Below are positions 1 to 64,000 of a stretch of DNA of 64,000 nt, one piece after another (the first letter of the stretch is position 1; each line of letters opens with the position of its first letter). The DNA is from Deinococcales bacterium. Lineage in GTDB: Bacteria; Deinococcota; Deinococci; Deinococcales; JAAFIG01. Below the pieces are notes generated by a model. The model made no database searches and was not told the DNA's origin. It worked only from the letters and a program-made list of their open reading frames with translations. The DNA is taken from assembly GCA_031414595.1 (NCBI GenBank), contig JANNVX010000086.1, forward strand, positions 48,686 to 112,685. Reading direction: 5' to 3'. Position numbers and translations under genes: made by a program.

Positions 1-748
1 CTGGTAGCCCTTTGGGTTTGAGTGGACCAAAACGCGGCGTGTCAATGCCGCGCCTTGCAATTTCTTCGATGGGCATACAACCTTCAAAAAACTCGAGTTT
101 TTCCCAGTCGTGTGGGGTGTGACTGCGTGCCTCCTCGAGTGCCACAAAGAATTTCAGGTATTCTTCTTTGTTAAACGGGCAGTTCAAGTAATCGGCTTCT
201 TGTCCGTAACGCCCAGCGCGGTAGACCACATCCATATTGATGCCTTCAAACTCGAGGACTGGCGCAGCCGCATCATAAAAACTCAGGCGTTCCCCACTTG
301 CAAAACGTTGCACAATATCTTCAGCGAGTGCGTCCGAAGTCAGCGGACCCGAAGCCAGCACCACAATCCCGTCTGGCACTCGAGTCAATTCTTTACGGTG
401 CAGCGTAATGTTTTTGTTAGTCTCGAGCAGTGCCGTGATATAGGCACTAAAACCGTCACGCTCGACCGCCAAGGCATTGCCTGCCGGAATTCGGTTGGCA
501 TCGGCGGCTTGCATAATCGGGGCTTTGGCAATTCGCATTTCGGCTTGCAGTAGTCCCTTGGCGTTGTTGTCACCTTCGCCACCAAAGCTGTTGCTACAGA
601 CCAATTCCGACGCGCCGTGCGAGCGATGAGCTGGGGTCATGCGGCTTGGGCGCATTTCAAAAAGTTGGACGTGTACACCTAAGCTGGCGGCGGCAAGGGC
701 GGCTTGTGAACCTGCCAAACCCGCCCCAATGATTGTTATTTCTTTCAT
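1..748 (-). CDS. trmFO: FAD/folate-dependent tRNA (uracil-54-C5)-methyltransferase TrmFO, 5' part (runs off the window edge)
   Basis: Not in the ORF track. Minus strand from ATG 748 reads MKEITIIGAGLAGSQAALAAASLGVHVQLFEMRPSRMTPAH...ELVCSNSFGG (GxGxxG plus the ELVCSNS signature). TAAACT lies 5 nt upstream. Confidence 0.95.
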   Translation of the reverse strand, partial: MKEITIIGAGLAGSQAALAAASLGVHVQLFEMRPSRMTPAHRSHGASELVCSNSFGGEGDNNAKGLLQAEMRIAKAPIMQAADANRIPAGNALAVERDGFSAYITALLETNKNITLHRKELTRVPDGIVVLASGPLTSDALAEDIVQRFASGERLSFYDAAAPVLEFEGINMDVVYRAGRYGQEADYLNCPFNKEEYLKFFVALEEARSHTPHDWEKLEFFEGCMPIEEIARRGIDTPRFGPLKPKGLP

Positions 749-869
749 AGGCTAGTTTAACTCGAGCAACACGGGCATTTAACTTTGCTTTAATCTTTCT
801 TTACTTTTCTTGCAAAATTCGTGGTGTACCAGTATTTTTATAGGGGTGTTCGCAGCCCCATGCGATTTG

Positions 870-972
870 AGTTCGTCTCACGCTTGTGTGACGCTCGGTG
901 AGTATGCTGATGCGACGCTCAAGCGACGCTCCAAAGAATAAGGTGTGGCTCGAGCAGTAGCAAGGAGAAATT
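870..972 (+). promoter_or_regulatory. Upstream regulatory region, copy 1, with GACGCTC direct repeats
   Basis: Near-identical to 2545-2658. GACGCTC at 890, 914 and 925, with degenerate copies at 879 and 903. AAGGAG RBS before ATG 973. Confidence 0.7.
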
Positions 973-1692
973 ATGAAAAACGTGTTGAAATTTGGTTTAG
1001 TTGGAATCGCCGCCCTCGCCCTCAGCAGCACCCTGACCAACAGCACTGCCCAAGGTCGTTTGGTGTTTGACGGCACATATGCTGTCAGTGGTAAAAACCC
1101 AGATGGTAGCGCCTACGCTGGAACAATGACGATTAGCCCTTATGGTGATGGCTACCGTATGCTCCAAGTTTATGGCAGCACCACCTACCGTGGCATTGGC
1201 AATGACGTTGGTGATTACTTGGCTGGTGCTTATTTGTCTGAGGGTGAACCAACTGTTACTTTGTACCGTGTTTCCGCCGCCAATACCTTGTCTGGTTACT
1301 GGCAAGATTATAGCAGCACCAAAGAAGGTACAGAAGAAGCCACCCTTGCCAGCCGTGCATTTTCGTTTGTGCCTAGCGTCCCAGTTGCCAACACATGGGA
1401 TTACAGTGGCTCTTACGCAATTAAAGGCACAAATCCAGATGGTAGTGCTTATACTGGCAGCATGATTCTGACCACCTACGGTGATGGCTACCGTGCATCG
1501 TTTGCCAGTGGCGGAGTTGCTTTGCGTGGAATCGCCAATTACATTGGTAACAACTTAGCCATCGCTTGGTTGACTGGCAACATCCCAAGTGTCAGCATTT
1601 TTACTGGTAATCCACGTACTGGCAACCTGACTGGTTACTGGCAGGATTACAACAGCCTTAAAGAAGGCACAGAAACCGCCACTTGGCGCTAA
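973..1692 (+). CDS. Secreted two-repeat beta-rich protein, paralog 1
   Basis: Sec signal peptide, two internal repeats GxYxxxGxNPDGSxYxGxMxI...GDGYR...LxGYWQDY...EGTE, and an RBS. Confidence 0.85.
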   Translation: MKNVLKFGLVGIAALALSSTLTNSTAQGRLVFDGTYAVSGKNPDGSAYAGTMTISPYGDGYRMLQVYGSTTYRGIGNDVGDYLAGAYLSEGEPTVTLYRVSAANTLSGYWQDYSSTKEGTEEATLASRAFSFVPSVPVANTWDYSGSYAIKGTNPDGSAYTGSMILTTYGDGYRASFASGGVALRGIANYIGNNLAIAWLTGNIPSVSIFTGNPRTGNLTGYWQDYNSLKEGTETATWR

Positions 1693-1741
1693 AGTCCCCA
1701 AATCCTCTTGGGTTTTCAATGCACTAACATCATGGAGTTCT

Positions 1742-2464
1742 ATGAAAAATATTTTCAAATTTGGTCTAGCAGGAATTGCTGCTGTCGTTCTTAGCAGCAC
1801 CCTCACCAACAGTGCTGCCCAAGAACGATTGCAGTTTGCTGGGACGTACAACATCAAAGGTAAAGGCACGGATGGCACAGCCTATACTGGTACAATGACG
1901 ATTGCTCCGTATGGCGATGGCTATCGTCTGGCACAAAGATTTGGCGACGAAACTTACCGTGGTATTGCTACAGATATAGGCGATAACTTGGGTGTGGCAC
2001 TGCTCAGTGGCGGTAAGCCCCAAGTGACGATTTACCGTGTCACAAGTGGCAACACCATGACTGGCTTTTGGCAAGATTACGACAATCCCAAAGAAGGCAC
2101 AGAAGAAGCCACTGTATCAGGAGCTACTGCTTTCTCGGGTGCTTCAAAAGTGCTTGCCGCCGCAACTTGGAACTACAGTGGTACATATGGCATCAATGGT
2201 AAAAATCCAGATGGCAGTGCCTACACTGGAACAATGGTTGTGTCCGACTACGGGGCTGGTTACCGTGTCAGGTTCACCTCTGGTGGCACAACGTGGCGTG
2301 GTATTGCCACCTACATCGGAAGTTACTTATCAATCGCTTGGCAAGCTGGTGGCATACCCCAAGTTTCGGTTTTTGCGGGCAATCCAACCACTGGCGAACT
2401 CAAAGGTTATTACCAAGATTATGACAGCCTGAAAGAAGGCACAGAAACTGCAACCTTGAAATAA
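1742..2464 (+). CDS. Secreted two-repeat beta-rich protein, paralog 2
   Basis: Same architecture and motifs as 973-1692. GGAG RBS. Confidence 0.85.
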   Translation: MKNIFKFGLAGIAAVVLSSTLTNSAAQERLQFAGTYNIKGKGTDGTAYTGTMTIAPYGDGYRLAQRFGDETYRGIATDIGDNLGVALLSGGKPQVTIYRVTSGNTMTGFWQDYDNPKEGTEEATVSGATAFSGASKVLAAATWNYSGTYGINGKNPDGSAYTGTMVVSDYGAGYRVRFTSGGTTWRGIATYIGSYLSIAWQAGGIPQVSVFAGNPTTGELKGYYQDYDSLKEGTETATLK

Positions 2465-2476
2465 CGATGTGGCTCG

Positions 2477-2510
2477 AGACCTCGAAAAAAGCGTACTTTT
2501 CGGGGTCTTT
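2477..2510 (+). terminator. Probable intrinsic terminator after paralog 2
   Basis: Stem AGACCTCGAAAA...TTTTCGGGGTCT followed by T-rich sequence. Confidence 0.55.
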
Positions 2511-2544
2511 ACTTATTCAAGTGGGCAATTTTTGAAGTTTCAAT

Positions 2545-2658
2545 AGTTCGTCTCACGTTTGTGTGACGCTCGATGAGTATGCTGATGCGACGCTCATGCG
2601 ACGCTCATGCGACGCTCCAAAGAATAAGGTGTGGCTCGAGCAGTACCAAGGAGAATTT
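2545..2658 (+). promoter_or_regulatory. Upstream regulatory region, copy 2, with three perfect 11-bp repeats ATGCGACGCTC
   Basis: (ATGCGACGCTC)x3 at 2585-2617. Otherwise near-identical to 870-972. Confidence 0.7.
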
Positions 2659-3378
2659 ATGAAAAATATTTTGAAATTTGGTTTAGTTGGAATCGCCGCC
2701 TTCGCATTCAGCAGTAGCCTGACCACCAGTACCGCCCAAAGCCGTTTGATGTTTGATGGTGAATACAGGGTAACGGGTCTAAACCCTGACGGTAGTGATT
2801 ACGGCGGGGCAATGACCATTGCTCGTTATGGTGATGGGTATCGCATTACCCAAGCCTTTGGTAGCGATACCTATCTTGGAATTGGCAATGATATGGGCGA
2901 CTACTTAGCTGGGGCTTTTATTTATAATGGCAAACCAGTTGTTAGCTTGTATCGTGTTATCGATGCCAACACCTTGTCTGGTTTCTGGCAAGAATTTGAC
3001 AGTACCAAAGAAGGTCAAGAAAAAGCAGTCCTTAACAATGCCACATTTTCGTTAATTCCAGCTGCCCCTGTTGCAACCACCTGGAATTACAGTGGTACTT
3101 ATGGTATCAAAGGCACTGCTCCCAGTGGTGCGGCATATACCGGAACGATGGCGCTGACAAACTATGGTGATGGCTACCGTGCTTCTTATGTCAGTGGTAC
3201 GACAACTTGGCGAGGAATTGCCAGTTACATTGGTAAGTACCTAGCAATTTCTTGGCAAGCAGGAAATAATGTTCAGGTTTCGATTTTTGAAGGCAATCCA
3301 CGTACTGGCGACCTCAAAGGCTACTGGCAAGATTACAATAGCCTAAAAGAAGGCGCAGAAACCGCAACACTAAAATAA
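2659..3378 (+). CDS. Secreted two-repeat beta-rich protein, paralog 3
   Basis: Start moved to ATG 2659 (AAGGAG RBS; MKNILKFGLVGIAA matches paralog 1). Confidence 0.85.
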   Translation: MKNILKFGLVGIAAFAFSSSLTTSTAQSRLMFDGEYRVTGLNPDGSDYGGAMTIARYGDGYRITQAFGSDTYLGIGNDMGDYLAGAFIYNGKPVVSLYRVIDANTLSGFWQEFDSTKEGQEKAVLNNATFSLIPAAPVATTWNYSGTYGIKGTAPSGAAYTGTMALTNYGDGYRASYVSGTTTWRGIASYIGKYLAISWQAGNNVQVSIFEGNPRTGDLKGYWQDYNSLKEGAETATLK

Positions 3379-3487
3379 GAAACCAGCCCTCGAGACTCCA
3401 GAAACATAATTTTTTGGAGTTTTTGCTCCCGCCAACGCAAAACAAATAAGCGCTGACTCGAGTACCACAAGTACCACTCGGAGGCTT

Positions 3488-4243
3488 ATGAAAAATATGT
3501 TCAAGTTCGCTTTGGCAGGTATCGCTGCCATTATTCTCAGCAGCAGCTTAACCACCAGCACTGCTCAAGGTCGTTTGGCATTTGAAGGAACGTATGCCGT
3601 AACAGGTAAAACCCCAGATGCGGCTGCCTACTCTGGTACAATGACCATCGTGCCTTACGGACAAGGCTACCGTATTACCCAAGTTTTTGGGATTTATACT
3701 TATTACGGAATTGGTACAGCCGTGGGCAATAATCAAGTAGGGGACTTTTTTGTAGCCGCTTTTCTGCACGAAAACCAATCAAGTTTGAGTCTGTACGCGG
3801 TCACGGCTGCCAATACTTTATCCAGTGTTTGGCAAGATTATGACAGCACCAGACGCGGCATAGAACAATCTGTTTTAGCGAACCGTAGTTTTTCAGTCAT
3901 TCCAAGTCTGCCTGCCCAGAACAATTTGGATTACTCTGGAACGTATCGGGTTGCGGGTACGGACTCAGGTGGTGTGGCATATTCAAATTATGTTTACGTC
4001 TCGCGTTCAGGCAGTGGTTACATCGCACAGCGTTACTACCAGCGTTATTACGCGAACAACGACACTGCACTTTTTGGCGTTGGAGGCAAACTTGATGGGT
4101 TTCTTGTTTTTGCTTGGAATTACAACGGTGTACCAAGGATCTCGGTTTACGAAGGCAATCCTGATGTGAATGGTAAAATGGTTGGTTTTTGGCAATCGTA
4201 TGATTCTCTAAAAAGAGGTTCAGAATCGGTCTACCCAGAATAA
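3488..4243 (+). CDS. Secreted two-repeat beta-rich protein, paralog 4 (divergent)
   Basis: Same signal peptide and repeat skeleton, with insertions (NNQV, YYQRYYANND). GGAGG RBS. Confidence 0.85.
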   Translation: MKNMFKFALAGIAAIILSSSLTTSTAQGRLAFEGTYAVTGKTPDAAAYSGTMTIVPYGQGYRITQVFGIYTYYGIGTAVGNNQVGDFFVAAFLHENQSSLSLYAVTAANTLSSVWQDYDSTRRGIEQSVLANRSFSVIPSLPAQNNLDYSGTYRVAGTDSGGVAYSNYVYVSRSGSGYIAQRYYQRYYANNDTALFGVGGKLDGFLVFAWNYNGVPRISVYEGNPDVNGKMVGFWQSYDSLKRGSESVYPE

Positions 4244-4269
4244 AACTTAAACTCGAGAAAAGCCCAAAC

Positions 4270-5325
4270 TTAAACCTGTGGGCTTTTTTCTTGGAATTCT
4301 GCCCATGCCATCTCGAGGGCAGCTTCTGGCACACGCTCTAGCTTAGGTTTAGCAATATCCTCCAGCAGCACAAAACGCATCCCTACCGAATCTGCTTTTT
4401 TATCTCGTGCCATAAATTTGCGTACCTCTGCCCACTCGAGACTGGGTAAGGCTTGGGGGTTTTGGTACGCCAGAAAAGCGGCTGTCATTTTGGTTAAATC
4501 AGCGTAGCCCAAGGTTTTACCCAGAATAGCTGCATAGTGCATTCCGTATCCCACCGCTTCGCCATGATTAACACCGTGCTGCGTAATTGCCTCGAGTGCA
4601 TGAGCTAAAGTATGCCCAAAGTTCAAAAAAGCCCGTTCATTTTGTTCAAATGGGTCACGCTCGACAATATCAATTTTGACTTGCACCCCAGAGGCTAGGG
4701 TTGTCTCGAGCTTCGGGTGTAAGGCGTTAAAACCAGTCTCGAGAACAAGGTTACACAATGCAGGGTTACGAATTAGCCCGTGCTTAAAAAGTTCGGCTGC
4801 ACCTTCCCTAAAAATTCTTTCGGGCAAGGACTCGAGGGTGCTGGTGTCCATAAAAACCGCTCGGGGTTGATGAAACGCACCCACCAAGTTCTTACCTTCG
4901 GGCAGGTTGACCCCAGTCTTACCGCCAACACTGGCATCCACCATTGCCAGAAGCGTAGTCGGACAAACATAAAAAGCAATGCCGCGTAAATAACTGGCTG
5001 CCACGTACCCTGCCAAGTCCGAAGTTGCTCCACCACCAAGGGCAAACACGGCGCTGTCGCGGGTCAAACCGATTTGGGCAAGTTGCGAGAGTAATTTTGT
5101 GTGAAGCTCTAAGGTCTTGGCACTTTCGCCGCTTGGTACGGGCAGCAAATGAACCTCAGACCCACCAGACTCGAGACTTTGGACAAGTGTATCCGCGTAC
5201 AAAGGCACGATTTTTTCGTCCGCCAGCACAACCACTTTACGCTCTGGGATTTGCAGGGTTTCTAATAGCCTTCGAGCAATCCGAATCGGGTAACTTGGGG
5301 TCAAGTTAAGACTTAATTTAATCAT
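4270..5325 (-). CDS. aroB: 3-dehydroquinate synthase
   Basis: Motifs GGGATSDLAG, PTTLLAMVDASVGGKTGVN, KNLVGAFHQP, LNFGHT and HGEAV. Confidence 0.96.
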   Translation of the reverse strand: MIKLSLNLTPSYPIRIARRLLETLQIPERKVVVLADEKIVPLYADTLVQSLESGGSEVHLLPVPSGESAKTLELHTKLLSQLAQIGLTRDSAVFALGGGATSDLAGYVAASYLRGIAFYVCPTTLLAMVDASVGGKTGVNLPEGKNLVGAFHQPRAVFMDTSTLESLPERIFREGAAELFKHGLIRNPALCNLVLETGFNALHPKLETTLASGVQVKIDIVERDPFEQNERAFLNFGHTLAHALEAITQHGVNHGEAVGYGMHYAAILGKTLGYADLTKMTAAFLAYQNPQALPSLEWAEVRKFMARDKKADSVGMRFVLLEDIAKPKLERVPEAALEMAWAEFQEKSPQV

Positions 5326-5334
5326 GGCGCTATT

Positions 5335-5547
5335 TTACTTTTTTAAGTACCATTGTGCAGCCCTTAGCCCAACCAACAACCCCAAAAAAGCCCCAAGCAC
5401 CATACTTTGGCTTCTCGAGAAGATAAAAACTCCAAGCATTGCCCCAAGCAAAACACCAAGTATCGGAAACAAAAACCAGATGTGCAAACGGTGCAAGCGT
5501 TCAAAGGCATCTTGTAAAATAATGGTGGTTATCTCGAGCCATTTCAT
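5335..5547 (-). CDS. Small membrane protein, hypothetical
   Basis: 70 aa with two hydrophobic segments. TAGACT 6 nt before ATG. Ends 9 nt before aroB. Confidence 0.65.
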   Translation of the reverse strand: MKWLEITTIILQDAFERLHRLHIWFLFPILGVLLGAMLGVFIFSRSQSMVLGAFLGLLVGLRAAQWYLKK

Positions 5548-5628
5548 GTTGTAAGTCTAGTCTAAAAACCTAAAATATGACATAATTTAGGGCATTGCGT
5601 ACTTTGGTTGGTAAAGGGGATTAGCAGC

Positions 5629-6663
5629 ATGGCTTCGTTGGATTTTGACTTTGAGAAAAAAGTGTTCTTAGAATTTTATGATTCTCATTTAACAAAATTA
5701 CTTGGATTTGTTGAAAAAATAGTAGATACACTTCAAGACTTAGTTAAAGAATTACCTGAATCTGATGGCTTTATGTTTTTGGGACGAGTCAAAGATAAAA
5801 ATGAATGTATCGAAAAATTTCTCCGAAAATACAAAAATGATCTTGAAGCAAAGCGTGAAGAATATACAATCAAAGATTCTATTTCAGATTTGGTTGGTTT
5901 TAGAATTGTCTGCATTTATGTAAATCAAATTGATTTAATCAAAAAAGCACTTATTGATGAATTTGAAATGCTCGAAGAAACCAATAAAATCGAACAAATT
6001 CAAGCAACTGAAAATACTTTTGGTTATCAGGCTTTGCATATGGATATGAAGTTGAGTCAAAATTATTTACAGATACGAGAATACAAGCAGTTTTCTGGGT
6101 TGCAATTTGAAATTCAAATCAGAACTATTATTCAAGATGCTTGGAGTGTTGTTGACCATAAGATCAAATACAAAAAAGAGATCCCCATTACGCTAAAACG
6201 AAAAATTAATGTCCTATCTGCACTTTTTGAACTAGCAGACCGAGAATTTATGTCCATTAAAAACGAAAATACGTTTTTAATACAAGCCAATACGCAAATG
6301 ATTTCTAATGCCATTGCTAACCAGAACCCGTCTAACTTAGGTTTAGATATTGTTTCTTTTACGGGTTTTCTGCGAAGTAAATTTCCTGATGCAACCTTTA
6401 AGGTTGAAGCGATAGAAAGATTTTTTAATGAATTGCAAGCCAAGAATGCTGACCTAAGTCTTGCTGACTTGGTTTTGTTATATGAGACAAATTATGACTT
6501 GGTGAAGCAATTTCAATTAGAATACAAGTTAAATTTTAATGCTTTTACTTTTTTGCGGCATTCCCTTTATCTCGCAGACAAAAACACCTATGCCTTGCTT
6601 TTGAGAGAATATCAAGTAGTAAAACTAAACCACTGGTTAGAAAACGAAAAACCGCCACCTTAA
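5629..6663 (+). CDS. RelA/SpoT-domain protein (small alarmone synthetase-like) with C-terminal extension
   Basis: Motifs GRVKxxxxxxEK, DLVGFRI, GYQALH and EIQIRTIIQDAWSVVDHKIKYK. AT-rich gene. ATG 5629 follows GGGGA. Confidence 0.85.
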   Translation: MASLDFDFEKKVFLEFYDSHLTKLLGFVEKIVDTLQDLVKELPESDGFMFLGRVKDKNECIEKFLRKYKNDLEAKREEYTIKDSISDLVGFRIVCIYVNQIDLIKKALIDEFEMLEETNKIEQIQATENTFGYQALHMDMKLSQNYLQIREYKQFSGLQFEIQIRTIIQDAWSVVDHKIKYKKEIPITLKRKINVLSALFELADREFMSIKNENTFLIQANTQMISNAIANQNPSNLGLDIVSFTGFLRSKFPDATFKVEAIERFFNELQAKNADLSLADLVLLYETNYDLVKQFQLEYKLNFNAFTFLRHSLYLADKNTYALLLREYQVVKLNHWLENEKPPP

Positions 6664-6674
6664 TAAGTGGCGGG
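6651..6674 (+). terminator. Hairpin at the end of the RelA/SpoT gene
   Basis: Inverted repeat CCGCCAC...GTGGCGG. No clear U-tract on the plus strand. Confidence 0.4.
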
Positions 6675-6814
6675 TGAACGACTTGTATAAATATCGTTCT
6701 CTCTAAGCAAGATGGTACACCACAATTTAATCAGTGTCAACAAATCAACATGTACACAAATCAACAAATCCCAGACCTCGAGCCTACCTCATGAGGAAAA
6801 GTTAGGATGAAACC

Positions 6815-9061
6815 ATGACCCCGATGCAGCGCCTAAGACCCATTCATTGGGATGAAGTAGTTGGACAAGAACACGTCAAGGACGTGTTAAGACCAGCTTT
6901 GGAACGTGGGCGGATTGGTCATGCCTATCTGTTTAGTGGTCCGCGTGGTGTCGGCAAAACCACCACGGCACGGCTGATTGCCATGACGGTTAATTGCGAA
7001 ACGGCAGGTGTCAAACCGTGTGGTACGTGCGATTCGTGTAAAAGCGTGATTGCAGGGCGGCATCCAGATGTTCTCGAGATTGATGCTGCCAGCAACAACA
7101 GCGTGGATGATGTCCGTGACTTGCGTGAAAAAGTGGCGCTGCAACCGATGCGAGGCGACAAAAAAGTCTATATCCTCGACGAAGCCCATATGATGAGTAA
7201 AAGTGCTTTTAATGCCCTCTTAAAAACCCTTGAAGAACCGCCGAGCCATGCGGTTTTTGTGCTTGCCACGACCGAACCAGAACGTTTACCAGCCACGATT
7301 CTCAGCCGTTGTCAGCATTACCGTTTTCGGCGTTTATCGGCGGATGAAATCGCGGGGAAACTCTTAAAAACCGCAACTGCCGAAGGGGTCAATCCATCGC
7401 CGCAAGCCTTAAATTTAATTGCTCGAGCCGCCGACGGTGCAATGCGTGACGGCGAGAGTTTACTCGAGCGTTTGTTGTCCTCGGGCGAACCGAATTTAAC
7501 CCTCGAGATGGTTGAAGGTGCGCTTGGTTTGCCACCCCAAGACCGCGTTGAAGCCTTGGCGTTTGCCTTGGCTCGAGGTGACACAAAGCGTTTGATGCAG
7601 AGTTTAACTGCCTTTTACTCGGATGGTTTTGCGCCGCGCACGATTGTTGAACGGGTTAAAATTGCGCTGCGTGACCAATTACACGCCCAGCTTGGTTTAA
7701 GTAAAAACGTGACTGAAACATTTGCCGAAGTCAATTTGCTGCGTTTAATCAAAGCCCTTGATGAAGAAGACGGGCGTTTTGCACGGTCATCTGACCTGAT
7801 TGCCTTAGAGATGGCGTTCACCAAAGCGATGTTAGCCCCAGACTCGAGCAGTGAGGCGGGTATGGTTTCACCAGCCCTAGAATCCCGAGTCGCCAACCTC
7901 GAGAAACAAGTTCGAGGCGCATTCCAAAAAGTGGTAGACGATGCCTTAAAAGCCAGTGGACAACGCGCCCCGAGTCAAGTTCCAGACTTTGACCCAATGG
8001 CAAGAACCCCGCGCCGTCCAGCCACCCCAGTACAACAAGATGAGCCGCCATTTGAAGTGCCAGAATCTCGAGCAGAGCAACCTCGAGTCTCAGAACTGCC
8101 ACCATCTCGAGTTTCAGAACTCGCCCGAGAAAAAACGCCACTTGGCTCGAAAGGCTGGGCGGATGTGATTCTAAAAGCTGACTTGCGCTTGCGAGCCATT
8201 CTCAAAGAAGCGGTTGGGCATCTCAGTGCCGATACTTTGGTGATTGAGTACAGCAACCCAAAACACAAATGGCACGCTGACCAGGTGGCTGCCAAACTCG
8301 AGGAATTGGCGGCGCTAACCCAACAAGTCATTGGACAGGGCATTGCCCTTGAACTGGTCATGCCAGACGGCACTAAAAAAAACTCGAGAACCGTTCATAA
8401 CCCCAGTACAAGCTCCTCAGCCGCTCGAGTAATTCCGGCTGTTTTGGAGAATTTACAACCGTTGGTGCAACCTGAACCAGAAATCCAAATTGTCCAACCT
8501 GAACCAGAAATTCAACCTGTGCAACCTGACCCTGAACCTACCGTAGGGGCGAGGCATGCCTCGTCCGAACCCGAAACGCCCCTTGCCTTGCCCGAACCCG
8601 AAATCCCCGAATCTCTTTTTCTCGAGCCTGAACCCAATAAAACCGCCTTTCGAGTCGCCTCAGATTTAGCCTTTGATGCGCTTGGTTCAAACCCTGCCAA
8701 AGCGGGTTTGTTTAGCCCTGCCGAATTTATTGCGGCGCTCGAGCCAGATGCCGTAACCACTGAACCATTTTTTGAGGACACACCAATTCCTACTGAATAT
8801 AGCCTTCTCGAGACTTATGACTTAGAAACCAGTGCCGATGCACCACCATTGGCTGCCCTTGAAATGGATTTTGGCGACCTCGAAAACACAACCCCAACCA
8901 AAGTCGTCTCGAGTCTTGTGGGACATCCGAATTATGCTTTGGTCAGTAAACTGTTCTCACATCGGGTGCGTGAAATTGGTAAGCTCGAGGTCAAAACGGT
9001 GATTGCCGAGGATGACACAGCCAGCACACTGCCAACGCTGCCAACCGATGATTTGGAGTAA
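6815..9061 (+). CDS. dnaX: DNA polymerase III subunit tau/gamma
   Basis: GPRGVGKTT Walker A, Cys zinc motif, EIDAASNNSVDD, DEAHM, NALLKTLEEPP and SRC. Long Pro/Glu-rich C-terminal region. Confidence 0.96.
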   Translation: MTPMQRLRPIHWDEVVGQEHVKDVLRPALERGRIGHAYLFSGPRGVGKTTTARLIAMTVNCETAGVKPCGTCDSCKSVIAGRHPDVLEIDAASNNSVDDVRDLREKVALQPMRGDKKVYILDEAHMMSKSAFNALLKTLEEPPSHAVFVLATTEPERLPATILSRCQHYRFRRLSADEIAGKLLKTATAEGVNPSPQALNLIARAADGAMRDGESLLERLLSSGEPNLTLEMVEGALGLPPQDRVEALAFALARGDTKRLMQSLTAFYSDGFAPRTIVERVKIALRDQLHAQLGLSKNVTETFAEVNLLRLIKALDEEDGRFARSSDLIALEMAFTKAMLAPDSSSEAGMVSPALESRVANLEKQVRGAFQKVVDDALKASGQRAPSQVPDFDPMARTPRRPATPVQQDEPPFEVPESRAEQPRVSELPPSRVSELAREKTPLGSKGWADVILKADLRLRAILKEAVGHLSADTLVIEYSNPKHKWHADQVAAKLEELAALTQQVIGQGIALELVMPDGTKKNSRTVHNPSTSSSAARVIPAVLENLQPLVQPEPEIQIVQPEPEIQPVQPDPEPTVGARHASSEPETPLALPEPEIPESLFLEPEPNKTAFRVASDLAFDALGSNPAKAGLFSPAEFIAALEPDAVTTEPFFEDTPIPTEYSLLETYDLETSADAPPLAALEMDFGDLENTTPTKVVSSLVGHPNYALVSKLFSHRVREIGKLEVKTVIAEDDTASTLPTLPTDDLE
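8375..8400 (+). other. dnaX A8 slippage/frameshift site with a -1-frame stop
   Basis: ACT AAA AAA AAC at codons 520-523. The -1 frame reads K-L-E-N-R-S-TAA (8398-8400). Confidence 0.75.
8543..8566 (+). repeat. GTAG-family REP-like palindrome inside the dnaX coding sequence
   Basis: GTAG-GGGCGAGGC-AT-GCCTCGTCC. Same family as the intergenic copies at 33071, 52921 and 57569. Confidence 0.7.
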
Positions 9062-9064
9062 AAA

Positions 9065-9589
9065 ATGAAAAAAATTGTGTTACTGCTGCTTTTGTGTGCT
9101 TCTGTGGCTCGAGCTTCTGATGCCAGCTTAAAGGTTACACCCGCCATCAGTCTGGAACGTGGTTTGACCGTGGTGCAAGGGCAGCAACTCGAGTTTCGGG
9201 TTTCACCGGGCATCGAGAAATTACAGACCGTGACCTTAAATATCACCCGAGGCGGAAGGGTTATGGGTGAGTATGCGATGCGCCAAGACGGTGCGGATTA
9301 TGTGGCAAAATTACCACTTGAATTGCCCTACGCCCATATTGTGACGGTGCGTTTGTATCAAGAAGCCAAAGTTTGGTCTTCGGCACTGGATTTAACTGCC
9401 TTGCAACCCGAAGATGCCAAACTTGTTCCAGCCAACTCGAGTTTTACGCAAGCGCTTAATTTTTCTGTCACCGAAGGCAAAGCGGGTGGGGATGCCAATC
9501 CCTTGTGGGGCATTCTGGCATTGGTGATTTTAGGTGCTGGTGTGTTTATTGGTACTCGAGGCAAACCCAAGGTGATTTCTAATGCGTGA
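9065..9589 (+). CDS. Exported protein with C-terminal membrane anchor, hypothetical
   Basis: Signal peptide plus C-terminal TM helix. Starts 3 nt after the dnaX stop. Confidence 0.75.
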   Translation: MKKIVLLLLLCASVARASDASLKVTPAISLERGLTVVQGQQLEFRVSPGIEKLQTVTLNITRGGRVMGEYAMRQDGADYVAKLPLELPYAHIVTVRLYQEAKVWSSALDLTALQPEDAKLVPANSSFTQALNFSVTEGKAGGDANPLWGILALVILGAGVFIGTRGKPKVISNA

Positions 9590-10007
9590 ACGAACTGGTC
9601 TAACCGATGTTAAAGATGTTCTCGAGTCTGCCAAGACAATTGCCGTGCTGGGGGTCAGTGCCAACCTCGATAAACCCGCCCATTATGTGCCGCAGTACAT
9701 GTTTGAACGTGGATACAAGGTTCTGCCTGTCAATGCCTTACTTGTTGGTCAGATGATGTTTGACCAGCCTGTACTGGCTACTTTAGCTGAATTAAAACAA
9801 CCGATTGATATTGTGGACATGTTTCGCCGTTCAGAATTTCTCGAGTCACACCTAGAAGATATTCTTGCGATGCGCCCCCTACCTAAACTGGTGTGGTTAC
9901 AATTGGGGATTCGCAATGATGATTTTACAAAAAAGTTGCTCGAGGCGGGAATAGAAGTGGTGCAGGACAGGTGCTTTCTGGCGGATCATGTAGATTTGCG
10001 TTTGTGA
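9582..10007 (+). CDS. CoA-binding protein (YccU-like)
   Basis: Motifs KTIAVLGVS, GYKVLPVN, IDIVDMFR, VWLQLGI and VQDRC. Confidence 0.9.
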   Translation: MRERTGLTDVKDVLESAKTIAVLGVSANLDKPAHYVPQYMFERGYKVLPVNALLVGQMMFDQPVLATLAELKQPIDIVDMFRRSEFLESHLEDILAMRPLPKLVWLQLGIRNDDFTKKLLEAGIEVVQDRCFLADHVDLRL

Positions 10008-10045
10008 CGGATTAGTATATAACCCGTCACAACCTGCCTCATAAG

Positions 10046-11560
10046 TTAATTCAGTGTGGTTTGCACATAGCCTAAACACATTTCTTCTTCTGTGCCTTCA
10101 CCCCAAACAATGTACTTGGGTTTGCGTTGTTCGCCACCAAGGTACGGTTGGTTGGCTTGGCTGTTATCAAAGACACAAGTGATTCTAAAAGTATCGCCTG
10201 GCTGGACTTTAACAGCTTGTTCAAACCAGTAAAAACCTTGCCAATGAAAATCCCAATTGGGAATATCGAGCAGCACTTTACGATTGTCTTTGTTGGGGTT
10301 AATCTCGAGCTTGATGCTTTTGCCAAGGTAGTGCATATGACCAGCCAAACCATGCAGGGTTAAATTGGCGGGGACGGGGTACTCGCAAACCGTTTCGATT
10401 CGGGTTGCATCTGAACCGTTGATGTACTGGTCTATATTTCGCACACAGCTTCGCAGTACACTTCCGCCTTTGCGGTTGCGATTACCGCTCGAGTTATTAA
10501 GCGCTAAAACCCGTTCATAAGCGGCTTCGCGGTTACAAGCATTCTTTGGGTCATTTGGGTACGCTCCAGCACAAGGCAACTCGACGGGGGCAGTAGGGGC
10601 AAAATTCAAAATTGCTTTGAGGCGCATTCCAATTGGCGCAAGCTCGAGTTTAACTGCGCTTTGGTCGGGTTTAGCGCCGTTAGCAAGGTTGTAATGGACT
10701 TGCAGTAACAATTGCGAACCAGCCCGCAAACGAATTCCAGTGCTTTCGGGGAATTTGACGGCTGGGCTACCAGGTGCCCAAGCGCCAATCGGTTGTAAGC
10801 CATTTGCCACTCGAGGACCGCCAAAACAAGTGTAGCCATCGCGGTTATCGCCTTCGTCACGCTCGAGTTTTTGCGCCTCATTAATCAAACCCGCCTCGAG
10901 TTCAAACATCAAGACATGATGCACCACTGCCTTATTGCCCGGCAGGATGTCGTACCCCGTAATAAAACGTTCGCCTTCGAGCTTAGGGTCTACCCGAAAA
11001 CAACGGTACTCATCGGATAGGGTCTTATTTGGCACAAATAACTGAGGCATAGACAATTTCAGGTCTGAGCGAACATTGACCTTGGTGACTCGAGACTCGG
11101 CAGAAACAGCTTTTTTGCTGTCGCCAGCCGGAGCGCCACTCCAAGACCAATTGGCAAGAATCGCAATTTCGTCTTTACTGAGGCGCAATTCGTGCTTTAA
11201 CTTAGGACTTTCACCGTTGGGCGGAAAAGGTGGCATTCTTTGCGCCCGAGTATCCAAGTAAATTTGCCGATGATAGGCTGTGACAGTTTTCAGGTTGTCT
11301 AAAGCAAATGGAGCAATACCGTCTTGGACATGGCAAGAGACACAATTTGCCTCGAGAATCGGTTTGACATGCTGGTAATAATTGGGAATGTAATCCAGAA
11401 GGGGTGGCACGGTGCTGCCGTTGTTGCCGGCTAGACTTAAGTGTGCGCCATGCTTAGAGACTGGACGGGTCTCACCAGCCCCAACCGAACGAAACGCCAT
11501 GCCAATTGCACCGAGTCCAAAAAGACAGGCAGCCGCCAAAACCAGTTGTGAACTTTTCAT
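10046..11560 (-). CDS. Secreted copper type II ascorbate-dependent monooxygenase-like protein with N-terminal c-type heme motif
   Basis: Signal peptide, CVSCH, DEYRCF, VVHH, LQVHY, HMHYLG, WDFHWQ and EEMC. Confidence 0.8.
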   Translation of the reverse strand: MKSSQLVLAAACLFGLGAIGMAFRSVGAGETRPVSKHGAHLSLAGNNGSTVPPLLDYIPNYYQHVKPILEANCVSCHVQDGIAPFALDNLKTVTAYHRQIYLDTRAQRMPPFPPNGESPKLKHELRLSKDEIAILANWSWSGAPAGDSKKAVSAESRVTKVNVRSDLKLSMPQLFVPNKTLSDEYRCFRVDPKLEGERFITGYDILPGNKAVVHHVLMFELEAGLINEAQKLERDEGDNRDGYTCFGGPRVANGLQPIGAWAPGSPAVKFPESTGIRLRAGSQLLLQVHYNLANGAKPDQSAVKLELAPIGMRLKAILNFAPTAPVELPCAGAYPNDPKNACNREAAYERVLALNNSSGNRNRKGGSVLRSCVRNIDQYINGSDATRIETVCEYPVPANLTLHGLAGHMHYLGKSIKLEINPNKDNRKVLLDIPNWDFHWQGFYWFEQAVKVQPGDTFRITCVFDNSQANQPYLGGEQRKPKYIVWGEGTEEEMCLGYVQTTLN

Positions 11561-11634
11561 GAAACCAGCATAGCCTCTAAAAGGTCATGAATCAAGCATG
11601 GAAATTACGATTCTCGAGCCGTACAATAAAAACC

Positions 11635-12348
11635 ATGAAAAACCCGATGATTTTACTCTTGGCACTGACCCTGCTTGGTTTTGCCACCGCCCAAAACCGC
11701 ACCTTGGAAACCGCAAAAACCTTGTATGGCAAAGGTGACTTCAAGGGTGCGGTACAAATTGCCGAAGATATTCTCACTTCCGACGGTCAAGCCTTTGCCG
11801 CCAAAGCCAACAACACCTATGCCCTGACCCAAGCCGACAGCAAACAAGACCCCATTTATGGGCAATCCGAAAAATACGCCCGCAAAGCCATTTCGCTCGA
11901 TACAAAAAACCCAGAAGCCTACTTTGAACTGGCAAGGGCTTTAGGACGCTTAAGTCAATTGCGCGGCGTAGGTGCAGCTTTAGCCCAAGGACTCGGAACG
12001 CAAATCCGAGAGAGCTTAGAAAGCGCCCTGCAATACGACCCAAAACACGCCCCAAGCATGGTGGGTTACGGGCTTTGGCATGCCGAAATTGTCAGTAAAG
12101 GTGTGGGCTGGTTGTACGGTGCAAGTGCTGAAGCTGCTGTTTTGTACTTTGAACGCGCCATTAAACTCGAGCCGAAAATGATTATCCATAAAGTCGAATA
12201 TGCCAGAGGGCTACTGCTGCTCGACAAGAAAAAGTATCTCGAGAAAGCTATAGATTTACTCGAGGAAGCCATTAAACTCAAACCCGAAGATGCTGCTGAA
12301 CAACTCGATTTGACTCGAGCCAAAGCCGATTTGGCTGCCCTACGTTAA
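11635..12348 (+). CDS. Secreted TPR-like helical repeat protein
   Basis: Signal peptide from M11635 (TACAAT 7 nt upstream). TPR-like A..LDP repeats. Confidence 0.75.
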   Translation: MKNPMILLLALTLLGFATAQNRTLETAKTLYGKGDFKGAVQIAEDILTSDGQAFAAKANNTYALTQADSKQDPIYGQSEKYARKAISLDTKNPEAYFELARALGRLSQLRGVGAALAQGLGTQIRESLESALQYDPKHAPSMVGYGLWHAEIVSKGVGWLYGASAEAAVLYFERAIKLEPKMIIHKVEYARGLLLLDKKKYLEKAIDLLEEAIKLKPEDAAEQLDLTRAKADLAALR

Positions 12349-13092
12349 TAAATCACGCAGGGTTTGCAGGTATTCACGGTGTGTAAAATCAAGCCGCAAA
12401 GGTGTGACCGAAATAAAACCTTGTTCAACCGCCGTGTAATCCGAATCCGCTTCGGTGTCGCCTGTCGCCACACCACCGACCCAATAATAGGTTTTACCTT
12501 CTGGGTCGCGTCGTTCAGAAACATTATCCTCGTAATGATGTGTGCCTTGTACCGTCACCCGCACACCTTTGGGAATACCGGTGGGGATATTGACGTTCAG
12601 TACAGTTTTACTCGGTAAGCCCTGCTCGAGAATCTGAGCCGCCAAAACCCGAGCAAAGGCGGCACTGTGTGCATAATCCATATCATCGGAAAACGACTGG
12701 CTAAAAGCAATACTGGGGATTCCAATGTGCGTCCCTTCGATGGCACAAGCAAACGTTCCAGAATGGGTTAAATCGTAGCCAAGGTTCGGTCCGTAATTGA
12801 TGCCGCTAACCACCAAATCTGGTTTGCCAAGCTGATGAACCCCCATCACCACACAATCGGTCGGTGTGCCATCCACACGGTAGGCTTTAATACTTGGATG
12901 TAAGCCCTCGAGCTTGGTTGACTTAAAACGCAACGGACGACGAATTGTAATCCCGTGTCCGACACCAGATTGTTCAAATTCAGGGGCAACAATCACCACA
13001 TTGGCAAGGTCGGCAAGGGCGTTAGCAAGGGCGAGAAGTCCATGACTGTAAACACCATCGTCGTTAGCCACCAAAATTGTTTTTCGGTTCAT
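12340..13092 (-). CDS. surE: 5'/3'-nucleotidase SurE
   Basis: Motifs ILVANDDG, EQSGVG, DGTPTDCV, SGINYGPNLG and SVTPL. Confidence 0.95.
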   Translation of the reverse strand: MNRKTILVANDDGVYSHGLLALANALADLANVVIVAPEFEQSGVGHGITIRRPLRFKSTKLEGLHPSIKAYRVDGTPTDCVVMGVHQLGKPDLVVSGINYGPNLGYDLTHSGTFACAIEGTHIGIPSIAFSQSFSDDMDYAHSAAFARVLAAQILEQGLPSKTVLNVNIPTGIPKGVRVTVQGTHHYEDNVSERRDPEGKTYYWVGGVATGDTEADSDYTAVEQGFISVTPLRLDFTHREYLQTLRDLLT

Positions 13093-13144
13093 CAGGCTAG
13101 GATTCTACGCTTTTGCCTTTCGCCTTTTGGGTTATGCTTATTCG

Positions 13145-13873
13145 GTGTTGGATTTATGTTTAATTGTGGCGCATCCCGATGACGAATGCTACGGCACTGG
13201 TGGGACATTGGCAGAATATGCCGCCAAAGGGCTAAAAACGGGCTTAATCACCCTAACCAAAGGCTCGAGTGGACGCAGCTTGGGCTTGTGTTCCCAAGAA
13301 GAACTGCCAGAATTTAGAGCCAAAGAGTTAATGGGCAGTGTCCAAGCGCTGAGCATCAGCAATTTTGTACATCTCGAGTACCCCGACGCAGCCCCAGCCG
13401 CTCGGGACAGCAACCATAAAGATGACGCGCCAGCCTTGTTTTTGGGCGGTTTACAAGATTTTGTCCCCCAAGCCACGGCTGAAGTTGTGGCGCTGCTCGA
13501 GACTTGGCAACCCAAAGTGGTGATTACTTTTGCAGCCGATGGTGGTAATCGGCATCCAGACCATGTGGCTTCGCATTTTATTACCATGGCTGCCCTCGAG
13601 CAAACTGGGTTGTTAGCCAAAGGCACAAAGGTTTTTGCCTTTGCCAATCCGATGTTACTCAATCCAGACTGGGCAGATACATGGTTGCCACCAACCCATT
13701 TTCGGGATGTGACGGCGCATTTAGTGCCAAAATTTAAGGCAATTGCCTCGCACCGCACCCAAGCCTTGTCCACAGTCGGGTTTTTAGCAAGGCTACCTGA
13801 ACGGGTTGCCCTCGAGACTTTCAGGCAACTCGTGCCAAAGTTAGATAATACAGAACCACAATCCGAGTTCTAA
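13145..13873 (+). CDS. PIG-L/LmbE family deacetylase (BshB-like)
   Basis: Motifs AHPDDE, HPDH and HRTQ. GTG 13145 chosen as start because TATGCT lies 6 nt upstream. Confidence 0.88.
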   Translation: MLDLCLIVAHPDDECYGTGGTLAEYAAKGLKTGLITLTKGSSGRSLGLCSQEELPEFRAKELMGSVQALSISNFVHLEYPDAAPAARDSNHKDDAPALFLGGLQDFVPQATAEVVALLETWQPKVVITFAADGGNRHPDHVASHFITMAALEQTGLLAKGTKVFAFANPMLLNPDWADTWLPPTHFRDVTAHLVPKFKAIASHRTQALSTVGFLARLPERVALETFRQLVPKLDNTEPQSEF

Positions 13874-13888
13874 GGTAGACTGTGTTTA

Positions 13889-14869
13889 ATGAACCAATTT
13901 GAAGCACCAGCCAGAACAGTTCTGACCGCCAAAGACCCGAGCATCGAAGCCCAAAGTGTCTCGAAACGCTATGGGCGTTATCCTGTGCTGGAAGCGGTTT
14001 CGTTTAAGGTACTGCCCGGCGAAGTGTATGCTTTAGCAGGACCAAACGGCGCGGGCAAAACCACTTTAATTCGGATTATCACCGGTTTATCCTTTCCGAC
14101 TTCTGGCAAAATCCTGCTTTGCGGCGAGGATGTTCACACTGGGGGTTCAAAAGTACGCCGAGCTTTAGGCGCAGTGGTCGAAGCACCGGCAGCCTTTTAT
14201 CCGCACATGACCGGACGCGACAACCTGATGGCTCATGCCAAATTAGCTGGTGGGGTGGGATTTTCTACCGACCACCGCAATCCGCTATTGTTAGACGAGA
14301 ACCGCATCCGCGAAGTGATTACCAATGTCGAACTGACCCGAATGCAAGACCGTTTTGTGCGCGAATACAGCCTAGGGCAACGCCAACGCCTCGGACTCGC
14401 CGCCGCCATCCTGACCAACCCTCGAGTGCTGGTTTTGGATGAACCGACCAGTGGACTAGACCCCTTGGGCATCAACCTTGTTCACCGTGTTTTATCGGGC
14501 ATGGCAGCCACGGGTACAGCCGTGATTCTAAGCACCCACCACCTGCGCGAAGTCAGTCAGTACGCCCACCGCGTCGGTATCCTCTCGAGCGGCAAGTTAT
14601 TAGACGAAGTAGACCTAGGCGCACGCAGTAGCGCTTACCGTTTTAGGGTAGATGATGCCCCTCGAGCCGCTGCCGCCATGTCAACCCAACCCTTTGTGGT
14701 GCGTTCCTTTGCCCGTCCGCCTTATGTGATTGTCCATTTGGATTCTGAACTTCGCGCCCCAGATGCCATCCGAGCCTTGGCAGTCGAAGGTATCCGAATG
14801 TTTGAAGCCAACCCAGACCATTTTGATTTATACGAGTATTACCGTGAACGGGTCGAAAGAGAATTTTAA
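13889..14869 (+). CDS. ABC transporter ATP-binding protein
   Basis: Motifs GPNGAGKTT, YSLGQRQR, LDEPT and H-loop. Confidence 0.93.
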   Translation: MNQFEAPARTVLTAKDPSIEAQSVSKRYGRYPVLEAVSFKVLPGEVYALAGPNGAGKTTLIRIITGLSFPTSGKILLCGEDVHTGGSKVRRALGAVVEAPAAFYPHMTGRDNLMAHAKLAGGVGFSTDHRNPLLLDENRIREVITNVELTRMQDRFVREYSLGQRQRLGLAAAILTNPRVLVLDEPTSGLDPLGINLVHRVLSGMAATGTAVILSTHHLREVSQYAHRVGILSSGKLLDEVDLGARSSAYRFRVDDAPRAAAAMSTQPFVVRSFARPPYVIVHLDSELRAPDAIRALAVEGIRMFEANPDHFDLYEYYRERVEREF

Positions 14870-14961
14870 GCTATGAGTCTCGAGCTACGGGCTATGAGCT
14901 ATGAGCTATAAGGAAAATCACACCCACGGTTCACCTTTTAACCCTTTCACCTTTTAACCCT
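14870..14961. repeat. Short tandem repeats: heptamer GCTATGA array plus a 16-bp TTCACCTTTTAACCCT doublet
   Basis: Six 7-bp units at 14870-14911 and two 16-bp units at 14930-14961. Confidence 0.75.
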
Positions 14962-14978
14962 GCCCTTAAAGGAATCCC

Positions 14979-15803
14979 ATGACAAAAAATCTTTCTAATC
15001 GCGTTGGTTACGGTGTTCTTTCGCTCGAGTTCCGTAAATTACTGGGTTTTCGCAGTGTGCGGCTTGGTTTGCTGGTGGCTTTTATTCTGCCAGCCATTCT
15101 GACGCTTGCCCCCGATGAGGGAATCGCCCAAGTGATTGGGGCGGATGTGATTCTGGTTTCGGGTTGGCAAGTTCCCGGGATGGCGCTCTATATCATGATG
15201 CCGTTTATGTTGCCGTTACTGACGGCTGTGACTTGTGCCGAGTTGGTTGGCGGCGAAATGGACTGGGGGACACTGCGCCCGTTGTTACTGCGCCCAGTCT
15301 CGAGAACCCGTGTGATTCTTTCTAAGCTGATGGTAGCCATGCTCTACCCATTTTTGCTGCTTTTAAGCACCTTGTTTGGTGGTTTGTTGGTCGGCGGAAT
15401 TCGCTTTGGCTTGGGTACATTTTTGGGAGGCACGGGCTTAGGCGATGGTGCTTTTGTCGGGGTTGGCGAACTTGCACCTTTTAGTGCTTTAGCCGAACTT
15501 GCCCAAGGATATATGATTTCTGGTGTAATTTTATCGCCAATTGCAGTTCTGGCGATTGTTTTTGGGGTGCTGTACTTAAATACCGCAGCCGCAGCCTTGG
15601 CGGGGGTTGGCAGTATTTTGATGATGGGAATGCTGAAAGTCTTTGTCTGGTTGCGCCCGTTACTCTTAACCGAACATTTGGATGCGTACTCACCGTTACG
15701 AGCAAGCACCTACACCACCCAGCAATCCCTTATTTTGCTGATTATTTACACAAGCATTGGAATTGTTGCCAGTATGCTCATTTTTGAACGTAAGGACTTA
15801 TAA
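14979..15803 (+). CDS. ABC-2 type transporter permease
   Basis: About 6 TM helices, GGEMDWGTLRPLLLRPVSR motif, C-terminal FERKDL. Confidence 0.9.
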   Translation: MTKNLSNRVGYGVLSLEFRKLLGFRSVRLGLLVAFILPAILTLAPDEGIAQVIGADVILVSGWQVPGMALYIMMPFMLPLLTAVTCAELVGGEMDWGTLRPLLLRPVSRTRVILSKLMVAMLYPFLLLLSTLFGGLLVGGIRFGLGTFLGGTGLGDGAFVGVGELAPFSALAELAQGYMISGVILSPIAVLAIVFGVLYLNTAAAALAGVGSILMMGMLKVFVWLRPLLLTEHLDAYSPLRASTYTTQQSLILLIIYTSIGIVASMLIFERKDL

Positions 15804-15819
15804 CTCAGTTCTCGAGGCG

Positions 15820-16299
15820 CTACGATTCCGAGCCAAGCAACCTGACCATATGTTTGGCTTTGGTGTCCTTGTAGCCTTCACGGGTGGCAATCACATCAAG
15901 GTGGCTATCGGCAAGCAAATGAAGTTCGTAAACCGCACCATCAAAAGCACTTTTGGTGACACAATGCAGCAAGCCCGGTAAGCAACCCGGGGGGGCATCG
16001 GGGTGAACCCGAATACTCGAGACCCAGACAAAAGCCTTATCGCCCATCCAAACACTCTGCGCCAAAATAAAACCATAGACGGTACTAGGCAAGGTTTCGG
16101 ACTGGGTACTGGCATCTATTGCCACAAAACTATGTTCGCTTCTGGCATAGAACAGCAGCGCTGGTAAACTGCTGCGTAAAGCGGCTGTTCGGTCTTTTTG
16201 GCTTAACGAATCAAAATTGGCATTCTCGAGCCGAGCAAGTTCTAAATCCAGAGCCTGCATTCCGGGGTAATCCATTTCACAAGGAGGGCGGTAAATCAT
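15820..16299 (-). CDS. DUF1999-family protein (Deinococcus-Thermus GNAT-like fold)
   Basis: SLPALLFYARSEHSFVA, GFILAQSVWMGD and KSAFDGAVYE recall DUF1999. Start at MIYR, TAAACT 7 nt upstream. Confidence 0.75.
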   Translation of the reverse strand: MIYRPPCEMDYPGMQALDLELARLENANFDSLSQKDRTAALRSSLPALLFYARSEHSFVAIDASTQSETLPSTVYGFILAQSVWMGDKAFVWVSSIRVHPDAPPGCLPGLLHCVTKSAFDGAVYELHLLADSHLDVIATREGYKDTKAKHMVRLLGSES

Positions 16300-16344
16300 G
16301 AGGAGCAGTTTAACCAATTCAGGCAATTAAAGTTGGGAATGCGA

Positions 16345-16372
16345 ACACCCGCCGTTGGGGAGCGGCGGGTGT
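16345..16372 (-). terminator. Hairpin terminator downstream of the alx operon
   Basis: Inverted repeat ACACCCGCCG...CGGCGGGTGT. Confidence 0.6.
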
Positions 16373-16409
16373 GGTTAAACAGCGCGTTTGGGGAAGGACG
16401 CGCTAAGGG

Positions 16410-16778
16410 CTAGTCAAAAATATCGAAAATTCTACCCAAGGTACTTTTCTTCTTTTTGCCGTATTCATTACCATAACGACGGCGGTCATCGTCATTATCA
16501 TCGTCTTCGCGGCGATAACGTGGGTCTGGCTGGGCATAACGTGGGTCTGGTTGAGTACGTGGGTCTGGCTGGGCATACTGCGGCACTTGTGGGGCTGGGA
16601 CTCGAGGAGCAATTGGTTCGCCGTATTCGCGTTCCATTTCACGGGCGACTTGCAGCAGTTTCTCGAGTTCCCCACGGTCTAACCAGACCCCTTTGCATTC
16701 AGGGCAGACATCAATCGTCACGCCGTTTTTGTTCATTTCCATCAGGGGCGTACCATCTATTGGACAGAGCTTTTGCAT
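16410..16778 (-). CDS. zf-TFIIB-type zinc-ribbon protein with QPDPR repeats
   Basis: CPxDxxxL...IDVCPECKGVWLDRGELEK at the N-terminus and KKKKSTLGRIFDIFD at the C-terminus. GGAAGGA RBS. Confidence 0.85.
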   Translation of the reverse strand: MQKLCPIDGTPLMEMNKNGVTIDVCPECKGVWLDRGELEKLLQVAREMEREYGEPIAPRVPAPQVPQYAQPDPRTQPDPRYAQPDPRYRREDDDNDDDRRRYGNEYGKKKKSTLGRIFDIFD

Positions 16779-16779
16779 T

Positions 16780-16875
16780 TTACTTCCTTCCTTTAGTTTT
16801 TACGGGAATGGGCTTCGGGGTTCTTAAGACGATTAAAACTGCAATTCCGACAAGTCCTAGGGCAATCAGTTCCAT
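16780..16875 (-). CDS. 31-aa single-TM microprotein
   Basis: AGGAGA RBS, then MELIALGLVGIAVLIVLRTPKPIPVKTKGRK. Fills the gap between alx and the Zn-ribbon gene. Confidence 0.6.
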   Translation of the reverse strand: MELIALGLVGIAVLIVLRTPKPIPVKTKGRK

Positions 16876-16882
16876 GTTTCTC

Positions 16883-17881
16883 CTACGTAGTAATGGGTTT
16901 AGAGGTGCTGTCATCATCTTTGGTTTTGATAAGGCTGTAAACAATTCCAGCCCCAAGAATAACGAAGGTAATAACCAGTGAGATGATTGGGTCGAGTTTG
17001 CCAAAAATTTGATTAAAGAAGACTTTGCCACCAATAAATATCAGCACGATACTGAGCGAATACTTAAGGTACTTGAAGCGGTGAATCATGGCAGCCAAGG
17101 CAAAGTACAAAGCCCTTAAGCCAAGAATTGCAAAGATGTTACTGGTGTAGACAATAAACGGGTCGGTGGTGATGGCAAAAATGGCTGGGACGCTATCTAC
17201 TGCAAAGACCAAATCGGCAACTTCAACCAGAATTAAGGCAAGAAATAAGGGAGTGGCAAACCGCGCCAATTTGCCTGTTTTCGGGTCTGGTTTCTGCACA
17301 AAGAACTTCTCGCCATGCAGTTCATCGGTGACTTTCATTCGGCTACGAAGAAATTTTAGGACGGGATTTTTACTCAGGTCAGTTTCGTGTTCCTTGTCGG
17401 CTATCGCATCCAAAAGCATTTTAACGCCAGTCAGTAACAAAAACGCCGCAAAGATGTACATAATCCAATCAAATTGCTGAATAAGCGTCGCACCAAGCGC
17501 AATCATGATGCCACGCAGCACAATCACACCAATAATGCCCCAGAATAGAACCCGATGCTGATACTTACGTGGAATAGCAAAATAGGTAAAAATCAGCGAA
17601 ATCACAAAGATGTTATCAAGCGCTAAGGTCTTTTCGATAAAAAAACCTGTGTAATACTGAATTGCCGATGTCTGCCCGAGTTCAAACCAAATCCAAGCCC
17701 CATAGACAAGCGCAATGCTAATGTAAAAGGCACTCATCCAAAGCGACTGAGCCACTCCGATTTCCTCGTTTTTCTTATGCAGCACACCCAAATCCAGCAC
17801 CAACAAAACCAAGACAATCGCAATAAAAACCAACCAAATCCAAGCCGCTTTACCCAAGAACAACGCCGTTAAAAATTCCAT
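16883..17881 (-). CDS. alx: TerC/Alx family Mn-related membrane protein
   Basis: Motifs EKTLALDNIFV, QHRVLFWG, DLVFAVDSVPA and SNIFAILGLR. Start at MEFL (17881), downstream of the riboswitch. Confidence 0.9.
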   Translation of the reverse strand: MEFLTALFLGKAAWIWLVFIAIVLVLLVLDLGVLHKKNEEIGVAQSLWMSAFYISIALVYGAWIWFELGQTSAIQYYTGFFIEKTLALDNIFVISLIFTYFAIPRKYQHRVLFWGIIGVIVLRGIMIALGATLIQQFDWIMYIFAAFLLLTGVKMLLDAIADKEHETDLSKNPVLKFLRSRMKVTDELHGEKFFVQKPDPKTGKLARFATPLFLALILVEVADLVFAVDSVPAIFAITTDPFIVYTSNIFAILGLRALYFALAAMIHRFKYLKYSLSIVLIFIGGKVFFNQIFGKLDPIISLVITFVILGAGIVYSLIKTKDDDSTSKPITT

Positions 17882-17920
17882 TTTGAACACCCCAAAAAAA
17901 TAAAGAACCCGAAGCGAAAT

Positions 17921-18028
17921 GCCTCGAGTCTGGCTTTTGCTGTACGCACCGAAGCGCTCCAAGCGCTCGAATTGACGATGCACACACCTGTCTTTTTTCC
18001 CCAGACAGGAAGCTACTCCCTCGTGAGG
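17921..18028 (-). promoter_or_regulatory. yybP-ykoY manganese riboswitch
   Basis: Minus strand reads CGAGGGAGTAGC...CCTGTCT/AGACAGG stem...CGTCAATTCG...CGGTGC...GCCAGACTCG. It lies directly upstream of a TerC/Alx gene, and an overlapping terminator-like hairpin with a U-tract follows. Confidence 0.85.
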
Positions 18029-18171
18029 GGTACTTTAACAGGCTCGAGGCATACAAGTCTCGAGCCTTGGAAACATTCGCGGTTAAAAGGATGATATTTA
18101 CTTGCTGAACAGAATTTTCTCGAGTTTTGAAGATTTTCTTCTTCTTAGCAATAATCGTAGTATTTTATCGT

Positions 18172-19557
18172 CTAGGACAACTTCGGTGGCACTCGAGCTA
18201 GGGTGGCTTGTTCAAAAGCATAAGCAATCTCGAGTAATTGCGGCTCAGACCAAGCCCTACCAAGAAAAGAAATTCCAACAGGTAAACCCGTTTCGGTGTA
18301 TCCAGCAGGCACAATAATCGTTGGATACCCAGCTTTTGCACCCACACTTGAACCCCAGTAGGTCGGAAACACAAGCGCATGCACGGACTCGAGGGCAGTG
18401 TCTAAGCCAGCTTTGGCAAGGCGCAGGTCTTCGGCTCGAGCGCGGAGGTACTCGAGGCTTTTTGCACCCAGCGAACTCTGGGCAGCCAGCAGTAAAACTT
18501 GCCCATAGCGCAACATGTTTTCGGGGTCTGCATCGTTAAAGGCAATTAACTTGGCTAAATTTTTTATTGATGTGTGGCGCAAATACTTATTTAAGTCTCG
18601 CTTAAATTCGTGAATCAGCACTGAATAACCCAAGTTAGAAGCGGCTTTGGCTTCGGGTAAGTTGGTGTCAACCACCGTTGCCCCAAGTTGCCGCAGTACC
18701 TCGAGTGAACCTTCTAAGACGGTTTGTTCAAAGGTGCTTGGGAAATTCCAAAAGACTTCTCGAGGGATACCAAGGCGCAGACCACGCAAATCTAAGCGCT
18801 CAGGCGTAGGAATCTTAAAATTCCTTGGTTGGGTTTTGGTGATGCTGTCCTTGGTATCTTGCCCAAGCATCACCTGCAATAAAATTGCCGCGTCTTGGAC
18901 AGTGCGGGTCATCGGTCCAGCCGTGTCTTGGGTACTCGAGATTGGAATAATACCGCGTCTCGAGACCAAACCAACCGTGGGTTTGATGCCAACCAAACTG
19001 TTTTGGTTACTTGGATTAAGAATACTGCCACTGGTTTCTGTGCCAATGCCAACCACTGCAAAATGGGCAGCAATGGCAACGCCAGTTCCGCTCGAGCTTC
19101 CACCAGGCGTTAAGTTTTTATCGTAAGGATTGACGGTTTGACCCCCACGACTCGAGTAGCCACTGGGCATATTGGTGGTCATAAAATTTGCCCATTCGGT
19201 CATGTTGGTTTTGCCAAGAATAATTGCTCCTGCGGCTCGTAAGCGCCGTACAATCTCGGCGTCTTGGTTGGCAATGTGTCCTAATAACGCTCTCGAGCCA
19301 GCCGTGGTTTGCATTTGGTCATTTGTTGAAATGTTGTCTTTAATTAAGACTGGAATGCCATGCAGTAAACCACGCTGGGTTGTCTGGCGGTCAAGTTTGG
19401 CGGCGATTTCTAAGGCATCAGGGTTTAACTCGAGAACACTTCTTAAACTCGGGTCAAAGGTTTTGATTCGCGCCAAGTAAAACTCGGTCAAGCCAACGGC
19501 GGTCTGCTCACCTTTTTGCAATTGTTTTTGTGCTTTGATAATGCTCAGTTCAGTCAT
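18172..19557 (-). CDS. Amidase signature family protein
   Basis: Motifs KDNI, GGSSSG and GTETSGSI. Confidence 0.92.
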   Translation of the reverse strand: MTELSIIKAQKQLQKGEQTAVGLTEFYLARIKTFDPSLRSVLELNPDALEIAAKLDRQTTQRGLLHGIPVLIKDNISTNDQMQTTAGSRALLGHIANQDAEIVRRLRAAGAIILGKTNMTEWANFMTTNMPSGYSSRGGQTVNPYDKNLTPGGSSSGTGVAIAAHFAVVGIGTETSGSILNPSNQNSLVGIKPTVGLVSRRGIIPISSTQDTAGPMTRTVQDAAILLQVMLGQDTKDSITKTQPRNFKIPTPERLDLRGLRLGIPREVFWNFPSTFEQTVLEGSLEVLRQLGATVVDTNLPEAKAASNLGYSVLIHEFKRDLNKYLRHTSIKNLAKLIAFNDADPENMLRYGQVLLLAAQSSLGAKSLEYLRARAEDLRLAKAGLDTALESVHALVFPTYWGSSVGAKAGYPTIIVPAGYTETGLPVGISFLGRAWSEPQLLEIAYAFEQATLARVPPKLS

Positions 19558-19673
19558 GCCCTATCTTACGTCCAGATTCCCATAGAAAAAAACTGCACTA
19601 AATCTTCATCAAATATTCAAATGTCTACGACTATACTTTTGCGAACAAATCAAAAGCCGTATCAGGAGAAAAT

Positions 19674-20468
19674 ATGAATCATCACGAACCGCATGACCTT
19701 GGTTTAGCCGCCGATGTCAATATGCTCAACCTAAGCCATATCAATCGGCGAAAAGCCTTGGCGATGGGCTTGGCTGGAATTGGTGCATTATTGGGATGTA
19801 ATGTTCAAACGCCGACTGACCCAAATGGATGCAGTCCAATTCCATCAGAAACAGCCGGTCCTTATCCTGCCGATGGTTCGGTGGCGTCTGGGAAATCGCT
19901 CAATGTTCTCACCCGCTCGGGGATTGTTCGCAGCGACTTACGCTCGAGTCTTGCCACCAGTACCACAGCCACAGGTGTGCTTCTGAACATCACCTTAAAA
20001 TTAGTCAACACCAAAGCAAGCTGTGCTGCTCTAGCTGGGTATGCGATTTATCTTTGGCACTGCAACCAGACTGGTTTGTACTCGATGTACAGTAGCGCGG
20101 TTGTCAACGAGGATTATTTGCGTGGGGTTCAAGTCACAGATAGTAACGGCGAAGTCACCTTTACGACCATTTTCCCGGGTTGTTATGACGGGCGTTACCC
20201 ACATATTCACTTTGAAATTTATCCTTCTTTAGCCAGTGCCACCTCTGCCGCCAATAAAATTCAAACTTCGCAACTTGCCCTGCCCAGTGCAGCTTGCAAC
20301 AGTGTTTATGCTTCGGCGGGGTACAGTGCCAGTAGCAATAACTTTTCTAAGACTTCTTTAAGCAGCGACAATGTTTTTTCTGATGGCTCGAGCCTACAAG
20401 TTGCTACTGCCACGGGCAGTATTGAAGCAGGCTACACTGCTAATTTAACCGTTGGTATCGCTGTTTAA
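19674..20468 (+). CDS. Intradiol ring-cleavage dioxygenase-like exported protein
   Basis: Tat-like NRRKAL/lipobox, ETAGPYP, WHC..G.YS.Y, YLRGVQ and PGCYDGRYPHIHFE. Confidence 0.85.
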   Translation: MNHHEPHDLGLAADVNMLNLSHINRRKALAMGLAGIGALLGCNVQTPTDPNGCSPIPSETAGPYPADGSVASGKSLNVLTRSGIVRSDLRSSLATSTTATGVLLNITLKLVNTKASCAALAGYAIYLWHCNQTGLYSMYSSAVVNEDYLRGVQVTDSNGEVTFTTIFPGCYDGRYPHIHFEIYPSLASATSAANKIQTSQLALPSAACNSVYASAGYSASSNNFSKTSLSSDNVFSDGSSLQVATATGSIEAGYTANLTVGIAV

Positions 20469-20525
20469 TCACCCTGTACACCTCGCGCTTACCTTCAAGT
20501 ACCAAATAGCAGTGCAGGAAGGGCT

Positions 20526-20602
20526 AGATTGCTTCACTCCGTTCGCAATGACAGGGCTTTTTTTATCGTCATTGCGAGACGAGGAACGGGGCGTGGCAAT
20601 CT
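20526..20602. repeat. Palindromic intergenic element (GATTGC...GCAATGAC/GTCATTGCG...GCAATC type)
   Basis: Nested inverted repeats between convergent genes. Confidence 0.65.
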
Positions 20603-20642
20603 CTCGAGATACCGTTTTCTGGTCTATTTCTTGCTAAACCGT

Positions 20643-21866
20643 TTACGCCCGTAACAAATTCAGTTTACTGCCGCGCTTGAAATCTGGGAAAACCTCAGCA
20701 ATCCGCTGGTGCTTAAATCTACCCTCGAGAATTTCGGCAATAATATCGCGGTAGTCTAGGTTAAAACCAAGGTCAGCACGGTCATACAAAGCATCTGGGT
20801 GCAAACTTGGGGGTTTGCCGTACACTTTTTTACCATTGATGCTGGCGCCCAAAACCAACATCGCACCTCCATGCCCGTGGTCTGTGCCTTGGCTGGCATT
20901 TTCTTGAACTCGTCTGCCAAATTCAGAAACCACAATTGTGGTCACATGCTGATTTAAGTTGTTGCCTTCTAAGTCAGCATAAAAGGCTTTTAAGCCCAGT
21001 GCTAATTCCTCTAAATGGTCGGCAAAGTAACCCTGTCCTTGCTCACCTTGGTATTCGTGGGTGTCCCAACCACCCAAGTCAACCGCCGCCGAACGCAGAC
21101 CCAAACCAGCCCGCAGTACCGTGGCAACCGTGGCTAAATTCTTGGCAAATTCGGAATCGGGATACCCGTCAGAGACTTTACTTGGGGTAATACTCGAAGC
21201 CAATTGCAACGCCCCAAGGGTGTTACTGCCCGCTCGGTGCAGCAACGAATCACCTTTGTAGATTCGCTCGAGATTACGTGAGAGTTCTTTTCGGTACTCG
21301 GCATCGTCAGACAACCTAAATTCCTCGAGTCTGGGAATCGCCACGGCTGCCAAATCGCCGCGTAAACTGCCCGGCATGGTGTTACCTGCCGCCAAGTTCG
21401 CACTTAACTGAACCCGAAGACTTGGGCTTGGCGCACTGGCAATGGCTCGAGCCAACCAACCACTTTTACCGATGGTTTTACCGGGTAAACCCAGTTCCAT
21501 ACTGGTCATCGCATCAAAATGAGACCGTGAATCAAAAGGCATTCCCGTTCCCGCCATCACCGCCATCGAACCATTCTGGTACAAATCCCAAAGTGGCTCG
21601 AGGGCTTTATGTAAACCCCAACCATTGCCCAAACCAAGCGTCAAATTGCTCGGTACAGCCAAACTCGGACGGGCTGCCAAATAGCGTTTGCGTTCAGTAT
21701 CCTCGAGCGGCGATAGTACCGAGAGCGCATCCCAACCACCACGCAAAAAAACCACCACCAAGCACTCGTTGATGGCTGGTGCAGCAAAGCTCAGACCTGT
21801 CAAACGACTACCCGCCAAAGCTGCAATTGCCCCAGAGCAACCCACTAAAAAATCACGTCGTTTCAT
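20643..21866 (-). CDS. DUF1501 family Tat-exported protein
   Basis: Motifs MKRRDFL, FLRGGWD, RSHF, GGWDTH, SEFGR and GTDHGHG. Confidence 0.9.
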   Translation of the reverse strand: MKRRDFLVGCSGAIAALAGSRLTGLSFAAPAINECLVVVFLRGGWDALSVLSPLEDTERKRYLAARPSLAVPSNLTLGLGNGWGLHKALEPLWDLYQNGSMAVMAGTGMPFDSRSHFDAMTSMELGLPGKTIGKSGWLARAIASAPSPSLRVQLSANLAAGNTMPGSLRGDLAAVAIPRLEEFRLSDDAEYRKELSRNLERIYKGDSLLHRAGSNTLGALQLASSITPSKVSDGYPDSEFAKNLATVATVLRAGLGLRSAAVDLGGWDTHEYQGEQGQGYFADHLEELALGLKAFYADLEGNNLNQHVTTIVVSEFGRRVQENASQGTDHGHGGAMLVLGASINGKKVYGKPPSLHPDALYDRADLGFNLDYRDIIAEILEGRFKHQRIAEVFPDFKRGSKLNLLRA

Positions 21867-21887
21867 TAGGACTCCTTCGCCTTCTCT

Positions 21888-23402
21888 TCACTTCTCTAAA
21901 AATTCTGGACTCATGACAATCAGACCAAGGCTTTCTCCCAAACGCCATTTCAGGGCTTCGGGGTCGGTGATTGGTGCGTCGGGGGGTGTGTTGTCTCGGA
22001 GTTTATCGAGAACGGTTTGTTTGAGGCTGGGGCTGGGTTCTCGCCCAAGGATACGGTTTAGCCAAAAGTTAGCAATGCTGTTTGGGGTGTTGCGGTTGGC
22101 GTTGCGCTCAACAATTGGCGACTTGTAATTTTCATCCCAGTTGTGGGCAAAACCATTGGCAAGACCCCAAAACCGCAATAAACTGGTGCTGCTTAACCAG
22201 TGTTCTTTGCTGTCTGGATAACCGTCGGGCATGGGGTGGTTGAATGGCATCTGCCCAAGCCACTCCAAAGACCATTGACGATCTGCCTCGAGCTTAAAAT
22301 CTGTTTCTAACACCCGTGCCAAACTGTAAAAACGCTCTAAGGGGCGCTTGACCTTTTGTCCCCAAGTCTGGGCAAATTCTTCGGACAAAACAATCATACG
22401 TAGAACATGTTTTAATTGGTCTGGGGCTTTTTGTTGTTCGGTAAAAACCTTGGCGACTCGAGCCACCAGATTTTCGGGCGGGGTGTCTGATACCAAACGC
22501 CGACAGAGTTTGCGGCTGATAAACCGCGCTGTCCCCGCGTGGTAGGCTAGTGCATCCAACACATCTGTGCCGTCTTTAAGTCCTTGGTCTGGGGGTAAAA
22601 AACGACCCAGTACAGTTTTTTGAAAACGGTCATGCCAAGCTGGGTAAAAGCTAAATTCACCAGTGTCGCCAAGGCTGTCTTTATCGTCGGCGACCCGCCA
22701 GCCTGTAAAGCAGCGGGTGGCTTCGTAAACATCATCATCCACATAGCCGACCGAAAGCCCTTTGGAAAAACCGGCAATGTCTTTTTGGCGCTTGACCCCA
22801 AGGTAATTTTCTGCGCCTAGGGTGTGTAATTCAAACAATTCTCGAGCAAAATTTTCGTTTGGTCCCGCCCGTTGGTTGCTCGAGTTATCCAAGTAATAGA
22901 GCATACTTGGGTGCTGGGCTACGGCTTGGAGTAAAACTCGAAAATTACCAAAAGCATGGGTGCGAATCACATCACGGTCAAAACTGGCAAACAGGGCGGC
23001 AATTTGTTCTTGGCGATTTGGGTCTATATTAAAATGGTTGTGCCAAAAATCGGTCATGACTTCTAAAAGCTGGCGTTCGCTCCAAATCCCACGGGCGATA
23101 GTTGCAAGCCGTGTCTCGAGAGCGGGTTGGACGGCAATTTCATAACGGTTTGGGTCTTTTTCTAGCACATCGCGGATGTGTTCAGCCCAGAGTTTAGGCA
23201 GTGGTTTTTGCAGCGTGGTCAAGCCTTTGATTCGCTCATCACAAACTGAATCCACAATTTTTATTGGCTCAAGTTGACGTTCTAACCAAATTTTTAAGCG
23301 CTCAGGATTGGTTTTTGCCAACTTTTGAAAATTTGCCAAATCGTTTGGGCGAGCGCCAAAAGCAAGTCGTGAGTAAACAATCACTTCAAGTGGTGGTGAC
23401 AT
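21888..23402 (-). CDS. DUF1800 family protein
   Basis: Motifs SRLAFG, MTDFWHNHF, YLDN, NENFARELFELHTLG and PDGY. Start at M23402, TAAAAT 5 nt upstream. Paired with DUF1501. Confidence 0.88.
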   Translation of the reverse strand: MSPPLEVIVYSRLAFGARPNDLANFQKLAKTNPERLKIWLERQLEPIKIVDSVCDERIKGLTTLQKPLPKLWAEHIRDVLEKDPNRYEIAVQPALETRLATIARGIWSERQLLEVMTDFWHNHFNIDPNRQEQIAALFASFDRDVIRTHAFGNFRVLLQAVAQHPSMLYYLDNSSNQRAGPNENFARELFELHTLGAENYLGVKRQKDIAGFSKGLSVGYVDDDVYEATRCFTGWRVADDKDSLGDTGEFSFYPAWHDRFQKTVLGRFLPPDQGLKDGTDVLDALAYHAGTARFISRKLCRRLVSDTPPENLVARVAKVFTEQQKAPDQLKHVLRMIVLSEEFAQTWGQKVKRPLERFYSLARVLETDFKLEADRQWSLEWLGQMPFNHPMPDGYPDSKEHWLSSTSLLRFWGLANGFAHNWDENYKSPIVERNANRNTPNSIANFWLNRILGREPSPSLKQTVLDKLRDNTPPDAPITDPEALKWRLGESLGLIVMSPEFLEK

Positions 23403-23492
23403 AACCAATTTTACTGGACTGAGCAAAGAACCCGATGAAGCCAAGGTGATTCGCATGAGGCTGTTATAAAAAAGTTCATGGTAAAGTAAGCC

Positions 23493-24212
23493 ATGAAAAT
23501 TTTACTGACTCTTTTGTTGGCAAGCACGGTACTGGCAAGCACTGCCTTGGCTGTCACTCGAGAAGTCAGTTATAAAGCCTCAGACGGAATTATTGTTTAC
23601 GCCGACCACAGCAGTGTCGCCAAGTCCAAAGGTTTAATTGTGCTTTTTCATCAAGCCAATGGTAGTCGGCTCGAGTACGAAAAGATTGCGCCACGCTTAA
23701 ATTTGTTGGGATTTGCAACCTTAGTGGTAGACCAGCGTTCGGGTGGCTCTGAATTTGGTGGAACAAATAAAACTGCCGCCCAAGTCCCAACCGCAAGTTA
23801 TCTCGAGGCACTGCCCGACTTAGAAGCCAGTTTGAAATATGCTAAGAATATCCTCAAAGCCCCAAAAGTGATTGTCTGGGGGAGTTCGTACTCGAGTGCT
23901 TTGGTGTTCTTACTGGCTGCCAAAAATCCTAAAGATGTGGCTGGATTACTAGCATTCTCGCCCGATGAGTACCTTGGGCAACCCACAATGGTGCGTGACG
24001 CAGCTAAAAAAGTAAATATGCCAGTCTTTATCACCAGTGCTGCTTCGGAAGTCAGTGCTGCCAAAACCATTTTTAATGCCACTGGCAGCAAAAATAAAAC
24101 CCAATTTATCCCCAAAGGTGTGGGTATACACGGTTCAAGAGTATTAGCCAATCCGCTCACCGGCACTGAATACTGGGTGGCAGTTGAGAAATTCCTAAGT
24201 CAATATAAATAA
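23493..24212 (+). CDS. Secreted alpha/beta hydrolase
   Basis: Signal peptide, LFHQA, DQRSGG, GSSYS nucleophile elbow and HGS. Confidence 0.85.
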   Translation: MKILLTLLLASTVLASTALAVTREVSYKASDGIIVYADHSSVAKSKGLIVLFHQANGSRLEYEKIAPRLNLLGFATLVVDQRSGGSEFGGTNKTAAQVPTASYLEALPDLEASLKYAKNILKAPKVIVWGSSYSSALVFLLAAKNPKDVAGLLAFSPDEYLGQPTMVRDAAKKVNMPVFITSAASEVSAAKTIFNATGSKNKTQFIPKGVGIHGSRVLANPLTGTEYWVAVEKFLSQYK

Positions 24213-24229
24213 AGGCTACAATATCAAGC

Positions 24230-25357
24230 ATGGAAATCCGTCCAACTCGAGTGGTCAATTTACTGCCAGCCGCCCTGATTGTCCTTGGTGTTTTACTGCT
24301 CTGGGGAGCAATTCAAACCCTAGGGCAGATTCTCCTTTTAATCACTTTAGCCCTGATTATCGCGGCGGGCTTAAACCCCACAGTGCTGTGGCTAACCCAC
24401 CGTCGCATTCCTCGAGCCGTTGCAGCAGCTTTAATTTTATTTGTGGTGCTTGGCGGCACAGTCGGTTTAATTGGCGCACTCATTCCCGCCCTGATTTCTC
24501 AACTGACCAGTTTGGTCTCGAGCATCCCCAGCATTGCCCAAAATGTCCAAACATGGTTAATTCAGTCTACCTCGAGCAACCCGCTCTTAAAAAGCGTTTC
24601 TGATTCGCTGGCGACTGGCGACCTTGCCAAGCAATTACAGGGCTTACTTTCGGCTGTACCAAGTACACTCCTAAGCGCACTTGGGGCAACCAGCAATGTC
24701 CTCAACAGCGCACTTTTGGGTGTACTGTTGCTGCTGATGGGTTTTACGGTGCTGATTTCGCCCGAACCACTCTTAAAAGGCGCACTTTCTGGCATTCCCA
24801 ACTCGTACCGCGATGAAGCCTCCCGTGCCATTGCCCGCATCGGTAAGCAATTATCGGCTTGGTTGATGGCAACTTTATTTTTATCGTTTGTGATGGGTGT
24901 AGCGGTTGGGATTGGCTTAGGTGTCCTTTCATTATTTGGTATTCACTCGGGCAACATTCTGCTTTGGAGTGTGATTGCTGGCGTGACCAACATCATCCCC
25001 GTGATTGGACCCTTGTTTGGGCTGCTTCCACCTGTGTTGTCAAGCTTATCGCCTAATCCGCAAAATGCTATTTGGGTCGCAATTGTCATTTTTGCAATGC
25101 AGCAAATTGTCTTTAATGTGCTTGTGCCAATAGTCATGTCTCGAGGAGTGAGTTTGCACCCCGCCAGCTTATTGATTGGGGTGCTGATTTTCTCGGGGCT
25201 ATTTGGCGTGATTGGTGCGTTTTTGGCTGTGCCATTTTTAATTATTTGTAAAGCCCTATACGAAGAACTCTACTTACCAGCAATTGGCTCGAGAACTGTG
25301 ACCGACGAAGAAGTTGCTAAGGTACTGCGCGGTGAAGTTCTTGAGGAGATAACTTAA
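24230..25357 (+). CDS. AI-2E family transporter
   Basis: Multi-TM protein with IPVIGP, LHP and GAFLAVP motifs. Confidence 0.88.
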   Translation: MEIRPTRVVNLLPAALIVLGVLLLWGAIQTLGQILLLITLALIIAAGLNPTVLWLTHRRIPRAVAAALILFVVLGGTVGLIGALIPALISQLTSLVSSIPSIAQNVQTWLIQSTSSNPLLKSVSDSLATGDLAKQLQGLLSAVPSTLLSALGATSNVLNSALLGVLLLLMGFTVLISPEPLLKGALSGIPNSYRDEASRAIARIGKQLSAWLMATLFLSFVMGVAVGIGLGVLSLFGIHSGNILLWSVIAGVTNIIPVIGPLFGLLPPVLSSLSPNPQNAIWVAIVIFAMQQIVFNVLVPIVMSRGVSLHPASLLIGVLIFSGLFGVIGAFLAVPFLIICKALYEELYLPAIGSRTVTDEEVAKVLRGEVLEEIT

Positions 25358-25393
25358 TTGAATCCAACGCTGCACATCCTTAGAATCAGGCAT
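25355..25393 (-). pseudogene. N-terminal remnant of a HEPN-domain gene
   Basis: ATG overlaps the MNT stop (ATGCCTGA). MPDSKDVQRWIQL resembles HEPN N-termini, then runs into the convergent AI-2E gene. Confidence 0.45.
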
Positions 25394-25682
25394 ATAAGAC
25401 TTTACCTTCCCTAGCCACAATACGGGCAATCAGTGTTTCGCCATTGTTAAAATCCGTTTCAGTCATTGGCAAAATGTCAAATCCACATGACGGTGGAAAC
25501 AATGCTTGGTAAGCTGCTAAGCCAGTCTGCATTAAATTTGTTCCGTCTTTGAAAACCAACAATAAGTCCACGTCACTGTTTAATGTGGCTTCACCCCTAG
25601 CATGACTGCCAAACAAAATAACGCGTTTTGCACCACTGGCTTTGGCGGCTTTATAGGCAATAAGCTCGAAATCAAGCTGCAT
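25386..25682 (-). CDS. Minimal nucleotidyltransferase (MNT antitoxin-like)
   Basis: 98 aa with ILFGSHARG...SDVDLL and C-terminal REGKVLYA. Confidence 0.85.
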   Translation of the reverse strand: MQLDFELIAYKAAKASGAKRVILFGSHARGEATLNSDVDLLLVFKDGTNLMQTGLAAYQALFPPSCGFDILPMTETDFNNGETLIARIVAREGKVLYA

Positions 25683-25707
25683 AAAAAGATAATACTGCTT
25701 GTATGGA

Positions 25708-26382
25708 TCATTTAACAAACCAAACAAATTCACCAACCTGAACAAATTCAAGTTTTTTGTTAATTGCCAGCATCGCAGAATTTCTCGAGTCATTGGCAGT
25801 GCGAATTTCAATCAGACCTCTTGCAACAGCTTCGTTAATTGCCAATGTCTTTAGTGCCTGAGCTAATCCCAAACCACGATACGCTCGAGCCGTACCAGCC
25901 AGTGTTGTTGCCACACCGTTATTGCTTATTTGGTCAAAATGTACACCACTCATCGAAACCCAATCTGCGCCATTCAGGGCAATAAAAACACCACTGGCAT
26001 TGTTCCAATAAATGTTCCAAAGGAAGTCGTTAAACTGTTCAAAAGTTTCAAATTTGCCTTCAAAGGCAGGGTCATCTTCGACAGCCCCACGTACCAACCA
26101 ATACAGTTTTTCGCGGTGCAACACAGAATCGCCAAGCTCAAGCAGCGTCTTAAACACATACCTTTGACCCTCGAGTTGATGCACCAAACTTAAATCCAAA
26201 GGCTTAAAAAGCTGCAAATGGCTACGAATTGAACGTTCAACTAACTTAAACCCGTTCTGTAATAAAAAATCCTGTGCTTTTTGGCTTGGGTTTGGAATAC
26301 CAAGCCGCATAATTTCAAGCCAATCTGGTTGTGTCTGCAAAGCCCACAGGTCGTCTGTATGCTCAAGTTTAAGGGTTTTCAT
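25708..26382 (-). CDS. GNAT family N-acetyltransferase
   Basis: AGTARAYRGLGLAQALK and NSAMLAINKKLEF. Confidence 0.85.
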   Translation of the reverse strand: MKTLKLEHTDDLWALQTQPDWLEIMRLGIPNPSQKAQDFLLQNGFKLVERSIRSHLQLFKPLDLSLVHQLEGQRYVFKTLLELGDSVLHREKLYWLVRGAVEDDPAFEGKFETFEQFNDFLWNIYWNNASGVFIALNGADWVSMSGVHFDQISNNGVATTLAGTARAYRGLGLAQALKTLAINEAVARGLIEIRTANDSRNSAMLAINKKLEFVQVGEFVWFVK

Positions 26383-27317
26383 GAAGCAACTACTTTTCGT
26401 AAATATATAGTGGCGGGGTCTTTGACAAACCCCATCGCTTCGTTAATTGCAAGCATTGGGCGGTTAATCACATGATTACTGGTTCGCACAAACGCATAAC
26501 CATGATTTTTGGCAAATTGAACGGCGGCAAGTTTAAGCGCCACGGCAATCCCCAAACGTCGGTACGCTTTTCGCACACCCGTTAAACCCGTTTCGATAGT
26601 ACCTGCTCGAGCCGATTTGAATAATTGCGACATCCCAGCGATTTGCTTATTGATTATTCCCACAAATTCACCTTCTGGCATGGCGGTAGGGCTTTGAAAA
26701 GCCCGTTGTTGCCAAGTTTCAAAATCCCAAGGTTGATTTGGACTAGCGGTTGGAATATCACCCACAAGCTCGATGGTCGCATTGTAATAACGCCGAGCAA
26801 AATCGGGTTGATTCATTAAAGATGCTCGGGTACGAATTTCTAAGCCAGCCTTCTTGGCTTTCTCGAGGAACGATGTAAAAGCCGCTGCCTCAAAAGTCTC
26901 GAGGTGAAGGTTGCTCGAGAACATTCGATCAAATTCAGTAAAGCCATGAGCTAAAAAGAATGTGTACAATCCGAAATTCTCTTTGGCACTGACCCGCAAT
27001 AATTTTGGCTCGAGTGGTTGTGCGGACTGCAAAGTCTTTTGATAAACAGCTTCGGCAGATTCGAGATGCGCGGGTAACAAATGCAGTCCAAGCTCGAGTT
27101 CGTCAGGTTCAGGATTAGAAAGTGGAGTCTCGAGATTGATTACACCAATGTTTTGACCGTTTACAACCACAAAAAATCGTGCAAATTTTGCAGTTTTAAC
27201 CCGCGTCGCATCACGATGCTGGATGCTTTCGGCGGTCGTTGGGCGGCTTGGGTCTGCAAGGTTACGCAAACGCACATACTCGAGTAAATCGGTTTCTTGG
27301 TATCGGACAAATTCCAT
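26379..27317 (-). CDS. Tandem-GNAT N-acetyltransferase
   Basis: LTGVRKAYRRLGIA and NRPMLAINEAMGF. Start at MEFV (27317), TAAACT 5 nt upstream. Confidence 0.85.
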   Translation of the reverse strand: MEFVRYQETDLLEYVRLRNLADPSRPTTAESIQHRDATRVKTAKFARFFVVVNGQNIGVINLETPLSNPEPDELELGLHLLPAHLESAEAVYQKTLQSAQPLEPKLLRVSAKENFGLYTFFLAHGFTEFDRMFSSNLHLETFEAAAFTSFLEKAKKAGLEIRTRASLMNQPDFARRYYNATIELVGDIPTASPNQPWDFETWQQRAFQSPTAMPEGEFVGIINKQIAGMSQLFKSARAGTIETGLTGVRKAYRRLGIAVALKLAAVQFAKNHGYAFVRTSNHVINRPMLAINEAMGFVKDPATIYLRKVVAS

Positions 27318-27371
27318 GCTCGAGTTTAATGGTTTGGGCTGGTTCAAGCATCTGCCAAAATAATTAGTACC

Positions 27372-27866
27372 CTAAACCGCAGCTTGGAGCAAATACACTG
27401 CCCTAGCATCCAGTCCAATTTTACCCGTGGTATCTAAACGCTTCATCACCGCCTCAAATTGCCAATCCCGCGCCCAAAGGCGTTTTAATGCCAGTAGCAC
27501 TTCGCGTTTGCCATTGGCAGCCTCAAAATGTTTTTCGTTTTCACGGCGTAAAATCAGGCGGCTCGAGAAATGGCTGTTGTCAAAAGCGGTATACATCTGA
27601 GCAATAAAATCTTCGAGCAGCGTGGCTTCTAAAATTCGTTTGCTGGCTCGAGAACACAGCACCTCGAGTAAATCTTCATCTAAGCGCCTTGGGTTAATCG
27701 GCTTAAAAGTCTCGCGCAGATTCTCGGGTAGGTTATTGGAAATATAAAATTGTTCTTCGGCTCGAGCCGTGATGATAAAACCAGTTTTCCCGATGAAGTT
27801 TTTGGTCTCGAGTCCGACTTGGCTGGTGGGTAATTTTTGGCTTTCACTAAACGTGCAGAGTAACAT
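27372..27866 (-). CDS. Hypothetical protein
   Basis: 164-aa ORF filling the gap, with host-like composition. No family recognised. Confidence 0.6.
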   Translation of the reverse strand: MLLCTFSESQKLPTSQVGLETKNFIGKTGFIITARAEEQFYISNNLPENLRETFKPINPRRLDEDLLEVLCSRASKRILEATLLEDFIAQMYTAFDNSHFSSRLILRRENEKHFEAANGKREVLLALKRLWARDWQFEAVMKRLDTTGKIGLDARAVYLLQAAV

Positions 27867-27962
27867 TCTTAAAACGTATCATTTACCCATGTCCGAATCC
27901 AATATTTTATTGCAGTAAAAAGTCTCATGCTTATCGTAAACAGAGTGTCATAATCTGGTCAT

Positions 27963-29285
27963 ATGTGGCGTAGAGCTTTTCAGATGGGTGGGTTGGTTTT
28001 GGCGTGCTTAAGTGCCTTGTCGTTTTACATTGTCGAAACCAAACCTAAAAATAAGAGTCTGGCGCAACCGAATTTAATTGCCGCCAACGGCATGACTCCT
28101 GTGGTCAATATCGCGGTGGCAGGGCGTGACATTGAGTATTGCAAACCAGGTTATGGTCCGATTGGTTTAGAAGCCGAACCCTGCGAAGGCATCGAGCGTT
28201 ATGGGCGGACAGACACAATGATGTTTGTGCGGATTCAACCGGGGCGGGTAGATGTGATTTCGATTCCTCGAGATACCTATATTCAGGATCGTTTTGGGGC
28301 GCATAAAATGAACAGCAGTTTCCCGTCAGGCGGTAAAGAAGCTGTGGCGGCAACTGGGATTACCGATTATAAGGATGCAGCCGCCGAACAACCATTTCGG
28401 GATGGTGGCTCGAAGGCATTTAAGGAATCTATCGAACAACTCTTGGGCGTGACCATAGATTACACCGTGATTTTTAATGTCGAATTGGTCGAAAAAGTGA
28501 TCGAGGCTTTGGGTGGCGTGGATGTCTATGTGCCAGAACCGATGAAATGGACTGACCGAGCGGCGGGTTTATACATTGACATTCCAGCCGGAAATGTCCA
28601 TTTGAATGGCAAAAAAGCCGTCGAATACCTGCGTTTTCGGCATGGCGTCGGTTCAGATTATGCTCGAATGGACAGGGGCAAAGATGTGATTGGCAAGTTA
28701 CTCAAAAAACTCAAAAGCCCAGCCGCCTTAAACCTAATTCCGACCATGATTGGGGCTTTGCAAAACGATATTATTACCAATGCCAACTTGGAATTTGCCC
28801 AAAGCATGATTGGTCACTCGAGAAACCTCACGCCGCATTTTCATACTTTGCCAACCCTCGAAGATGAACGCTACGGCTCGTACTTAATTGCTGACATGCC
28901 CAAAGTCCAAGAACTGATGCAGAGCATCACCAATCCAACTCAAGTCAATCTCGAGACTGCGCCCAGCGCCTTACCAAGCATTGTCAATCAAAGCGGGGTG
29001 CCGGGGCTTGGTCGGGCATTGGCTAAGTATCTCGAGCGCAACGGTTGGGGAACGCTTGAAGTGATTCCGTCCGAGGTGGTCAGTGCCGAACCCACCCGAA
29101 TTGTGCGCCGTTCATGGGGCAGTTTAGAGAGTGCTGAGTTCTATGCTCGAGTTCTCGGGGCTGGAATCAGCACCCCATACCGCTATCCCGATGGGGCTGG
29201 CGCAGTGGCGATTGTGCTTGGTAAGGACGCTGGCAATAAATTTGGGGCTTTAGCCACCGAAGCCAGTCGTCAGGGTTCACCCTAA
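27963..29285 (+). CDS. LCP (LytR-CpsA-Psr) family protein with LytR_C domain
   Basis: Motifs GRTDTM, SIPRDT, YLRFRH and DYAR. C-terminal N.SGVPGL and IVLGKD. Confidence 0.9.
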   Translation: MWRRAFQMGGLVLACLSALSFYIVETKPKNKSLAQPNLIAANGMTPVVNIAVAGRDIEYCKPGYGPIGLEAEPCEGIERYGRTDTMMFVRIQPGRVDVISIPRDTYIQDRFGAHKMNSSFPSGGKEAVAATGITDYKDAAAEQPFRDGGSKAFKESIEQLLGVTIDYTVIFNVELVEKVIEALGGVDVYVPEPMKWTDRAAGLYIDIPAGNVHLNGKKAVEYLRFRHGVGSDYARMDRGKDVIGKLLKKLKSPAALNLIPTMIGALQNDIITNANLEFAQSMIGHSRNLTPHFHTLPTLEDERYGSYLIADMPKVQELMQSITNPTQVNLETAPSALPSIVNQSGVPGLGRALAKYLERNGWGTLEVIPSEVVSAEPTRIVRRSWGSLESAEFYARVLGAGISTPYRYPDGAGAVAIVLGKDAGNKFGALATEASRQGSP

Positions 29286-29343
29286 CCATTTGCCAGATTA
29301 TCCGTAGACGCTGCTGGCTTGGTGCGAGTAGACTGAGCTATCA

Positions 29344-29682
29344 ATGACTCCAGATTTTTTAGAACAAATACAAATTATTAAAGAAGCACTCGAGGATAAA
29401 AAAGCCAGTAACATCGTGGCAATGGACTTAACCGAAGTCAGCACCACCTTGGATTACTTCGTAATAGCTTCTGCCACCAGCCAACCGCAATTGCAAGCCC
29501 TTGAACGCAGTGCGCTTGAGAAGATGCGTGAAGCTGGGGTGAAAGCGGTCAGCATCGAAGGTCCAAGTCCACGTTGGGTGCTGCTCAATTTTGGTGCGAT
29601 TATTGTGCATTTGATGACCCCAGAGACCCGAGACTTCTACGACCTCGAAGGGCTTTGGGCAGATGCTAGGGTCTTAGCTTAG
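29344..29682 (+). CDS. rsfS: Ribosome silencing factor
   Basis: Motifs DKKA, DYFVIAS, WVLL and FYDLEGLW. Confidence 0.94.
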   Translation: MTPDFLEQIQIIKEALEDKKASNIVAMDLTEVSTTLDYFVIASATSQPQLQALERSALEKMREAGVKAVSIEGPSPRWVLLNFGAIIVHLMTPETRDFYDLEGLWADARVLA

Positions 29683-30225
29683 GATTAAGTCGGCATAGAT
29701 TTGGTCTAGGCTTAGGGTTGTCTCGAGACATGGAATATCTATTTCGCCATTTTCTTGTAAGACCTCAAATGTCCAAATTTCTGCATTGCGTTTATAAACC
29801 ACAACCTGACGGGTTTTCTGGGAAATAATCGCATAGCGTTGCAGACTGGGGATTTTGGTGTACTCCTCGAGTTTTGTGCCGTTGTCCGTTTCGGCGGTGC
29901 TGTTCGATTGTACTTCGGCAATAAAACATGGATATTCGAGTGTGCGGATATTCTGTAAGGCTTCACAGGTAATCACAATGTCTGGGTAACGATACCGTGT
30001 GCCTCGGACTCGAGTTTGGATATTGGTGGTGTGCAACTTACATTTTTTAGCTCGAGCAATTGGGCGTAAGGCTTCGACAATGTTCAATACAATGTCATCA
30101 TGGGTTAAAGTTTCGCCTGCCATAGCGATTAACTGACCATCTACGAACTCATGGCGTAGTTCAGCCGTTTGTTCAAGCTCGAGGTACTGTTCTACAGTCA
30201 TCATTTTTTCGGCAATTAAGGACAT
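29674..30225 (-). CDS. Uma2 family endonuclease
   Basis: Motifs RHEFVDGQLIAMAG, YPDI, EVQSNST and IPSL. Confidence 0.9.
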   Translation of the reverse strand: MSLIAEKMMTVEQYLELEQTAELRHEFVDGQLIAMAGETLTHDDIVLNIVEALRPIARAKKCKLHTTNIQTRVRGTRYRYPDIVITCEALQNIRTLEYPCFIAEVQSNSTAETDNGTKLEEYTKIPSLQRYAIISQKTRQVVVYKRNAEIWTFEVLQENGEIDIPCLETTLSLDQIYADLILS

Positions 30226-30245
30226 AAACGTAGTGTACTTGAAAA

Positions 30246-30269
30246 AAGGACGGCGTTAAGCCGTCCTTT
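30246..30269 (-). terminator. Intrinsic terminator after glgP
   Basis: AAAGGACGGC-GTTAA-GCCGTCCTTT with a U-tract on the minus strand. Confidence 0.75.
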
Positions 30270-30283
30270 CAACATTTTTATGC

Positions 30284-32758
30284 TTATGCCCAGCGCAACA
30301 AGCCAACCTCGAGCGGGTTGCTGAGGTCATCGCGGTACGGCAAAGCCCGAACCCCAAGTTGCCATTCACCAGCTTCGGGCATGGTGATGCTGCCCGTGTA
30401 CTCGAGCCAGCCGTCTTCATGGGTTTTTTCAAAACTGAGGGCAGTACGTTGGAAGACACCGTTTTTACTGACCACCGCTTCTATTTGAATGTCATCTGCC
30501 AAGAGTTTACCCAACCAGACTCGAGCGCGAACTTGGTTGTTGGCTTCAAGCGAGGCACTTAGGCGAACCTCGCTCCATCCAGCGCGTTGGGTGGTTTTCC
30601 ATGCGGCAATATCTACGGCTTGGTCTATGGTTAGCGCTGTGGCTCGAGTGGCAGCAGGGGCATAAAGGTCAGTCACATAGTCTATCACTTGGCGTTGCAT
30701 CGAAAATTTTGGGGCAACCGTGCGGATGCCATTGCGGACTCGCTCGAGCCAGTCGTGTTTTTCCCCGTAATAAAGCGGCACAATTTCGTACTCGAGGATG
30801 TCGTACAGGCTTTGGCAGTCGCGGTCATCTTGGATGCGTAGCGATTCGTCATCCTCGGCAAATTCGCGTTCATCGCCGATTGCCCAGCCATTTGTGCCGT
30901 CATAGGCTTCACGCCACCAACCGTCTAAGATACTAAAATTCAGGCAACCATTTAAGCTGGCTTTTTCACCGCTTGTGCCGGAGGCTTCTAAAGGACGGCG
31001 TGGATTGTTCAGCCAAATGTCTGAGCCTTGAACCAAATGCCGTGCCACATTCATATCGTAATCCTCGAGAAACACAATTTTCCCTTTGAGGTCTGGGTCT
31101 TGGGAGTAGCGCCAGAGTTGTTGGATAAATTCCTTGCCGGGGTTATCGGCAGGGTGGGCTTTTCCAGCAAAAATAAATTGCACTGGGCGTTCTGGGTTAT
31201 TGACAATCCGTTTTAAGCGGTTGATGTCGCGGAACAAAAGCGTTGCCCGTTTATAGGTCGCAAAGCGCCTTGCAAAGCCAATTGTTAGGGCAGTTTCGGA
31301 TAGCACATGGGTGCTGCCAGCTGTGTTGTTGCGCTCGTTAGCACGGCGTAAACGGCTGCGGGTAAATTCAACCAATTTCTTTTTCAGGGTCAGTCTGGCT
31401 TCCCAGAGTTTATTGTCCTCGATTTTCTCGAGTTGCCAGACCTTGGGGTTTTCTAACTGTGAATCCCAGTATTTAGGAAAAGCCGCATCGTAGAGTTCTG
31501 CTAATTCGTGGGCTAAAAATGTACGGGTGTGAATTCCGTTGGTGACATGTTTAATTGGCACTTCGGGGGCATCTGCGCCGTCCCACAAGAAACTCCACAT
31601 CCCCCTCGAGATTTGTCCATGCAGTTCGGAAACGCCGTTGGCGTAGCGGCTTAGGCGCAGTGCCAGTACCGTCATTGAAAAGGTCGAACCCCATTTTTGT
31701 TGTTGGGTCGCAAGGGCATAAAGTTCTTCTTTAGTGACATTTAGGGCTTTCGCCCAAGATACAAGTTTACGCTCGATAAGTGGCATTCCAAACGAGTCAT
31801 TGCCGGCTGGCACAGGCGTATGGGTGGTAAAAATGCCACTCGAGGCAACCAATTCTATGGCGGCGTTCCAGTCTAGTCCAGTTTCGCGGTATTCACGTAG
31901 CCGCTCGAGACCAAGAAAAGCAGCGTGTCCTTCGTTCATGTGGTAGACCGTAATCGGCAGTTTTAAGGCTCGAGTCAGGCGCAATCCGCCAACTCCAAGC
32001 ACCAATTCTTGGGCAACCCGCAATTCTTCGCCCTTGCCGTATAAGCGTTTGGTGATGGCTTTGTCGGTTTCGGTGTTTTCATGGACATCGGTGTCGAGTA
32101 AATACAAGCTGATGCGTCCGATGTCTAAACGCCAAGCCTGAACTGTAACCATTCGGCTCGAGACCTCGACTTTCATTTTAATCACTTCGCCCGATTCGTC
32201 CAGCGCCAATGTCAGGGGTTGCTTGTGGGGGTTGATGATTTCGTAACGCTCACCCTGCCAGCCGCTGGCATCGAGTTGCTGATGAAAATAGCCATCGCGG
32301 AACAGTAAGCCAACTGCCACAAATGGCACACCTAAATCTGAGGCACTTTTGCAGTGGTCGCCAGCCAGTACACCAAGCCCACCCGAGTAAATCTGCAAGG
32401 ATTCGTGCAGCCCATACTCCATGCAGAAATAGCCAACCATACCCTTAAAATCGGGGTTGTGCTGCCTAAACCACGTGCTGTCCAAGGTCATGTACCTTTG
32501 GAAACGCTGATAGGTGCGCTCTAAGTCTGCCACAAAGTTTTCGTCATGGCTGACGCGGTTGAGGTCTGATTGACTGGCTTCTTGTAAAACCCGCACTGCG
32601 TTGTGGTTGGTGGTTTCCCAGACCAATGGGTTAATCGCTTCAAAAAGGGCTTGGGCTTCGGGATTCCAAGTCCACCAGAGGTTTCTTGAAATACTCTCCA
32701 AGGCTTTGAGATTGGCGGGCAGGGTTGGATTGATACGAATAGTCGCAATGGATTGCAT
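30284..32758 (-). CDS. glgP: Alpha-glucan (glycogen) phosphorylase
   Basis: Motifs YSGGLGVLAGD, NEGH, ARRFATYKR and the PLP motif EASGTSGEKA. Confidence 0.95.
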   Translation of the reverse strand: MQSIATIRINPTLPANLKALESISRNLWWTWNPEAQALFEAINPLVWETTNHNAVRVLQEASQSDLNRVSHDENFVADLERTYQRFQRYMTLDSTWFRQHNPDFKGMVGYFCMEYGLHESLQIYSGGLGVLAGDHCKSASDLGVPFVAVGLLFRDGYFHQQLDASGWQGERYEIINPHKQPLTLALDESGEVIKMKVEVSSRMVTVQAWRLDIGRISLYLLDTDVHENTETDKAITKRLYGKGEELRVAQELVLGVGGLRLTRALKLPITVYHMNEGHAAFLGLERLREYRETGLDWNAAIELVASSGIFTTHTPVPAGNDSFGMPLIERKLVSWAKALNVTKEELYALATQQQKWGSTFSMTVLALRLSRYANGVSELHGQISRGMWSFLWDGADAPEVPIKHVTNGIHTRTFLAHELAELYDAAFPKYWDSQLENPKVWQLEKIEDNKLWEARLTLKKKLVEFTRSRLRRANERNNTAGSTHVLSETALTIGFARRFATYKRATLLFRDINRLKRIVNNPERPVQFIFAGKAHPADNPGKEFIQQLWRYSQDPDLKGKIVFLEDYDMNVARHLVQGSDIWLNNPRRPLEASGTSGEKASLNGCLNFSILDGWWREAYDGTNGWAIGDEREFAEDDESLRIQDDRDCQSLYDILEYEIVPLYYGEKHDWLERVRNGIRTVAPKFSMQRQVIDYVTDLYAPAATRATALTIDQAVDIAAWKTTQRAGWSEVRLSASLEANNQVRARVWLGKLLADDIQIEAVVSKNGVFQRTALSFEKTHEDGWLEYTGSITMPEAGEWQLGVRALPYRDDLSNPLEVGLLRWA

Positions 32759-33017
32759 GATTTCTCCAAAATCTCAGCCAAAATACGGCGCTTTTGCACT
32801 CGATTTAATTTTGCTGACGGGCGCAGATTAGCACACCGCAAGCGCTTACAGTAGCAGTTTTGACCCGAAAATAGTGTATGGGCTTTGTGTTCTCGAGCGC
32901 AAAGAGCCGACTTTTTTATCTGGCTTGTAAAAATACAAAATAGAGGCTTTTAGTTTACTTGGGATTTTCTTTGCAAAAAATCCCTATTTGGAAGAATTGC
33001 ACATCATTTTCTTTCAC

Positions 33018-33096
33018 AGGGCGACCCCTGTCGCTGGTAGCTCCGTCGCCCCTATAGGACACCATTTCTCGTAGGGGCGAACCTCGTGTTCGCCCT
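33018..33096. repeat. Pair of GTAG-family REP-like palindromes
   Basis: AGGGCGAC...GTCGCCCCTAT and GTAGGGGCGAAC...GTTCGCCCT. Confidence 0.7.
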
Positions 33097-33224
33097 GCCA
33101 TTCCCCACATTTTATTTTTAAATAAAGCCCTACTGTCAACGCCAATCAGCTTGTCTGTTTTTTCACGAAAGAATCACAATTGGTCTGAACAGTTGTTTTG
33201 CAAATAACTTGATAGACTCCTCTC

Positions 33225-36200
33225 ATGCTGCTCGAGTTACACTTTTTAGGAATTGCCAAATTACTTGTGTCTGGTGTTCCCAAAGAAATTCGTCGTCAAC
33301 ACGCGCTGGCATTACTGGCTTACCTAGCCCTTCAACCCGGTTGGCAGGCTCGAGAACAGATTGCGACGATGCTCTGGGCGGATGCCGACACGATTTCGAG
33401 CCAACAAAGTTTACGGACTGCCTTGGCGCATTTGCGTGATGTGCTGGGGACAGCAAGCGACTTACTCGAGACGACCCGCAGCAAAGTGCAGTTGTCTAAC
33501 CAAAATCTTTGGCTGGATGTCTGGGAACTCCAAAATGCCAAAGATTCGCAACTCGAGAAGGTTATTAAGTTGTACCACAATGATTTATTAACCAATTTGC
33601 AGTTGCCCAATGCCCCAGAATTTGAGGCTTGGCTCGAGCAGAAAAGAGACCAAACCCGCAGCGAGTTTGATTGGTTGCTGCTGCGTCTATTTAATCAGCA
33701 AAGCAAAAGCGGTTCTATTTCGGCTGCCTTAGAAACAGCCCGTCGCCGTATCAACTTAAATGCCTTGAACGAAACCGCCCATCAAGACCTGATGCAGTTA
33801 TTATTAGAGCAAGGTAACCGAGCCTCGGCTTTAGAAGTCTTTCGGGTTTTAGAAAACAAATTAAAGACTGAACTTGGTCTAAGCCCAAATCCCGAAATTG
33901 CTAGACTGGCAAACCAAATCCAAAAACAAGGCGATCTTGTAGCGGCTGTACCAGAACCTTTTGTGGCAAGGGTAGACGAATGGCAAGCCCTCGAAACCGC
34001 ATGGCGCAAAGGGCAAAGGGTCTTGCTGCGCGGCGAACCCGGCGTAGGCAAAACCCGTTTGCTGCGTGAATTTGCTCGGGCTTGTGGGCTTTCGGTCTGG
34101 CTTGAAGGTCGCCCCGGCGATTCAAGTGTGCCTTTTGCCGCCGTGACACGGTTTTTGCGAACCCACCAAATAGAACAACTCGAGTTGCCAACTTGGGTCA
34201 AAAACGAACTTCATGGCTTACTGCCCGAAATCGAAGGACAAGAAAACACCACCCAGAATAAACAACGCTTATTCTCGGCGTTACTCGAGTGCTTTTCTTT
34301 GATTACAAGTCGCGTGGCATTGCTGATTTTAGATGATTGGCAATTTCTTGACCCCTCGAGCCTCGAGTATATTTTTTTCTTGCTAGAACAAAGCCAAGTC
34401 CCGATTGTTGCCACTGCCCGCAGTGCCGAATTAAATGTAGAGACTGAAAAACACATTGCGGCTTTGATTGGCGCTCAGCGTTTGGTACAAATCGAATTGC
34501 CACGCTTAAAACAAAGCGACTTAGAAAATTTACTGCGGGCATTACACTTAGACACCAAACAAGCCGAGTGGCTACACAAACGTACCGGGGGCAATCCGCT
34601 CTATGCCTTAGAAAGTGTCCGCGCTGGAATACAGGAAAATAAGCAATTGACCCAACTGATTGAAGCCCGTTTAGAACGCCTTTCCAAACCCGCCCGTGAT
34701 GTGGCGCGGGTGGCGGCGATTACCGAACGCGAATTTGGTTTAGAACTGACGGCTCAGATTTTAGAAGTGCGTGAACTCGAGTTATTAGAACCAATAGACG
34801 AATTACAACAAAAAAACCTGATGACAGATATGCGTTTTGCCCACGATCTGGTGCTTGAAACCCTGCGTGAGAACATGCCCTTAACCACACGACGTTGGCT
34901 GCACGGGCGAGCTTTAGTGCTTTTAGAACAAAAACAAGTCAGCCCAGCGATTCTGGCGTTTCACGCCATAAAAGCCGCGAAACCTATGGCGGTCTTGCGT
35001 CATAGCAGCGTGGCTGGCGCTCGAGCTGTCGAAGTCTATGCCTACACCGAAGCCTTGGAGCATCATCAACATGCACTGCTGGCACTGCTCGAGTTATCCG
35101 ATTCCGAAGCCCAAAGTTTAGAACAGCCGCCACTGATTACCTTTTTTGATGCTTACGCCACGCTTTTAACCCAGCAATCTCGGTTTAGAGAACTGCAAGA
35201 CGCACTGCAACAAGGCATTAAACATGCTCAACGCTGGGCATGGCGATGGTTAGAAGGCGCATTGCACAACTTAAGCGCACGGGCATGGTTACGGGCTGGC
35301 ACAGACTTAGAAGCGGCTGAACAAATGTACCAAAAAGCCAGTCAACTCACCGCAAAAAACCCTCAATTAGAACTCGATACGCTTTTAACACGGCATCATC
35401 TCGAGGGTGCAAAAGGCAACTGGGCAATGGCAGAAGAATCGGCTCGAGCCGCCGCCCAAAAAGCCTTAGAAGCCAAGCAACCCGAATTACAACAAGAAGC
35501 CCTGATGGGTGCATTGTTTGCCGAGCAGAACTTAGGCGCATGGGCAGAATTACGAATCACTGCCGAAGAAGTCAGACCGATTTCCGAGCAAGTGGGCGGT
35601 AAAGCATCGCTGGCACATGGCTGGGCAGTCAGTGCAATAGCCAGTGTTTACCTTGGGCAACCACGCCGCGCCATCCCCGAAGCCGAGAATGCCTTTAGCA
35701 CCCTATCCAGCATTGGGTGGGGGTCTGGGCAACGCTTTGCCGCCCAAGCCCTGACCCAAGCCCATGCCGAACTTGGCGAACTCGAGAAAGCCTTGGAATT
35801 TAATGCCCCAACTGTGTTCCACGAAAACGCAGCCACTCGTCCAGCCGCTCATGCCAGAAGTTGGCTGACTCGAGCGCAGATTTATTGGCTGCAAAACGAT
35901 AGCCTAAATGCCTTAGCCGCCACCGAACAAGCCAAACAGATTGTTGGTCTGGTCATGCCCTTTGAGGCTTTTCAAATCAAAGCCTGTATTGCCAGTTTTG
36001 AAAGTGCTATTTTTATGCAGTGTGGCAACCAAGACAAAGCCCTAGAAGCCGCTTTAGAAGCCCAGCAGCAACGCAACCATCATGTGTTGTACGGTTGGAC
36101 ACGTTGGACACCGCACTGGCTCGAGATTCGCAGCTTATGCCTAGGGAGTCTTCTTGAGCTTGCCGAAAAACGCATATCCGAATTACGTTTACTCGAGACC

Positions 36201-36374
36201 GACAACCTACGCTGGCAAATCGAAGTTCTGGCAGCCGAAACTGAATTGGAAGTTGCTAGAAATAATTCTAAAGCCGCTCGTAAAAACCTAAGTCAAGCTA
36301 TTAAAATAGCCCAGCAAATGGATTTACCACTGCGTTTAGGTCAACTCGAGCAAACTCGGCTGGAAATTGGATAA
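33225..36374 (+). CDS. SARP/AfsR-like transcriptional regulator (wHTH-BTAD-AAA ATPase-TPR)
   Basis: ALLAYLAL, BTAD region (EFEAWL..R, E.AHQ.LM, ELGLSP), GEPGVGKT, LDDWQ, GGNPLY and FAHDL. Confidence 0.88.
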   Translation: MLLELHFLGIAKLLVSGVPKEIRRQHALALLAYLALQPGWQAREQIATMLWADADTISSQQSLRTALAHLRDVLGTASDLLETTRSKVQLSNQNLWLDVWELQNAKDSQLEKVIKLYHNDLLTNLQLPNAPEFEAWLEQKRDQTRSEFDWLLLRLFNQQSKSGSISAALETARRRINLNALNETAHQDLMQLLLEQGNRASALEVFRVLENKLKTELGLSPNPEIARLANQIQKQGDLVAAVPEPFVARVDEWQALETAWRKGQRVLLRGEPGVGKTRLLREFARACGLSVWLEGRPGDSSVPFAAVTRFLRTHQIEQLELPTWVKNELHGLLPEIEGQENTTQNKQRLFSALLECFSLITSRVALLILDDWQFLDPSSLEYIFFLLEQSQVPIVATARSAELNVETEKHIAALIGAQRLVQIELPRLKQSDLENLLRALHLDTKQAEWLHKRTGGNPLYALESVRAGIQENKQLTQLIEARLERLSKPARDVARVAAITEREFGLELTAQILEVRELELLEPIDELQQKNLMTDMRFAHDLVLETLRENMPLTTRRWLHGRALVLLEQKQVSPAILAFHAIKAAKPMAVLRHSSVAGARAVEVYAYTEALEHHQHALLALLELSDSEAQSLEQPPLITFFDAYATLLTQQSRFRELQDALQQGIKHAQRWAWRWLEGALHNLSARAWLRAGTDLEAAEQMYQKASQLTAKNPQLELDTLLTRHHLEGAKGNWAMAEESARAAAQKALEAKQPELQQEALMGALFAEQNLGAWAELRITAEEVRPISEQVGGKASLAHGWAVSAIASVYLGQPRRAIPEAENAFSTLSSIGWGSGQRFAAQALTQAHAELGELEKALEFNAPTVFHENAATRPAAHARSWLTRAQIYWLQNDSLNALAATEQAKQIVGLVMPFEAFQIKACIASFESAIFMQCGNQDKALEAALEAQQQRNHHVLYGWTRWTPHWLEIRSLCLGSLLELAEKRISELRLLETDNLRWQIEVLAAETELEVARNNSKAARKNLSQAIKIAQQMDLPLRLGQLEQTRLEIG

Positions 36375-36421
36375 TTCTCTATTAAGTGACTACCAATGAG
36401 ACTCATGGTCATTGAACAAAC

Positions 36422-36451
36422 TTGACAAAAAGTCTAATTTAGACTTAAAGT
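36422..36451 (+). promoter_or_regulatory. Promoter with palindromic operator between -35 and -10
   Basis: TTGACA at 36422, AAGTCTAA-T-TTAGACTT at 36430-36446, TAAAGT at 36446. Confidence 0.65.
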
Positions 36452-36472
36452 TAAATTTAAGGAGAAAACCCA

Positions 36473-36919
36473 ATGTCATACTCAGCCCAAGAATACGCCA
36501 CTTCTTTCCTCAATCACCGCCAACCACTACTTGAATTACTCGAGAAAATCCCAGATACCCACAGCGATTTTACGATGTACAACGGCGGATTGAGCATCGT
36601 CCAACAACTTAATCAACTGATCGGCTTTGATAATAGTGTGCTTGAAGCCCTGACACAACAACCCCAAGCCGAACCTGACCACAGCTTAATCTCGAGTGCA
36701 AGGCAACAGTTGAGCAGCAATGCCACACAAATCTCGACCCTATACGCAGCGTTGTCAACCGCCTTACTTGATAGTCAACTCGAGGTCGAAACCCAAACCC
36801 GCACTGTCTACCAATGGCTTGAATTCGTTCGCGAACACGAAATACATCACAAAGGACAACTCTGGATTGCAGCTCGAATGCTGCGAATCGAACCGCCGTA
36901 CTACTTAAAAATCACGTAA
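36473..36919 (+). CDS. DinB family protein
   Basis: HEIHHKGQL motif, 148 aa, AAGGAG RBS. Confidence 0.85.
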   Translation: MSYSAQEYATSFLNHRQPLLELLEKIPDTHSDFTMYNGGLSIVQQLNQLIGFDNSVLEALTQQPQAEPDHSLISSARQQLSSNATQISTLYAALSTALLDSQLEVETQTRTVYQWLEFVREHEIHHKGQLWIAARMLRIEPPYYLKIT

Positions 36920-36931
36920 AATAATCCAACC

Positions 36932-37546
36932 ATGCCTAAAGCCGATTACAACCACCTTTATCCACTCTGTGAAGCTATTGCTGCTTGGTTACATCCTCAT
37001 GCAGAAATCGTGATTCATGACCTAGCCACAGATACCATAGTTGGTATTTGGAATAATTATTCTAAACGCAAAATTGGTGATTCCAGTCTGATAGATCATG
37101 AAATTCAACTCGAGAACAACCAAGAAGTCTACGGACCGTATGAACGTACCAACTGGGACGGCAAACGCCTAAAAAGCATCAGTAGTGTAATCAAAAATTC
37201 CAACGGTCAACGCATTGGGCTGCTTTGCATGAACTTTGATATTACCAAGTTTGAAGCCATACAAACCTTCCTCGAGACCTTTACTCGCACCACCGCCGCC
37301 ATTCCCGCAGCCTTAATCGAACTTGATTGGCGGGAACAAATCCATTTAGCCCTAAGCAGTTACTTGCAACAACAAAACACCACCTTAAATTCCATGACTC
37401 GAGAACAAAAAATCCAAGCCGTTCGTAGCCTTGACCAGCAACACCTTTTTGCCACTCGTAACGCTGCCCAGCACGTCGCCAGAATCTTGGAAGTCTCGAG
37501 GGCAACTGTTTACAATTGGTTAAATGCCTCAAGGAGAGAATCATGA
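36932..37546 (+). CDS. YheO/DauR-like PAS-HTH transcriptional regulator
   Basis: EIVIHDL, SKRKIGD, GLLCMN and C-terminal VSRATVYN HTH. Confidence 0.9.
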   Translation: MPKADYNHLYPLCEAIAAWLHPHAEIVIHDLATDTIVGIWNNYSKRKIGDSSLIDHEIQLENNQEVYGPYERTNWDGKRLKSISSVIKNSNGQRIGLLCMNFDITKFEAIQTFLETFTRTTAAIPAALIELDWREQIHLALSSYLQQQNTTLNSMTREQKIQAVRSLDQQHLFATRNAAQHVARILEVSRATVYNWLNASRRES

Positions 37547-38655
37547 ACTTAAAAACTTTTAGAATCGAAAAATACTACGCCAAGCACGAATTTAGTGCAA
37601 AATACATGCTCTCGAGTTCCGATGCCGAGTCGCGCACTATTGCCGAGCTACTGGCATTTGAAACAGGAGCAAAAGAACATTTTGAGACCATGCACTTAGG
37701 CTACACCGAATCGGCTGGCGCACCTGATTTACGCCAAACCATTTCGACCATTTACAGCCAAATCTCAAGTGACGATGTGCTGGTAATGTCCAGTGCCGAA
37801 GAAGGTATTTTTGTTTTTTATAACACCTTACTTGGCGCAGGTGACCATGCGATTATCGAAAGCCCTTGTTATGAATCTGGTTTAGAACTGGCTCGAGGTA
37901 CGGGCGCAGCAGTGAGTCTTTGGCAACGCCATTTTGAAGATGGCTGGGCGCATGATTTAGACGCACTAAAAGCACTGATTCGTCCAAATACCAAAGTGAT
38001 GTACTTAAATTCACCATCGAATCCAACGGGGATCAACATGAACCGCAAAGTCATGCAGGCAGTCATGGATTTAGCAAAAGAACATAAGATAATTGTTTTG
38101 TGTGACGAGGTTTACCGCGAACTCGAACACGACCCTGCAACTATTTTACCTGCGGCTTGTGATTTATACGAAAATGCTGTATCGCTAGGCTCAATGTCAA
38201 AATCTTACGGACTGCCCGGACTGCGGCTAGGGTGGCTCGTGACCAGAAACCCTTCGCTACTCGAGAAATTCCTGCATTTTAAGTGGTACACCACAATCTG
38301 CTCCAGTGCGCCATCAGAATTCCTGAGCAACTTAGCCCTGCGCTACCGCCACATTTTGCTCGAGCGTAACCGAGCCATTGTGCAGACCAATTTGCCGCTT
38401 CTGGAAGCCTTTTTGCAACGTCAAGCAGCCTTTTTTGAGTGGGTCAAACCAGATGCCAGTCCAATTGGATTTCCAAAAGTACACCAAGGAATCAATGTGG
38501 ATCAGTTCTGCGAAGAAATCGTGACCAAAACCAGTGTGCTTTTATTGCCCGGCAGTGTTTACGACCAACCTCAGCATCTGCGGATTGGCTATGGTCGAGC
38601 CAATATGCCCGAGGCATTAACCATTCTCGAGACCTACTTAGATGGTTTGAAATGA
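37543..38655 (+). CDS. PLP-dependent aminotransferase class I/II
   Basis: Motifs NPTG, DEVY and SKSYGLPGLRLGW. ATGA overlap and RBS. Confidence 0.9.
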   Translation: MNLKTFRIEKYYAKHEFSAKYMLSSSDAESRTIAELLAFETGAKEHFETMHLGYTESAGAPDLRQTISTIYSQISSDDVLVMSSAEEGIFVFYNTLLGAGDHAIIESPCYESGLELARGTGAAVSLWQRHFEDGWAHDLDALKALIRPNTKVMYLNSPSNPTGINMNRKVMQAVMDLAKEHKIIVLCDEVYRELEHDPATILPAACDLYENAVSLGSMSKSYGLPGLRLGWLVTRNPSLLEKFLHFKWYTTICSSAPSEFLSNLALRYRHILLERNRAIVQTNLPLLEAFLQRQAAFFEWVKPDASPIGFPKVHQGINVDQFCEEIVTKTSVLLLPGSVYDQPQHLRIGYGRANMPEALTILETYLDGLK

Positions 38656-39569
38656 GGATTGTCTCAGCTAAAGAGATTCAAGCCGTGATGCAGCTTGCAG
38701 ATTTAGCCACTCCGCTAGAAAATGCCTTCAGAGCCTATTCCAAAGGTGATACAAGCGGCTCACTTGGTTTTTTGCGCCCCAAGGGTGGCGAAGTCCACAT
38801 CAAAAGTGGATTTATACAAGGCAGCAAAATCTTTGCGGTTAAAGTCTCGACAGGATTTACTGCCAATGCCACACAGGGCTTAGCCATTTGGGATGGTCTG
38901 GTGATGGCATTTGATGCCAATACTGGCGCACCTGTGGCACTGATACAAGATGGTGGCTTACTGACCGATTGGCGTACTGCAATGGCTGGCGCAGTGGCAA
39001 CCCGGGCTTTGGCGCGAAAAAATGTGCGAACCCTTGGCATTGTCGGCACTGGTATCCAAGGGTACTACCAACCTCTTGCCCACGCAGCAATGCTCGAGTT
39101 TGACGAACTCCTCATTTGGGGACGAAACCCAGAAAAAGCGATTGCCCTAAAAACAAAACTTAAACTGCAACTCGAGCATAAAAAGATTCGAGTATGCAGC
39201 AAACTCGAGGAGCTTGTACAACAAAGCGAGATTCTAATCACTGCCACCAGCAGTTTCGAGCCACTGATTAAGCACGCTTGGGTGCAAGCAGGCACACACA
39301 TCACAGCCATTGGCGCAGATGACGAACAAAAACGCGAACTCGAGCCAAGTTTGATCGAACGAGCCGATTTAATTGTGGTGGACTCAAGAACAGCCAACCA
39401 ACAATACGGCGATTTTCAAGGTCTAAGCCTTAAAATGCTTGAACTGGGCGAAATTCTCGAGCAACCAGAACTAGGACGCAGTTCAGATTCGCAGGTCACC
39501 ATTGCAAAACTGATTGGGCTTGGGGTGCAAGACCTTGCTGCCGTGGAAACGCTGCTTGAGAAAATCTGA
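38652..39569 (+). CDS. Ornithine cyclodeaminase/mu-crystallin family protein
   Basis: Motifs LTDWRTA, GTGIQG, HITAIGAD and GLGVQD. ATGA overlap. Confidence 0.9.
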   Translation: MRIVSAKEIQAVMQLADLATPLENAFRAYSKGDTSGSLGFLRPKGGEVHIKSGFIQGSKIFAVKVSTGFTANATQGLAIWDGLVMAFDANTGAPVALIQDGGLLTDWRTAMAGAVATRALARKNVRTLGIVGTGIQGYYQPLAHAAMLEFDELLIWGRNPEKAIALKTKLKLQLEHKKIRVCSKLEELVQQSEILITATSSFEPLIKHAWVQAGTHITAIGADDEQKRELEPSLIERADLIVVDSRTANQQYGDFQGLSLKMLELGEILEQPELGRSSDSQVTIAKLIGLGVQDLAAVETLLEKI

Positions 39570-39616
39570 TTTACATGGCTCGAGACCAAATTTACCTCTG
39601 CTCGAGACCATCTGAT

Positions 39617-40363
39617 TTACTTCTGCTCGAGGACACCTTTTTCTGGGGCAGCACCTTCTAAGCTGACCAAAAAATCAGAATAAGCTGGAAAGGTATCCAG
39701 CACCCAAGTCTGAAATGCCCTGTCTAAGTTAAAACCAGTGCCAATAGCAAAAACCACCAGCACCACACCAAAAACCCGTTGAACTTTACTTAAATTGTTC
39801 ATCAACCATCCTGCTCGAGTCAGTAATTTTCGTCCACCAAGCATGACGGCAAGCATTGGAATGGCAGTGCCTATCGAAAAACCAAGCGTGACAATAAAGG
39901 CTTGGGCAGTAACCGCATTTGATAGTGCCAGCGTAATGACACTTGCCATGATTGGACCAACACACGGAGTCCAGAGCAGTCCTAGGGTTGCACCAACCAC
40001 CATCCCACCCGCAAAACCATCGTTTTTTCCTTGCCCAAGACTGCTCAGATTGCCCATTGCCTGACTCGAGAAGCGCTCGTAAATGGTGTGTAATTGCGGT
40101 ACGCACAAGACCAGCCCAAACATCAAGAGTAAACCGACACTGACCAAACGTAAGGCATCGGGTGAGACCCCAAGAGCTTGAACGATACCCGACAAAAACA
40201 AGGTAAAGACCGTGAACGACGCAATAAATCCAGCAATAATGCCGTAAGGGCGTGATTTCCCACCGATTGAACCAGACAGCAAAAACGGCAGTACCGGCAG
40301 CACACACGGCGAAGCAACCGTTAAAATACCAGATAGAAATGCAAAAAAAGTTGTGGTTAGCAT
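39617..40363 (-). CDS. CcdA/DsbD-type cytochrome c biogenesis membrane protein
   Basis: SPCVLP and WTPCVGP motifs. Confidence 0.9.
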   Translation of the reverse strand: MLTTTFFAFLSGILTVASPCVLPVLPFLLSGSIGGKSRPYGIIAGFIASFTVFTLFLSGIVQALGVSPDALRLVSVGLLLMFGLVLCVPQLHTIYERFSSQAMGNLSSLGQGKNDGFAGGMVVGATLGLLWTPCVGPIMASVITLALSNAVTAQAFIVTLGFSIGTAIPMLAVMLGGRKLLTRAGWLMNNLSKVQRVFGVVLVVFAIGTGFNLDRAFQTWVLDTFPAYSDFLVSLEGAAPEKGVLEQK

Positions 40364-40420
40364 AAAACTCCAAAAAAAACGAAGGTTAGCTCGAGGAGGC
40401 TCAACCTTCGTTTTTACAAA

Positions 40421-40810
40421 TTACTTGGTTTTGGTATTGACAAGTAGCTCGTCTATGCCGCCACCAGACCATTTTTTAAGTTCAACACCTTTAGCATCCA
40501 CAAAAACAAAACTGTGTTGATAAGTGATTTTGTACTTGGTCTTCAGGGCAGTTTCGGTGTCGTAATCGGTCTTAAAAATCATCACATTCTCTGGGATTTT
40601 CTTCAAGTTCTCGTTAAAGTTCTTATCGGCAGCACGGCAGCTTGGACACCAACTGGCAGCAAAAAACAAGACTCGTTTTTGGCTACTGGCTTTATCGAAA
40701 GCCTCTTTGCTATAAGCCACATAATTTTCGCTCTTCATCATTGTGTCGCTTTGTGCCAGCGCCACCGAAACACCTAAAAGAGCCACCAAGCCAAGCATCA
40801 TTTTCTTCAT
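40421..40810 (-). CDS. Exported thioredoxin-family protein
   Basis: GGAGG RBS, signal peptide and WCPSC. Confidence 0.85.
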   Translation of the reverse strand: MKKMMLGLVALLGVSVALAQSDTMMKSENYVAYSKEAFDKASSQKRVLFFAASWCPSCRAADKNFNENLKKIPENVMIFKTDYDTETALKTKYKITYQHSFVFVDAKGVELKKWSGGGIDELLVNTKTK

Positions 40811-40887
40811 AAATCCTCCAAAATTGTTCTCGAGTTTGGGTTTTCTCGAGATATTTAATTTAGTTACGCAAGTCTGGTAAAAAAAGT

Positions 40888-41415
40888 TCAACGCCCCAAA
40901 TCATGAACACCGATTTCACGCAGGTAATCTCTAAAGTCCAAAGTATTCATGCTGCCCAGCACAGTACGGCGCACAATGCCGTTCGCGTCTATAAAATAGG
41001 TGGTTGGAATGGCTTGTATACCATAACGATTCGCCACGTCTCTGGTGGGTTCGGTACTCCCTTGGCTGTCTGGGTCGGTCAGGACAGTAAAGGTGTATTT
41101 GCTGTCGCGCATGAATTTAAGACTGGTTTCTCGAGGTTCAGAAATTGCCACAGCCAAGAACTCGACTTGGGCTTTATTGCGAAGCCAAACTGTGTGTAAG
41201 CCCGGAAATTCGCCTCGGCAAGGTCCACACCAAGAAGCCCAGAAATTTAGCACAACTGGTTTACCCTTAAAATTCTCGAGCTTAACGGTTTTCCCTTCAT
41301 TTGAGGTTAGTAAAAACTCTGGGGCAGCTAAATCCAGTAATACCAGACTTTCCCGTGGGGCAGCACTTGAAAGACCAGTCAAAGACAAAGCAAGAGCAAA
41401 CAACCATTTTTTCAT
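40888..41415 (-). CDS. TlpA family disulfide reductase
   Basis: NFWASWCGPC, IPTTYFID and a signal peptide. Confidence 0.9.
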   Translation of the reverse strand: MKKWLFALALSLTGLSSAAPRESLVLLDLAAPEFLLTSNEGKTVKLENFKGKPVVLNFWASWCGPCRGEFPGLHTVWLRNKAQVEFLAVAISEPRETSLKFMRDSKYTFTVLTDPDSQGSTEPTRDVANRYGIQAIPTTYFIDANGIVRRTVLGSMNTLDFRDYLREIGVHDLGR

Positions 41416-41433
41416 GATTAAGTATAATCCATC

Positions 41434-41516
41434 TCAGAATGCAGCGCATGACCAAAGAAACAATTCTCGAGGCTGAAGAGACTCCTGTACTCGAGGGAAC
41501 GAACGCAGAACTCGAG
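41434..41516 (+). repeat. Left direct repeat (copy of the scpB 5' end)
   Basis: 83 bp with 6 mismatches to 47864-47946. Ends at CTCGAG. Confidence 0.9.
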
Positions 41517-41582
41517 CTATCAGAGGAGACTGAACTCGAGAACATCAATTCAGAATTTGAAGGCATGGGTCAGGTGCTTTAA
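41439..41582 (+). pseudogene. Truncated scpB 5' fragment (47 codons)
   Basis: MQRMTKETILEAEETPVLEGTNAELE matches the ScpB N-terminal extension. TATAAT upstream at 41423. Confidence 0.7.
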
Positions 41583-41749
41583 TGCCTTATACTTGCGCCG
41601 CCCTTAATCGTGTGCATACTTAAAAACAGACCGCGAATAAGCGAGTTATTGCTTAGATCATGCTCTAGTTGCAACAAGACCTGATCCAACTTTTCCAAGT
41701 GGTCATAGGCTTCGGCTCTAAACTCGCCCATGAAGGCTGCCAGATTCAT
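41579..41749 (-). pseudogene. Truncated CheA-type Hpt domain fragment
   Basis: MNLAAFMGEFRAEAYDHLEKLDQVLLQLE...FLSMHTIKGGAS stops just after the phospho-His motif. Confidence 0.7.
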
Positions 41750-41888
41750 GACACTATTTTGCCATACTTGACATGGTTTTGTGTACTTCCCACTGCCAGC
41801 AATCTTATAAGGCATAATAGATTACAATTAACGATTTCTGAAACGTGATAGGTAAGGTCACAGTTAAAACTATGCTTTTTAGTACAAC

Positions 41889-42860
41889 TTACTTAAAGAT
41901 TGCACTTTGGGCTTTTACACCCCAGAAATAGATTTCCTTTTTACTCGAGAAACTCGTAATTAAATACTTCCCATCAGGTGTAAATGCCATTTGTATGATA
42001 TAGCCTTCGCCAAACTTAAATACTGATTTATCCGCAGACCAGACTCGTTCACCAGTTGCTAAGTTAATGAGTTCTAAAGACACCCCAGTTGATTTAGCGA
42101 ACAAAGTATTTGATTGATTAAATTCCAAGTAACCACAACCCCTAGGAATTTTAAGGGCTGTTTTTTTGACTCCAGTTAAGGCATCAAACGTTAGTAATTC
42201 TTCATCCTTACAAACGTACCAAGTTTTACCGTCGGGTGAAAAATTATTTGCCTGACCACCTTCGATTAACACAAGGATTTTACCATCTTGAAAATTTGTT
42301 AAATACGATGCCTGATTTCTAATTTGAGTCGAATAAGTATTGACCGAAGAACTACTCTTAAAGTATGTGATAAAAGAAGCTGTTTTAGCCTCCCAATAAG
42401 AAGTTCTTAAATCACTCGAGAATCCGCCTAGTGAATAAGTATTGTAGCTACCAATGATAGTTGAATTATCAAAATTAGTTTCAAAATAAGTCAGTATTTT
42501 ATCTGAGGGACTACTTTGCGTGGCATTGTCGTCTATATTTTCCAGTATAACTCCACCACTTTTTGCATTGACCAAAATTGACTTGCTATCCTTTGACCAA
42601 ATATTAGTATTGTTATCGCTTAGCAAATCAGAAGAAAAGACCTTTAGGCTTAATGAAAAAGTATTGATGTCATAAATAAATCTGTTCAAATTTGGAAAAT
42701 CAACAATCAATAACTTCGTACCATCAGGACTGAGCTTAATGTCGTTTATTCTTTCAGGTAAGGTAATTTTTTGAATTATCTCGAGTTTAGAAAATTTACT
42801 GCCAGAGCTACAAGAAAATAGCAATATCGGAACACAAGAACACAGAAAAAGTTTTTTCAT
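41889..42860 (-). CDS. WD40/beta-propeller lipoprotein
   Basis: Lipobox LLFSC and blades LSPDGTK, WSKDSK, FSPDGK, FTPDGK. AT-rich. Confidence 0.75.
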   Translation of the reverse strand: MKKLFLCSCVPILLFSCSSGSKFSKLEIIQKITLPERINDIKLSPDGTKLLIVDFPNLNRFIYDINTFSLSLKVFSSDLLSDNNTNIWSKDSKSILVNAKSGGVILENIDDNATQSSPSDKILTYFETNFDNSTIIGSYNTYSLGGFSSDLRTSYWEAKTASFITYFKSSSSVNTYSTQIRNQASYLTNFQDGKILVLIEGGQANNFSPDGKTWYVCKDEELLTFDALTGVKKTALKIPRGCGYLEFNQSNTLFAKSTGVSLELINLATGERVWSADKSVFKFGEGYIIQMAFTPDGKYLITSFSSKKEIYFWGVKAQSAIFK

Positions 42861-42893
42861 AATACCCTTTGAGACAATATAACAGAGATTTTC

Positions 42894-43583
42894 TTACTTT
42901 TGATTTAAGACATAGACTTTTGGTTGCTCGAGGTCAAGTGTACCAAAGAAGTAAAGTGGTAATCCATAGAATAATTCATATTTACCATCTGTTCGATAGG
43001 GCTTACCGAAGCCGAAGCCCATAGCTTGTTGTGGAGCTTCTGGTAGCTTGTTAAATTCCCATTCCCAATTATCGCTAAACATCTGCATTAGAAAAGTAAA
43101 TCGACTTCCCATATATTCCTTAGGGGAATCATCTAATATGCGCCAATTTGGACGACCACCGATACGTGTTGTATTGGTACTTGAGTTTCTCAGTGCTTGT
43201 AAATCTAACTTTTCATGCTTTAATACACGTATATAATCTATTCGCATTTGACTTATTTCCCCTTGTTCAAAAACGAGGATGCAAAATCTTTTCTCGTAAT
43301 CATTAAGAAAATAGTCTGGTAATCCCAAATGTCGTCCATTTGGGGGCATTAGAGAAAAATTATCATCGGCACATGATGTGCAGGCAAAAATAGCCATAAC
43401 TTTCCCTTTCCACTCATGTTTTTCTGGAAATTGAACTTGAAAAAAGAAAGTCATTGGTGCGCCACATAGTTTGCATTTTGGCAACTGTAGATGTTCGGGT
43501 AGATTGGGATAGCCACCTATGTGTGTCAAACTCTTCTGGTCTTGTGAATCTACAGGTAATCTAACTAATTCATAAACTGGCAT
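42894..43583 (-). CDS. DUF1963/YwqG-like protein, putative immunity protein
   Basis: Twice-repeated IGGxP motif and PKCKLCGAPMTFFFQ. First gene downstream of the nuclease toxin. RBS present. Confidence 0.65.
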   Translation of the reverse strand: MPVYELVRLPVDSQDQKSLTHIGGYPNLPEHLQLPKCKLCGAPMTFFFQVQFPEKHEWKGKVMAIFACTSCADDNFSLMPPNGRHLGLPDYFLNDYEKRFCILVFEQGEISQMRIDYIRVLKHEKLDLQALRNSSTNTTRIGGRPNWRILDDSPKEYMGSRFTFLMQMFSDNWEWEFNKLPEAPQQAMGFGFGKPYRTDGKYELFYGLPLYFFGTLDLEQPKVYVLNQK

Positions 43584-43606
43584 AAATATCCTTTCCTATT
43601 TGTGTA

Positions 43607-43634
43607 GCCCAAGGAGAGAATTCTCCCCTTGGGC
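43607..43634. other. Strong stem-loop between the toxin and immunity genes
   Basis: GCCCAAGGAGAGAA/TTCTCCCCTTGGGC, a near-perfect palindrome. Confidence 0.65.
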
Positions 43635-43642
43635 AGTGTATT

Positions 43643-46600
43643 TTAGATATTAGGGTTAGCAAAAACCCTTGAAACAGCAATCCCATTTGTTGTGATGATG
43701 TACTCAAGTTCACTTGGTCGTTTCGGATATGTAGGATCTGTGTACTTCAGTTTAACAGTTAGTGAAACAGTATCTCCAGCACGCACAGAAGCTGCCATAT
43801 TTCTCTCTAAAGCAGATAATGCGCCCGTATTGAGTGTACTTCGGATAGGCACAATGTTATTTGAACGCGATCCTCCAGCCCCACCTAATACATACGCTAG
43901 AATATGTCCCGCCTGATCTAGGCTATCACCAGTTACTACGTCAATTGCACCATTTGCCACTGTCTCACGTCTTGCGGTTCTCGTTGGATTTGTCCCACCA
44001 TTGATGTATGTACTATCTAGTACAGCTGTAACTTGGGTTATTAAATCTCCAACTTTGGTTACTGTTGTTGGACAAAGATTTTTTGGTACTGCTCGGGTTT
44101 GAAGGGTTATTTTTCCTGGCGATGCGGCTGCCGCCAATCTCTTTGCAACACAGTACACGGAGGCTTCAATATCTGCAATTCGGACTTGTGCTTCTATATT
44201 CAAAGCATCGTATCTTGGGTCTTGAATATCATCATTAATTTTGCCCAGTGCGGCTTTGGGTTGTAATTGTAATTCATCTGCATAAACTTTCACGGAGGCT
44301 TCAACTCTATCGTTACATTCTGTTCCGCAATCATTGATGCCCTTAACAACTTTCCCAAAGGCTGTGTCTAAATCTGTCTTTAGCCCATCAACTGTTTTCC
44401 CAGCGTCTACACCTTCTTGAATAATCTTTTCAATGCCGTTAGAAACACCTTTTGTACCTTGCTTGCTTGGCTTGAAGACCTTGGCAAACTTGGCGTATAG
44501 CTCGCCTGTAACTGGTGAAATATCAGCAATTACGCCAACGCCAGCCAGTACAATCATTCCTACACCTAGGGTTTGGCATTCTTGGGTTTGACAGGCTTTC
44601 ACCGTCTCGAGGAAGTCCTTACCACTGCCAATAAAGGGTATGAAACTGGTTGTAAAGTTCTTTGCGTCTTCCCAGAAACCATCTTTTAAGTAACTGTTCC
44701 ATTTTAGAACAGCTGTGGCGGAGTCATTGGTTAGGATATGTCCCCAGAAATTGGCAGTCACGGCTGGAATTGGGTACTTAAAATCTGGAATATCGGCAAT
44801 ACCTACTGGTGGGGTGTAGGTTGCAGTGACAGTGCTGCAATTATTGAGCAGTGCATTGTCTGGCATTTTGTTAATCCAGTCGCTGTTGTCTGTACCGCAG
44901 TTGGGATTGCCGTACATGCTAATTTGGGTTAAATCTAGCTTATCGCCGTTTAAGGGGTAGGCATTGCTTGGCAGGGTGACTTCAATAAATGCTTTGCCGT
45001 TTTCCATGACACAATCGCCGCAGTCAGATAACAGTGACGGGTTGGTGGTTTTGAAGGCGGCTTTGAAGTACCCGTTAGCGGTGGTCATCAGTGCGCCAGT
45101 GTCATCCACAGCGTATACAGGCACTTTGAATTTAATGTTGCCGTTATTTACATCACTTTGGCGTAAGCGCACGGTTAGCATCAATTCGGTTGTGCCGTTA
45201 AAGTTGCCTTTGTTTTCAGTGGTGTACGGGGTGGCTTTGTCACCTGGTATCATTTTGTCTGGTAGTACAGCCATATAGATTTTGGGTATCCGAAGCCCAC
45301 CAATTACATCAAAACGGTAGGTTTGGTCAAATAGACTCGAGGTCACATGGAATTGACTATTGCCTTGGGCTTGTAGCACAGGTACATCGGTGCTACGAAT
45401 TCGCACAAATTCGCATAAATCTGGGTTATTGGAGTTCTCGAATTTCAGGTGAGGGGTTTGAACTTGGTTGTAATAAGTCAGTACAGAACTGCAAAATACA
45501 TTCCTAAAATTACTTCCATTGCTCCAAGCATTCCAACGGGTAGAAACTCCCGGGAAAGCAGCGCTTTTGTGCATCACATATGGAAAGTAATCAATGTAGT
45601 TTGTACCCGCTTGTGGACGGGCTGCATATGGGCGAATCACCGAACGAGAGGCAGGTAGATTATCGAGCGGGTCAACGGTTTTGGCTCGAGTCAAACTGGG
45701 GTAGTTAAAAGCTGGGCGAAAGAAGGCATTTTGTGGTTGTGCGGTAATGTCTTGGGCTTTGGCTACCACATAAGCACGGTACGTGTCGGTTTGACCTTTA
45801 TTATCGGTCACGGTGAGTTTAACAATGTGTTCGCCGGCATTAAAGGTATGGGTGGTTTGTGCGCCAGTGGCTGTGGTGTTATCGCCAAAATTCCAAGTGT
45901 AAGTTAAAGCGCTGCTGCCTGTGGAGGTTACTGCATCGAAACTCACATTAAACGGAGCAATCCCAAAACTTGCGCCTGAGCCAAAGCTGCTCGAGAGTAC
46001 AAATTTGGCTTTTGGCTTGGGTTGCCAACGGGTAAGCCAAGTTTCGTTTTGGTAGGCAACACTACCGCCGCCACTGGTGCGGTTGAGCTTTCCACGAATC
46101 AGAGGACGATTATCAATGATTTTGAGTTTCACCACGTAAGTCCCTAGGGTTGGGTAATTGTGGCTGACTCTCGAGCCTGTGCCTGTAGTGTTATCGCCAA
46201 AATCCCATTGGTAGGCAAAACCGGGCAGTGGGTCGCCCGCGTCAAAATTGGCTGTATCAGAACCATTTAGGTTCAGGTTTGGCGAGATATTCTGAATTTC
46301 TGGGAGGATGGCTACTTGAACAGTTTTTTGTTGAGTTCGTCCTGTACTGTCGGTTACGGTTAGATTGGCGTTGTACAAACCCGGATTGGTGTAATTATGA
46401 CTCACAAATGGGCTGGTACTGGTTGTGCCGTCCCCAAAATTCCATTGGTACGTTAAACCTGTTCCGCCAGAGGCACTAGCATCAAAGGTCATGTTTGAAC
46501 CAGCCGTTCCTATGGGTGTCTCGAGGTCAAACGAGGCAAGGGCAGCATCTTCAACGTACCAGCGAACTCTGGGTATGCGAATTGTGTTTAATGGCGTGGC

Positions 46601-47494
46601 AACATCGGTGTCTGTTCCTACCAAGGCGACTTCGCTTGCACCTAGGGCTTGCCCTCGAGTTATTGCACTGGCAGTGTTTTCTTCGGCTCGAGTGACACGG
46701 TTGTTACTTTCGCTGGTCAGTAAAAAATTAAAGGTGAGTTTGAGTGGTAGGTTTGGGAATGTTCCAGCTACTAAAAAAGCGGGTGCTTTGAAGGTCACGG
46801 ATACCGTACCAACATTACACTGGTCGGTTGGACTGGTTTTGCAACTCACGGCTGGGATGACTTTAGAGGTGCTGGATTTTCGGGCTGCAAAACCGTAGTT
46901 TAGAATTGTGTCATTGACAGAAAGTCCAATACCACTTGTAATGGCATCAGCTTTTATTTGGGTGGCTTCGGTTTCGCTAAAGGCTTGAAAATCGGCTGTA
47001 TTAGCATTAACCAGTCCTGTGCTGTACGACAAGTAATTGGATGGTTCAAAGTTACGAGCGGTTTGTACATCGGTGATGGTTTGGTTATTCCAACCAATAA
47101 TACTGGTGAGGGCAGTTCCACCTATTTCGGTTTGGTTGCGGTTTCTGGCAACTAAAGAAAGGTTAGCAAGTGGGTTACTGCTGTTGTTGGTGACTTTGTA
47201 ATTAGCGGTAAAAAACCAGCGTTCTGGACTCGAGTAAAGGCGCATGGTGTAACTGGCTTGTGAGAAACTAACATCGGTGGTGGTTGGGAAAGTGGATTGG
47301 GTGCTGAGTTTTTGGCTGGTTTGATTCTCGAGTGGTACGGGTAGATTTTCGCCTTCTTGTTTACCAACGTACATTTGAAGGGCAACTGTGCCAAGTGGTC
47401 TTGAATTGCTGGATTCGGGCTTAACTGGGTTGGGTTGACCACAGGCAAAAAGAGTTGAAGCAATCAAGAGCGAGATGAGCAGGTTTCTTTTCAT
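43643..47494 (-). CDS. Lipoprotein with 3 PKD domains and C-terminal DNA/RNA non-specific endonuclease (putative polymorphic toxin)
   Basis: Lipobox LFAC, three W[ND]FGD PKD repeats, a pre-toxin-like FIPFIGSGKD segment, and a C-terminal His-Me nuclease DQAGHILAYVLGG...NNIVP...LN.G. Confidence 0.8.
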   Translation of the reverse strand: MKRNLLISLLIASTLFACGQPNPVKPESSNSRPLGTVALQMYVGKQEGENLPVPLENQTSQKLSTQSTFPTTTDVSFSQASYTMRLYSSPERWFFTANYKVTNNSSNPLANLSLVARNRNQTEIGGTALTSIIGWNNQTITDVQTARNFEPSNYLSYSTGLVNANTADFQAFSETEATQIKADAITSGIGLSVNDTILNYGFAARKSSTSKVIPAVSCKTSPTDQCNVGTVSVTFKAPAFLVAGTFPNLPLKLTFNFLLTSESNNRVTRAEENTASAITRGQALGASEVALVGTDTDVATPLNTIRIPRVRWYVEDAALASFDLETPIGTAGSNMTFDASASGGTGLTYQWNFGDGTTSTSPFVSHNYTNPGLYNANLTVTDSTGRTQQKTVQVAILPEIQNISPNLNLNGSDTANFDAGDPLPGFAYQWDFGDNTTGTGSRVSHNYPTLGTYVVKLKIIDNRPLIRGKLNRTSGGGSVAYQNETWLTRWQPKPKAKFVLSSSFGSGASFGIAPFNVSFDAVTSTGSSALTYTWNFGDNTTATGAQTTHTFNAGEHIVKLTVTDNKGQTDTYRAYVVAKAQDITAQPQNAFFRPAFNYPSLTRAKTVDPLDNLPASRSVIRPYAARPQAGTNYIDYFPYVMHKSAAFPGVSTRWNAWSNGSNFRNVFCSSVLTYYNQVQTPHLKFENSNNPDLCEFVRIRSTDVPVLQAQGNSQFHVTSSLFDQTYRFDVIGGLRIPKIYMAVLPDKMIPGDKATPYTTENKGNFNGTTELMLTVRLRQSDVNNGNIKFKVPVYAVDDTGALMTTANGYFKAAFKTTNPSLLSDCGDCVMENGKAFIEVTLPSNAYPLNGDKLDLTQISMYGNPNCGTDNSDWINKMPDNALLNNCSTVTATYTPPVGIADIPDFKYPIPAVTANFWGHILTNDSATAVLKWNSYLKDGFWEDAKNFTTSFIPFIGSGKDFLETVKACQTQECQTLGVGMIVLAGVGVIADISPVTGELYAKFAKVFKPSKQGTKGVSNGIEKIIQEGVDAGKTVDGLKTDLDTAFGKVVKGINDCGTECNDRVEASVKVYADELQLQPKAALGKINDDIQDPRYDALNIEAQVRIADIEASVYCVAKRLAAAASPGKITLQTRAVPKNLCPTTVTKVGDLITQVTAVLDSTYINGGTNPTRTARRETVANGAIDVVTGDSLDQAGHILAYVLGGAGGSRSNNIVPIRSTLNTGALSALERNMAASVRAGDTVSLTVKLKYTDPTYPKRPSELEYIITTNGIAVSRVFANPNI

Positions 47495-47515
47495 AAATAT
47501 CCTTTTAGGGCTTTA

Positions 47516-47542
47516 TGTAACGTTTGTAACGTTTGTAACGTA
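47516..47542. repeat. Three 9-bp tandem repeats just upstream of the toxin RBS
   Basis: TGTAACGTT TGTAACGTT TGTAACGTA. Confidence 0.75.
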
Positions 47543-47863
47543 TAACCGAGTTTCATCTAGCTTTGATACTTTTTTCTGGGCTGTAATTCCGACCTCCTAT
47601 CACCCATTAAACCGATGGTATGTCAAATTTGTATCACGGTATTTTTAGGTTAGACCTATCGTGCTTCACAAAAATAGCATTGATGGAATAAATTCAATCT
47701 AAGATTTTTAACATTCGCCACAATTTCCGAGTGTTCATCATAACTCCATAAGTATTACTGGAAATAAAAATAACAATAACCAGCAAAGACGTAGCCTTTA
47801 CTGGTTAAATGTCAATCTGTTGCGGTAAATTTTTGGTTTAACTGAGCCTGCCTTAAAATCATG

Positions 47864-47946
47864 TCAGAATGCAGCGCATGACCGAAGACCCAATTCTCGA
47901 GGCTGAAGAGACCACCGTACTCGAGGGAACGAACGCAGAACTCGAG
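47864..47946 (+). repeat. Right direct repeat (scpB 5' end)
   Basis: Matches 41434-41516. Confidence 0.9.
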
Positions 47947-48522
47947 GGAATCAACGCAGAACAAGATTTATCAGACACGCCTATGCCCATCGAAACCCGT
48001 TTGCTTGAGGTCTTATCGGCTGCACTTTTAGCGGCAGGCAGACCCGTCAAACCAAAAGAGATTGGGCATTTGCTGGGTTTACCAACCGAATCGGCACATC
48101 GGTTAATCGAAATGCTGAAAAAACGCTTTCGGGAATCAGCATTGGGTTTTGACATCGAAGCTGTGGCGGGTGGCTACCGTTTAATTGTGGCTCGGGATGT
48201 CGTGCCAGCCCTCGAGCCGTTACTTTCGCCGCCGCCATTACCAACCCTTTCAAGTGCAGCCCTCGAGACCTTGGCAATCGTGGCATACAAGCAACCGATT
48301 ACCCGTGGCGAAATAGAACTGATGCGTGGCGCAGGGGCAGCCAGCACCTTAGAAACGCTGCAAGAACGCGAGTTGGTTAAAGTCATTGGACGCAAAGAAG
48401 TGATTGGCAGACCAATGCTGTACGCCACCACCGAGAAATTCTTGCTCGAGTTTGGGCTGCCTTCTTTAGAGGATTTACCACCGCTTGAAGATGGCGAACT
48501 CGGTGGGTTCTTGCGCGGTTAA
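47869..48522 (+). CDS. scpB: SMC-Scp complex subunit ScpB
   Basis: LSSAALETLAIVAYKQPITR, GRP.LY.TT..FL..FGL.SL.DLP. Acidic N-terminal extension, so the exact start is uncertain. Confidence 0.93.
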   Translation: MQRMTEDPILEAEETTVLEGTNAELEGINAEQDLSDTPMPIETRLLEVLSAALLAAGRPVKPKEIGHLLGLPTESAHRLIEMLKKRFRESALGFDIEAVAGGYRLIVARDVVPALEPLLSPPPLPTLSSAALETLAIVAYKQPITRGEIELMRGAGAASTLETLQERELVKVIGRKEVIGRPMLYATTEKFLLEFGLPSLEDLPPLEDGELGGFLRG

Positions 48523-48589
48523 GACTTTTTTCATGTGAGACTGTGAAATCGGTCTCATCCAAACAAAAAAATAAGCGTTACTCTATAGC

Positions 48590-49882
48590 ATGTGGCGCTT
48601 TTTTTGTTTGGTTTTGATTGGCGTGGCGTTCAACAATTCTTTGGCGGCAACCCTCGAGAAACCTCGAGTCGCAAGTTATGCAGGGTATACTCGGTTGGTT
48701 TTTGATGTCCCAACAGATGGGCTTTTTCGGGTCGAAGCGCTTGGAACAATTCTAAAAGTCACGCTATCTGGCAATAATGTTTCTGCTGCGACAGTCAGTG
48801 TCGATAAACCCGAGGTTCGTGCCTACAGTCTTGCTAATGCTGGCGGTGATGTGATTGCGATGATTGTCACCCCACAAGGAGTCTCGAGTCGGCGCGGTTT
48901 TCGGGTGCAGCGTTTAGAGCCAAGCGCTGGTAAAACGGGTTTTCGTTTAGTCCTGGATTTCAGTGGGGCATATTCAGATATTTCGCCACTACCGGCTATG
49001 GCTGCCTTAAAATTACAAAAAGCTAAGGGGCAGAATTTTAGGATTGTCTTAGACCCCGGGCATGGCGGTACAGACTCTGGGGCGTTAGGCAACGGTTTAC
49101 TTGAATCAACTCTCAATTTAGAGATGGCATTTCGGGTTAAAAAATGGCTCGAGGGGAGCGGAATTAGCATTGAAATGACCCGCACCGATAATCGGGTTTT
49201 CTCGAGCAACAAAAGAAGCGATTTGAATGCCAGGACTGAAATGTCTAAGGGCAAAACTGCCTTTGTCTCGATTCATGCCAATGCCCGTGAACGCAGTTTA
49301 TGGAACACCACTTTTGGCATGGAAGTCTATTATTTTGATTCCCAACGCCAAAAACCGTGGTTGGTCTCGGCGGCGGCTGAGCCTCAAGCCGAAAGTATTG
49401 CTGTGCTGCCCCAAGCCCCTGAGCCAGAACCGATTGCTGCCCAAACCAACATTGCTCTTGTACCCAGCACCCCCGAAACCCCAATTACACCCAACAGCAA
49501 CGGCTTTGGCACTTGGCAAGCCTTTGATCCAGTCAGTAATTCTGTGCCAGATACTTCAACACCGTTGTTATTGCTACCCACCAATCGTACCGAAGCTTCT
49601 CGAGGACTCGCCGCAGGGGTTTTAGCGCAAATGCTTGGCGCAACCAGCGCTTTTAATCGAGGGGTGCAGGTCGGCGATTATTATGTGATTAGAAACGCCG
49701 AATGCCCTGCTATTCTAGTGGAAATGGGCTTTGTGACTCACCCAATCGAAGCTGCCCAATTTAAGAATTCCAATTATCTTGACCGTATTTCTTATGGGAT
49801 TGCCCGTGGACTGCTCGAGTACGTCGAGGGCTTGGTTGTACCTGTCGATGCCCTGAGCAAACCACTCGAGCCAAGGCAGTAG
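48590..49882 (+). CDS. N-acetylmuramoyl-L-alanine amidase (Amidase_3) with N-terminal AMIN-like region
   Basis: Motifs TRLVFD, LDPGHGG.D.GA, SIHAN and AILVEMGF. Confidence 0.9.
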   Translation: MWRFFCLVLIGVAFNNSLAATLEKPRVASYAGYTRLVFDVPTDGLFRVEALGTILKVTLSGNNVSAATVSVDKPEVRAYSLANAGGDVIAMIVTPQGVSSRRGFRVQRLEPSAGKTGFRLVLDFSGAYSDISPLPAMAALKLQKAKGQNFRIVLDPGHGGTDSGALGNGLLESTLNLEMAFRVKKWLEGSGISIEMTRTDNRVFSSNKRSDLNARTEMSKGKTAFVSIHANARERSLWNTTFGMEVYYFDSQRQKPWLVSAAAEPQAESIAVLPQAPEPEPIAAQTNIALVPSTPETPITPNSNGFGTWQAFDPVSNSVPDTSTPLLLLPTNRTEASRGLAAGVLAQMLGATSAFNRGVQVGDYYVIRNAECPAILVEMGFVTHPIEAAQFKNSNYLDRISYGIARGLLEYVEGLVVPVDALSKPLEPRQ

Positions 49883-49885
49883 AAA

Positions 49886-49908
49886 TTCTGCTTCAAACAG
49901 AATATAAT
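49886..49908 (+). promoter_or_regulatory. RDRM-like (DdrO) 17-bp palindrome abutting a TATAAT -10 box
   Basis: TTCTG-CTTCAAA-CAGAA at 49886-49902, TATAAT at 49903-49908, ATG 6 nt later. Confidence 0.7.
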
Positions 49909-49914
49909 ACGTTT

Positions 49915-50772
49915 ATGTCCTTTGACCCACGTCAACACTTAATGAACCTTAAAGGCAAGGATTATTTGCCTGTGGCTGCTCGTTTAATCTGGCTAAACGA
50001 AGAAGCCCCACGTTACACGATTCAAAGCCAAATCCTCAAACTCGAGGACACGTATGCGATTGTTCAAGCTACAGTCACGGTTTTAGACGATACTGGCAAC
50101 GCAATCAAAACCGCTTCTGCCACCAAACGCGAAGACAAAACCCATTTCCCAGATTACCTCGAGAAAGCCGAAACTGGCAGTATCGGACGCGCCCTTGGAA
50201 TGCTTGGCTACGGCACACAATTTGCCCCAGAATTTGATGAATCGAACGGTTTACTCGAGACCCGAGTGGTAGACAAACCCCAAGCTCGCCCCAGCGAAGC
50301 CCCAGTTGCCCCAAGCCGCCCTCGAGAAGAAATCCCGACTCGTGCCGAACCAGAACCAGAAGAACCAGTGCGCCCCAAACTCGCCAGTATTCCGATGAAA
50401 CCAGCTTCGCAACTTAACGCCCCAACCAACGCCCGAAAACCACGATATGAAGAAGAAGAACCTGTATCAGCCCCAACTCGAGCAGCCGTTCCTGACATAG
50501 ACGACGGACTCGAAGAATATGACCACGGTGCAGTCCCCGACGAAGACCTTTTCAGTCACGCCAAAGTCGAACGGTTGCTGAGTATCGGCACAAAACTCTT
50601 TAACTTGCGCGGCGAAAGTCTCGAATACCGCTTACTTGAAGCGGCTGGCAAAATCCTCAAACGCAGCGTCGCCGACCTACACGCCCTACACTGGCGCGAC
50701 GGTGGCGAAGTCATGCGGCAACTCGAGGAGCAAGCCATTAAGCGCGGTGTGTGGGAGAGGAAAGCAGGGTAA
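49915..50772 (+). CDS. Putative Rad52-superfamily ssDNA-annealing protein
   Basis: N-domain KGKDYLPVAARL...VQATVTV...EKAETGSIGRALGMLGYG resembles the Rad52/Sak core. Pro/Glu linker and helical C-domain follow. Confidence 0.5.
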   Translation: MSFDPRQHLMNLKGKDYLPVAARLIWLNEEAPRYTIQSQILKLEDTYAIVQATVTVLDDTGNAIKTASATKREDKTHFPDYLEKAETGSIGRALGMLGYGTQFAPEFDESNGLLETRVVDKPQARPSEAPVAPSRPREEIPTRAEPEPEEPVRPKLASIPMKPASQLNAPTNARKPRYEEEEPVSAPTRAAVPDIDDGLEEYDHGAVPDEDLFSHAKVERLLSIGTKLFNLRGESLEYRLLEAAGKILKRSVADLHALHWRDGGEVMRQLEEQAIKRGVWERKAG

Positions 50773-50790
50773 GGAGAATTTTTTTTCTTT

Positions 50791-51630
50791 CTAATATGTG
50801 TAAAACCCGCGCCCAGATTTACGTCCAAGCAGCCCCGCTTGCACCATTTTTCGCAATAACGGCGAAGGACGGTACTTATCGTCTCCTAAGCCAGAATGCA
50901 GCACTTCCATAATCGCAAGACAAGTGTCCAAGCCAATAAAATCCGCCAAAGTAATCGGACCCATTGGATGGTTCATGCCAAGTTTCATGATTTGGTCAAT
51001 CGCTTCGGGGCTGGCAACACCCTCCATCACACACTGGATGGCTTCATTCAGCATTGGCATGAGAATACGGTTACTGATAAAGCCTGGGAAATCATTGCAC
51101 TGCACGGCTGTTTTACCCATTTTGGCACTGGTCTCGAGAATAAGATTTGTGGTGGTGTCCGAAGTTAAATGCCCACGAATCACTTCTACCAAAGTCATTA
51201 AAGGCACAGGGTTCATAAAGTGCATTCCAATAAATTGCTCTGGGCGACCTGAAGCTGTAGCTAGGGCAGTAATTGGAATACTCGAGGTGTTGCTTGCCAG
51301 TACCCCAGAAGGCTTGACAATCCGACCAAGTTCAGCAAACAATTCAAGTTTAATGTTTTTGTCCTCGAGAATCGCTTCGACCACCAAATCACAATCGGCA
51401 AAATCTTGTAGCGAAGTCGTGGTTTTTATTCGTGCCAGTGCTGCATCCATTGCGCTGCTCTCGAGTTTAGCTTTTTCCACCAGTTTAGCCAGAGATTTCT
51501 GAATTCCAGCCATCCCACGCTCGAGAAAGCGGCTTTCCACATCACGCAGCAGCACCTCAAAACCCGCCACAGCCGCAACTTGGGCAATTCCAGCCCCCAT
51601 TTGACCCGCACCAATCACTCCAAATTTCAT
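50791..51630 (-). CDS. hbd: 3-hydroxybutyryl-CoA dehydrogenase
   Basis: Motifs GAGQMG, SNTSS, GMHFMNP, GFISNR and HPMGP. Confidence 0.92.
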
Positions 51631-51696
51631 AACTAGATTCTACCCTGTCTATGCTACTTACTCGAGCTTTTCACAACCTACCCGTACACTGCCCTC

Positions 51697-52917
51697 ATGC
51701 AAAATTTTCCATTGCCAGATGCTAGGGGGCGCTTTGGTCGGTTCGGCGGGCGGTACGTGCCAGAAACCCTGATTCCAGCCTTAGATGAACTCAACTCGGC
51801 GTACCAAGAAGCCAAAGCCGACCCTGTTTTTATGGCTGAGTTTGAGCGTATTTTGCGTGAATTTGTCGGTCGCCCAAGTTTACTGTACTTTGCCAAGAAC
51901 CTGACCGAACGCCTTGGTGGAGCAAAAATATACTTAAAACGCGAGGACTTAAACCACACTGGGGCGCATAAAATCAACAACACTATCGGTCAAGTCATGC
52001 TGGCTAAACGCATGGGCAAAAAACGGATTATTGCCGAAACTGGCGCAGGTCAGCACGGGGTTGCCACTGCCACCGCTTGTGCCTTATTTGGTCTTGAGTG
52101 CATTGTTTACCAAGGCGAAGAGGATGTACGCCGTCAGGCATTGAACGTCTTTAGAATGAAATTATTGGGCGCAGAAGTCCGCCCAGTCTCGAGTGGCACA
52201 CGCACTCTCAAAGATGCCACCAACGAAGCGATTCGTGATTGGGTCACGAATGTTCGCAGTACCTTCTATGTGCTTGGTAGCGTCGTCGGACCTCACCCGT
52301 ACCCCGCGATGGTACGCGATTTCCAGAGTGTCATAGGCGAAGAAACCAAGACGCAACTACTTGAACTCGAGGGCAGAATAAATCCGGATGCGATTGTGGC
52401 TTGTGTTGGCGGCGGCAGCAACGCGATTGGTATTTTTGCGCCTTATGCCTATTGTGAAAACCGCCCACGTTTAATTGGCGTAGAAGCGGCTGGACATGGG
52501 GTCGAATCTGGGCTTCATGCAGCGAGTGTGGCGGGTGGCAAAATTGGTGTGCTGCACGGTTCGTTAATGTATCTTCTGTACGATGAAAATGGTCAGATTG
52601 TACCCGCCCACAGTGTTAGTGCAGGACTCGATTACCCCGGTATTGGACCAGAACACAGTTATTATGCGGCGCATGGAGTCGCCGAGTATGTGCCAATCAC
52701 TGACCGTGAAGCACTCGAGGGATTCAAATTATTAAGCGAATGCGAAGGCATCATTCCCGCCCTCGAGACTGCCCATGCCATCGCGCACCTCAAAACCCTC
52801 GCGCCAGAACTTGGCAAAGACAAAGTAATCGTTGTCAACCTATCCGGACGAGGTGACAAAGATGTCCAAGAAGCCATGCGCGTCATGACTGATATGGAAA
52901 ACGCCGCCAAAGCCTAA
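51697..52917 (+). CDS. trpB: Tryptophan synthase beta chain
   Basis: Motifs [22 protein letters not shown] and NLSGRGDKD. Confidence 0.97.
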
Positions 52918-52920
52918 ACC

Positions 52921-53009
52921 GTAGGGGCTAGGCACGCCTAGCCCAACCCGCAAAAGCCAATGTAGATAGCAAAAAGCCAATCAGGACAGACACGGGGGTC
53001 TGTCCCTAC
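52921..53009. repeat. Inverted pair of GTAG-family REP-like palindromes between trpB and trpA
   Basis: GTAGGGGCTAGGCACGCCTAGCCC ... GGACAGACACGGGGGTCTGTCCCTAC. Confidence 0.75.
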
Positions 53010-53021
53010 AAAGGAAAACCT

Positions 53022-53795
53022 ATGAACCGAATCGAAACTGCTTTTTTTAACGCCAAATCCGAATCTCGAGCCGCATTTATTGCCTATCTACCGGCTGGCT
53101 TCCCGACCCTCGAGGGATTTCATACAGCTGCCAATACCATTCTCGAGTACGCTGATGCTCTGGAAATCGGTTTACCCTACTCTGACCCACTCGGCGACGG
53201 TCCAACGATTCAAAAAGCGGGTGAACGCGCCCTCGAGAATGGCATGACAGTTTTGGGGACGTTCGCGGCGGCAAGGGAACTTCGTAAAAATTCTGATAAA
53301 GCCCTTTTTATCATGACCTATTACAATCCAATTCTGGCAACAGGCGAAGCTGAATTTGTGGCTGGGGCTGTTGCAGCAGGTGTGGACGGGTTGATTCTGC
53401 CAGACCTTCCCCCAGACGAAGCCGATACTTTAATTCCAATAGCCGAAAAAGCTGGTTTGAAACTCACATTTTTACTTGCGCCAACCAGTACCCAAAACCG
53501 GATTGATTTGGTGACAGCCTCGAGTACAGGTTTTGTTTATGCAGTATCAGTGACGGGTGTGACTGGCGCTCGAGTTGGGATTCCCGAAGAAGTACCACTT
53601 ATGGTGGCAAAGATTAAAGCCAGTACCTCTAAGCCTGTGGCGGTGGGTTTTGGGGTCTCGAATTTTGAGACTGCTCAAGCCGTGGCTCGAGTCGCCGATG
53701 GCGTGGTAGTTGGTAGTGCGTTGGTATCAGCCGCAGCAAAGGGTTCGGGGCTACCCGAATTATGCGCCGAGATTCTAGCGGGTTGTGCCAAATGA
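53022..53795 (+). CDS. trpA: Tryptophan synthase alpha chain
   Basis: Motifs EIGLPYSDP..DGPTIQ, GVTG, VGFG and DGVVVGS. Confidence 0.96.
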   Translation: MNRIETAFFNAKSESRAAFIAYLPAGFPTLEGFHTAANTILEYADALEIGLPYSDPLGDGPTIQKAGERALENGMTVLGTFAAARELRKNSDKALFIMTYYNPILATGEAEFVAGAVAAGVDGLILPDLPPDEADTLIPIAEKAGLKLTFLLAPTSTQNRIDLVTASSTGFVYAVSVTGVTGARVGIPEEVPLMVAKIKASTSKPVAVGFGVSNFETAQAVARVADGVVVGSALVSAAAKGSGLPELCAEILAGCAK

Positions 53796-54136
53796 TTGTT
53801 CTGTCTATCTTATTTATTTTTGCTGGCATCATGCACTTTGTAACACCAAATTTCTTTGTGCAGATTGTACCACCACCACTGGCAGCTTGGGCGCTTGAAC
53901 TGACCTATATTTCTGGGGTTTTTGAGATTCTGGGCGGAATTGGGCTTTTACTGCCGCAGTCTCGAGTGTGGGCGGCTTATGGCTTAATGGCATTGTTGGT
54001 GGCGGTATACCCAGCCAACATTTACATGGCACTCGAGCCAGCTAAATTCCGAGTGCCAGCTTGGATTGCTTACGTGCGGCTGCCTTTGCAGTTTGTGATG
54101 CTCTGGTTTTTATGGCAGATTGCCCAGAAGCCTTAA
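53792..54136 (+). CDS. DoxX-like membrane protein
   Basis: AG.MHF, SGVFEILGG, PANIYMA and RLPLQ. ATGA overlap with trpA. Confidence 0.8.
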   Translation: MIVLSILFIFAGIMHFVTPNFFVQIVPPPLAAWALELTYISGVFEILGGIGLLLPQSRVWAAYGLMALLVAVYPANIYMALEPAKFRVPAWIAYVRLPLQFVMLWFLWQIAQKP

Positions 54137-54858
54137 AGCCCAAGGTAAGCCCGTTTAATTTCTGGATTTTGCAGTAAGTCTTTGCTGTTTCCAGTAATAA
54201 TCAGTTTTCCATGCTCGAGAACATAGGCTCGGTCTGTAACTTTTAAGACTTGTCGCACATTTTGTTCAACCAACAGCACCGTGAGTTGTAACTGCCGCAA
54301 ACTATGAATGACTTGCATCACTTCTTGTACCACTTTAGGAGCAAGCCCTAAACTTGGTTCGTCCATCAGCAGTAATTTCGGTTCGCTCATCAGGGCGCGT
54401 CCTATCGCAATCATTTGTTGTTCGCCGCCCGATAATGCCCCAGCAAAGAGTTTGCGCTTCTCGAGCAAACGCGGAAAAAAAGCATAGACTTTCTCGAGAT
54501 TTTCTTTGCGCCGTGGTTTGCAACGCGGTAAGTACGCCCCCATCTCAAGGTTTTCTTCGACCGTCATTGCCCCAAAGAGTTGTCTGCCCATTGGTACATG
54601 GGCAATCCCAAGGTCAGTTAATTGATGCGGACTAACGCCATTGATACTACTTTTTTGGTAAGTCATGCTTCCAGCTTTGGCTTTAAGCATCCCAGAAACC
54701 GCCCGTAAAATGGTGCTTTTGCCGCTGCCATTGCCACCGACTAAGCCGACAAGCTCGCGCTCATGCACAGCCAATGACACGCCAAAAACCACCTGCACAT
54801 CGCCATAAGCCAAGTCTAAATCCCGCACCTCGAGCAGTGCATTTGTTTCAGTCATCAT
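54133..54858 (-). CDS. livF: Branched-chain amino acid-type ABC ATP-binding protein (LivF-like)
   Basis: Motifs GGNGSGKST, LSGGEQQM, DEPSLGLAP and LVEQN. Confidence 0.88.
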   Translation of the reverse strand: MMTETNALLEVRDLDLAYGDVQVVFGVSLAVHERELVGLVGGNGSGKSTILRAVSGMLKAKAGSMTYQKSSINGVSPHQLTDLGIAHVPMGRQLFGAMTVEENLEMGAYLPRCKPRRKENLEKVYAFFPRLLEKRKLFAGALSGGEQQMIAIGRALMSEPKLLLMDEPSLGLAPKVVQEVMQVIHSLRQLQLTVLLVEQNVRQVLKVTDRAYVLEHGKLIITGNSKDLLQNPEIKRAYLGL

Positions 54859-55573
54859 CTTCACCGCCTCCAAGGTAGGCATCGATCACCACGGGATTAT
54901 TCGAGATTTCTGTGGGCGTTCCCTCAGCAATTTTTTCACCAAACGCCATACAGATAACACGGTCTGAAAGAGTCATAATCACCCGCATAATATGTTCCAC
55001 CATAACAATGCCAATACCAGTTTCGGAAAGTTTTTTAACAAAGCCAATCATTTCGGACTGGGCTGGTGGATTTAGCCCCGCAATCACTTCGTCTAAGAAT
55101 AAAACTTTTGGCTCGAGGGCAAGGGCTTTACCAATTTCAAGCCGTCTGCGCCGTGCAAGGTTTAACTCCGAACATTTTTGATTAGCGCGGTCGAGCAGCC
55201 CAACTTTCTCGAGGACATCAGTGGCATGGTGCTTGGCGGCTTTGGGCTGGCTGTGCTTCAAAAAACTGCTAATCATCACATTCTCGAGAACCGTTAAATC
55301 CTCAAATGGGCGTTCGACCTGAAAAGTTCGTGCCACACCAAGTCTGGGCAGTTCAAAAGGCGGAGTATTGGTAATGTCACGGCTTCCCAGCATCACTTTT
55401 CCACTGGCTTTAGGCACAAAACCGGTTAGGGCATTAAATAGCGTGGTTTTCCCCGCCCCGTTTGGTCCGATTAATCCCAGAATTTGCCCTGCTTCTAGGC
55501 TGAGGCTAACATCATGGACGGCTTTGACTCCACCAAACTGGACTCCAATACGCTCAGCAACAAGCAGGCTCAT
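54848..55573 (-). CDS. livG: Branched-chain amino acid-type ABC ATP-binding protein (LivG-like)
   Basis: Motifs GPNGAGKTT, RTFQ, VEH and AYLG. Confidence 0.88.
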   Translation of the reverse strand: MSLLVAERIGVQFGGVKAVHDVSLSLEAGQILGLIGPNGAGKTTLFNALTGFVPKASGKVMLGSRDITNTPPFELPRLGVARTFQVERPFEDLTVLENVMISSFLKHSQPKAAKHHATDVLEKVGLLDRANQKCSELNLARRRRLEIGKALALEPKVLFLDEVIAGLNPPAQSEMIGFVKKLSETGIGIVMVEHIMRVIMTLSDRVICMAFGEKIAEGTPTEISNNPVVIDAYLGGGEDDD

Positions 55574-56532
55574 ACTTTTCCTTTCTCGAGCGGATGATTT
55601 TTTCGGTACGCCCAATACTCGAGTGACCCCAGAATCCCTTTGGGCAGGTAAATCACGATTACCACAATCAGGATACCGTAAACCAAGAGATTAGCTTCTT
55701 TAAGTTGGTCACGAAAAATTTCTGATGGCACAGCAATTAAAAACGCACCGACCAGCGGACCATAAATTGTGCCTCGTCCTCCAATAATTGCCAGTAATGC
55801 AACTTGAATACTAAAGGCGATTAACAAAAACGTTTCGGGTTCAAAGGCTTGCAAAAAGATCGCGTACATTGCCCCGCCCAAGCCCGTAAAAGCTGCCGAG
55901 CAAACAAAAGCCAGTTGTTTGGCTTTATTCGGGTTGACCCCAAGTGCCATTGCCCCGTCTTCATCCTCGCGTACCGCCTTAAAGTAAAAGCCCATTCTCG
56001 AGTAGCGCATCCAGTGGGTAAAAAGCAGCACCAGCAAGACAAAAAGCAGCACCATGTAATACTCTACTTTGCGGTCAAACAAGTCAAAACCAAATATTTT
56101 TGGCAAATCTGGCACAAATTTACCTTCTGCGCCGCCTGTCAGCCACGATTCATTGAGGATTATCAAACGAATGATTTCGGCAACTGCAATGGTGGATAGT
56201 GTAAAGTACGAACCACGTAACCGAAAAGTGGCTGCACCCCAGCCCCAAGCCAGTAGGCTCGAGAGTGCTGCACCAATTAAAGCCCCTACAACTGGATGAA
56301 CCCCGCGTTCGGCGAGGAGTGTGACGGTATACGCTCCAACACCCACAAAAGCCGCATGACCAAGGCTGTTCTGCCCAGTCCAACCCCCCAGAATATCCCA
56401 CGACAAAGCAAAACCAGCCAGTAAAAGGGTTGCCACCCCAAAGTTCATAAACTGCCCAAAAAACATTGGGTACAACGCCAAAACACCAATCACCAGCGCT
56501 AAGGTGTACATCGGATGCCAGTTTTTAATCAT
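55570..56532 (-). CDS. livM: Branched-chain amino acid-type ABC permease (LivM-like)
   Basis: Motifs GQ.SLGHAAF, RLRG.YF and IIGGRG. Confidence 0.88.
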   Translation of the reverse strand: MIKNWHPMYTLALVIGVLALYPMFFGQFMNFGVATLLLAGFALSWDILGGWTGQNSLGHAAFVGVGAYTVTLLAERGVHPVVGALIGAALSSLLAWGWGAATFRLRGSYFTLSTIAVAEIIRLIILNESWLTGGAEGKFVPDLPKIFGFDLFDRKVEYYMVLLFVLLVLLFTHWMRYSRMGFYFKAVREDEDGAMALGVNPNKAKQLAFVCSAAFTGLGGAMYAIFLQAFEPETFLLIAFSIQVALLAIIGGRGTIYGPLVGAFLIAVPSEIFRDQLKEANLLVYGILIVVIVIYLPKGILGSLEYWAYRKNHPLEKGKV

Positions 56533-57452
56533 ACGCGCTTCACCGTCCTGCCGAATAAACCATTAGGACGCAGCAACAGCACCAACAAGAAAATAATTAA
56601 GCCGTAGGCATCGCGGTAATTGCTGCCAAAATGATTATTTAAGGCTGGAATCAGTGGCAGGACACTCGAGCCGACGCTTTCGACCACGCCCAGCAGTAAA
56701 CCCCCACCGATTGCGCCCGGTAAGCTGCCAAGCCCACCCAGAATGGTGACAATAAATGCCTTATTGGTAAAGGTTGTACCGAGCGTTGGTGTCGCCGATA
56801 ACAACGGAATTAAAAGCACACCCGCCGCGACTGCCAAGCCCATACCAAGCCCAAAAACGATGGCATAGATTTTTTTGGTATCCACGCCCTGTAACTCTGC
56901 GCCAAGGCGGTTTTGAGCCGTTGCCCGAATCGCCCGACCCAATTCAGTACGGTAGAGCATCCAATTTAAGCCAAGAATCAAAATCGCCGTAATGACCACC
57001 GCAATTAAACGCGCCTGAGAAATCCGAAACTCGAGACCACCAACTGGAATCACAAAAGCATTGGTCGCATAATCGGCATACACGGTTTGTGGTTGCGCCC
57101 CGAACTGCAACAGCATGAGGTTGCTTGCCACCAAACCCAAACCCAATGTGGCGAGTTTTGTGGTTTGCTCCGAAGCCCCAAGAAGTTTAGATAAAATCAG
57201 GCGGTGCATGGCAAAGCCAAGACCATACGCCAACGGTAAGACCAAAATAAGACTCAGGTACGGGTCAAAACCAATCACTTTATTGGCAAAAAAAGCCGAG
57301 TACATCCCGAGAATTACAAAATCACCATGACCAAAGTTGATTAAGCGCATCACTCCAAAAATCAGGCTTAGACCCGCCCCAATCATGGCGTAAATCCCAC
57401 CAGTCAATAAGCCATCTATTAAGGCTTGTGTGCCTTGTGTAAAAATTTCCAT
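56529..57452 (-). CDS. livH: Branched-chain amino acid-type ABC permease (LivH-like)
   Basis: Motifs NFGHGDF, GRAIRA, ILGGLGS and RPNGLFG. Confidence 0.88.
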   Translation of the reverse strand: MEIFTQGTQALIDGLLTGGIYAMIGAGLSLIFGVMRLINFGHGDFVILGMYSAFFANKVIGFDPYLSLILVLPLAYGLGFAMHRLILSKLLGASEQTTKLATLGLGLVASNLMLLQFGAQPQTVYADYATNAFVIPVGGLEFRISQARLIAVVITAILILGLNWMLYRTELGRAIRATAQNRLGAELQGVDTKKIYAIVFGLGMGLAVAAGVLLIPLLSATPTLGTTFTNKAFIVTILGGLGSLPGAIGGGLLLGVVESVGSSVLPLIPALNNHFGSNYRDAYGLIIFLLVLLLRPNGLFGRTVKRV

Positions 57453-57520
57453 AAACTCCCTTCAAATTATTTTCTCGAGAAATAGACCCTCTGAAAGAAT
57501 GCCATTTCATCGTTAGCTAC

Positions 57521-57594
57521 AGGACAGACACAGGGGTCTGTCCCTACGGTTTTGGGGTGAAAAGTGAGGTAGGGACGAACCCCGTGTTCGCCCT
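57521..57594. repeat. Pair of GTAG-family REP-like palindromes
   Basis: AGGACAGACACAGGGGTCTGTCCCTAC (one mismatch to 52983) and GTAGGGACGAACCCCGTGTTCGCCCT (similar to 33071). Confidence 0.75.
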
Positions 57595-57611
57595 GTATTT
57601 CTCAAGTCAAT

Positions 57612-58772
57612 TTATTTAGGAACAACAATTTTACCTTCGGCAATCCGGGCTGGAAAAACCGTGATTGGTTTACCCTTTTGAATTTGGGTAATGATCGAAA
57701 TAACTGGATTCTGATTCTTATAGCCACGGTAATCCAAAAACCGCACAGGACCAAAACCCGTGGAAATACGGGTCGTCTCGAGGGCAGAACGCACTTTTTC
57801 GCGGTCTGTTGTACCACCAGCCCGTTTAATTGCATCGGCGGCGGTCAGCATTGCGGCATACGACTGGGCGGCATGTTGACTTGGTTCTTCACCAAGTTCA
57901 GTTTTTAGGTTGGCGTATAATTCTTGCGCCCCCGGATAACGCACATCATCATTCCAAGCCACACTGACCAGCATGTTATCGGCTGCATCGGTGGCATTTT
58001 TAGGAAAGCTCGGCAGGGCAAAACCTGTCGCAAAACCAGCAAAGAAAAAGTTCGGTTTTAAGCCAATTTCTTTGGCTTGACGCATAATCGCAATGCTATC
58101 GGCTTCATAACTGGCAAACATCACCACATCAGGATTTTGTGCCTTAAAACGGTTTAAGATTGGGCGGAAATCGGTAAGCCCAGAATCGTATTTATCGGTG
58201 GCTAAACTAAAACCACGTCCACTCATTCGCACCACGTCAGTTGCAATACTGTTGCCAAAGGCATCATTGGAACTTAAGAGCGCTAATTTTTTAATCGCTT
58301 TATACTGCCCAAACAACTCAAAAAAAGCATCCGAATAGGCACTCGAGGCATTGTTGACCCGAAAAGTATAATCATTGCCCGGGCGAGTTATTGTTTCATC
58401 CACCGCCGTTGCCACCAAAAGCGGCACTTTGACTCGAGCCGCATATAAACTCAAGGGTTTGGTAATTCCACTGGCATATGCCCCAATCATTAAAGGCACA
58501 CCTGCATTCTGCAACTTCTCGGCAGCCGCAAGGGCTTTATTGGTGTCTGAAGCATCGTCTTCAAGTAACATCTCGACTTTACGCCCAAAGAGACCGCCCT
58601 TGGCATTCAGTTCATTTAACGCCACTTGAAAACCAGCTTTTTGCATCTTGCCAAAGGTCGCAAAACGACCAGTTAAACTGGTGATTGCCCCAACTTTAAT
58701 GGTTTCGGTTTGTGCTTGGCTCGAGACCAAACCAAGAGCGCCAAGCGCCAGAATTCCAAGAATTAATTTCAT
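57612..58772 (-). CDS. ABC substrate-binding protein (Leu/Ile/Val-binding family), copy 2
   Basis: Signal peptide, IKVGAITSLTG, TDFRPIL and TGFGPVRF. Confidence 0.88.
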   Translation of the reverse strand: MKLILGILALGALGLVSSQAQTETIKVGAITSLTGRFATFGKMQKAGFQVALNELNAKGGLFGRKVEMLLEDDASDTNKALAAAEKLQNAGVPLMIGAYASGITKPLSLYAARVKVPLLVATAVDETITRPGNDYTFRVNNASSAYSDAFFELFGQYKAIKKLALLSSNDAFGNSIATDVVRMSGRGFSLATDKYDSGLTDFRPILNRFKAQNPDVVMFASYEADSIAIMRQAKEIGLKPNFFFAGFATGFALPSFPKNATDAADNMLVSVAWNDDVRYPGAQELYANLKTELGEEPSQHAAQSYAAMLTAADAIKRAGGTTDREKVRSALETTRISTGFGPVRFLDYRGYKNQNPVISIITQIQKGKPITVFPARIAEGKIVVPK

Positions 58773-58844
58773 AAAACTCCTTTGGCTCGAGGGTTAGGCT
58801 CGAGCGATTTGTAAGACTGAAAGGATATGAAACAAAGTAATGTG

Positions 58845-58955
58845 TTACGAACTCCCCCCAGCGCGGAGCGCTGACCCCCTCGAAAAAGAGGGGGTTTCTG
58901 GCTTTGTAACCCCCTCTTTTTCGAGGGGGTCGCCGAAGGCGGGGGGAGTTCGTAA
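58845..58955. repeat. 111-bp nested palindromic element
   Basis: 15-bp terminal arms TTACGAACTCCCCCC/GGGGGGAGTTCGTAA enclosing mutually inverted CCCCCTCGAAAAAGAGGGGG units. Confidence 0.8.
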
Positions 58956-58970
58956 GAGGTCACGTTTCTA

Positions 58971-60173
58971 TTAGCGCTTTTCCCATGCTGGGGTTGGAAA
59001 GAGCATCTTGGCATTAAATAGACTCTTTGGGTAGACTGGTACAAACTCGAGTTTGCCGCGAGCATTGCGTTGGACTTGCTGGGCAACCATGCCTAAGCGG
59101 TTTTGTCCTTTGTAACCCGAATAATTCTCGAATTTAACACGCCCGTATGGGGTTTGAATGTCGAGAGTTTGCAGGGCTTTGTTGATTGCTTCGCGGTCTG
59201 TGGCACTACCCGCTTTTTTGATCGCTTCGGCAGCAACCAGCACACTCGAGTGGGCTTGGGCAGCGTGGTAGGTTGGCTCGAGTCCACCAAGTTGAGTAAT
59301 TAAGCCAGTGTAGAGTTTTGGATTGCCGGGGGTTTTCATTTCTGGTACCCAAGCGGTGGCAGTCACGACAAATTCGCTGGCATCGCCAGCGCCAGTCATA
59401 AATTCTGGTAAGGCAAATCCGGCTGCGCCACCGGCAAAGAGCTTTGGATTTAAGCCAATTTCTTTGGCTTGGCGCATCACGGCAACGCTGTCTTCTTGGT
59501 AGCCGACCAGCATCACGGCTTCTGGGGTTTTGGCTTTGAAACCATTTAAGATTGGGCGAAAATCGGTTAAGCCACGGTCATAAGTTTGTTGGGTCACAAT
59601 CGCTATATTTCTGGCTTTACCTTCGTCTATGGCACTGTTCAACACGCTTTTTTCAAATGCGCCCGAACCCGCCAGAATTGCCACCGATTTAATGTCAACA
59701 TCCTCAAAAATTTGGAAAAGGATTTTGGCGTACTCGTCGGTCGGTGGGTTGATGCGGTAGACATAATCAAAACCGGGCTTGGTGATGCTTTCATCTGAAC
59801 TCGAGACAACAATGTTCGGCACTTTTTGGCGTGATAAATACTGGGCTTGGGCTTTGACAATACTCGAGGAATACTCGTTTAGGATTACACCAACACCAGC
59901 GTTGACCAGTTTTTCGGCGGCGGCTAAGCCTTTATTGACATCCGAAGCACTGTCCTCGAGAATCAGTTCGACTTTTTGCTTATTAATTCCGCCACGTCCG
60001 TTAATCTCACGCACTGCCAATTCAAAACCAGCTTTTTGTTGCTTACCAAATTCGGCAAGCCTGCCTGTAAGCGTGGTGATTGCCCCAATTTTAATCGTGC
60101 TTTGTTGTCCAAAAGCACCAATTCCAACGGTGAGGGCGGCTGTGACCAAAACGATTGCTTTGCCATGCTTCAT
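58971..60173 (-). CDS. ABC substrate-binding protein (Leu/Ile/Val-binding family), copy 1
   Basis: Paralog of 57612-58772. GGAGG RBS. Confidence 0.88.
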   Translation of the reverse strand: MKHGKAIVLVTAALTVGIGAFGQQSTIKIGAITTLTGRLAEFGKQQKAGFELAVREINGRGGINKQKVELILEDSASDVNKGLAAAEKLVNAGVGVILNEYSSSIVKAQAQYLSRQKVPNIVVSSSDESITKPGFDYVYRINPPTDEYAKILFQIFEDVDIKSVAILAGSGAFEKSVLNSAIDEGKARNIAIVTQQTYDRGLTDFRPILNGFKAKTPEAVMLVGYQEDSVAVMRQAKEIGLNPKLFAGGAAGFALPEFMTGAGDASEFVVTATAWVPEMKTPGNPKLYTGLITQLGGLEPTYHAAQAHSSVLVAAEAIKKAGSATDREAINKALQTLDIQTPYGRVKFENYSGYKGQNRLGMVAQQVQRNARGKLEFVPVYPKSLFNAKMLFPTPAWEKR

Positions 60174-60236
60174 ATAAAACCTCCAAAATCCCTTTTTACC
60201 ACACCTTGGATGTGGTTTTTCTGCTCGAGTATCAAC

Positions 60237-60247
60237 TTGTCTGACAA
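60237..60247. promoter_or_regulatory. FadR/GntR-type operator
   Basis: TTGTCTGACAA fits the TnGT-N3-ACnA consensus, between the divergent SBP and regulator genes. Confidence 0.6.
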
Positions 60248-60356
60248 CCTGATGATATGATAGAGTAAATCGAAAGTCAAGTCACACTTGAAGCGTACCC
60301 TCGGACACATCTACCTCAAAACACCAAGAAAAACACGTTCTGTAAGGAAAAATCTC

Positions 60357-61037
60357 ATGCGATTGCCCAGCCTTAACCCACAACCGCTAGACCGACAACG
60401 CCTCGGGGACATTGTGGCTGAACGCATGGGCGAATGGATTAACGACTCGCAACTAAAACCCGGCGACAGGCTACCGAGCGAACCAGAACTCAGTCAGCAT
60501 TTTGGTGTTGCCCGCAGCGTTGTGCGCGAAGCCCTCGCCAAACTCAAAACCCTCGGGATTATCGAAGTTTTCCAAGGCAAGGGCGCATTTGTTGCCGATA
60601 TGCCGCTCGAGTTACTGTATTTACGGGTTCGGCGCTTAAACCCAGAAAGTACCAACCCCAAACACCTCTGGGAAATTCGCACGATTTTAGAAATGCAAAG
60701 TGCCAGCGAAGCTGCCAAAAAACGCAGCCGCGACGACTTACTTAACTTAGACCGAATCATTCAAGAAAGCCACCAGAACCACGCTAAAAACGCACCTTAC
60801 AGCGACGAAAATGAACGCTTTCACCGACTTGTGGCAAGAGCCAGTGGCAACCCGATTCTCGAGCAGTTGATTTCGGATTTAATCGGCTTACTGGCAAAAC
60901 AAATTGTGCTACGTGGCACACCAAGTACCTTGGAGCATCAAAAGATTTTAGATGCCATTCGCAGCCACGAGCCAGAAAAAGCAGCGCAACTGATGAAGCA
61001 ACATCTGCAAAACTCGAGTTTATTAGAGTCAAAATAA
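60357..61037 (+). CDS. FadR/GntR family transcriptional regulator
   Basis: PGDRLPSE...GVARSVVREAL, plus an FCD domain (FH..V..ASGN, EH..I). ATG 60357 follows AAGGA. Confidence 0.9.
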   Translation: MRLPSLNPQPLDRQRLGDIVAERMGEWINDSQLKPGDRLPSEPELSQHFGVARSVVREALAKLKTLGIIEVFQGKGAFVADMPLELLYLRVRRLNPESTNPKHLWEIRTILEMQSASEAAKKRSRDDLLNLDRIIQESHQNHAKNAPYSDENERFHRLVARASGNPILEQLISDLIGLLAKQIVLRGTPSTLEHQKILDAIRSHEPEKAAQLMKQHLQNSSLLESK

Positions 61038-61038
61038 A

Positions 61039-61311
61039 TTAGCGAAGTGACCTAATTAGCCGTTCATACTCATCGTGTCCACCAATCCAAAACCATGTAA
61101 TCACATCGCCTTCCACTGTTGCCAAGACTCTATATGCCAGTGTCACTCGAGCCGCATATAAACCAATTCTAGGATTTTTGCACGCAAACTGCAAACTTGG
61201 ATGCTGTGGATTTGCCCGAAATAAGCGATACGCTTCTCGAGCTTGAAATTGTATAGCCTCAGGCAAGGCATAAAATGCTTTCCAAAAACGGGTAGTGGTT
61301 TCAGAGGTCAC
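61039..61311 (-). CDS. RelE/ParE-superfamily toxin
   Basis: F..AF..LP...Q..A..AY.LF..NP.HPSL.F...YR.L....WFWIG.H.EY. GAGG RBS plus GTG at 61311. Confidence 0.8.
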   Translation of the reverse strand: MTSETTTRFWKAFYALPEAIQFQAREAYRLFRANPQHPSLQFACKNPRIGLYAARVTLAYRVLATVEGDVITWFWIGGHDEYERLIRSLR

Positions 61312-61349
61312 TTTGTACCTCAAAAGATGCTAGTATCGGGAGGATTCCT

Positions 61350-61568
61350 ATGACTGCTTTACTTGAAAGAGCCTTTACTGAAACCAAACGATTGCCCGAA
61401 ACAGAGCAGAATCGTGTGGCTGAATGGTTGCTTTTAGAACTTGAAGACGATAAACGCTGGGACGACCAATTTGCAGATTCAATGGATATTCTCGAGCAGT
61501 TGGTTGCAGAAGCTAAACTTGAATCTAGGCAGGGTAAAACTAGGTCACTGACACCTGACCAGTTATAA
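61350..61568 (+). CDS. Putative cognate antitoxin
   Basis: MT.LLE.AF....LP..EQ..A...L.ELEDD.RWD..FA.S...LE.L..EA pattern typical of partners of this toxin family. GGAGG RBS. Confidence 0.72.
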   Translation: MTALLERAFTETKRLPETEQNRVAEWLLLELEDDKRWDDQFADSMDILEQLVAEAKLESRQGKTRSLTPDQL

Positions 61569-62306
61569 TTCATCCGCATCCGTCACCTCGATTACGAGGT
61601 CTATGTTTGCTTGCAACGCAGTTATCCAACGCCCACGTTGTGCAGATGTCCAACTGCCTTTTTGTGGAAGTTGTCTAACAAGAGCAGTAACTAAGTCGAA
61701 ACTTACTCTAGTTTCTGTGTTTGCGGACATATGTTCTGTTAAAAGTGGGGTATTAGCTCGAGTAAGTACGGTGCTTGGTACACTTTGTAAATCTTGTGAA
61801 GGAAATTTATTCACTTTTGGTTTTGTACTGCGTTCCGACTGAATTTGTCGTTCAGATTTCTTAATGACTTCACCCGAGATAACTAAGCCAGCTTCACGGC
61901 ACAAGCCCAAGAATAACGCCACCATTCTATCTCGTTGAGCTTGAGGGTCGTATTGCCGAAACGCATCCTCTATGCGTTCTCGTGTGTCTTGAGCAGGGTC
62001 TACAATAACGAAAATTTCTGTATAAGCACTTTGAATAATTTGTAGAAGTTCTAAAGGATAAGTCTCACTAGATGCCCGTCGTAGAACATCAAATTTTTCT
62101 GTGTGACATCCTGACACATCAAGTAATCCAAGGAATCTTAATGCCACCAAAGTAAAAGGAGCTACACCATGTGTAATTCCCACTGATTTCAAAATTTTAT
62201 TATCAACAGGCTCAGGGAGTCCTCTTTCACGGTATCTTTTAATTACAGAGATTACACTGGTAGCTGGGGCATATGGAGCTTTTCTTATGATTGTAGACTG
62301 CATCAT
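61563..62306 (-). CDS. DUF5343-like protein
   Basis: APYAP..V...I...R...LP, L.FLGL.D..G, and LF.GLC.EAG patterns. AT-rich. Confidence 0.6.
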   Translation of the reverse strand: MMQSTIIRKAPYAPATSVISVIKRYRERGLPEPVDNKILKSVGITHGVAPFTLVALRFLGLLDVSGCHTEKFDVLRRASSETYPLELLQIIQSAYTEIFVIVDPAQDTRERIEDAFRQYDPQAQRDRMVALFLGLCREAGLVISGEVIKKSERQIQSERSTKPKVNKFPSQDLQSVPSTVLTRANTPLLTEHMSANTETRVSFDLVTALVRQLPQKGSWTSAQRGRWITALQANIDLVIEVTDADEL

Positions 62307-62327
62307 ATATACAAATTAGCATAATGG

Positions 62328-62359
62328 AATAGCATTGTCAATTTATTGACAATGCTATT
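62328..62359. promoter_or_regulatory. Perfect 15-bp inverted repeat carrying TTGACA on both strands
   Basis: AATAGCATTGTCAAT-TT-ATTGACAATGCTATT. Confidence 0.7.
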
Positions 62360-62469
62360 AGTGAAATACAAATAATTGCATTTTATGACAAGTACGGGCG
62401 TTTAAGAATAGAGCAACTACGAGTCTTCAAAAAGCCAAATTTCCCTCGAGTATTGTGTCAAAATACCGT

Positions 62470-63636
62470 ATGTTTGATTATTTTAAGGCACTTGAAACCT
62501 TATCCCCCGAAGAAAAAGACATTCATGCACTGGTGCGCGAATTTGTGGATAAAGAAATCATTCCCCATGTTGGCGCATGGTGGGACGAAGGCACACTGCC
62601 CCGCGACCTGATTAGCCGAATGGGTGCGCTTGGACTGCTAGGACCAACCACACCCGAACAGTACGGCGGGGCTGGCATCTCGAGTACCGCGTATGGCTTA
62701 ATTTGTTATGAACTCGAGCGTGGAGATTCTGGGGTGCGTTCTAGTGCCAGTGTCCAAGGCAGTTTGGTGATGTACCCGATTTTTGCGTATGGCTCGGAAG
62801 AACAACGCCTGAAATATCTTCCTGAGCTTGCCAGCGGCAAAATGATTGGTTGCTTTGGCTTGACCGAATCCGACGGCGGTTCTGACCCCGGTGCAATGCG
62901 AACAAGGGCAGTCAAAGATGGCGATTCTTATGTTCTGAATGGCTCTAAAATGTGGATTACCAACAGCCCCATTGCCGATATAGCTGTGGTCTGGGCAAAA
63001 CTCGAGGAAAACGGGGTGGATGTCATCCGAGGTTTTATTGTGCCAAGGCAAGCCAAGGGGTTCAGCACACCAAAAATACTGCACAAACAAAGTCTACGTG
63101 CCAGTATTACCGGTGAAATTGTTCTCGAGGACTGCCGCATTCCGCTCGAGAATTTACTGCCAAAATCTGGTGGACTAAAATCACCACTTGGCTGCCTGAC
63201 CCAAGCGCGGTACGGCATTGCGTGGGGCGCGTTGGGCGCACTCGAAGCTGTTTATACCGGAACCCTCGAGTACACCAAAACCCGCACGACTTTTGGCAAA
63301 CCGATTGCCGCACGGCAACTTGTGCAAGACAAACTGACTTGGATGGCAACCCAGCACACGCTAGGGCTGCTGATGGCAAAACGCCTTGGCGAACACAAAG
63401 ACGGCGGCACAATGAATTACGCCCAAGTCAGTATGGCTAAACGCAACAATGTGCGAGTAGCATTACAAGGCGCGCGGTTGGCTCGAGAATTACATGGCGG
63501 GAACGGGATAACCACCGAGTACCCAATTATTCGGCATATGCTGAACCTCGAGACGGTGGACACTTATGAAGGAACGCACGACATTCACACCCTGATTGTC
63601 GGACGGGATTTAACGGGTTTGAATGCCCTTGAGTGA
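62470..63636 (+). CDS. Acyl-CoA dehydrogenase, glutaryl-CoA dehydrogenase-like
   Basis: Motifs ERGDSG.RS..SVQ.SL, FGLTE..GGSD, KMWITN and TYEGTHDIH. Confidence 0.9.
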   Translation: MFDYFKALETLSPEEKDIHALVREFVDKEIIPHVGAWWDEGTLPRDLISRMGALGLLGPTTPEQYGGAGISSTAYGLICYELERGDSGVRSSASVQGSLVMYPIFAYGSEEQRLKYLPELASGKMIGCFGLTESDGGSDPGAMRTRAVKDGDSYVLNGSKMWITNSPIADIAVVWAKLEENGVDVIRGFIVPRQAKGFSTPKILHKQSLRASITGEIVLEDCRIPLENLLPKSGGLKSPLGCLTQARYGIAWGALGALEAVYTGTLEYTKTRTTFGKPIAARQLVQDKLTWMATQHTLGLLMAKRLGEHKDGGTMNYAQVSMAKRNNVRVALQGARLARELHGGNGITTEYPIIRHMLNLETVDTYEGTHDIHTLIVGRDLTGLNALE

Positions 63637-64000
63637 TAAAAACGATATATTCATCTTTTGAACCACTAGCACCCAACATATTGTAACCAAAACAAATGAG
63701 TTGCCCAAATTCCTAGACTCGAGTTCACACACGCTCGATACTCGAGCCTCAAAGGTCAAACATTCCTGTCTCTGACGACATCCACTCTATTTTCTCGAGA
63801 CCATGCCGAAACGCTTGACAGGACTACAAATGGATGATACATTCTTTGTCGCTCTGCATGAGGGCAATTCCGAAAGGAAAAGCAACCTCGACAAAGCGCG
63901 CTCCTTGACAGTTTGAGTGCAAAGCGAGAACCCGAACCAATGGACACATTGGTTTAATCCAAGAAGAGAAATTCGTTTTAATTCTTGTGGTTCTAAAATC

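Follow-up and report, generated by a model that had tools for sequence, protein, structure and literature searches.

How highly iterated palindromes (HIPs) arise and what they do has been a long-standing question ever since HIP1 was described. Short words whose frequency is shaped by the proteins that read them are also familiar from other bacteria: Dcm/Vsr very-short-patch repair shapes CCWGG in Escherichia coli, and Dam/GATC sites are read by MutH and SeqA, with effects on site frequency that are modest, well under twofold. The documented HIP cases that we found are all cyanobacterial (Elhai 2015, PMC4390886; Xu et al. 2018, PMC5861425). In the account of Elhai (2015, PMC4390886), each HIP is paired with a cognate methyltransferase, the density is about 1 per kb and the one-off variants are biased to the outermost positions; for HIP1, periodic spacing along the chromosome has been described (Xu et al. 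2018, PMC5861425). Nocardia possesses an orphan methyltransferase specific for CTCGAG, and clusters of this motif adjoin dnaA (Blow 2016, PMC4752239). In Helicobacter, CCGG is over-represented about 1.4-1.5 times despite cognate restriction-modification systems, an excess that the authors say they cannot explain (Rusinov 2015, PMC4687349), and uptake sequences are non-palindromic words of 9-12 nt the mismatched forms of which are over-represented as well (Bakkali 2007, PMC1939737). How does the CTCGAG palindrome of an uncultured member of Deinococcales compare with these systems?

The window, i.e. the whole stretch of 64,000 nt that was analysed, comes from a lineage whose nearest locus in the genome collection shows 96% identity. 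Direct counting gives 310 CTCGAG sites with a mean spacing of 206 nt (Table 1). The sequence-only reading had described a hyperabundant, HIP1-like palindrome from a hand count of about 47 sites in the first 10 kb; the exact count is 47, and the over-representation is stronger than had been claimed. Across 100 dinucleotide-preserving shuffles, the mean is 6.95 sites (sd 2.52, maximum 13), with none of the 100 reaching 310. Markov models of orders 0 to 3 predict 14.0, 7.2, 17.0 and 79.1 sites; the order 4 expectation reaches 264 solely because the pentamers that feed it, CTCGA and TCGAG, are pieces of CTCGAG. In the raw hexamer ranking, CTCGAG is at the top, and the commonest hexamer free of overlap with it reaches 85. 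HIP1 proper (GCGATCGC) is not present: the 64 kb contain no CGATCG at all, and the host belongs to Deinococcales, not to cyanobacteria.

Table 1. Features of the 64,000-nt window that bear on the distribution of CTCGAG
Feature	Coordinates	Strand	Remarks
CTCGAG palindrome, exact, 310 copies	1..64000	.	4.7/kb in ORFs, 6.4/kb between
trmFO, 5' part	2..748	-	5 CTCGAG sites
Four tandem LIC10280-family paralogues	973..4243	+	CTCGAG sites 0, 0, 1, 0
RelA_SpoT-domain gene	5608..6663	+	GC 0.32, zero CTCGAG
dnaX	6815..9061	+	18 CTCGAG sites, 8.0/kb
Intergenic CTCGAG pair, 16 nt apart	18043..18064	.	sites at 18043 and 18059; extended complementary arms (GGCTCGAG ... CTCGAGCC)
Intergenic 22-25-nt tandem repeat	39552..39631	.	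three CTCGAG: 39579, 39601, 39626
80-nt direct repeat, left copy	41437..41516	+	diverged scpB 5' end, three CTCGAG
Low-GC (0.42), motif-poor island	41517..47865	.	15 CTCGAG, 2.36/kb vs 5.12/kb elsewhere
80-nt direct repeat, right copy	47866..47946	+	true scpB start; 21-nt tandem repeat carries CTCGAG
Intergenic CTCGAG pair, 13 nt apart	58786..58804	.	sites at 58786 and 58799

The most trivial explanation would be an artefact of codon usage, of Leu-Glu abundance or of CTCGAG travelling inside a mobile element or dispersed repeat. The Leu-Glu frame does hold 57% of the coding sites, and CTC and GAG are common codons in GC-rich relatives; nevertheless, the probability of this explanation is practically negligible. 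In the 60 window ORFs of at least 100 aa, the three frames contain 159, 62 and 57 sites compared with means of 16.1, 6.2 and 4.3 in 200 synonymous-codon shuffles (maxima 29, 12 and 12), a 10-13-fold excess in every frame. For all coding sequences, 278 sites are observed against 26.2 +/- 4.8 under synonymous shuffling (300 shuffles, maximum 41) and 13.2 under codon-order shuffling, and intergenic DNA holds 35 sites in 5,472 nt where 0.84 would be expected. The Leu-Glu dipeptide, at 2.2-2.4x, occurs 296 times in the window proteins against 135 expected; 159 of these 296 are encoded by CTCGAG, a number that the surplus of about 160 matches, and outside Leu-Glu the codons CTC and GAG are minor in the window. 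It is the motif that produces the surplus of Leu-Glu rather than the reverse. Tandem repeats contribute a handful of sites at most, and the flanks from -15 to +15 carry no more than 0.05 bit per position, unlike those of a REP- or MITE-like dispersed repeat; since the flanks are without information, there is no larger repeat unit behind CTCGAG. Thus, synonymous shuffles, flank analysis and the frame and intergenic counts rule out the codon, dipeptide and repeat artefacts, in agreement with the original contention that a word found in all three frames and between genes cannot be explained by codon bias alone.

What is iterated is precisely the 6-bp palindrome, which is intolerant of mismatches and has no flanking preference. 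Taken together, its 18 one-off variants occur 159 times where order 1 predicts 179, a ratio of 0.89, and the CYCGRG relatives are at expectation in the window (CCCGGG 7, CTCGGG 16, CCCGAG 15). By position pair, the one-offs number 74 (outer), 48 (middle) and 37 (inner), with no clear depletion or excess, and this gradient is largely accounted for by transitions versus transversions together with the CTAG effect; the transition one-offs (35 for TTCGAG plus CTCGAA, 25 for CTTGAG plus CTCAAG) are undepleted. The base 5' of the site is A in 93 cases, C in 49, G in 82 and T in 86, so that there is no preferred neighbour. An exact, flank-free word of this sort is what a dimeric, type II-like DNA enzyme, either a methyltransferase or an endonuclease, recognises.

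The same features bear on the possibility that CTCGAG is a signal akin to DNA uptake sequences, with competent cells preferring CTCGAG-rich DNA and the word accumulating by molecular drive via transformation. Members of Deinococcota are naturally transformable, and CTCGAG, similarly to uptake sequences, is found in genes and between them, leaves a peptide imprint and is scarce in foreign DNA. However, mismatched forms of uptake sequences are enriched, whereas the one-offs of CTCGAG fall slightly short of expectation and its flanks are uninformative; furthermore, the window shows no enrichment of inverted pairs, and the avoidance of the word in Deinococcus (see below) is left unexplained. We therefore consider an uptake signal improbable.

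The sites are rather evenly spread: 21 spacings are 30 nt or shorter where about 41 would be expected, and only 9 against 27 are under 20 nt. The intergenic doublets to which the sequence-only reading drew attention do exist (Table 1; the third begins at 58786 rather than 58785) but are unenriched, close pairs being below chance. This even spread, along with conservation above background, is compatible with an abundant, methylation-independent protein that binds CTCGAG in the course of nucleoid or chromosome organisation, each site being under weak selection, and a role in chromosome architecture has indeed been proposed for HIP1 (PMC5861425). Such a protein nevertheless appears quite unlikely given that helical phasing (10-11 nt) is absent within 150 nt, where the 3-nt coding period alone appears, and that neither the purge of CTCGAG from Deinococcus nor its carriage by phages would be explained. 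To our knowledge, the reading of an exact 6-mer with about 5 sites in every kb has no precedent among nucleoid proteins.

Comparison with related loci shows that CTCGAG sites are preserved at the DNA level, with the synonymous positions inside them frozen. Sites are kept in relative L002 in 38 of 43 cases, compared with 57.6% of other hexamer positions (binomial P 1e-5), and in relative L003 in 12 of 16 cases compared with 27.4% (P 1e-4). When only peptide-conserved positions are considered, 31 of 32 sites are identical against 68.4% of other hexamers (P 1.6e-4), and in a second comparison of this type, 10 of 11 against 46.9% (P 0.004). In TrmFO, two columns with a universal Leu-Glu are spelled CTCGAG in motif-rich lineages and never in Deinococcus (none of its 74 codon pairs at universal Leu-Glu), and in three other columns Leu-Glu is present in the clade of the window, with VR, IA/ID or DA in Deinococcus. 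CTCGAG is kept and slowly gained through a per-site fixation bias that acts on DNA, not on protein, outweighs synonymous drift and even shifts residues towards Leu-Glu; comparing the count of the motif with that of its one-offs under a reversible mutation-fixation model puts this bias at about 3.5-4 (2Ne*s).

Externally acquired DNA long remains poor in the word. The four LIC10280 paralogues, an array common to L002 and L003, and the RelA_SpoT gene, which are resident but look foreign, jointly hold a single site over 4,071 nt, where 19 would be expected. The motif-poor island carries genes for a beta-propeller protein, for an unknown protein and for a 1,283-aa protein with PKD and Endonuclease_NS_2 domains. 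Its boundaries had been placed at CTCGAG, and the positions (41516/47946) are right, both copies of the direct repeat terminating exactly with the word (41511-41516 and 47941-47946); the junction at CTCGAG, however, is explained by the duplicated scpB 5' end, which holds three sites in 80 nt. The suggestion that rearrangement breakpoints are enriched at CTCGAG did not survive the corresponding check (13 of 264 alignment breakpoints within 6 nt, 13.0 expected), and neither did the assignment of a site to an internal dnaX repeat: the 27-nt tandem repeats (8465-8608) contain zero CTCGAG, and a chance 15-nt pair alone contains it.

The trait is a property of lineages rather than of a single genome; it spans the phylum, is reversed in Deinococcus and is common to temperate phages, none of which the sequence-only reading had noticed. 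CTCGAG ranks first among hexamers by observed/expected ratio in four of the six locus groups (589 vs 14.5, 292 vs 19.5, 434 vs 53 and 308 vs 70), with the top rank found in the uncultured Deinococcales clade, Meiothermus and Trueperaceae. Under the order 1 model, the enrichment is graded among lineages at about 40x, 15x, 8x and 4x, and codon-aware counts for the rich groups are 716 vs 110, 354 vs 106.5 and 235 vs 98.8 expected. Simple Markov ratios are inflated in GC-rich relatives, where CTC and GAG are common codons. The first 50 kb of plasmid pTT27 of Thermus thermophilus HB8 are unenriched (39 vs 79, codon-aware), so the trait is not universal in Thermales. In 32 Deinococcus loci, there are 19 sites against 173 expected (rank 4090 of 4093 hexamers) and, under the codon-aware null, 17 against 123.3 +/- 7.6; this is the pattern of restriction-site avoidance, a palindromic type II site being strongly under-represented by both composition and codon nulls. 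In the TrmFO tree, 33 of the 34 CTCGAG-poor rows lie inside one clade of 37.

Temperate phages mirror the CTCGAG state of their hosts, those of a rich host being equally rich. Meiothermus phages MMP17 and MMP7 carry 87 and 90 sites against 11 expected (rank 1), and in the coding sequences of Riverbug, a related Thermus phage, 22 are present against 35 expected. A D12-class methyltransferase of MMP17 and MMP7 is the sole one that we found tied to a CTCGAG-rich genome. It was rejected as a lineage-specific candidate because the Dam-like phage family of which it is a member is very widespread, with at least 8,000 proteins at E <= 1e-10; among the best 120 of these at least 8,000 matches, the top two (90% identical) include one named Meiothermus, and one at 69% is named Verrucomicrobium.

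So what maintains the word? We would give an even chance to the hypothesis that CTCGAG is a palindrome of the HIP kind that is read by a type II-like enzyme and upheld by the per-site fixation bias. In the rich lineages, the word would be read by a DNA methyltransferase that is specific for CTCGAG and lacks an active partner nuclease. The bias might reflect selection for marked sites or, alternatively, repair or gene conversion in favour of the marked strand in these polyploid, recombination-prone bacteria; in Deinococcus, the activity of a cognate nuclease would make CTCGAG costly. No DNA methyltransferase or classical restriction enzyme was detected among the 60 window ORFs, no Vsr-like or XhoI-like gene within the 64-kb window, and no analogues of vsr, mutH or seqA were seen there. 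The methyltransferase reading also has to face the G-meC ratchet of Elhai, which predicts G before the site, in contrast to the mixture of bases given above, as well as the fact that a methylation-independent binding protein would yield identical sequence statistics; strong mutational conversion of the Vsr type predicts a depletion of transition one-offs that is not observed.

A function-free alternative, a sequence-specific drive by repair or gene conversion, would dispense with methylation: a mismatch-specific nuclease that acts on near-cognate CTCGAG would always repair towards the word, which then spreads as a by-product in all resident DNA. The occurrence of temperate phages at the host level, the frozen synonymous positions within sites and an intergenic enrichment at least equal to the genic one are all compatible with such a drive, and over-representation of HIPs may, according to Elhai (2015, PMC4390886), be a repair epiphenomenon. 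Yet no specific one-off variants are depleted, long-resident foreign genes are still CTCGAG-poor, such that conversion, if any, must be slow, and a nuclease of this kind was not seen among the window ORFs; we deem this drive unlikely. Returning to the type II-like reader, we tentatively suggest, with somewhat more doubt than confidence, that Deinococcota possess an ancient, phylum-wide CTCGAG-reading system with a flipped sign, whereby the word is driven to 2-6 per kb in Meiothermus, Trueperaceae and uncultured Deinococcales, with enough force to double Leu-Glu in proteins and to leave its mark on resident phages, and is purged in the Deinococcus clade.

No prior account of CTCGAG hyperabundance in Deinococcota was found in the literature searched. 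CTCGAG thus appears as a denser and simpler (6-bp) HIP-like case in a second phylum, and the contrasts on offer, namely graded lineages, near-total avoidance in a sister clade and host-matching temperate phages, provide comparative and experimental leverage without counterpart in cyanobacteria. If the flipped-sign hypothesis is true, this would be the first case of a HIP system beyond cyanobacteria; its hosts can be cultured (Meiothermus, Truepera), Deinococcus serves as a natural negative control, matched phages are at hand, and the question of how HIPs arise, by selection or by methyl-directed repair drive, would become directly testable. More generally, a DNA-level word can reshape a proteome, as the 2.2-2.4x level of Leu-Glu demonstrates. 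In practical terms, CTCGAG is a sharp marker of native versus acquired DNA in these genomes, and it predicts how their DNA is cut by XhoI.

Among the known systems, Dcm/Vsr and Dam/GATC resemble the present case in that site frequency is shaped there by site-directed repair or by methyl-site readers; unlike those effects, which stay under twofold, the enrichment of CTCGAG is 10-40-fold. CCGG in Helicobacter is likewise a type II site that is over-represented in a whole genus, but only about 1.4-1.5 times (PMC4687349), compared with about 8-40x for CTCGAG by simple models and 2.4-10x by codon-aware ones. The uptake sequences (DUS/USS) of Neisseriaceae and Pasteurellaceae, as described (PMC1939737), share with CTCGAG a density of at least about 1 copy per kb, dispersal through genes, a peptide imprint, scarcity in foreign DNA and an accumulation explicable by molecular drive; unlike these longer, non-palindromic words with enriched mismatches, CTCGAG is exact or nothing. 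In Nocardia, a methyltransferase without a restriction partner recognises this same hexamer, but what is described for this actinobacterium is origin-local clusters, not genome-wide hyperabundance (PMC4752239), and the window is without a dnaA/origin region. Like HIP1 (GCGATCGC) and the alternate HIPs (PMC4390886, PMC5861425), CTCGAG is a short, GC-rich palindrome that is tens-fold over-represented in genic and intergenic DNA, is conserved above background and contains a type II recognition site. Unlike the HIP octamers at about 1 per kb, each described with a cognate methyltransferase, it is a hexamer at about 5-6 per kb in another phylum, with no methyltransferase found among the 60 ORFs of the window and no preferred flanking base, hence no sign of Elhai's G-meC extension; and, again unlike the HIPs, it has a sister clade, Deinococcus, that avoids the word almost wholly.

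CTCGAG occurs 310 times in the window, against 6.95 +/- 2.52 (maximum 13) in 100 dinucleotide-preserving shuffles, and is the top hexamer by raw count, with 85 copies for the best hexamer that does not overlap it; the hand count of about 47 sites in the first 10 kb made in the sequence-only reading is reproduced exactly by our recount (47). Markov models of orders 0, 1, 2 and 3 predict 14.0, 7.2, 17.0 and 79.1 copies, respectively. The maximal-order (order-4) null, which expects 264 copies (ratio 1.17x), masks the signal and yields a meaningless value because CTCGA and TCGAG are mostly CTCGAG itself (310 of 358 and 310 of 336 occurrences, respectively), and it was replaced by the low-order and codon-aware nulls.

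So could coding bias account for the word? In 60 non-nested ORFs of at least 100 aa, which cover 58,528 nt, there are 278 sites, compared with 26.2 +/- 4.8 (maximum 41) in 300 within-gene synonymous codon shuffles and 13.2 under codon-order shuffling. Each reading frame (159, 62 and 57 sites) is enriched on its own over the synonymous shuffle (16.1, 6.2 and 4.3), which bears out the earlier contention that all three frames are hit and that codon bias is insufficient. Outside the ORFs, 35 sites are found in 5,472 nt where 0.84 are expected, a density of 6.4/kb that exceeds the 4.7/kb in genes. The dipeptide argument is in fact reversed. The encoded proteins contain 296 Leu-Glu pairs against 135 expected from composition (the dipeptides EL, LD, LQ, IE, VE and LK stand at 0.71-0.93 of expectation), and 159 of the 296 are spelt CTCGAG, although outside Leu-Glu CTC encodes only 175 of 1,997 Leu and GAG 160 of 867 Glu. 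Therefore the DNA word has added some 160 Leu-Glu pairs to the proteins; it is the word that drives Leu-Glu and not coding bias that causes CTCGAG.

The repeat unit is the bare hexamer. The flanks of the 310 sites, from -15 to +15, carry no more than 0.05 bit; the 18 one-mismatch variants total 159 against 179 expected (order 1), and the counts of the degenerate relatives CCCGGG, CTCGGG and CCCGAG match expectation. Inter-site distances are near random (mean 206, median 143), with a scarcity of spacings below 20 nt (9 against 27), and tandem repeats supply just a handful of the window sites. Given the uninformative flanks, the near-random spacing and the few tandem copies, there is no larger repeat, mobile element or paired-site architecture. 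The intergenic doublets singled out in the sequence-only reading are not enriched, as pairs at 30 nt or less (21 against about 41) are half as frequent as chance predicts. A 16-nt spacing that recurs five times in the window was discarded, being found once against five expected in 11 other loci of the clade (the near-copies of the window, L001 and L002, were left out). When the window sites were pooled with 794 from 11 related loci, no helical phasing at 10-11 nt was detected, the only periodicity being the 3-nt coding period. The proposed association with rearrangement breakpoints is likewise not supported: for 264 non-redundant alignment ends and indel edges from 36 rich sequences, a crude survey because HSP ends are fuzzy, a site is present within 6 nt in 13 cases, where chance gives 13.0 (P 0.54), and within 3 nt in 13 cases, where it gives 8.8 (P 0.10). 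An internal dnaX repeat was said to contain CTCGAG; the tandem repeats of the gene lack the word.

How widely is this word favoured? The TrmFO fragment encoded at the window edge shares 96% identity with contigs of MAGs that carry the label Deinococcales bacterium and 64-70% with the named relatives Deinobacterium, Deinococcus and Meiothermus. When about 4,000 hexamers were ranked by observed/expected ratio (order 1) in 80 fetched loci (about 1.3 Mb), CTCGAG ranked first in the clade of the window (8 loci, 589 against 14.5), in further uncultured Deinococcales (5 loci, 292 against 19.5), in Meiothermus (11 loci, 434 against 53) and in Trueperaceae (11 loci, 308 against 70); in Deinococcus (32 loci), it ranked 4090 of 4093 (19 against 173), and in 13 mixed loci without a group, 308th (161 against 88). 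The comparison was repeated with a codon-aware null based on roughly called ORFs and synonymous shuffling, which errs on the conservative side since the codons that make up the motif are inflated by it; this gave 716 against 110, 354 against 106.5, 235 against 98.8 and, for Deinococcus, 17 against 123; the Leu-Glu ratios, in the same order, were 2.38, 1.30, 1.24 and 1.03. When 81 TrmFO rows were placed on a tree, all but one of the 34 poor rows grouped in a single clade of 37 (SH-aLRT 83), and the rich rows comprise Meiothermus, Trueperaceae and two uncultured clades beside Deinococcus; this is a quick, midpoint-rooted single-gene tree that does not fix the polarity of the change. At query position 218 of TrmFO, a universal Leu-Glu, the rich groups use CTCGAG in 10 of 12, 2 of 3, 7 of 11 and 8 of 18 rows, and the 37 rows on the Deinococcus side never do. 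Three further positions (108, 165 and 83) carry Leu-Glu in the window's clade but VR, IA/ID or DA in Deinococcus.

Individual sites are also conserved. The related locus L002 is 88.8% identical to the window over 8,002 columns, and the more distant L003 is 75% identical. In L002, 38 of 43 window sites are intact, compared with 57.6% of other hexamer positions (binomial P 1.2e-5), and in L003, 12 of 16, compared with 27.4% (P 1.0e-4). At positions encoding an unchanged peptide, all six nucleotides of CTCGAG are retained at 31 of 32 sites in L002 (68.4% for other positions; Fisher P 1.6e-4) and at 10 of 11 in L003 (46.9%; P 0.004); thus, synonymous positions within the word are constrained. Gains and losses between the window and L002 are balanced, with five sites private to each.

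Some genes have hardly acquired the word. The LIC10280 family, which takes its name from a Leptospira protein, has four tandem paralogues here; these and a GC-poor RelA_SpoT gene contain a single site in 4,071 nt, where 19 would be expected (P 1e-7). The paralogue array is present also in L002, with three copies to the window's four, and in L003, and hence is older than the split from L003, so that CTCGAG builds up slowly on the scale of 25% sequence divergence. The 6.3-kb low-GC island similarly has 2.36 sites/kb against 5.12/kb elsewhere (P 5e-4). Its 80-nt direct repeat is a diverged copy of the 5' end of scpB, and owing to a 21-nt coding repeat this stretch carries three sites. The claim that the island boundaries hold CTCGAG stands insofar as both repeat copies end at a CTCGAG, but it does not extend to any general excess at breakpoints. 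No integrase was seen in the island; its 1,283-aa product is possibly a secreted nuclease or toxin-like protein, judging from its domains.

In mobile DNA, the first 50 kb of the Allomeiothermus silvanus plasmid pMESIL01 show moderate enrichment (63 against 17.8; CDS, 49 against 25.7). The word is the top of about 3,860 hexamers in the Meiothermus phages MMP17 and MMP7, with 87 and 90 sites, respectively, where 11 are expected (CDS, 69-72 against 24); the two count as one lineage, given that they share an identical methylase gene. The Thermus phage Riverbug (host HB8), a relative of these two with 66% TerL identity, has 22 sites in CDS against 35, and in the first 50 kb of two lytic Thermus phages there are 6 sites against 18.7 (P23-45) and 0 against 3.5 (phiYS40). 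Thus, phage DNA copies the state of its host, which argues against CTCGAG restriction in Meiothermus and for a force that affects whatever DNA has resided in these cells for long. In Thermus thermophilus HB8, the first 50 kb of plasmid pTT27 might be mistaken for enriched, given that 45 of its 49 TCGA (122 expected) lie inside CTCGAG, but the codon-aware null (CDS, 39 against 79) identifies these as residual, mostly Leu-Glu codons in DNA that avoids TCGA. Riverbug has 25 TCGA against 102, 23 of them inside CTCGAG; the avoidance is 2.5-4-fold in the two sequences (pTT27, 1-50000), with the leftovers mostly Leu-Glu codons, and TaqI-type avoidance seems unable to clear TCGA from the CTCGAG context.

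What mechanism might be responsible? A 6-bp palindrome that is exact, has no preferred flanks and tolerates no mismatch is the signature of a dimeric, type-II-like enzyme, and a word that ranks at the top in some lineages of a single phylum and nearly at the bottom in another is consistent with a recognition system that they share. According to Elhai (2015; PMC4390886), each cyanobacterial highly iterated palindrome (HIP) is paired with a cognate methyltransferase, and Blow (2016; PMC4752239) describes an orphan CTCGAG methyltransferase in Nocardia. Because of these analogies, the rich lineages would be expected to possess a CTCGAG methyltransferase and no active nuclease. The per-site fixation advantage over one-mismatch hexamers is estimated at about e^3.5 to e^4, from (310/7.2)/(159/179) or its order-0 equivalent. 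The sequence statistics are compatible with two sources of this advantage, selection for marked sites and a preference for the marked strand during repair or gene conversion. A drive is somewhat favoured by the phage data and by the surplus of sites between genes; any such drive would be weak per event, given that one-mismatch hexamers are not depleted and foreign genes gain sites slowly.

A search for the cognate enzyme found no methyltransferase genes in the 64-kb window. Local tblastn of the loci recovered a single homologue of the C5 methylase of phage P23-45, in a Trueperaceae locus (L064), within a cluster that looks like a restriction-modification or defence island. An amino-methyltransferase motif screen of the loci returned three ORFs, namely, one without a Pfam family, one TauE exporter and one, on plasmid locus L082, overlapping the annotated nrdE. 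The gene pair of MMP17 and MMP7, at first a promising candidate, was rejected, its methylase belonging to a generic, very widespread Dam-like family; the Pfam match of the small partner is weak (E 0.003), and Riverbug lacks the pair and has, next to its integrase, a solitary 'restriction endonuclease' gene. The window also encodes a Uma2-family protein. Cyanobacteria and Deinococcus-Thermus, the two phyla known for iterated palindromes, both have an expansion of this family, which is a coincidence and nothing more.

Other palindromes are avoided to an extreme degree in the window: GGCC is absent (270 expected), GATC occurs 27 times against 151, and 24 of the 64 palindromic hexamers are missing, including GAGCTC, CTGCAG, GTCGAC, TTCGAA, TGGCCA and TGCGCA, which suggests a heavy history of restriction systems. 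The GGCC loss is common to eight close loci (L001-L005 and L008-L010) and does not extend to L006, L007, L011, L012 or L023, and so arose later than the CTCGAG trait. Neither tRNA genes nor Rfam families were found in the window. The region at 58840-58950 comprises two adjacent hairpins, with C and G runs around a TCGA-A/T core and no Rfam match, and may be a terminator pair or small structured element. The family match of the ornithine-cyclodeaminase-family ORF starts at residue 72, so its actual start is probably further downstream.

Features of the window and of the comparison loci
Sequence	Coordinates	Feature	Remarks
Window	973-4243	Four LIC10280-family tandem paralogues	Almost without CTCGAG
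Window	29674-30225	Uma2-family gene	PF05685, 'putative restriction endonuclease'
Window	37516-38655	Aminotransferase ORF	Overlaps next ORF by 217 nt as listed
Window	38439-39569	Ornithine-cyclodeaminase-family ORF	
Window	41517-47865	Low-GC island, directly upstream of scpB	80-nt direct repeat on both sides (41437-47946 overall)
Window		Island protein, 1,283 aa	Three PKD domains and C-terminal Endonuclease_NS_2
Window		Other island products	PD40/beta-propeller protein; protein without assigned family
Window	58840-58950	Long G/C-tract inverted-repeat region	Between two substrate-binding-protein genes
Trueperaceae locus L064	16346-20732	Truncated MmeI-like protein; 335-aa ORF of no assigned family; C5 cytosine methyltransferase (PF00145)	Methyltransferase runs past locus end
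Phage MMP17 (L085)	26062-27388	D12-class N6-adenine methyltransferase and small DUF559/Vsr-like protein	Identical to MMP7 pair
Phage MMP7 (L087)	1654-2953	D12-class N6-adenine methyltransferase and small DUF559/Vsr-like protein	Identical to MMP17 pair

We found no paper on CTCGAG abundance in Deinococcota, the Thermus methylome literature included, and where the word does appear, in PMC3903499 and PMC8034619, the context is an unrelated one (honey bee and viruses, respectively); an earlier mention may exist in the supplements of Blow 2016 or in REBASE. We file CTCGAG in Deinococcota as a system of the HIP kind, with a palindrome unreported for this phylum in the searched literature. The phenomenology is like that of the cyanobacterial HIPs, whereas the word, the phylum and the density differ and, here, the sign is reversed in a sister clade.

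Follow-up and report, generated by a model that had tools for sequence, protein, structure and literature searches.

The locus lies on the reverse strand of a 64-kb window (the whole stretch of DNA that was analysed) and comprises a large ORF, P0001, followed by two smaller ORFs, P0002 and P0003, and a gene fragment. The coordinates first given for the three ORFs proved correct. The features of the locus are as follows.

43643-47494, (-): P0001 ORF, 1283 aa.
47441-47494, (-): signal peptide and lipobox of P0001 (residues 1-18, L-F-A-C with Cys18), read from the translation.
46520-47440, (-): N-terminal domain of P0001 (residues 19-325), conserved in homologs, of no known family.
45728-46519, (-): three PKD domains of P0001 (residues about 326-589), PKD_4 and PKD matches.
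44708-45727, (-): central carrier region of P0001 (residues 590-929), of no known family, part of it forming an Ig-like beta-sandwich.
44303-44707, (-): pre-toxin region of P0001 (residues 930-1064), with a FIPFIGSGKD motif, a hydrophobic segment at 975-993, and helices.
43643-44302, (-): variable toxin tip of P0001 (residues 1065-1283 and the stop codon), in which about 100 aa of linker precede the His-Me nuclease core.
43706-43987, (-): Endonuclea_NS_2 core (PF13930; P0001 residues 1170-1263), assigned by Pfam.
42894-43583, (-): P0002, 229 aa, a candidate immunity protein of TYPP/YwqG fold that lacks a signal peptide.
41889-42860, (-): P0003, beta-propeller-like lipoprotein, 323 aa, in the low-GC cassette with the tip and P0002.
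41579-41749, (-): fragment of a truncated Hpt (CheA-like) gene, where the low-GC cassette ends on the side away from P0001.

P0002 starts 59 nt past the stop codon of P0001. An operon is read from the 59- and 33-nt gene gaps only, because promoter-like sites (13 vs 13.5 expected) and terminator-like sites (6 vs 6.7) occurred at chance level in a scan. GC3 was 0.40–0.48 in the carrier portion of P0001 and fell to 0.269 in the tip, 0.296 in P0002 and 0.299 in P0003, compared to 0.44–0.52 in the neighbouring genes. The tip and the downstream genes are a separate low-GC3 module with a composition break relative to the carrier. The 56-aa ORF of the Hpt fragment covers Hpt profile positions 3–41 of 84 (E 3.1e-5).

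A Pfam scan of the window ORFs placed the toxin locus among housekeeping genes and detected no secretion-system or delivery genes in the 52 other window ORFs scanned. The initial reading of the locus, that no RHS, LXG, CdiA, MafB or T6SS marker is visible, was borne out, as these families were absent from P0001 and from the 52 other window ORFs in the same scan. The Pfam matches of P0001 included no signature trafficking domain of CdiA (T5SS), Rhs/PAAR (T6SS), LXG/WXG (T7SS) or MafB. An NCBIfam search gave no significant match. A reading as anti-phage defence was dropped because PADLOC returned 0 matches for P0001–P0003 and for two ORFs from the EndoU loci described below.

Translation and Pfam searches confirmed the architecture that the first-pass annotation had proposed for the 1283-aa protein, namely a lipobox, an N-domain, three PKD domains, a central region, a hydrophobic pre-toxin segment and a His-Me tip. 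The N-terminus of P0001, MKRNLLISLLIASTLFAC, carries the lipobox L-F-A-C with Cys18, and L15 and C18 are nearly invariant among 10 aligned homologs. On this pattern Cys18 is the putative site of lipidation. The PKD domains were matched in three stretches by PKD_4 (E 2.4e-44) and by PKD (E 8.9e-32), and their W-[ND]-F-G-D motifs lie at residues 351, 430 and 534. Relaxing the Pfam threshold to E <= 10 brought up no family for the N-domain (20–325), the central region (590–940) or the pre-toxin region (930–1065), the sole exception being a chance-level match to Hph (E 0.07). The N-domain was found again in P0011, there on a different body; an Atlas search with the N-domain was uninformative (best score 0.84). 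An AlphaFold model of residues 590–1065, built from 10 sequences, is of low confidence (pLDDT 54.8), and only residues about 730–920 reach a pLDDT of about 70–80, as beta strands. Foldseek searches with this carrier model returned generic tandem-Ig matches only, which at TM < 0.2 say little.

The pre-toxin region of P0001 was kept in 8/8 full-length homologs and ends in an invariant C1056-G1057-x-x-C1060. Within it, residues 975–993, TLGVGMIVLAGVGVIADIS, are the most hydrophobic 19-mer of P0001 (Kyte-Doolittle 1.94). The region is predicted to be helical in the AlphaFold model, for which overall confidence is low. Assignment to the PT-TG family (PF14449) was considered, and Pfam gives it no support: the pre-toxin region of P0001 had no match at E <= 10, and 7 family members had none at E <= 5. 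A comparison by hhalign of the region with 3 PT-TG segments gave a probability of 76.7% and a pairwise E of 2.1e-5, over 35 columns.

Whether the C-termini of homologs vary was a check set in advance, and they do vary: NS_2, AHH and EndoU tips, or tips of no Pfam family, occur on a kept carrier. In the closest relative, P0004, identity to P0001 is 88% over the carrier (residues 19–1060) and 16% over the tip (1065–1283). The corresponding values are 67 and 17% for P0006, 62 and 15% for P0007, 53 and 16% for P0009, and 49 and 12% for P0010. Two relatives with NS_2 tips, P0005 and P0008, still share 70% and 52% of their tip residues with P0001. Pfam assigned Endonuclea_NS_2 tips to P0005 and P0008 among the 9 carrier-sharing relatives, AHH tips to P0004 and P0006, and EndoU (EndoU_bacteria) tips to P0007, P0009 and P0028; the protein encoded at locus L002 likewise has an EndoU tip, and the tip of P0010 belongs to no Pfam family. 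Identity between P0001 and its homologs breaks between residues 1021 and 1065. A shared N-terminal and central carrier with unrelated C-terminal toxin domains is a mark of polymorphic toxins (Zhang 2012), and it is what was found here.

The gene downstream was also compared, and it changes with the tip. The EndoU-tipped genes at L001 and L002 are each followed by an ORF of 138 or 139 aa; these ORFs are 38% identical to one another and unrelated to P0002, which occupies the position in the window. Covariation of the downstream gene with the tip, a further mark of polymorphic toxins, was thus seen at three loci only, namely the window, L001 and L002. A second ORF at L002 (5789–6190) was considered as another copy of the EndoU-locus immunity gene and was ruled out. 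A 52% homolog of P0002, P0129, may lie on one contig with P0005, the NS_2-tipped 83% homolog of P0001; this is suggested because both come from the jgi source and share a longest contig of 7408 nt. The genomic relatives were found in Deinococcales MAGs in 3/3 instances, which agrees with the earlier proposal of a system belonging to Deinococcota.

The tip was assigned to PF13930 with 39.3 bits when the whole of P0001 was searched and 43.2 bits with the tip alone, compared to a cut-off of 27. A profile of the tip family matched EssD (8guo_B) with an E of 7.2e-15 over about 140 residues; phmmer of the tip against PDB sequences gave chance matches only. In 41 aligned tips, G1196-H1197 and N1222 are invariant, and N1213 and E1230 are each kept in at least 90%. 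These residues fit the 'GH, N, N, E' set given as the motif of Tox-NucA in the available text of Zhang 2012 (PMC3482391). The P0001 tip is accordingly placed, as a prediction, with the EssD-like His-Me (Endonuclea_NS_2 / Tox-NucA) DNases. A search with the tip retrieved 225 proteins at E <= 0.001. PF13930 was present in 24 of 25 selected proteins, alongside PT-HINT (6), RHS (6), PT-TG (2) and PKD (4); among the remaining matches listed (60, each >= 250 aa), PF13930 was found in 58/60, PT-HINT in 14, RHS in 3, PT-TG in 1 and PT-VENN in 2. As judged from these domain matches, the NS_2 tip is common to other predicted polymorphic-toxin carriers.

P0002 had been described as DUF1963/YwqG-like, and this description held for its family and for its predicted fold. 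The protein itself matched Pfam DUF1963 at 19.3 bits, below the cut-off of 23, with residues 21–55 alone matched. Across its family, DUF1963 was detected at E <= 0.01 in 31/51 members (best 1.1e-6); the 50 homologs of P0002 include proteins from Bacillota (P0140, P0142, P0149, P0153 and P0154 among them). The model of P0002 is of high quality (pLDDT 92.2, pTM 0.90), and Foldseek of this model against the PDB returned Bacillus subtilis YwqG (1pv5) as the sole match at E <= 0.001 (E 2.4e-4, probability 1.00, TM 0.55/0.49, TMq 0.55). Sequence searches gave no comparable hit: phmmer against PDB sequences yielded chance matches only, the P0002 profile matched only the zinc-ribbon-like RPC10 (E 0.097), and tblastn against plasmids gave no match. 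P0002 contains a duplicated GGxP...Q unit (GGYP 23–26 with Q49; GGRP 142–145 with Q167) and a CxxC pair (C37xxC40 and C68xxC71), and across 51 sequences each of these positions is either invariant or conserved to at least 90%. As modelled, P0002 is a YwqG/DUF1963-like protein of the TYPP fold, in a divergent branch.

To our knowledge, TYPP/YwqG proteins have so far been known only as ribosomal-protein chaperones and as bacterial proteins of 'unknown function'. TYPP features as given by Burroughs and Aravind (2014, PMC4275035) are a duplicated unit with GGxP and a conserved Q, and an optional CxxC pair; the superfamily was proposed there to act as chaperone-like protein binders, and the portion of that paper available to us names no immunity role for TYPP/YwqG. 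The immunity families that Zhang 2012 (PMC3482391) gives for Tox-NucA, in the text available, are Imm36, SUKH and NTF2, mainly Imm36/DUF600, and do not include TYPP. From its position, its association with the tip, its lack of a signal peptide and its membership in a fold that binds proteins, P0002 is probably the cognate immunity protein of the tip.

P0003 was originally called a beta-propeller lipoprotein. It has a lipobox, LFSC, and its propeller signals are weak (PD40 22.7 bits in Pfam; WD40-like feature score 0.94). Among 1384 candidates no homolog of P0003 was found but itself, and P0003 is judged not to be a conserved part of the putative toxin system.

These results make it likely that the locus is a cassette of a polymorphic toxin and its immunity gene, in the class that is exported by Sec as lipoproteins. 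We infer the lipidation, surface exposure, toxicity, immunity and delivery route of the P0001 system as follows. P0001 would be exported and lipid-modified at Cys18, and a stalk of about 1000 aa (the N-domain, three PKD domains and the Ig-like central region) would present the C-terminal module. This module would consist of the conserved pre-toxin region, with its glycine-rich hydrophobic helix and CGxxC boundary, and an exchangeable tip. The tip, P0002 and P0003 were probably acquired jointly, as a lower-GC module, via recombination at the boundary between the pre-toxin region and the tip. In the mode that appears most likely, the toxin is displayed by the producer, at its surface or on membrane that it sheds, and encounters a neighbouring cell, where the hydrophobic pre-toxin segment may aid passage of the tip through the target envelope. 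The nuclease would then destroy the DNA of cells without P0002. In the producer and its kin, cytoplasmic P0002 would bind the nuclease as the cognate immunity protein.

Delivery could instead resemble that of the SitA toxins: in place of display on a stalk, P0001 would sit in the outer membrane and reach neighbouring cells through vesicles or through the fusion or exchange of membranes. P0001 shares the SitA plan as set out in the available part of PMC8546572 (a lipoprotein with an N-terminal family domain and a C-terminal polymorphic nuclease), and no dedicated secretion genes lie nearby. However, no evident TraA/TraB-like gene was seen among the 52 window ORFs scanned, although one may be elsewhere in the genome, and PKD/Ig stalks of 1000 aa typically serve for extracellular display. 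We regard this route as unlikely, and as the best placed of the alternatives.

A second alternative accepts a polymorphic toxin and assigns P0002 a different part, in which it serves the tip as a chaperone or export adaptor of TYPP type, with immunity coming from P0003 or from a gene elsewhere. The canonical immunity position of P0002, 59 nt past the toxin stop, argues against this, as does the presence of another small gene at that position in the EndoU loci, despite the proposal by Burroughs and Aravind (2014, in the text available) that TYPP proteins bind other proteins in the manner of chaperones. P0003 has the low GC3 of the cassette and, as a lipoprotein, could act at the envelope, but it is without homologs compared to 50 for P0002, and a cytoplasmic nuclease requires a cytoplasmic inhibitor whereas P0003 is predicted to be exported. 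We give this arrangement only a slim chance. That P0001 breaks down extracellular DNA as a nutrient source, as a scavenging or biofilm nuclease anchored to the surface, with P0002 as an intracellular guard against mislocalised enzyme, is very improbable: the tip belongs to the 'DNA/RNA non-specific endonuclease' Pfam family, the lipid anchor and PKD stalk would suit an exo-enzyme and the neighbourhood is housekeeping, but near-identical carriers with unrelated tips (EndoU RNases, AHH nucleases) are unexpected for a scavenger, the tip is common to RHS, PT-HINT, PT-TG and PT-VENN toxins, and the tip and downstream genes are a distinct low-GC3 module.

As a Sec/lipoprotein-type polymorphic toxin, the P0001 system is of a known kind, with a new carrier family and an immunity fold not listed for Tox-NucA. 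The first-pass annotation had called the system possibly undescribed. This holds as regards carrier family, phylum and immunity fold and does not extend to the principle, since lipobox-led polymorphic toxins with lineage-specific N-domains have already been published (APD1/APD2 in Zhang 2012, and SitA, as far as the available texts of these sources go). No description of interbacterial antagonism in Deinococcota was found in the literature searched. A bolder and doubtful reading would make the locus an undescribed Deinococcales weapon, in which, on a lipid-anchored PKD/Ig stalk, the conserved hydrophobic pre-toxin module ending in CGxxC is a new, self-contained device for translocation and release that takes swappable nuclease tips into adjacent cells without a dedicated secretion machine, and in which TYPP/YwqG is a new immunity family against EssD-type DNases that also occurs in Bacillota.

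With a toxin family that needs nothing beyond Sec/lipoprotein export, one has to ask how a nuclease on a tethered protein of 1283 aa enters another cell across the unusual envelope of Deinococcota. The conserved pre-toxin module, with its hydrophobic helix and CGxxC boundary, is a concrete candidate for the entry step. If P0002 is an immunity protein, this would be the first function for one bacterial branch of TYPP/YwqG proteins, and EssD-type nucleases would gain a further immunity family. With its exchangeable tips, the toxin family offers a ready scaffold for studies of modular toxin exchange in MAG lineages from cold environments.

Among known systems, the Sec/T2SS class of polymorphic toxins with lineage-specific N-domains (MAFB-N, MicroscillaN and APD1/APD2; Zhang 2012, PMC3482391) resembles P0001 in its signal peptide or lipobox, its conserved lineage-specific N-terminus and its highly polymorphic C-terminal toxin domains, as far as the available text describes it. 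A downstream immunity gene, here a candidate, and the lack of a dedicated secretion system nearby are also shared with that class. P0001 differs in that its N-domain, central and pre-toxin regions match no Pfam family and in its distinctive PKD stalk. The available text of PMC3482391 nowhere uses the word 'PKD', and deinococci are absent from the phyletic list for Tox-NucA given there.

SitA toxins, as described in the accessible portion of PMC8546572, are lipoproteins whose N-terminal escort domain is particular to the family and whose C-terminal polymorphic nuclease is active in the cytoplasm. They are delivered in Myxococcus by TraAB outer membrane exchange (PMC8546572; see also PMC5562445), and their cognate immunity proteins are not transferred (PMC8546572). 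The likeness to the P0001 locus is in domain plan, with a lipobox, a C-terminal polymorphic nuclease and a candidate immunity gene. P0001 comes from another phylum, far exceeds SitA in size and carries a PKD/Ig stalk, and no TraAB was seen in the 64-kb window.

The tip has the same nuclease core as EssD (EsaD), the T7SS nuclease toxin of Staphylococcus aureus (PDB 8guo, 8gun), and the D-x-G-H, D-N, N-R and E positions of the two align. EssD itself is paired with a DUF600 protein. The two differ in that EssD has a T7SS carrier and export whereas P0001 is a predicted lipoprotein, and in that P0002 has the TYPP fold rather than Imm36/DUF600. P0002 in turn resembles YwqG/DUF1963/TYPP proteins in its duplicated GGxP...Q unit, its CxxC pair and the match of its model to 1pv5. 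Unlike these proteins at large, it is divergent, scoring below the Pfam cut-off, and it directly follows a toxin gene.

The three genes lie on the minus strand, with coordinates exactly as the first-pass annotation had claimed:

43643-47494, minus strand, P0001, ORF of 1283 aa, lipobox protein with PKD stalk and nuclease tip
42894-43583, minus strand, P0002, ORF of 229 aa, candidate immunity protein
41889-42860, minus strand, P0003, ORF of 323 aa, propeller-like lipoprotein

The gaps of 59 nt (P0001 to P0002) and 33 nt (P0002 to P0003) suggest a single transcript for all three. A promoter and terminator scan was at chance (13 sites compared to 13.5 expected; 6 compared to 6.7). The N-terminus of P0001 is a typical lipoprotein signal, MKRNLLISLLIASTLFAC, and its Cys18 and L15 are nearly invariant in 10 aligned homologs. 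Pfam detected three PKD domains (PKD_4, E 2.4e-44) and Endonuclea_NS_2 at residues 1170-1263 (39.3 bits, cut-off 27). The lipobox, the three PKD domains and the nuclease tip of the annotation are all borne out. Its hydrophobic pre-toxin-like segment also contains the most hydrophobic stretch of the whole protein (residues 975-993, Kyte-Doolittle mean 1.94). This module is hydrophobic and predicted to be helical, with at best a weak, tentative likeness to PT-TG. No Pfam family matched the N-domain (20-325), central region (590-940) or pre-toxin region (930-1065) even at E <= 10, and NCBIfam gave nothing further for them. Residues about 730-920 model as a beta-sandwich within an overall poor model (pLDDT 54.8).

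Among hundreds of generic PKD proteins, a homolog search with P0001 residues 1-1000 picked out a few true relatives.

Homologs by identity to P0001, with tip type and, where compared, identity over the carrier (residues 19-1060) and the tip (1065-1283)
P0004, 89%, AHH tip (E 1e-4); carrier 88%, tip 16%
P0005, 83%, NS_2 tip; tip 70%
P0009, 71%, EndoU tip; carrier 53%, tip 16%
P0006, 66%, AHH tip; carrier 67%, tip 17%
P0007, 60%, EndoU tip; carrier 62%, tip 15%
P0008, 58%, NS_2 tip; tip 52%
P0010, 49%, tip without a Pfam family; carrier 49%, tip 12%
P0028, 31%, EndoU tip

In an alignment of eight sequences, the carrier is kept as far as the invariant C1056-G1057-x-x-C1060, past which identity to P0001 collapses in each homolog with a different tip; NS_2-tipped homologs keep it. 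The break between homologs with unlike tips falls between P0001 residues 1021 and 1065. C-termini therefore do vary on a modular, conserved carrier, which removes the annotation's concern that homologs might all keep the same tip. A conserved carrier with an exchanged tip is what defines a polymorphic toxin. Three distant members of the carrier family (P0176, P0178 and P0185, about 30% identity) have matches that take in the pre-toxin motif FIPxxGxxxDLL. P0011 (955 aa) has only the N-domain in common with P0001, its lipobox and N-domain being 66% identical over 33% of the query. Its remaining body is unrelated and matches Exo_endo_phos weakly (E 8.6e-4), which makes the N-domain a reusable module of this lineage's surface lipoproteins.

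When the 219-aa tip was used as query in an exhaustive search, 225 proteins matched at E <= 0.001. Pfam was run on 85 of the 150 listed, namely 25 picked as best and longest and all 60 others of at least 250 aa; 64 shorter matches were left out. Endonuclea_NS_2 (PF13930) was present in 24/25 picked and 58/60 others, PT-HINT in 6 and 14, RHS in 6 and 3, PT-TG in 2 and 1, and PT-VENN in none and 2, respectively. PKD domains were found in four of the 25 picked. In most proteins listed the match runs to the C-terminus or close to it; exceptions include P0220, P0230, P0272, P0307 and P0316. A profile of 41 tips matched EssD, the S. aureus T7SS nuclease toxin (8guo_B), at E 7.2e-15. Across these tips G1196-H1197 and N1222 never vary and N1213 and E1230 seldom do, an intact nuclease motif that agrees with the Tox-NucA residues listed as 'GH, N, N, E' in Zhang 2012 (PMC3482391). 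Given the conserved residues and the EssD match, the P0001 nuclease looks active.

P0002 has no signal peptide. Its own DUF1963 match is under the Pfam cut-off; 31/51 members of its family match DUF1963 at E <= 0.01. It carries a duplicated GGxP...Q unit and a CxxC pair, described as defining TYPP superfamily features by Burroughs and Aravind 2014 (PMC4275035). A model built from 51 sequences (pLDDT 92.2) had one significant PDB match, B. subtilis YwqG (1pv5, E 2.4e-4, probability 1.00, TMq 0.55). Together these indicate that the DUF1963/YwqG-like label of the annotation was right, and the modelled fold is of a protein-binding type. The case for an immunity role is circumstantial. The P0002 gene directly follows the toxin gene, and downstream genes vary with the tip: two loci with EndoU-tipped relatives, L001 and L002, have at this position 138- and 139-aa ORFs, 38% identical to each other and without relation to P0002. 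Furthermore, NS_2-tipped P0005 and a P0002 homolog, P0129, may share a contig, as both come from the same source with a longest contig of 7408 nt. After its putative EndoU immunity gene, L002 has two more small ORFs without a Pfam family, which could be either orphan immunity genes or genes with no link to the system:

L002 5789-6190, plus strand, small ORF unrelated to the putative EndoU immunity gene
L002 6223-6504, plus strand, small ORF

P0003 is a lipoprotein with WD40/PD40-like signals, in keeping with the beta-propeller lipoprotein proposed. As a homolog search for it detected none, P0003 does not count among the conserved components of the system. GC3 is 0.431 in the P0001 N-domain, 0.455 in the PKD domains, 0.476 in the central region, 0.400 in the pre-toxin region and 0.44-0.52 in neighbouring genes. 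It is 0.269 in the tip, 0.296 in P0002 and 0.299 in P0003, which thus appear to form a separately acquired cassette. Its distal edge adjoins a plausible insertion scar, probably the remnant of a gene disrupted by the cassette:

41579-41749, minus strand, 56-aa ORF, truncated Hpt (CheA-type phosphotransfer) fragment, profile positions 3-41 of 84, E 3.1e-5

The 52 other window ORFs scanned are ordinary chromosomal genes, including ScpB, an amidase, thioredoxin/DsbD-type proteins, TrpBA, branched-chain amino-acid ABC transport, DnaX and SurE. None belongs to T5SS, T6SS, T7SS, RHS, LXG, MafB or TraAB-like families, consistent with the reported lack of RHS, LXG, MafB and T6SS markers, and the window has no tRNA genes. 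A genome scan gave 53 pattern matches, three encoding P0001 relatives, all in 'MAG: Deinococcales bacterium' records. Their flanks show no synteny with the window or one another and no secretion genes. Other features of the window are:

39617-41415, minus strand, DsbD_TM/CcdA-like membrane protein and two thioredoxin/AhpC-TSA-like proteins, just downstream of the cassette
973-4243, plus strand, four tandem paralogs (239, 240, 271 and 251 aa; 51-67% identity to the first), each with a signal-peptide-like start and an internally duplicated G-T-Y...NPDGS-Y-GTM...YGDGYR unit, and none with a Pfam family
37516-38655 and 38439-39569, plus strand, aminotransferase and ornithine-cyclodeaminase ORFs overlapping by 217 nt

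Because the Pfam match of the cyclodeaminase begins only at residue 74, translation of this ORF probably starts downstream of the listed position. Ten cysteines are invariant in the toxin carrier; the DsbD_TM/CcdA-like and thioredoxin-like neighbours may have a link to extracytoplasmic disulfide handling, or their position may be coincidence.

P0001 would be exported by Sec/Lsp and lipidated at Cys18, with the PKD/Ig stalk displaying the exchangeable tip. The pre-toxin module may serve membrane passage or release, and DNA would be degraded in cells without P0002. A realistic alternative is that the lipoprotein passes between cells in a SitA-like way, through membrane exchange or in vesicles.

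The principle of lipobox polymorphic toxins is already in print. Toxins in Zhang 2012 (PMC3482391) start with a signal peptide or lipobox and have polymorphic C-termini behind a lineage-specific N-terminus, the same principle as P0001, and SitA lipoprotein toxins (PMC8546572) are built on the same plan. The literature search found nothing combining PKD domain, polymorphic toxin and immunity protein; excerpts of toxin-related papers gave no immunity role for DUF1963, and the papers listed for polymorphic toxins and Deinococcus included none on such a system, judged by the listing. Neither carrier nor immunity fold turned up, and supplements of two comparative-genomics surveys may list related contexts. 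What is new compared to these systems is the carrier family of P0001, the occurrence of such a toxin in this phylum, and the P0002 fold as a putative immunity protein against EssD-type nucleases.
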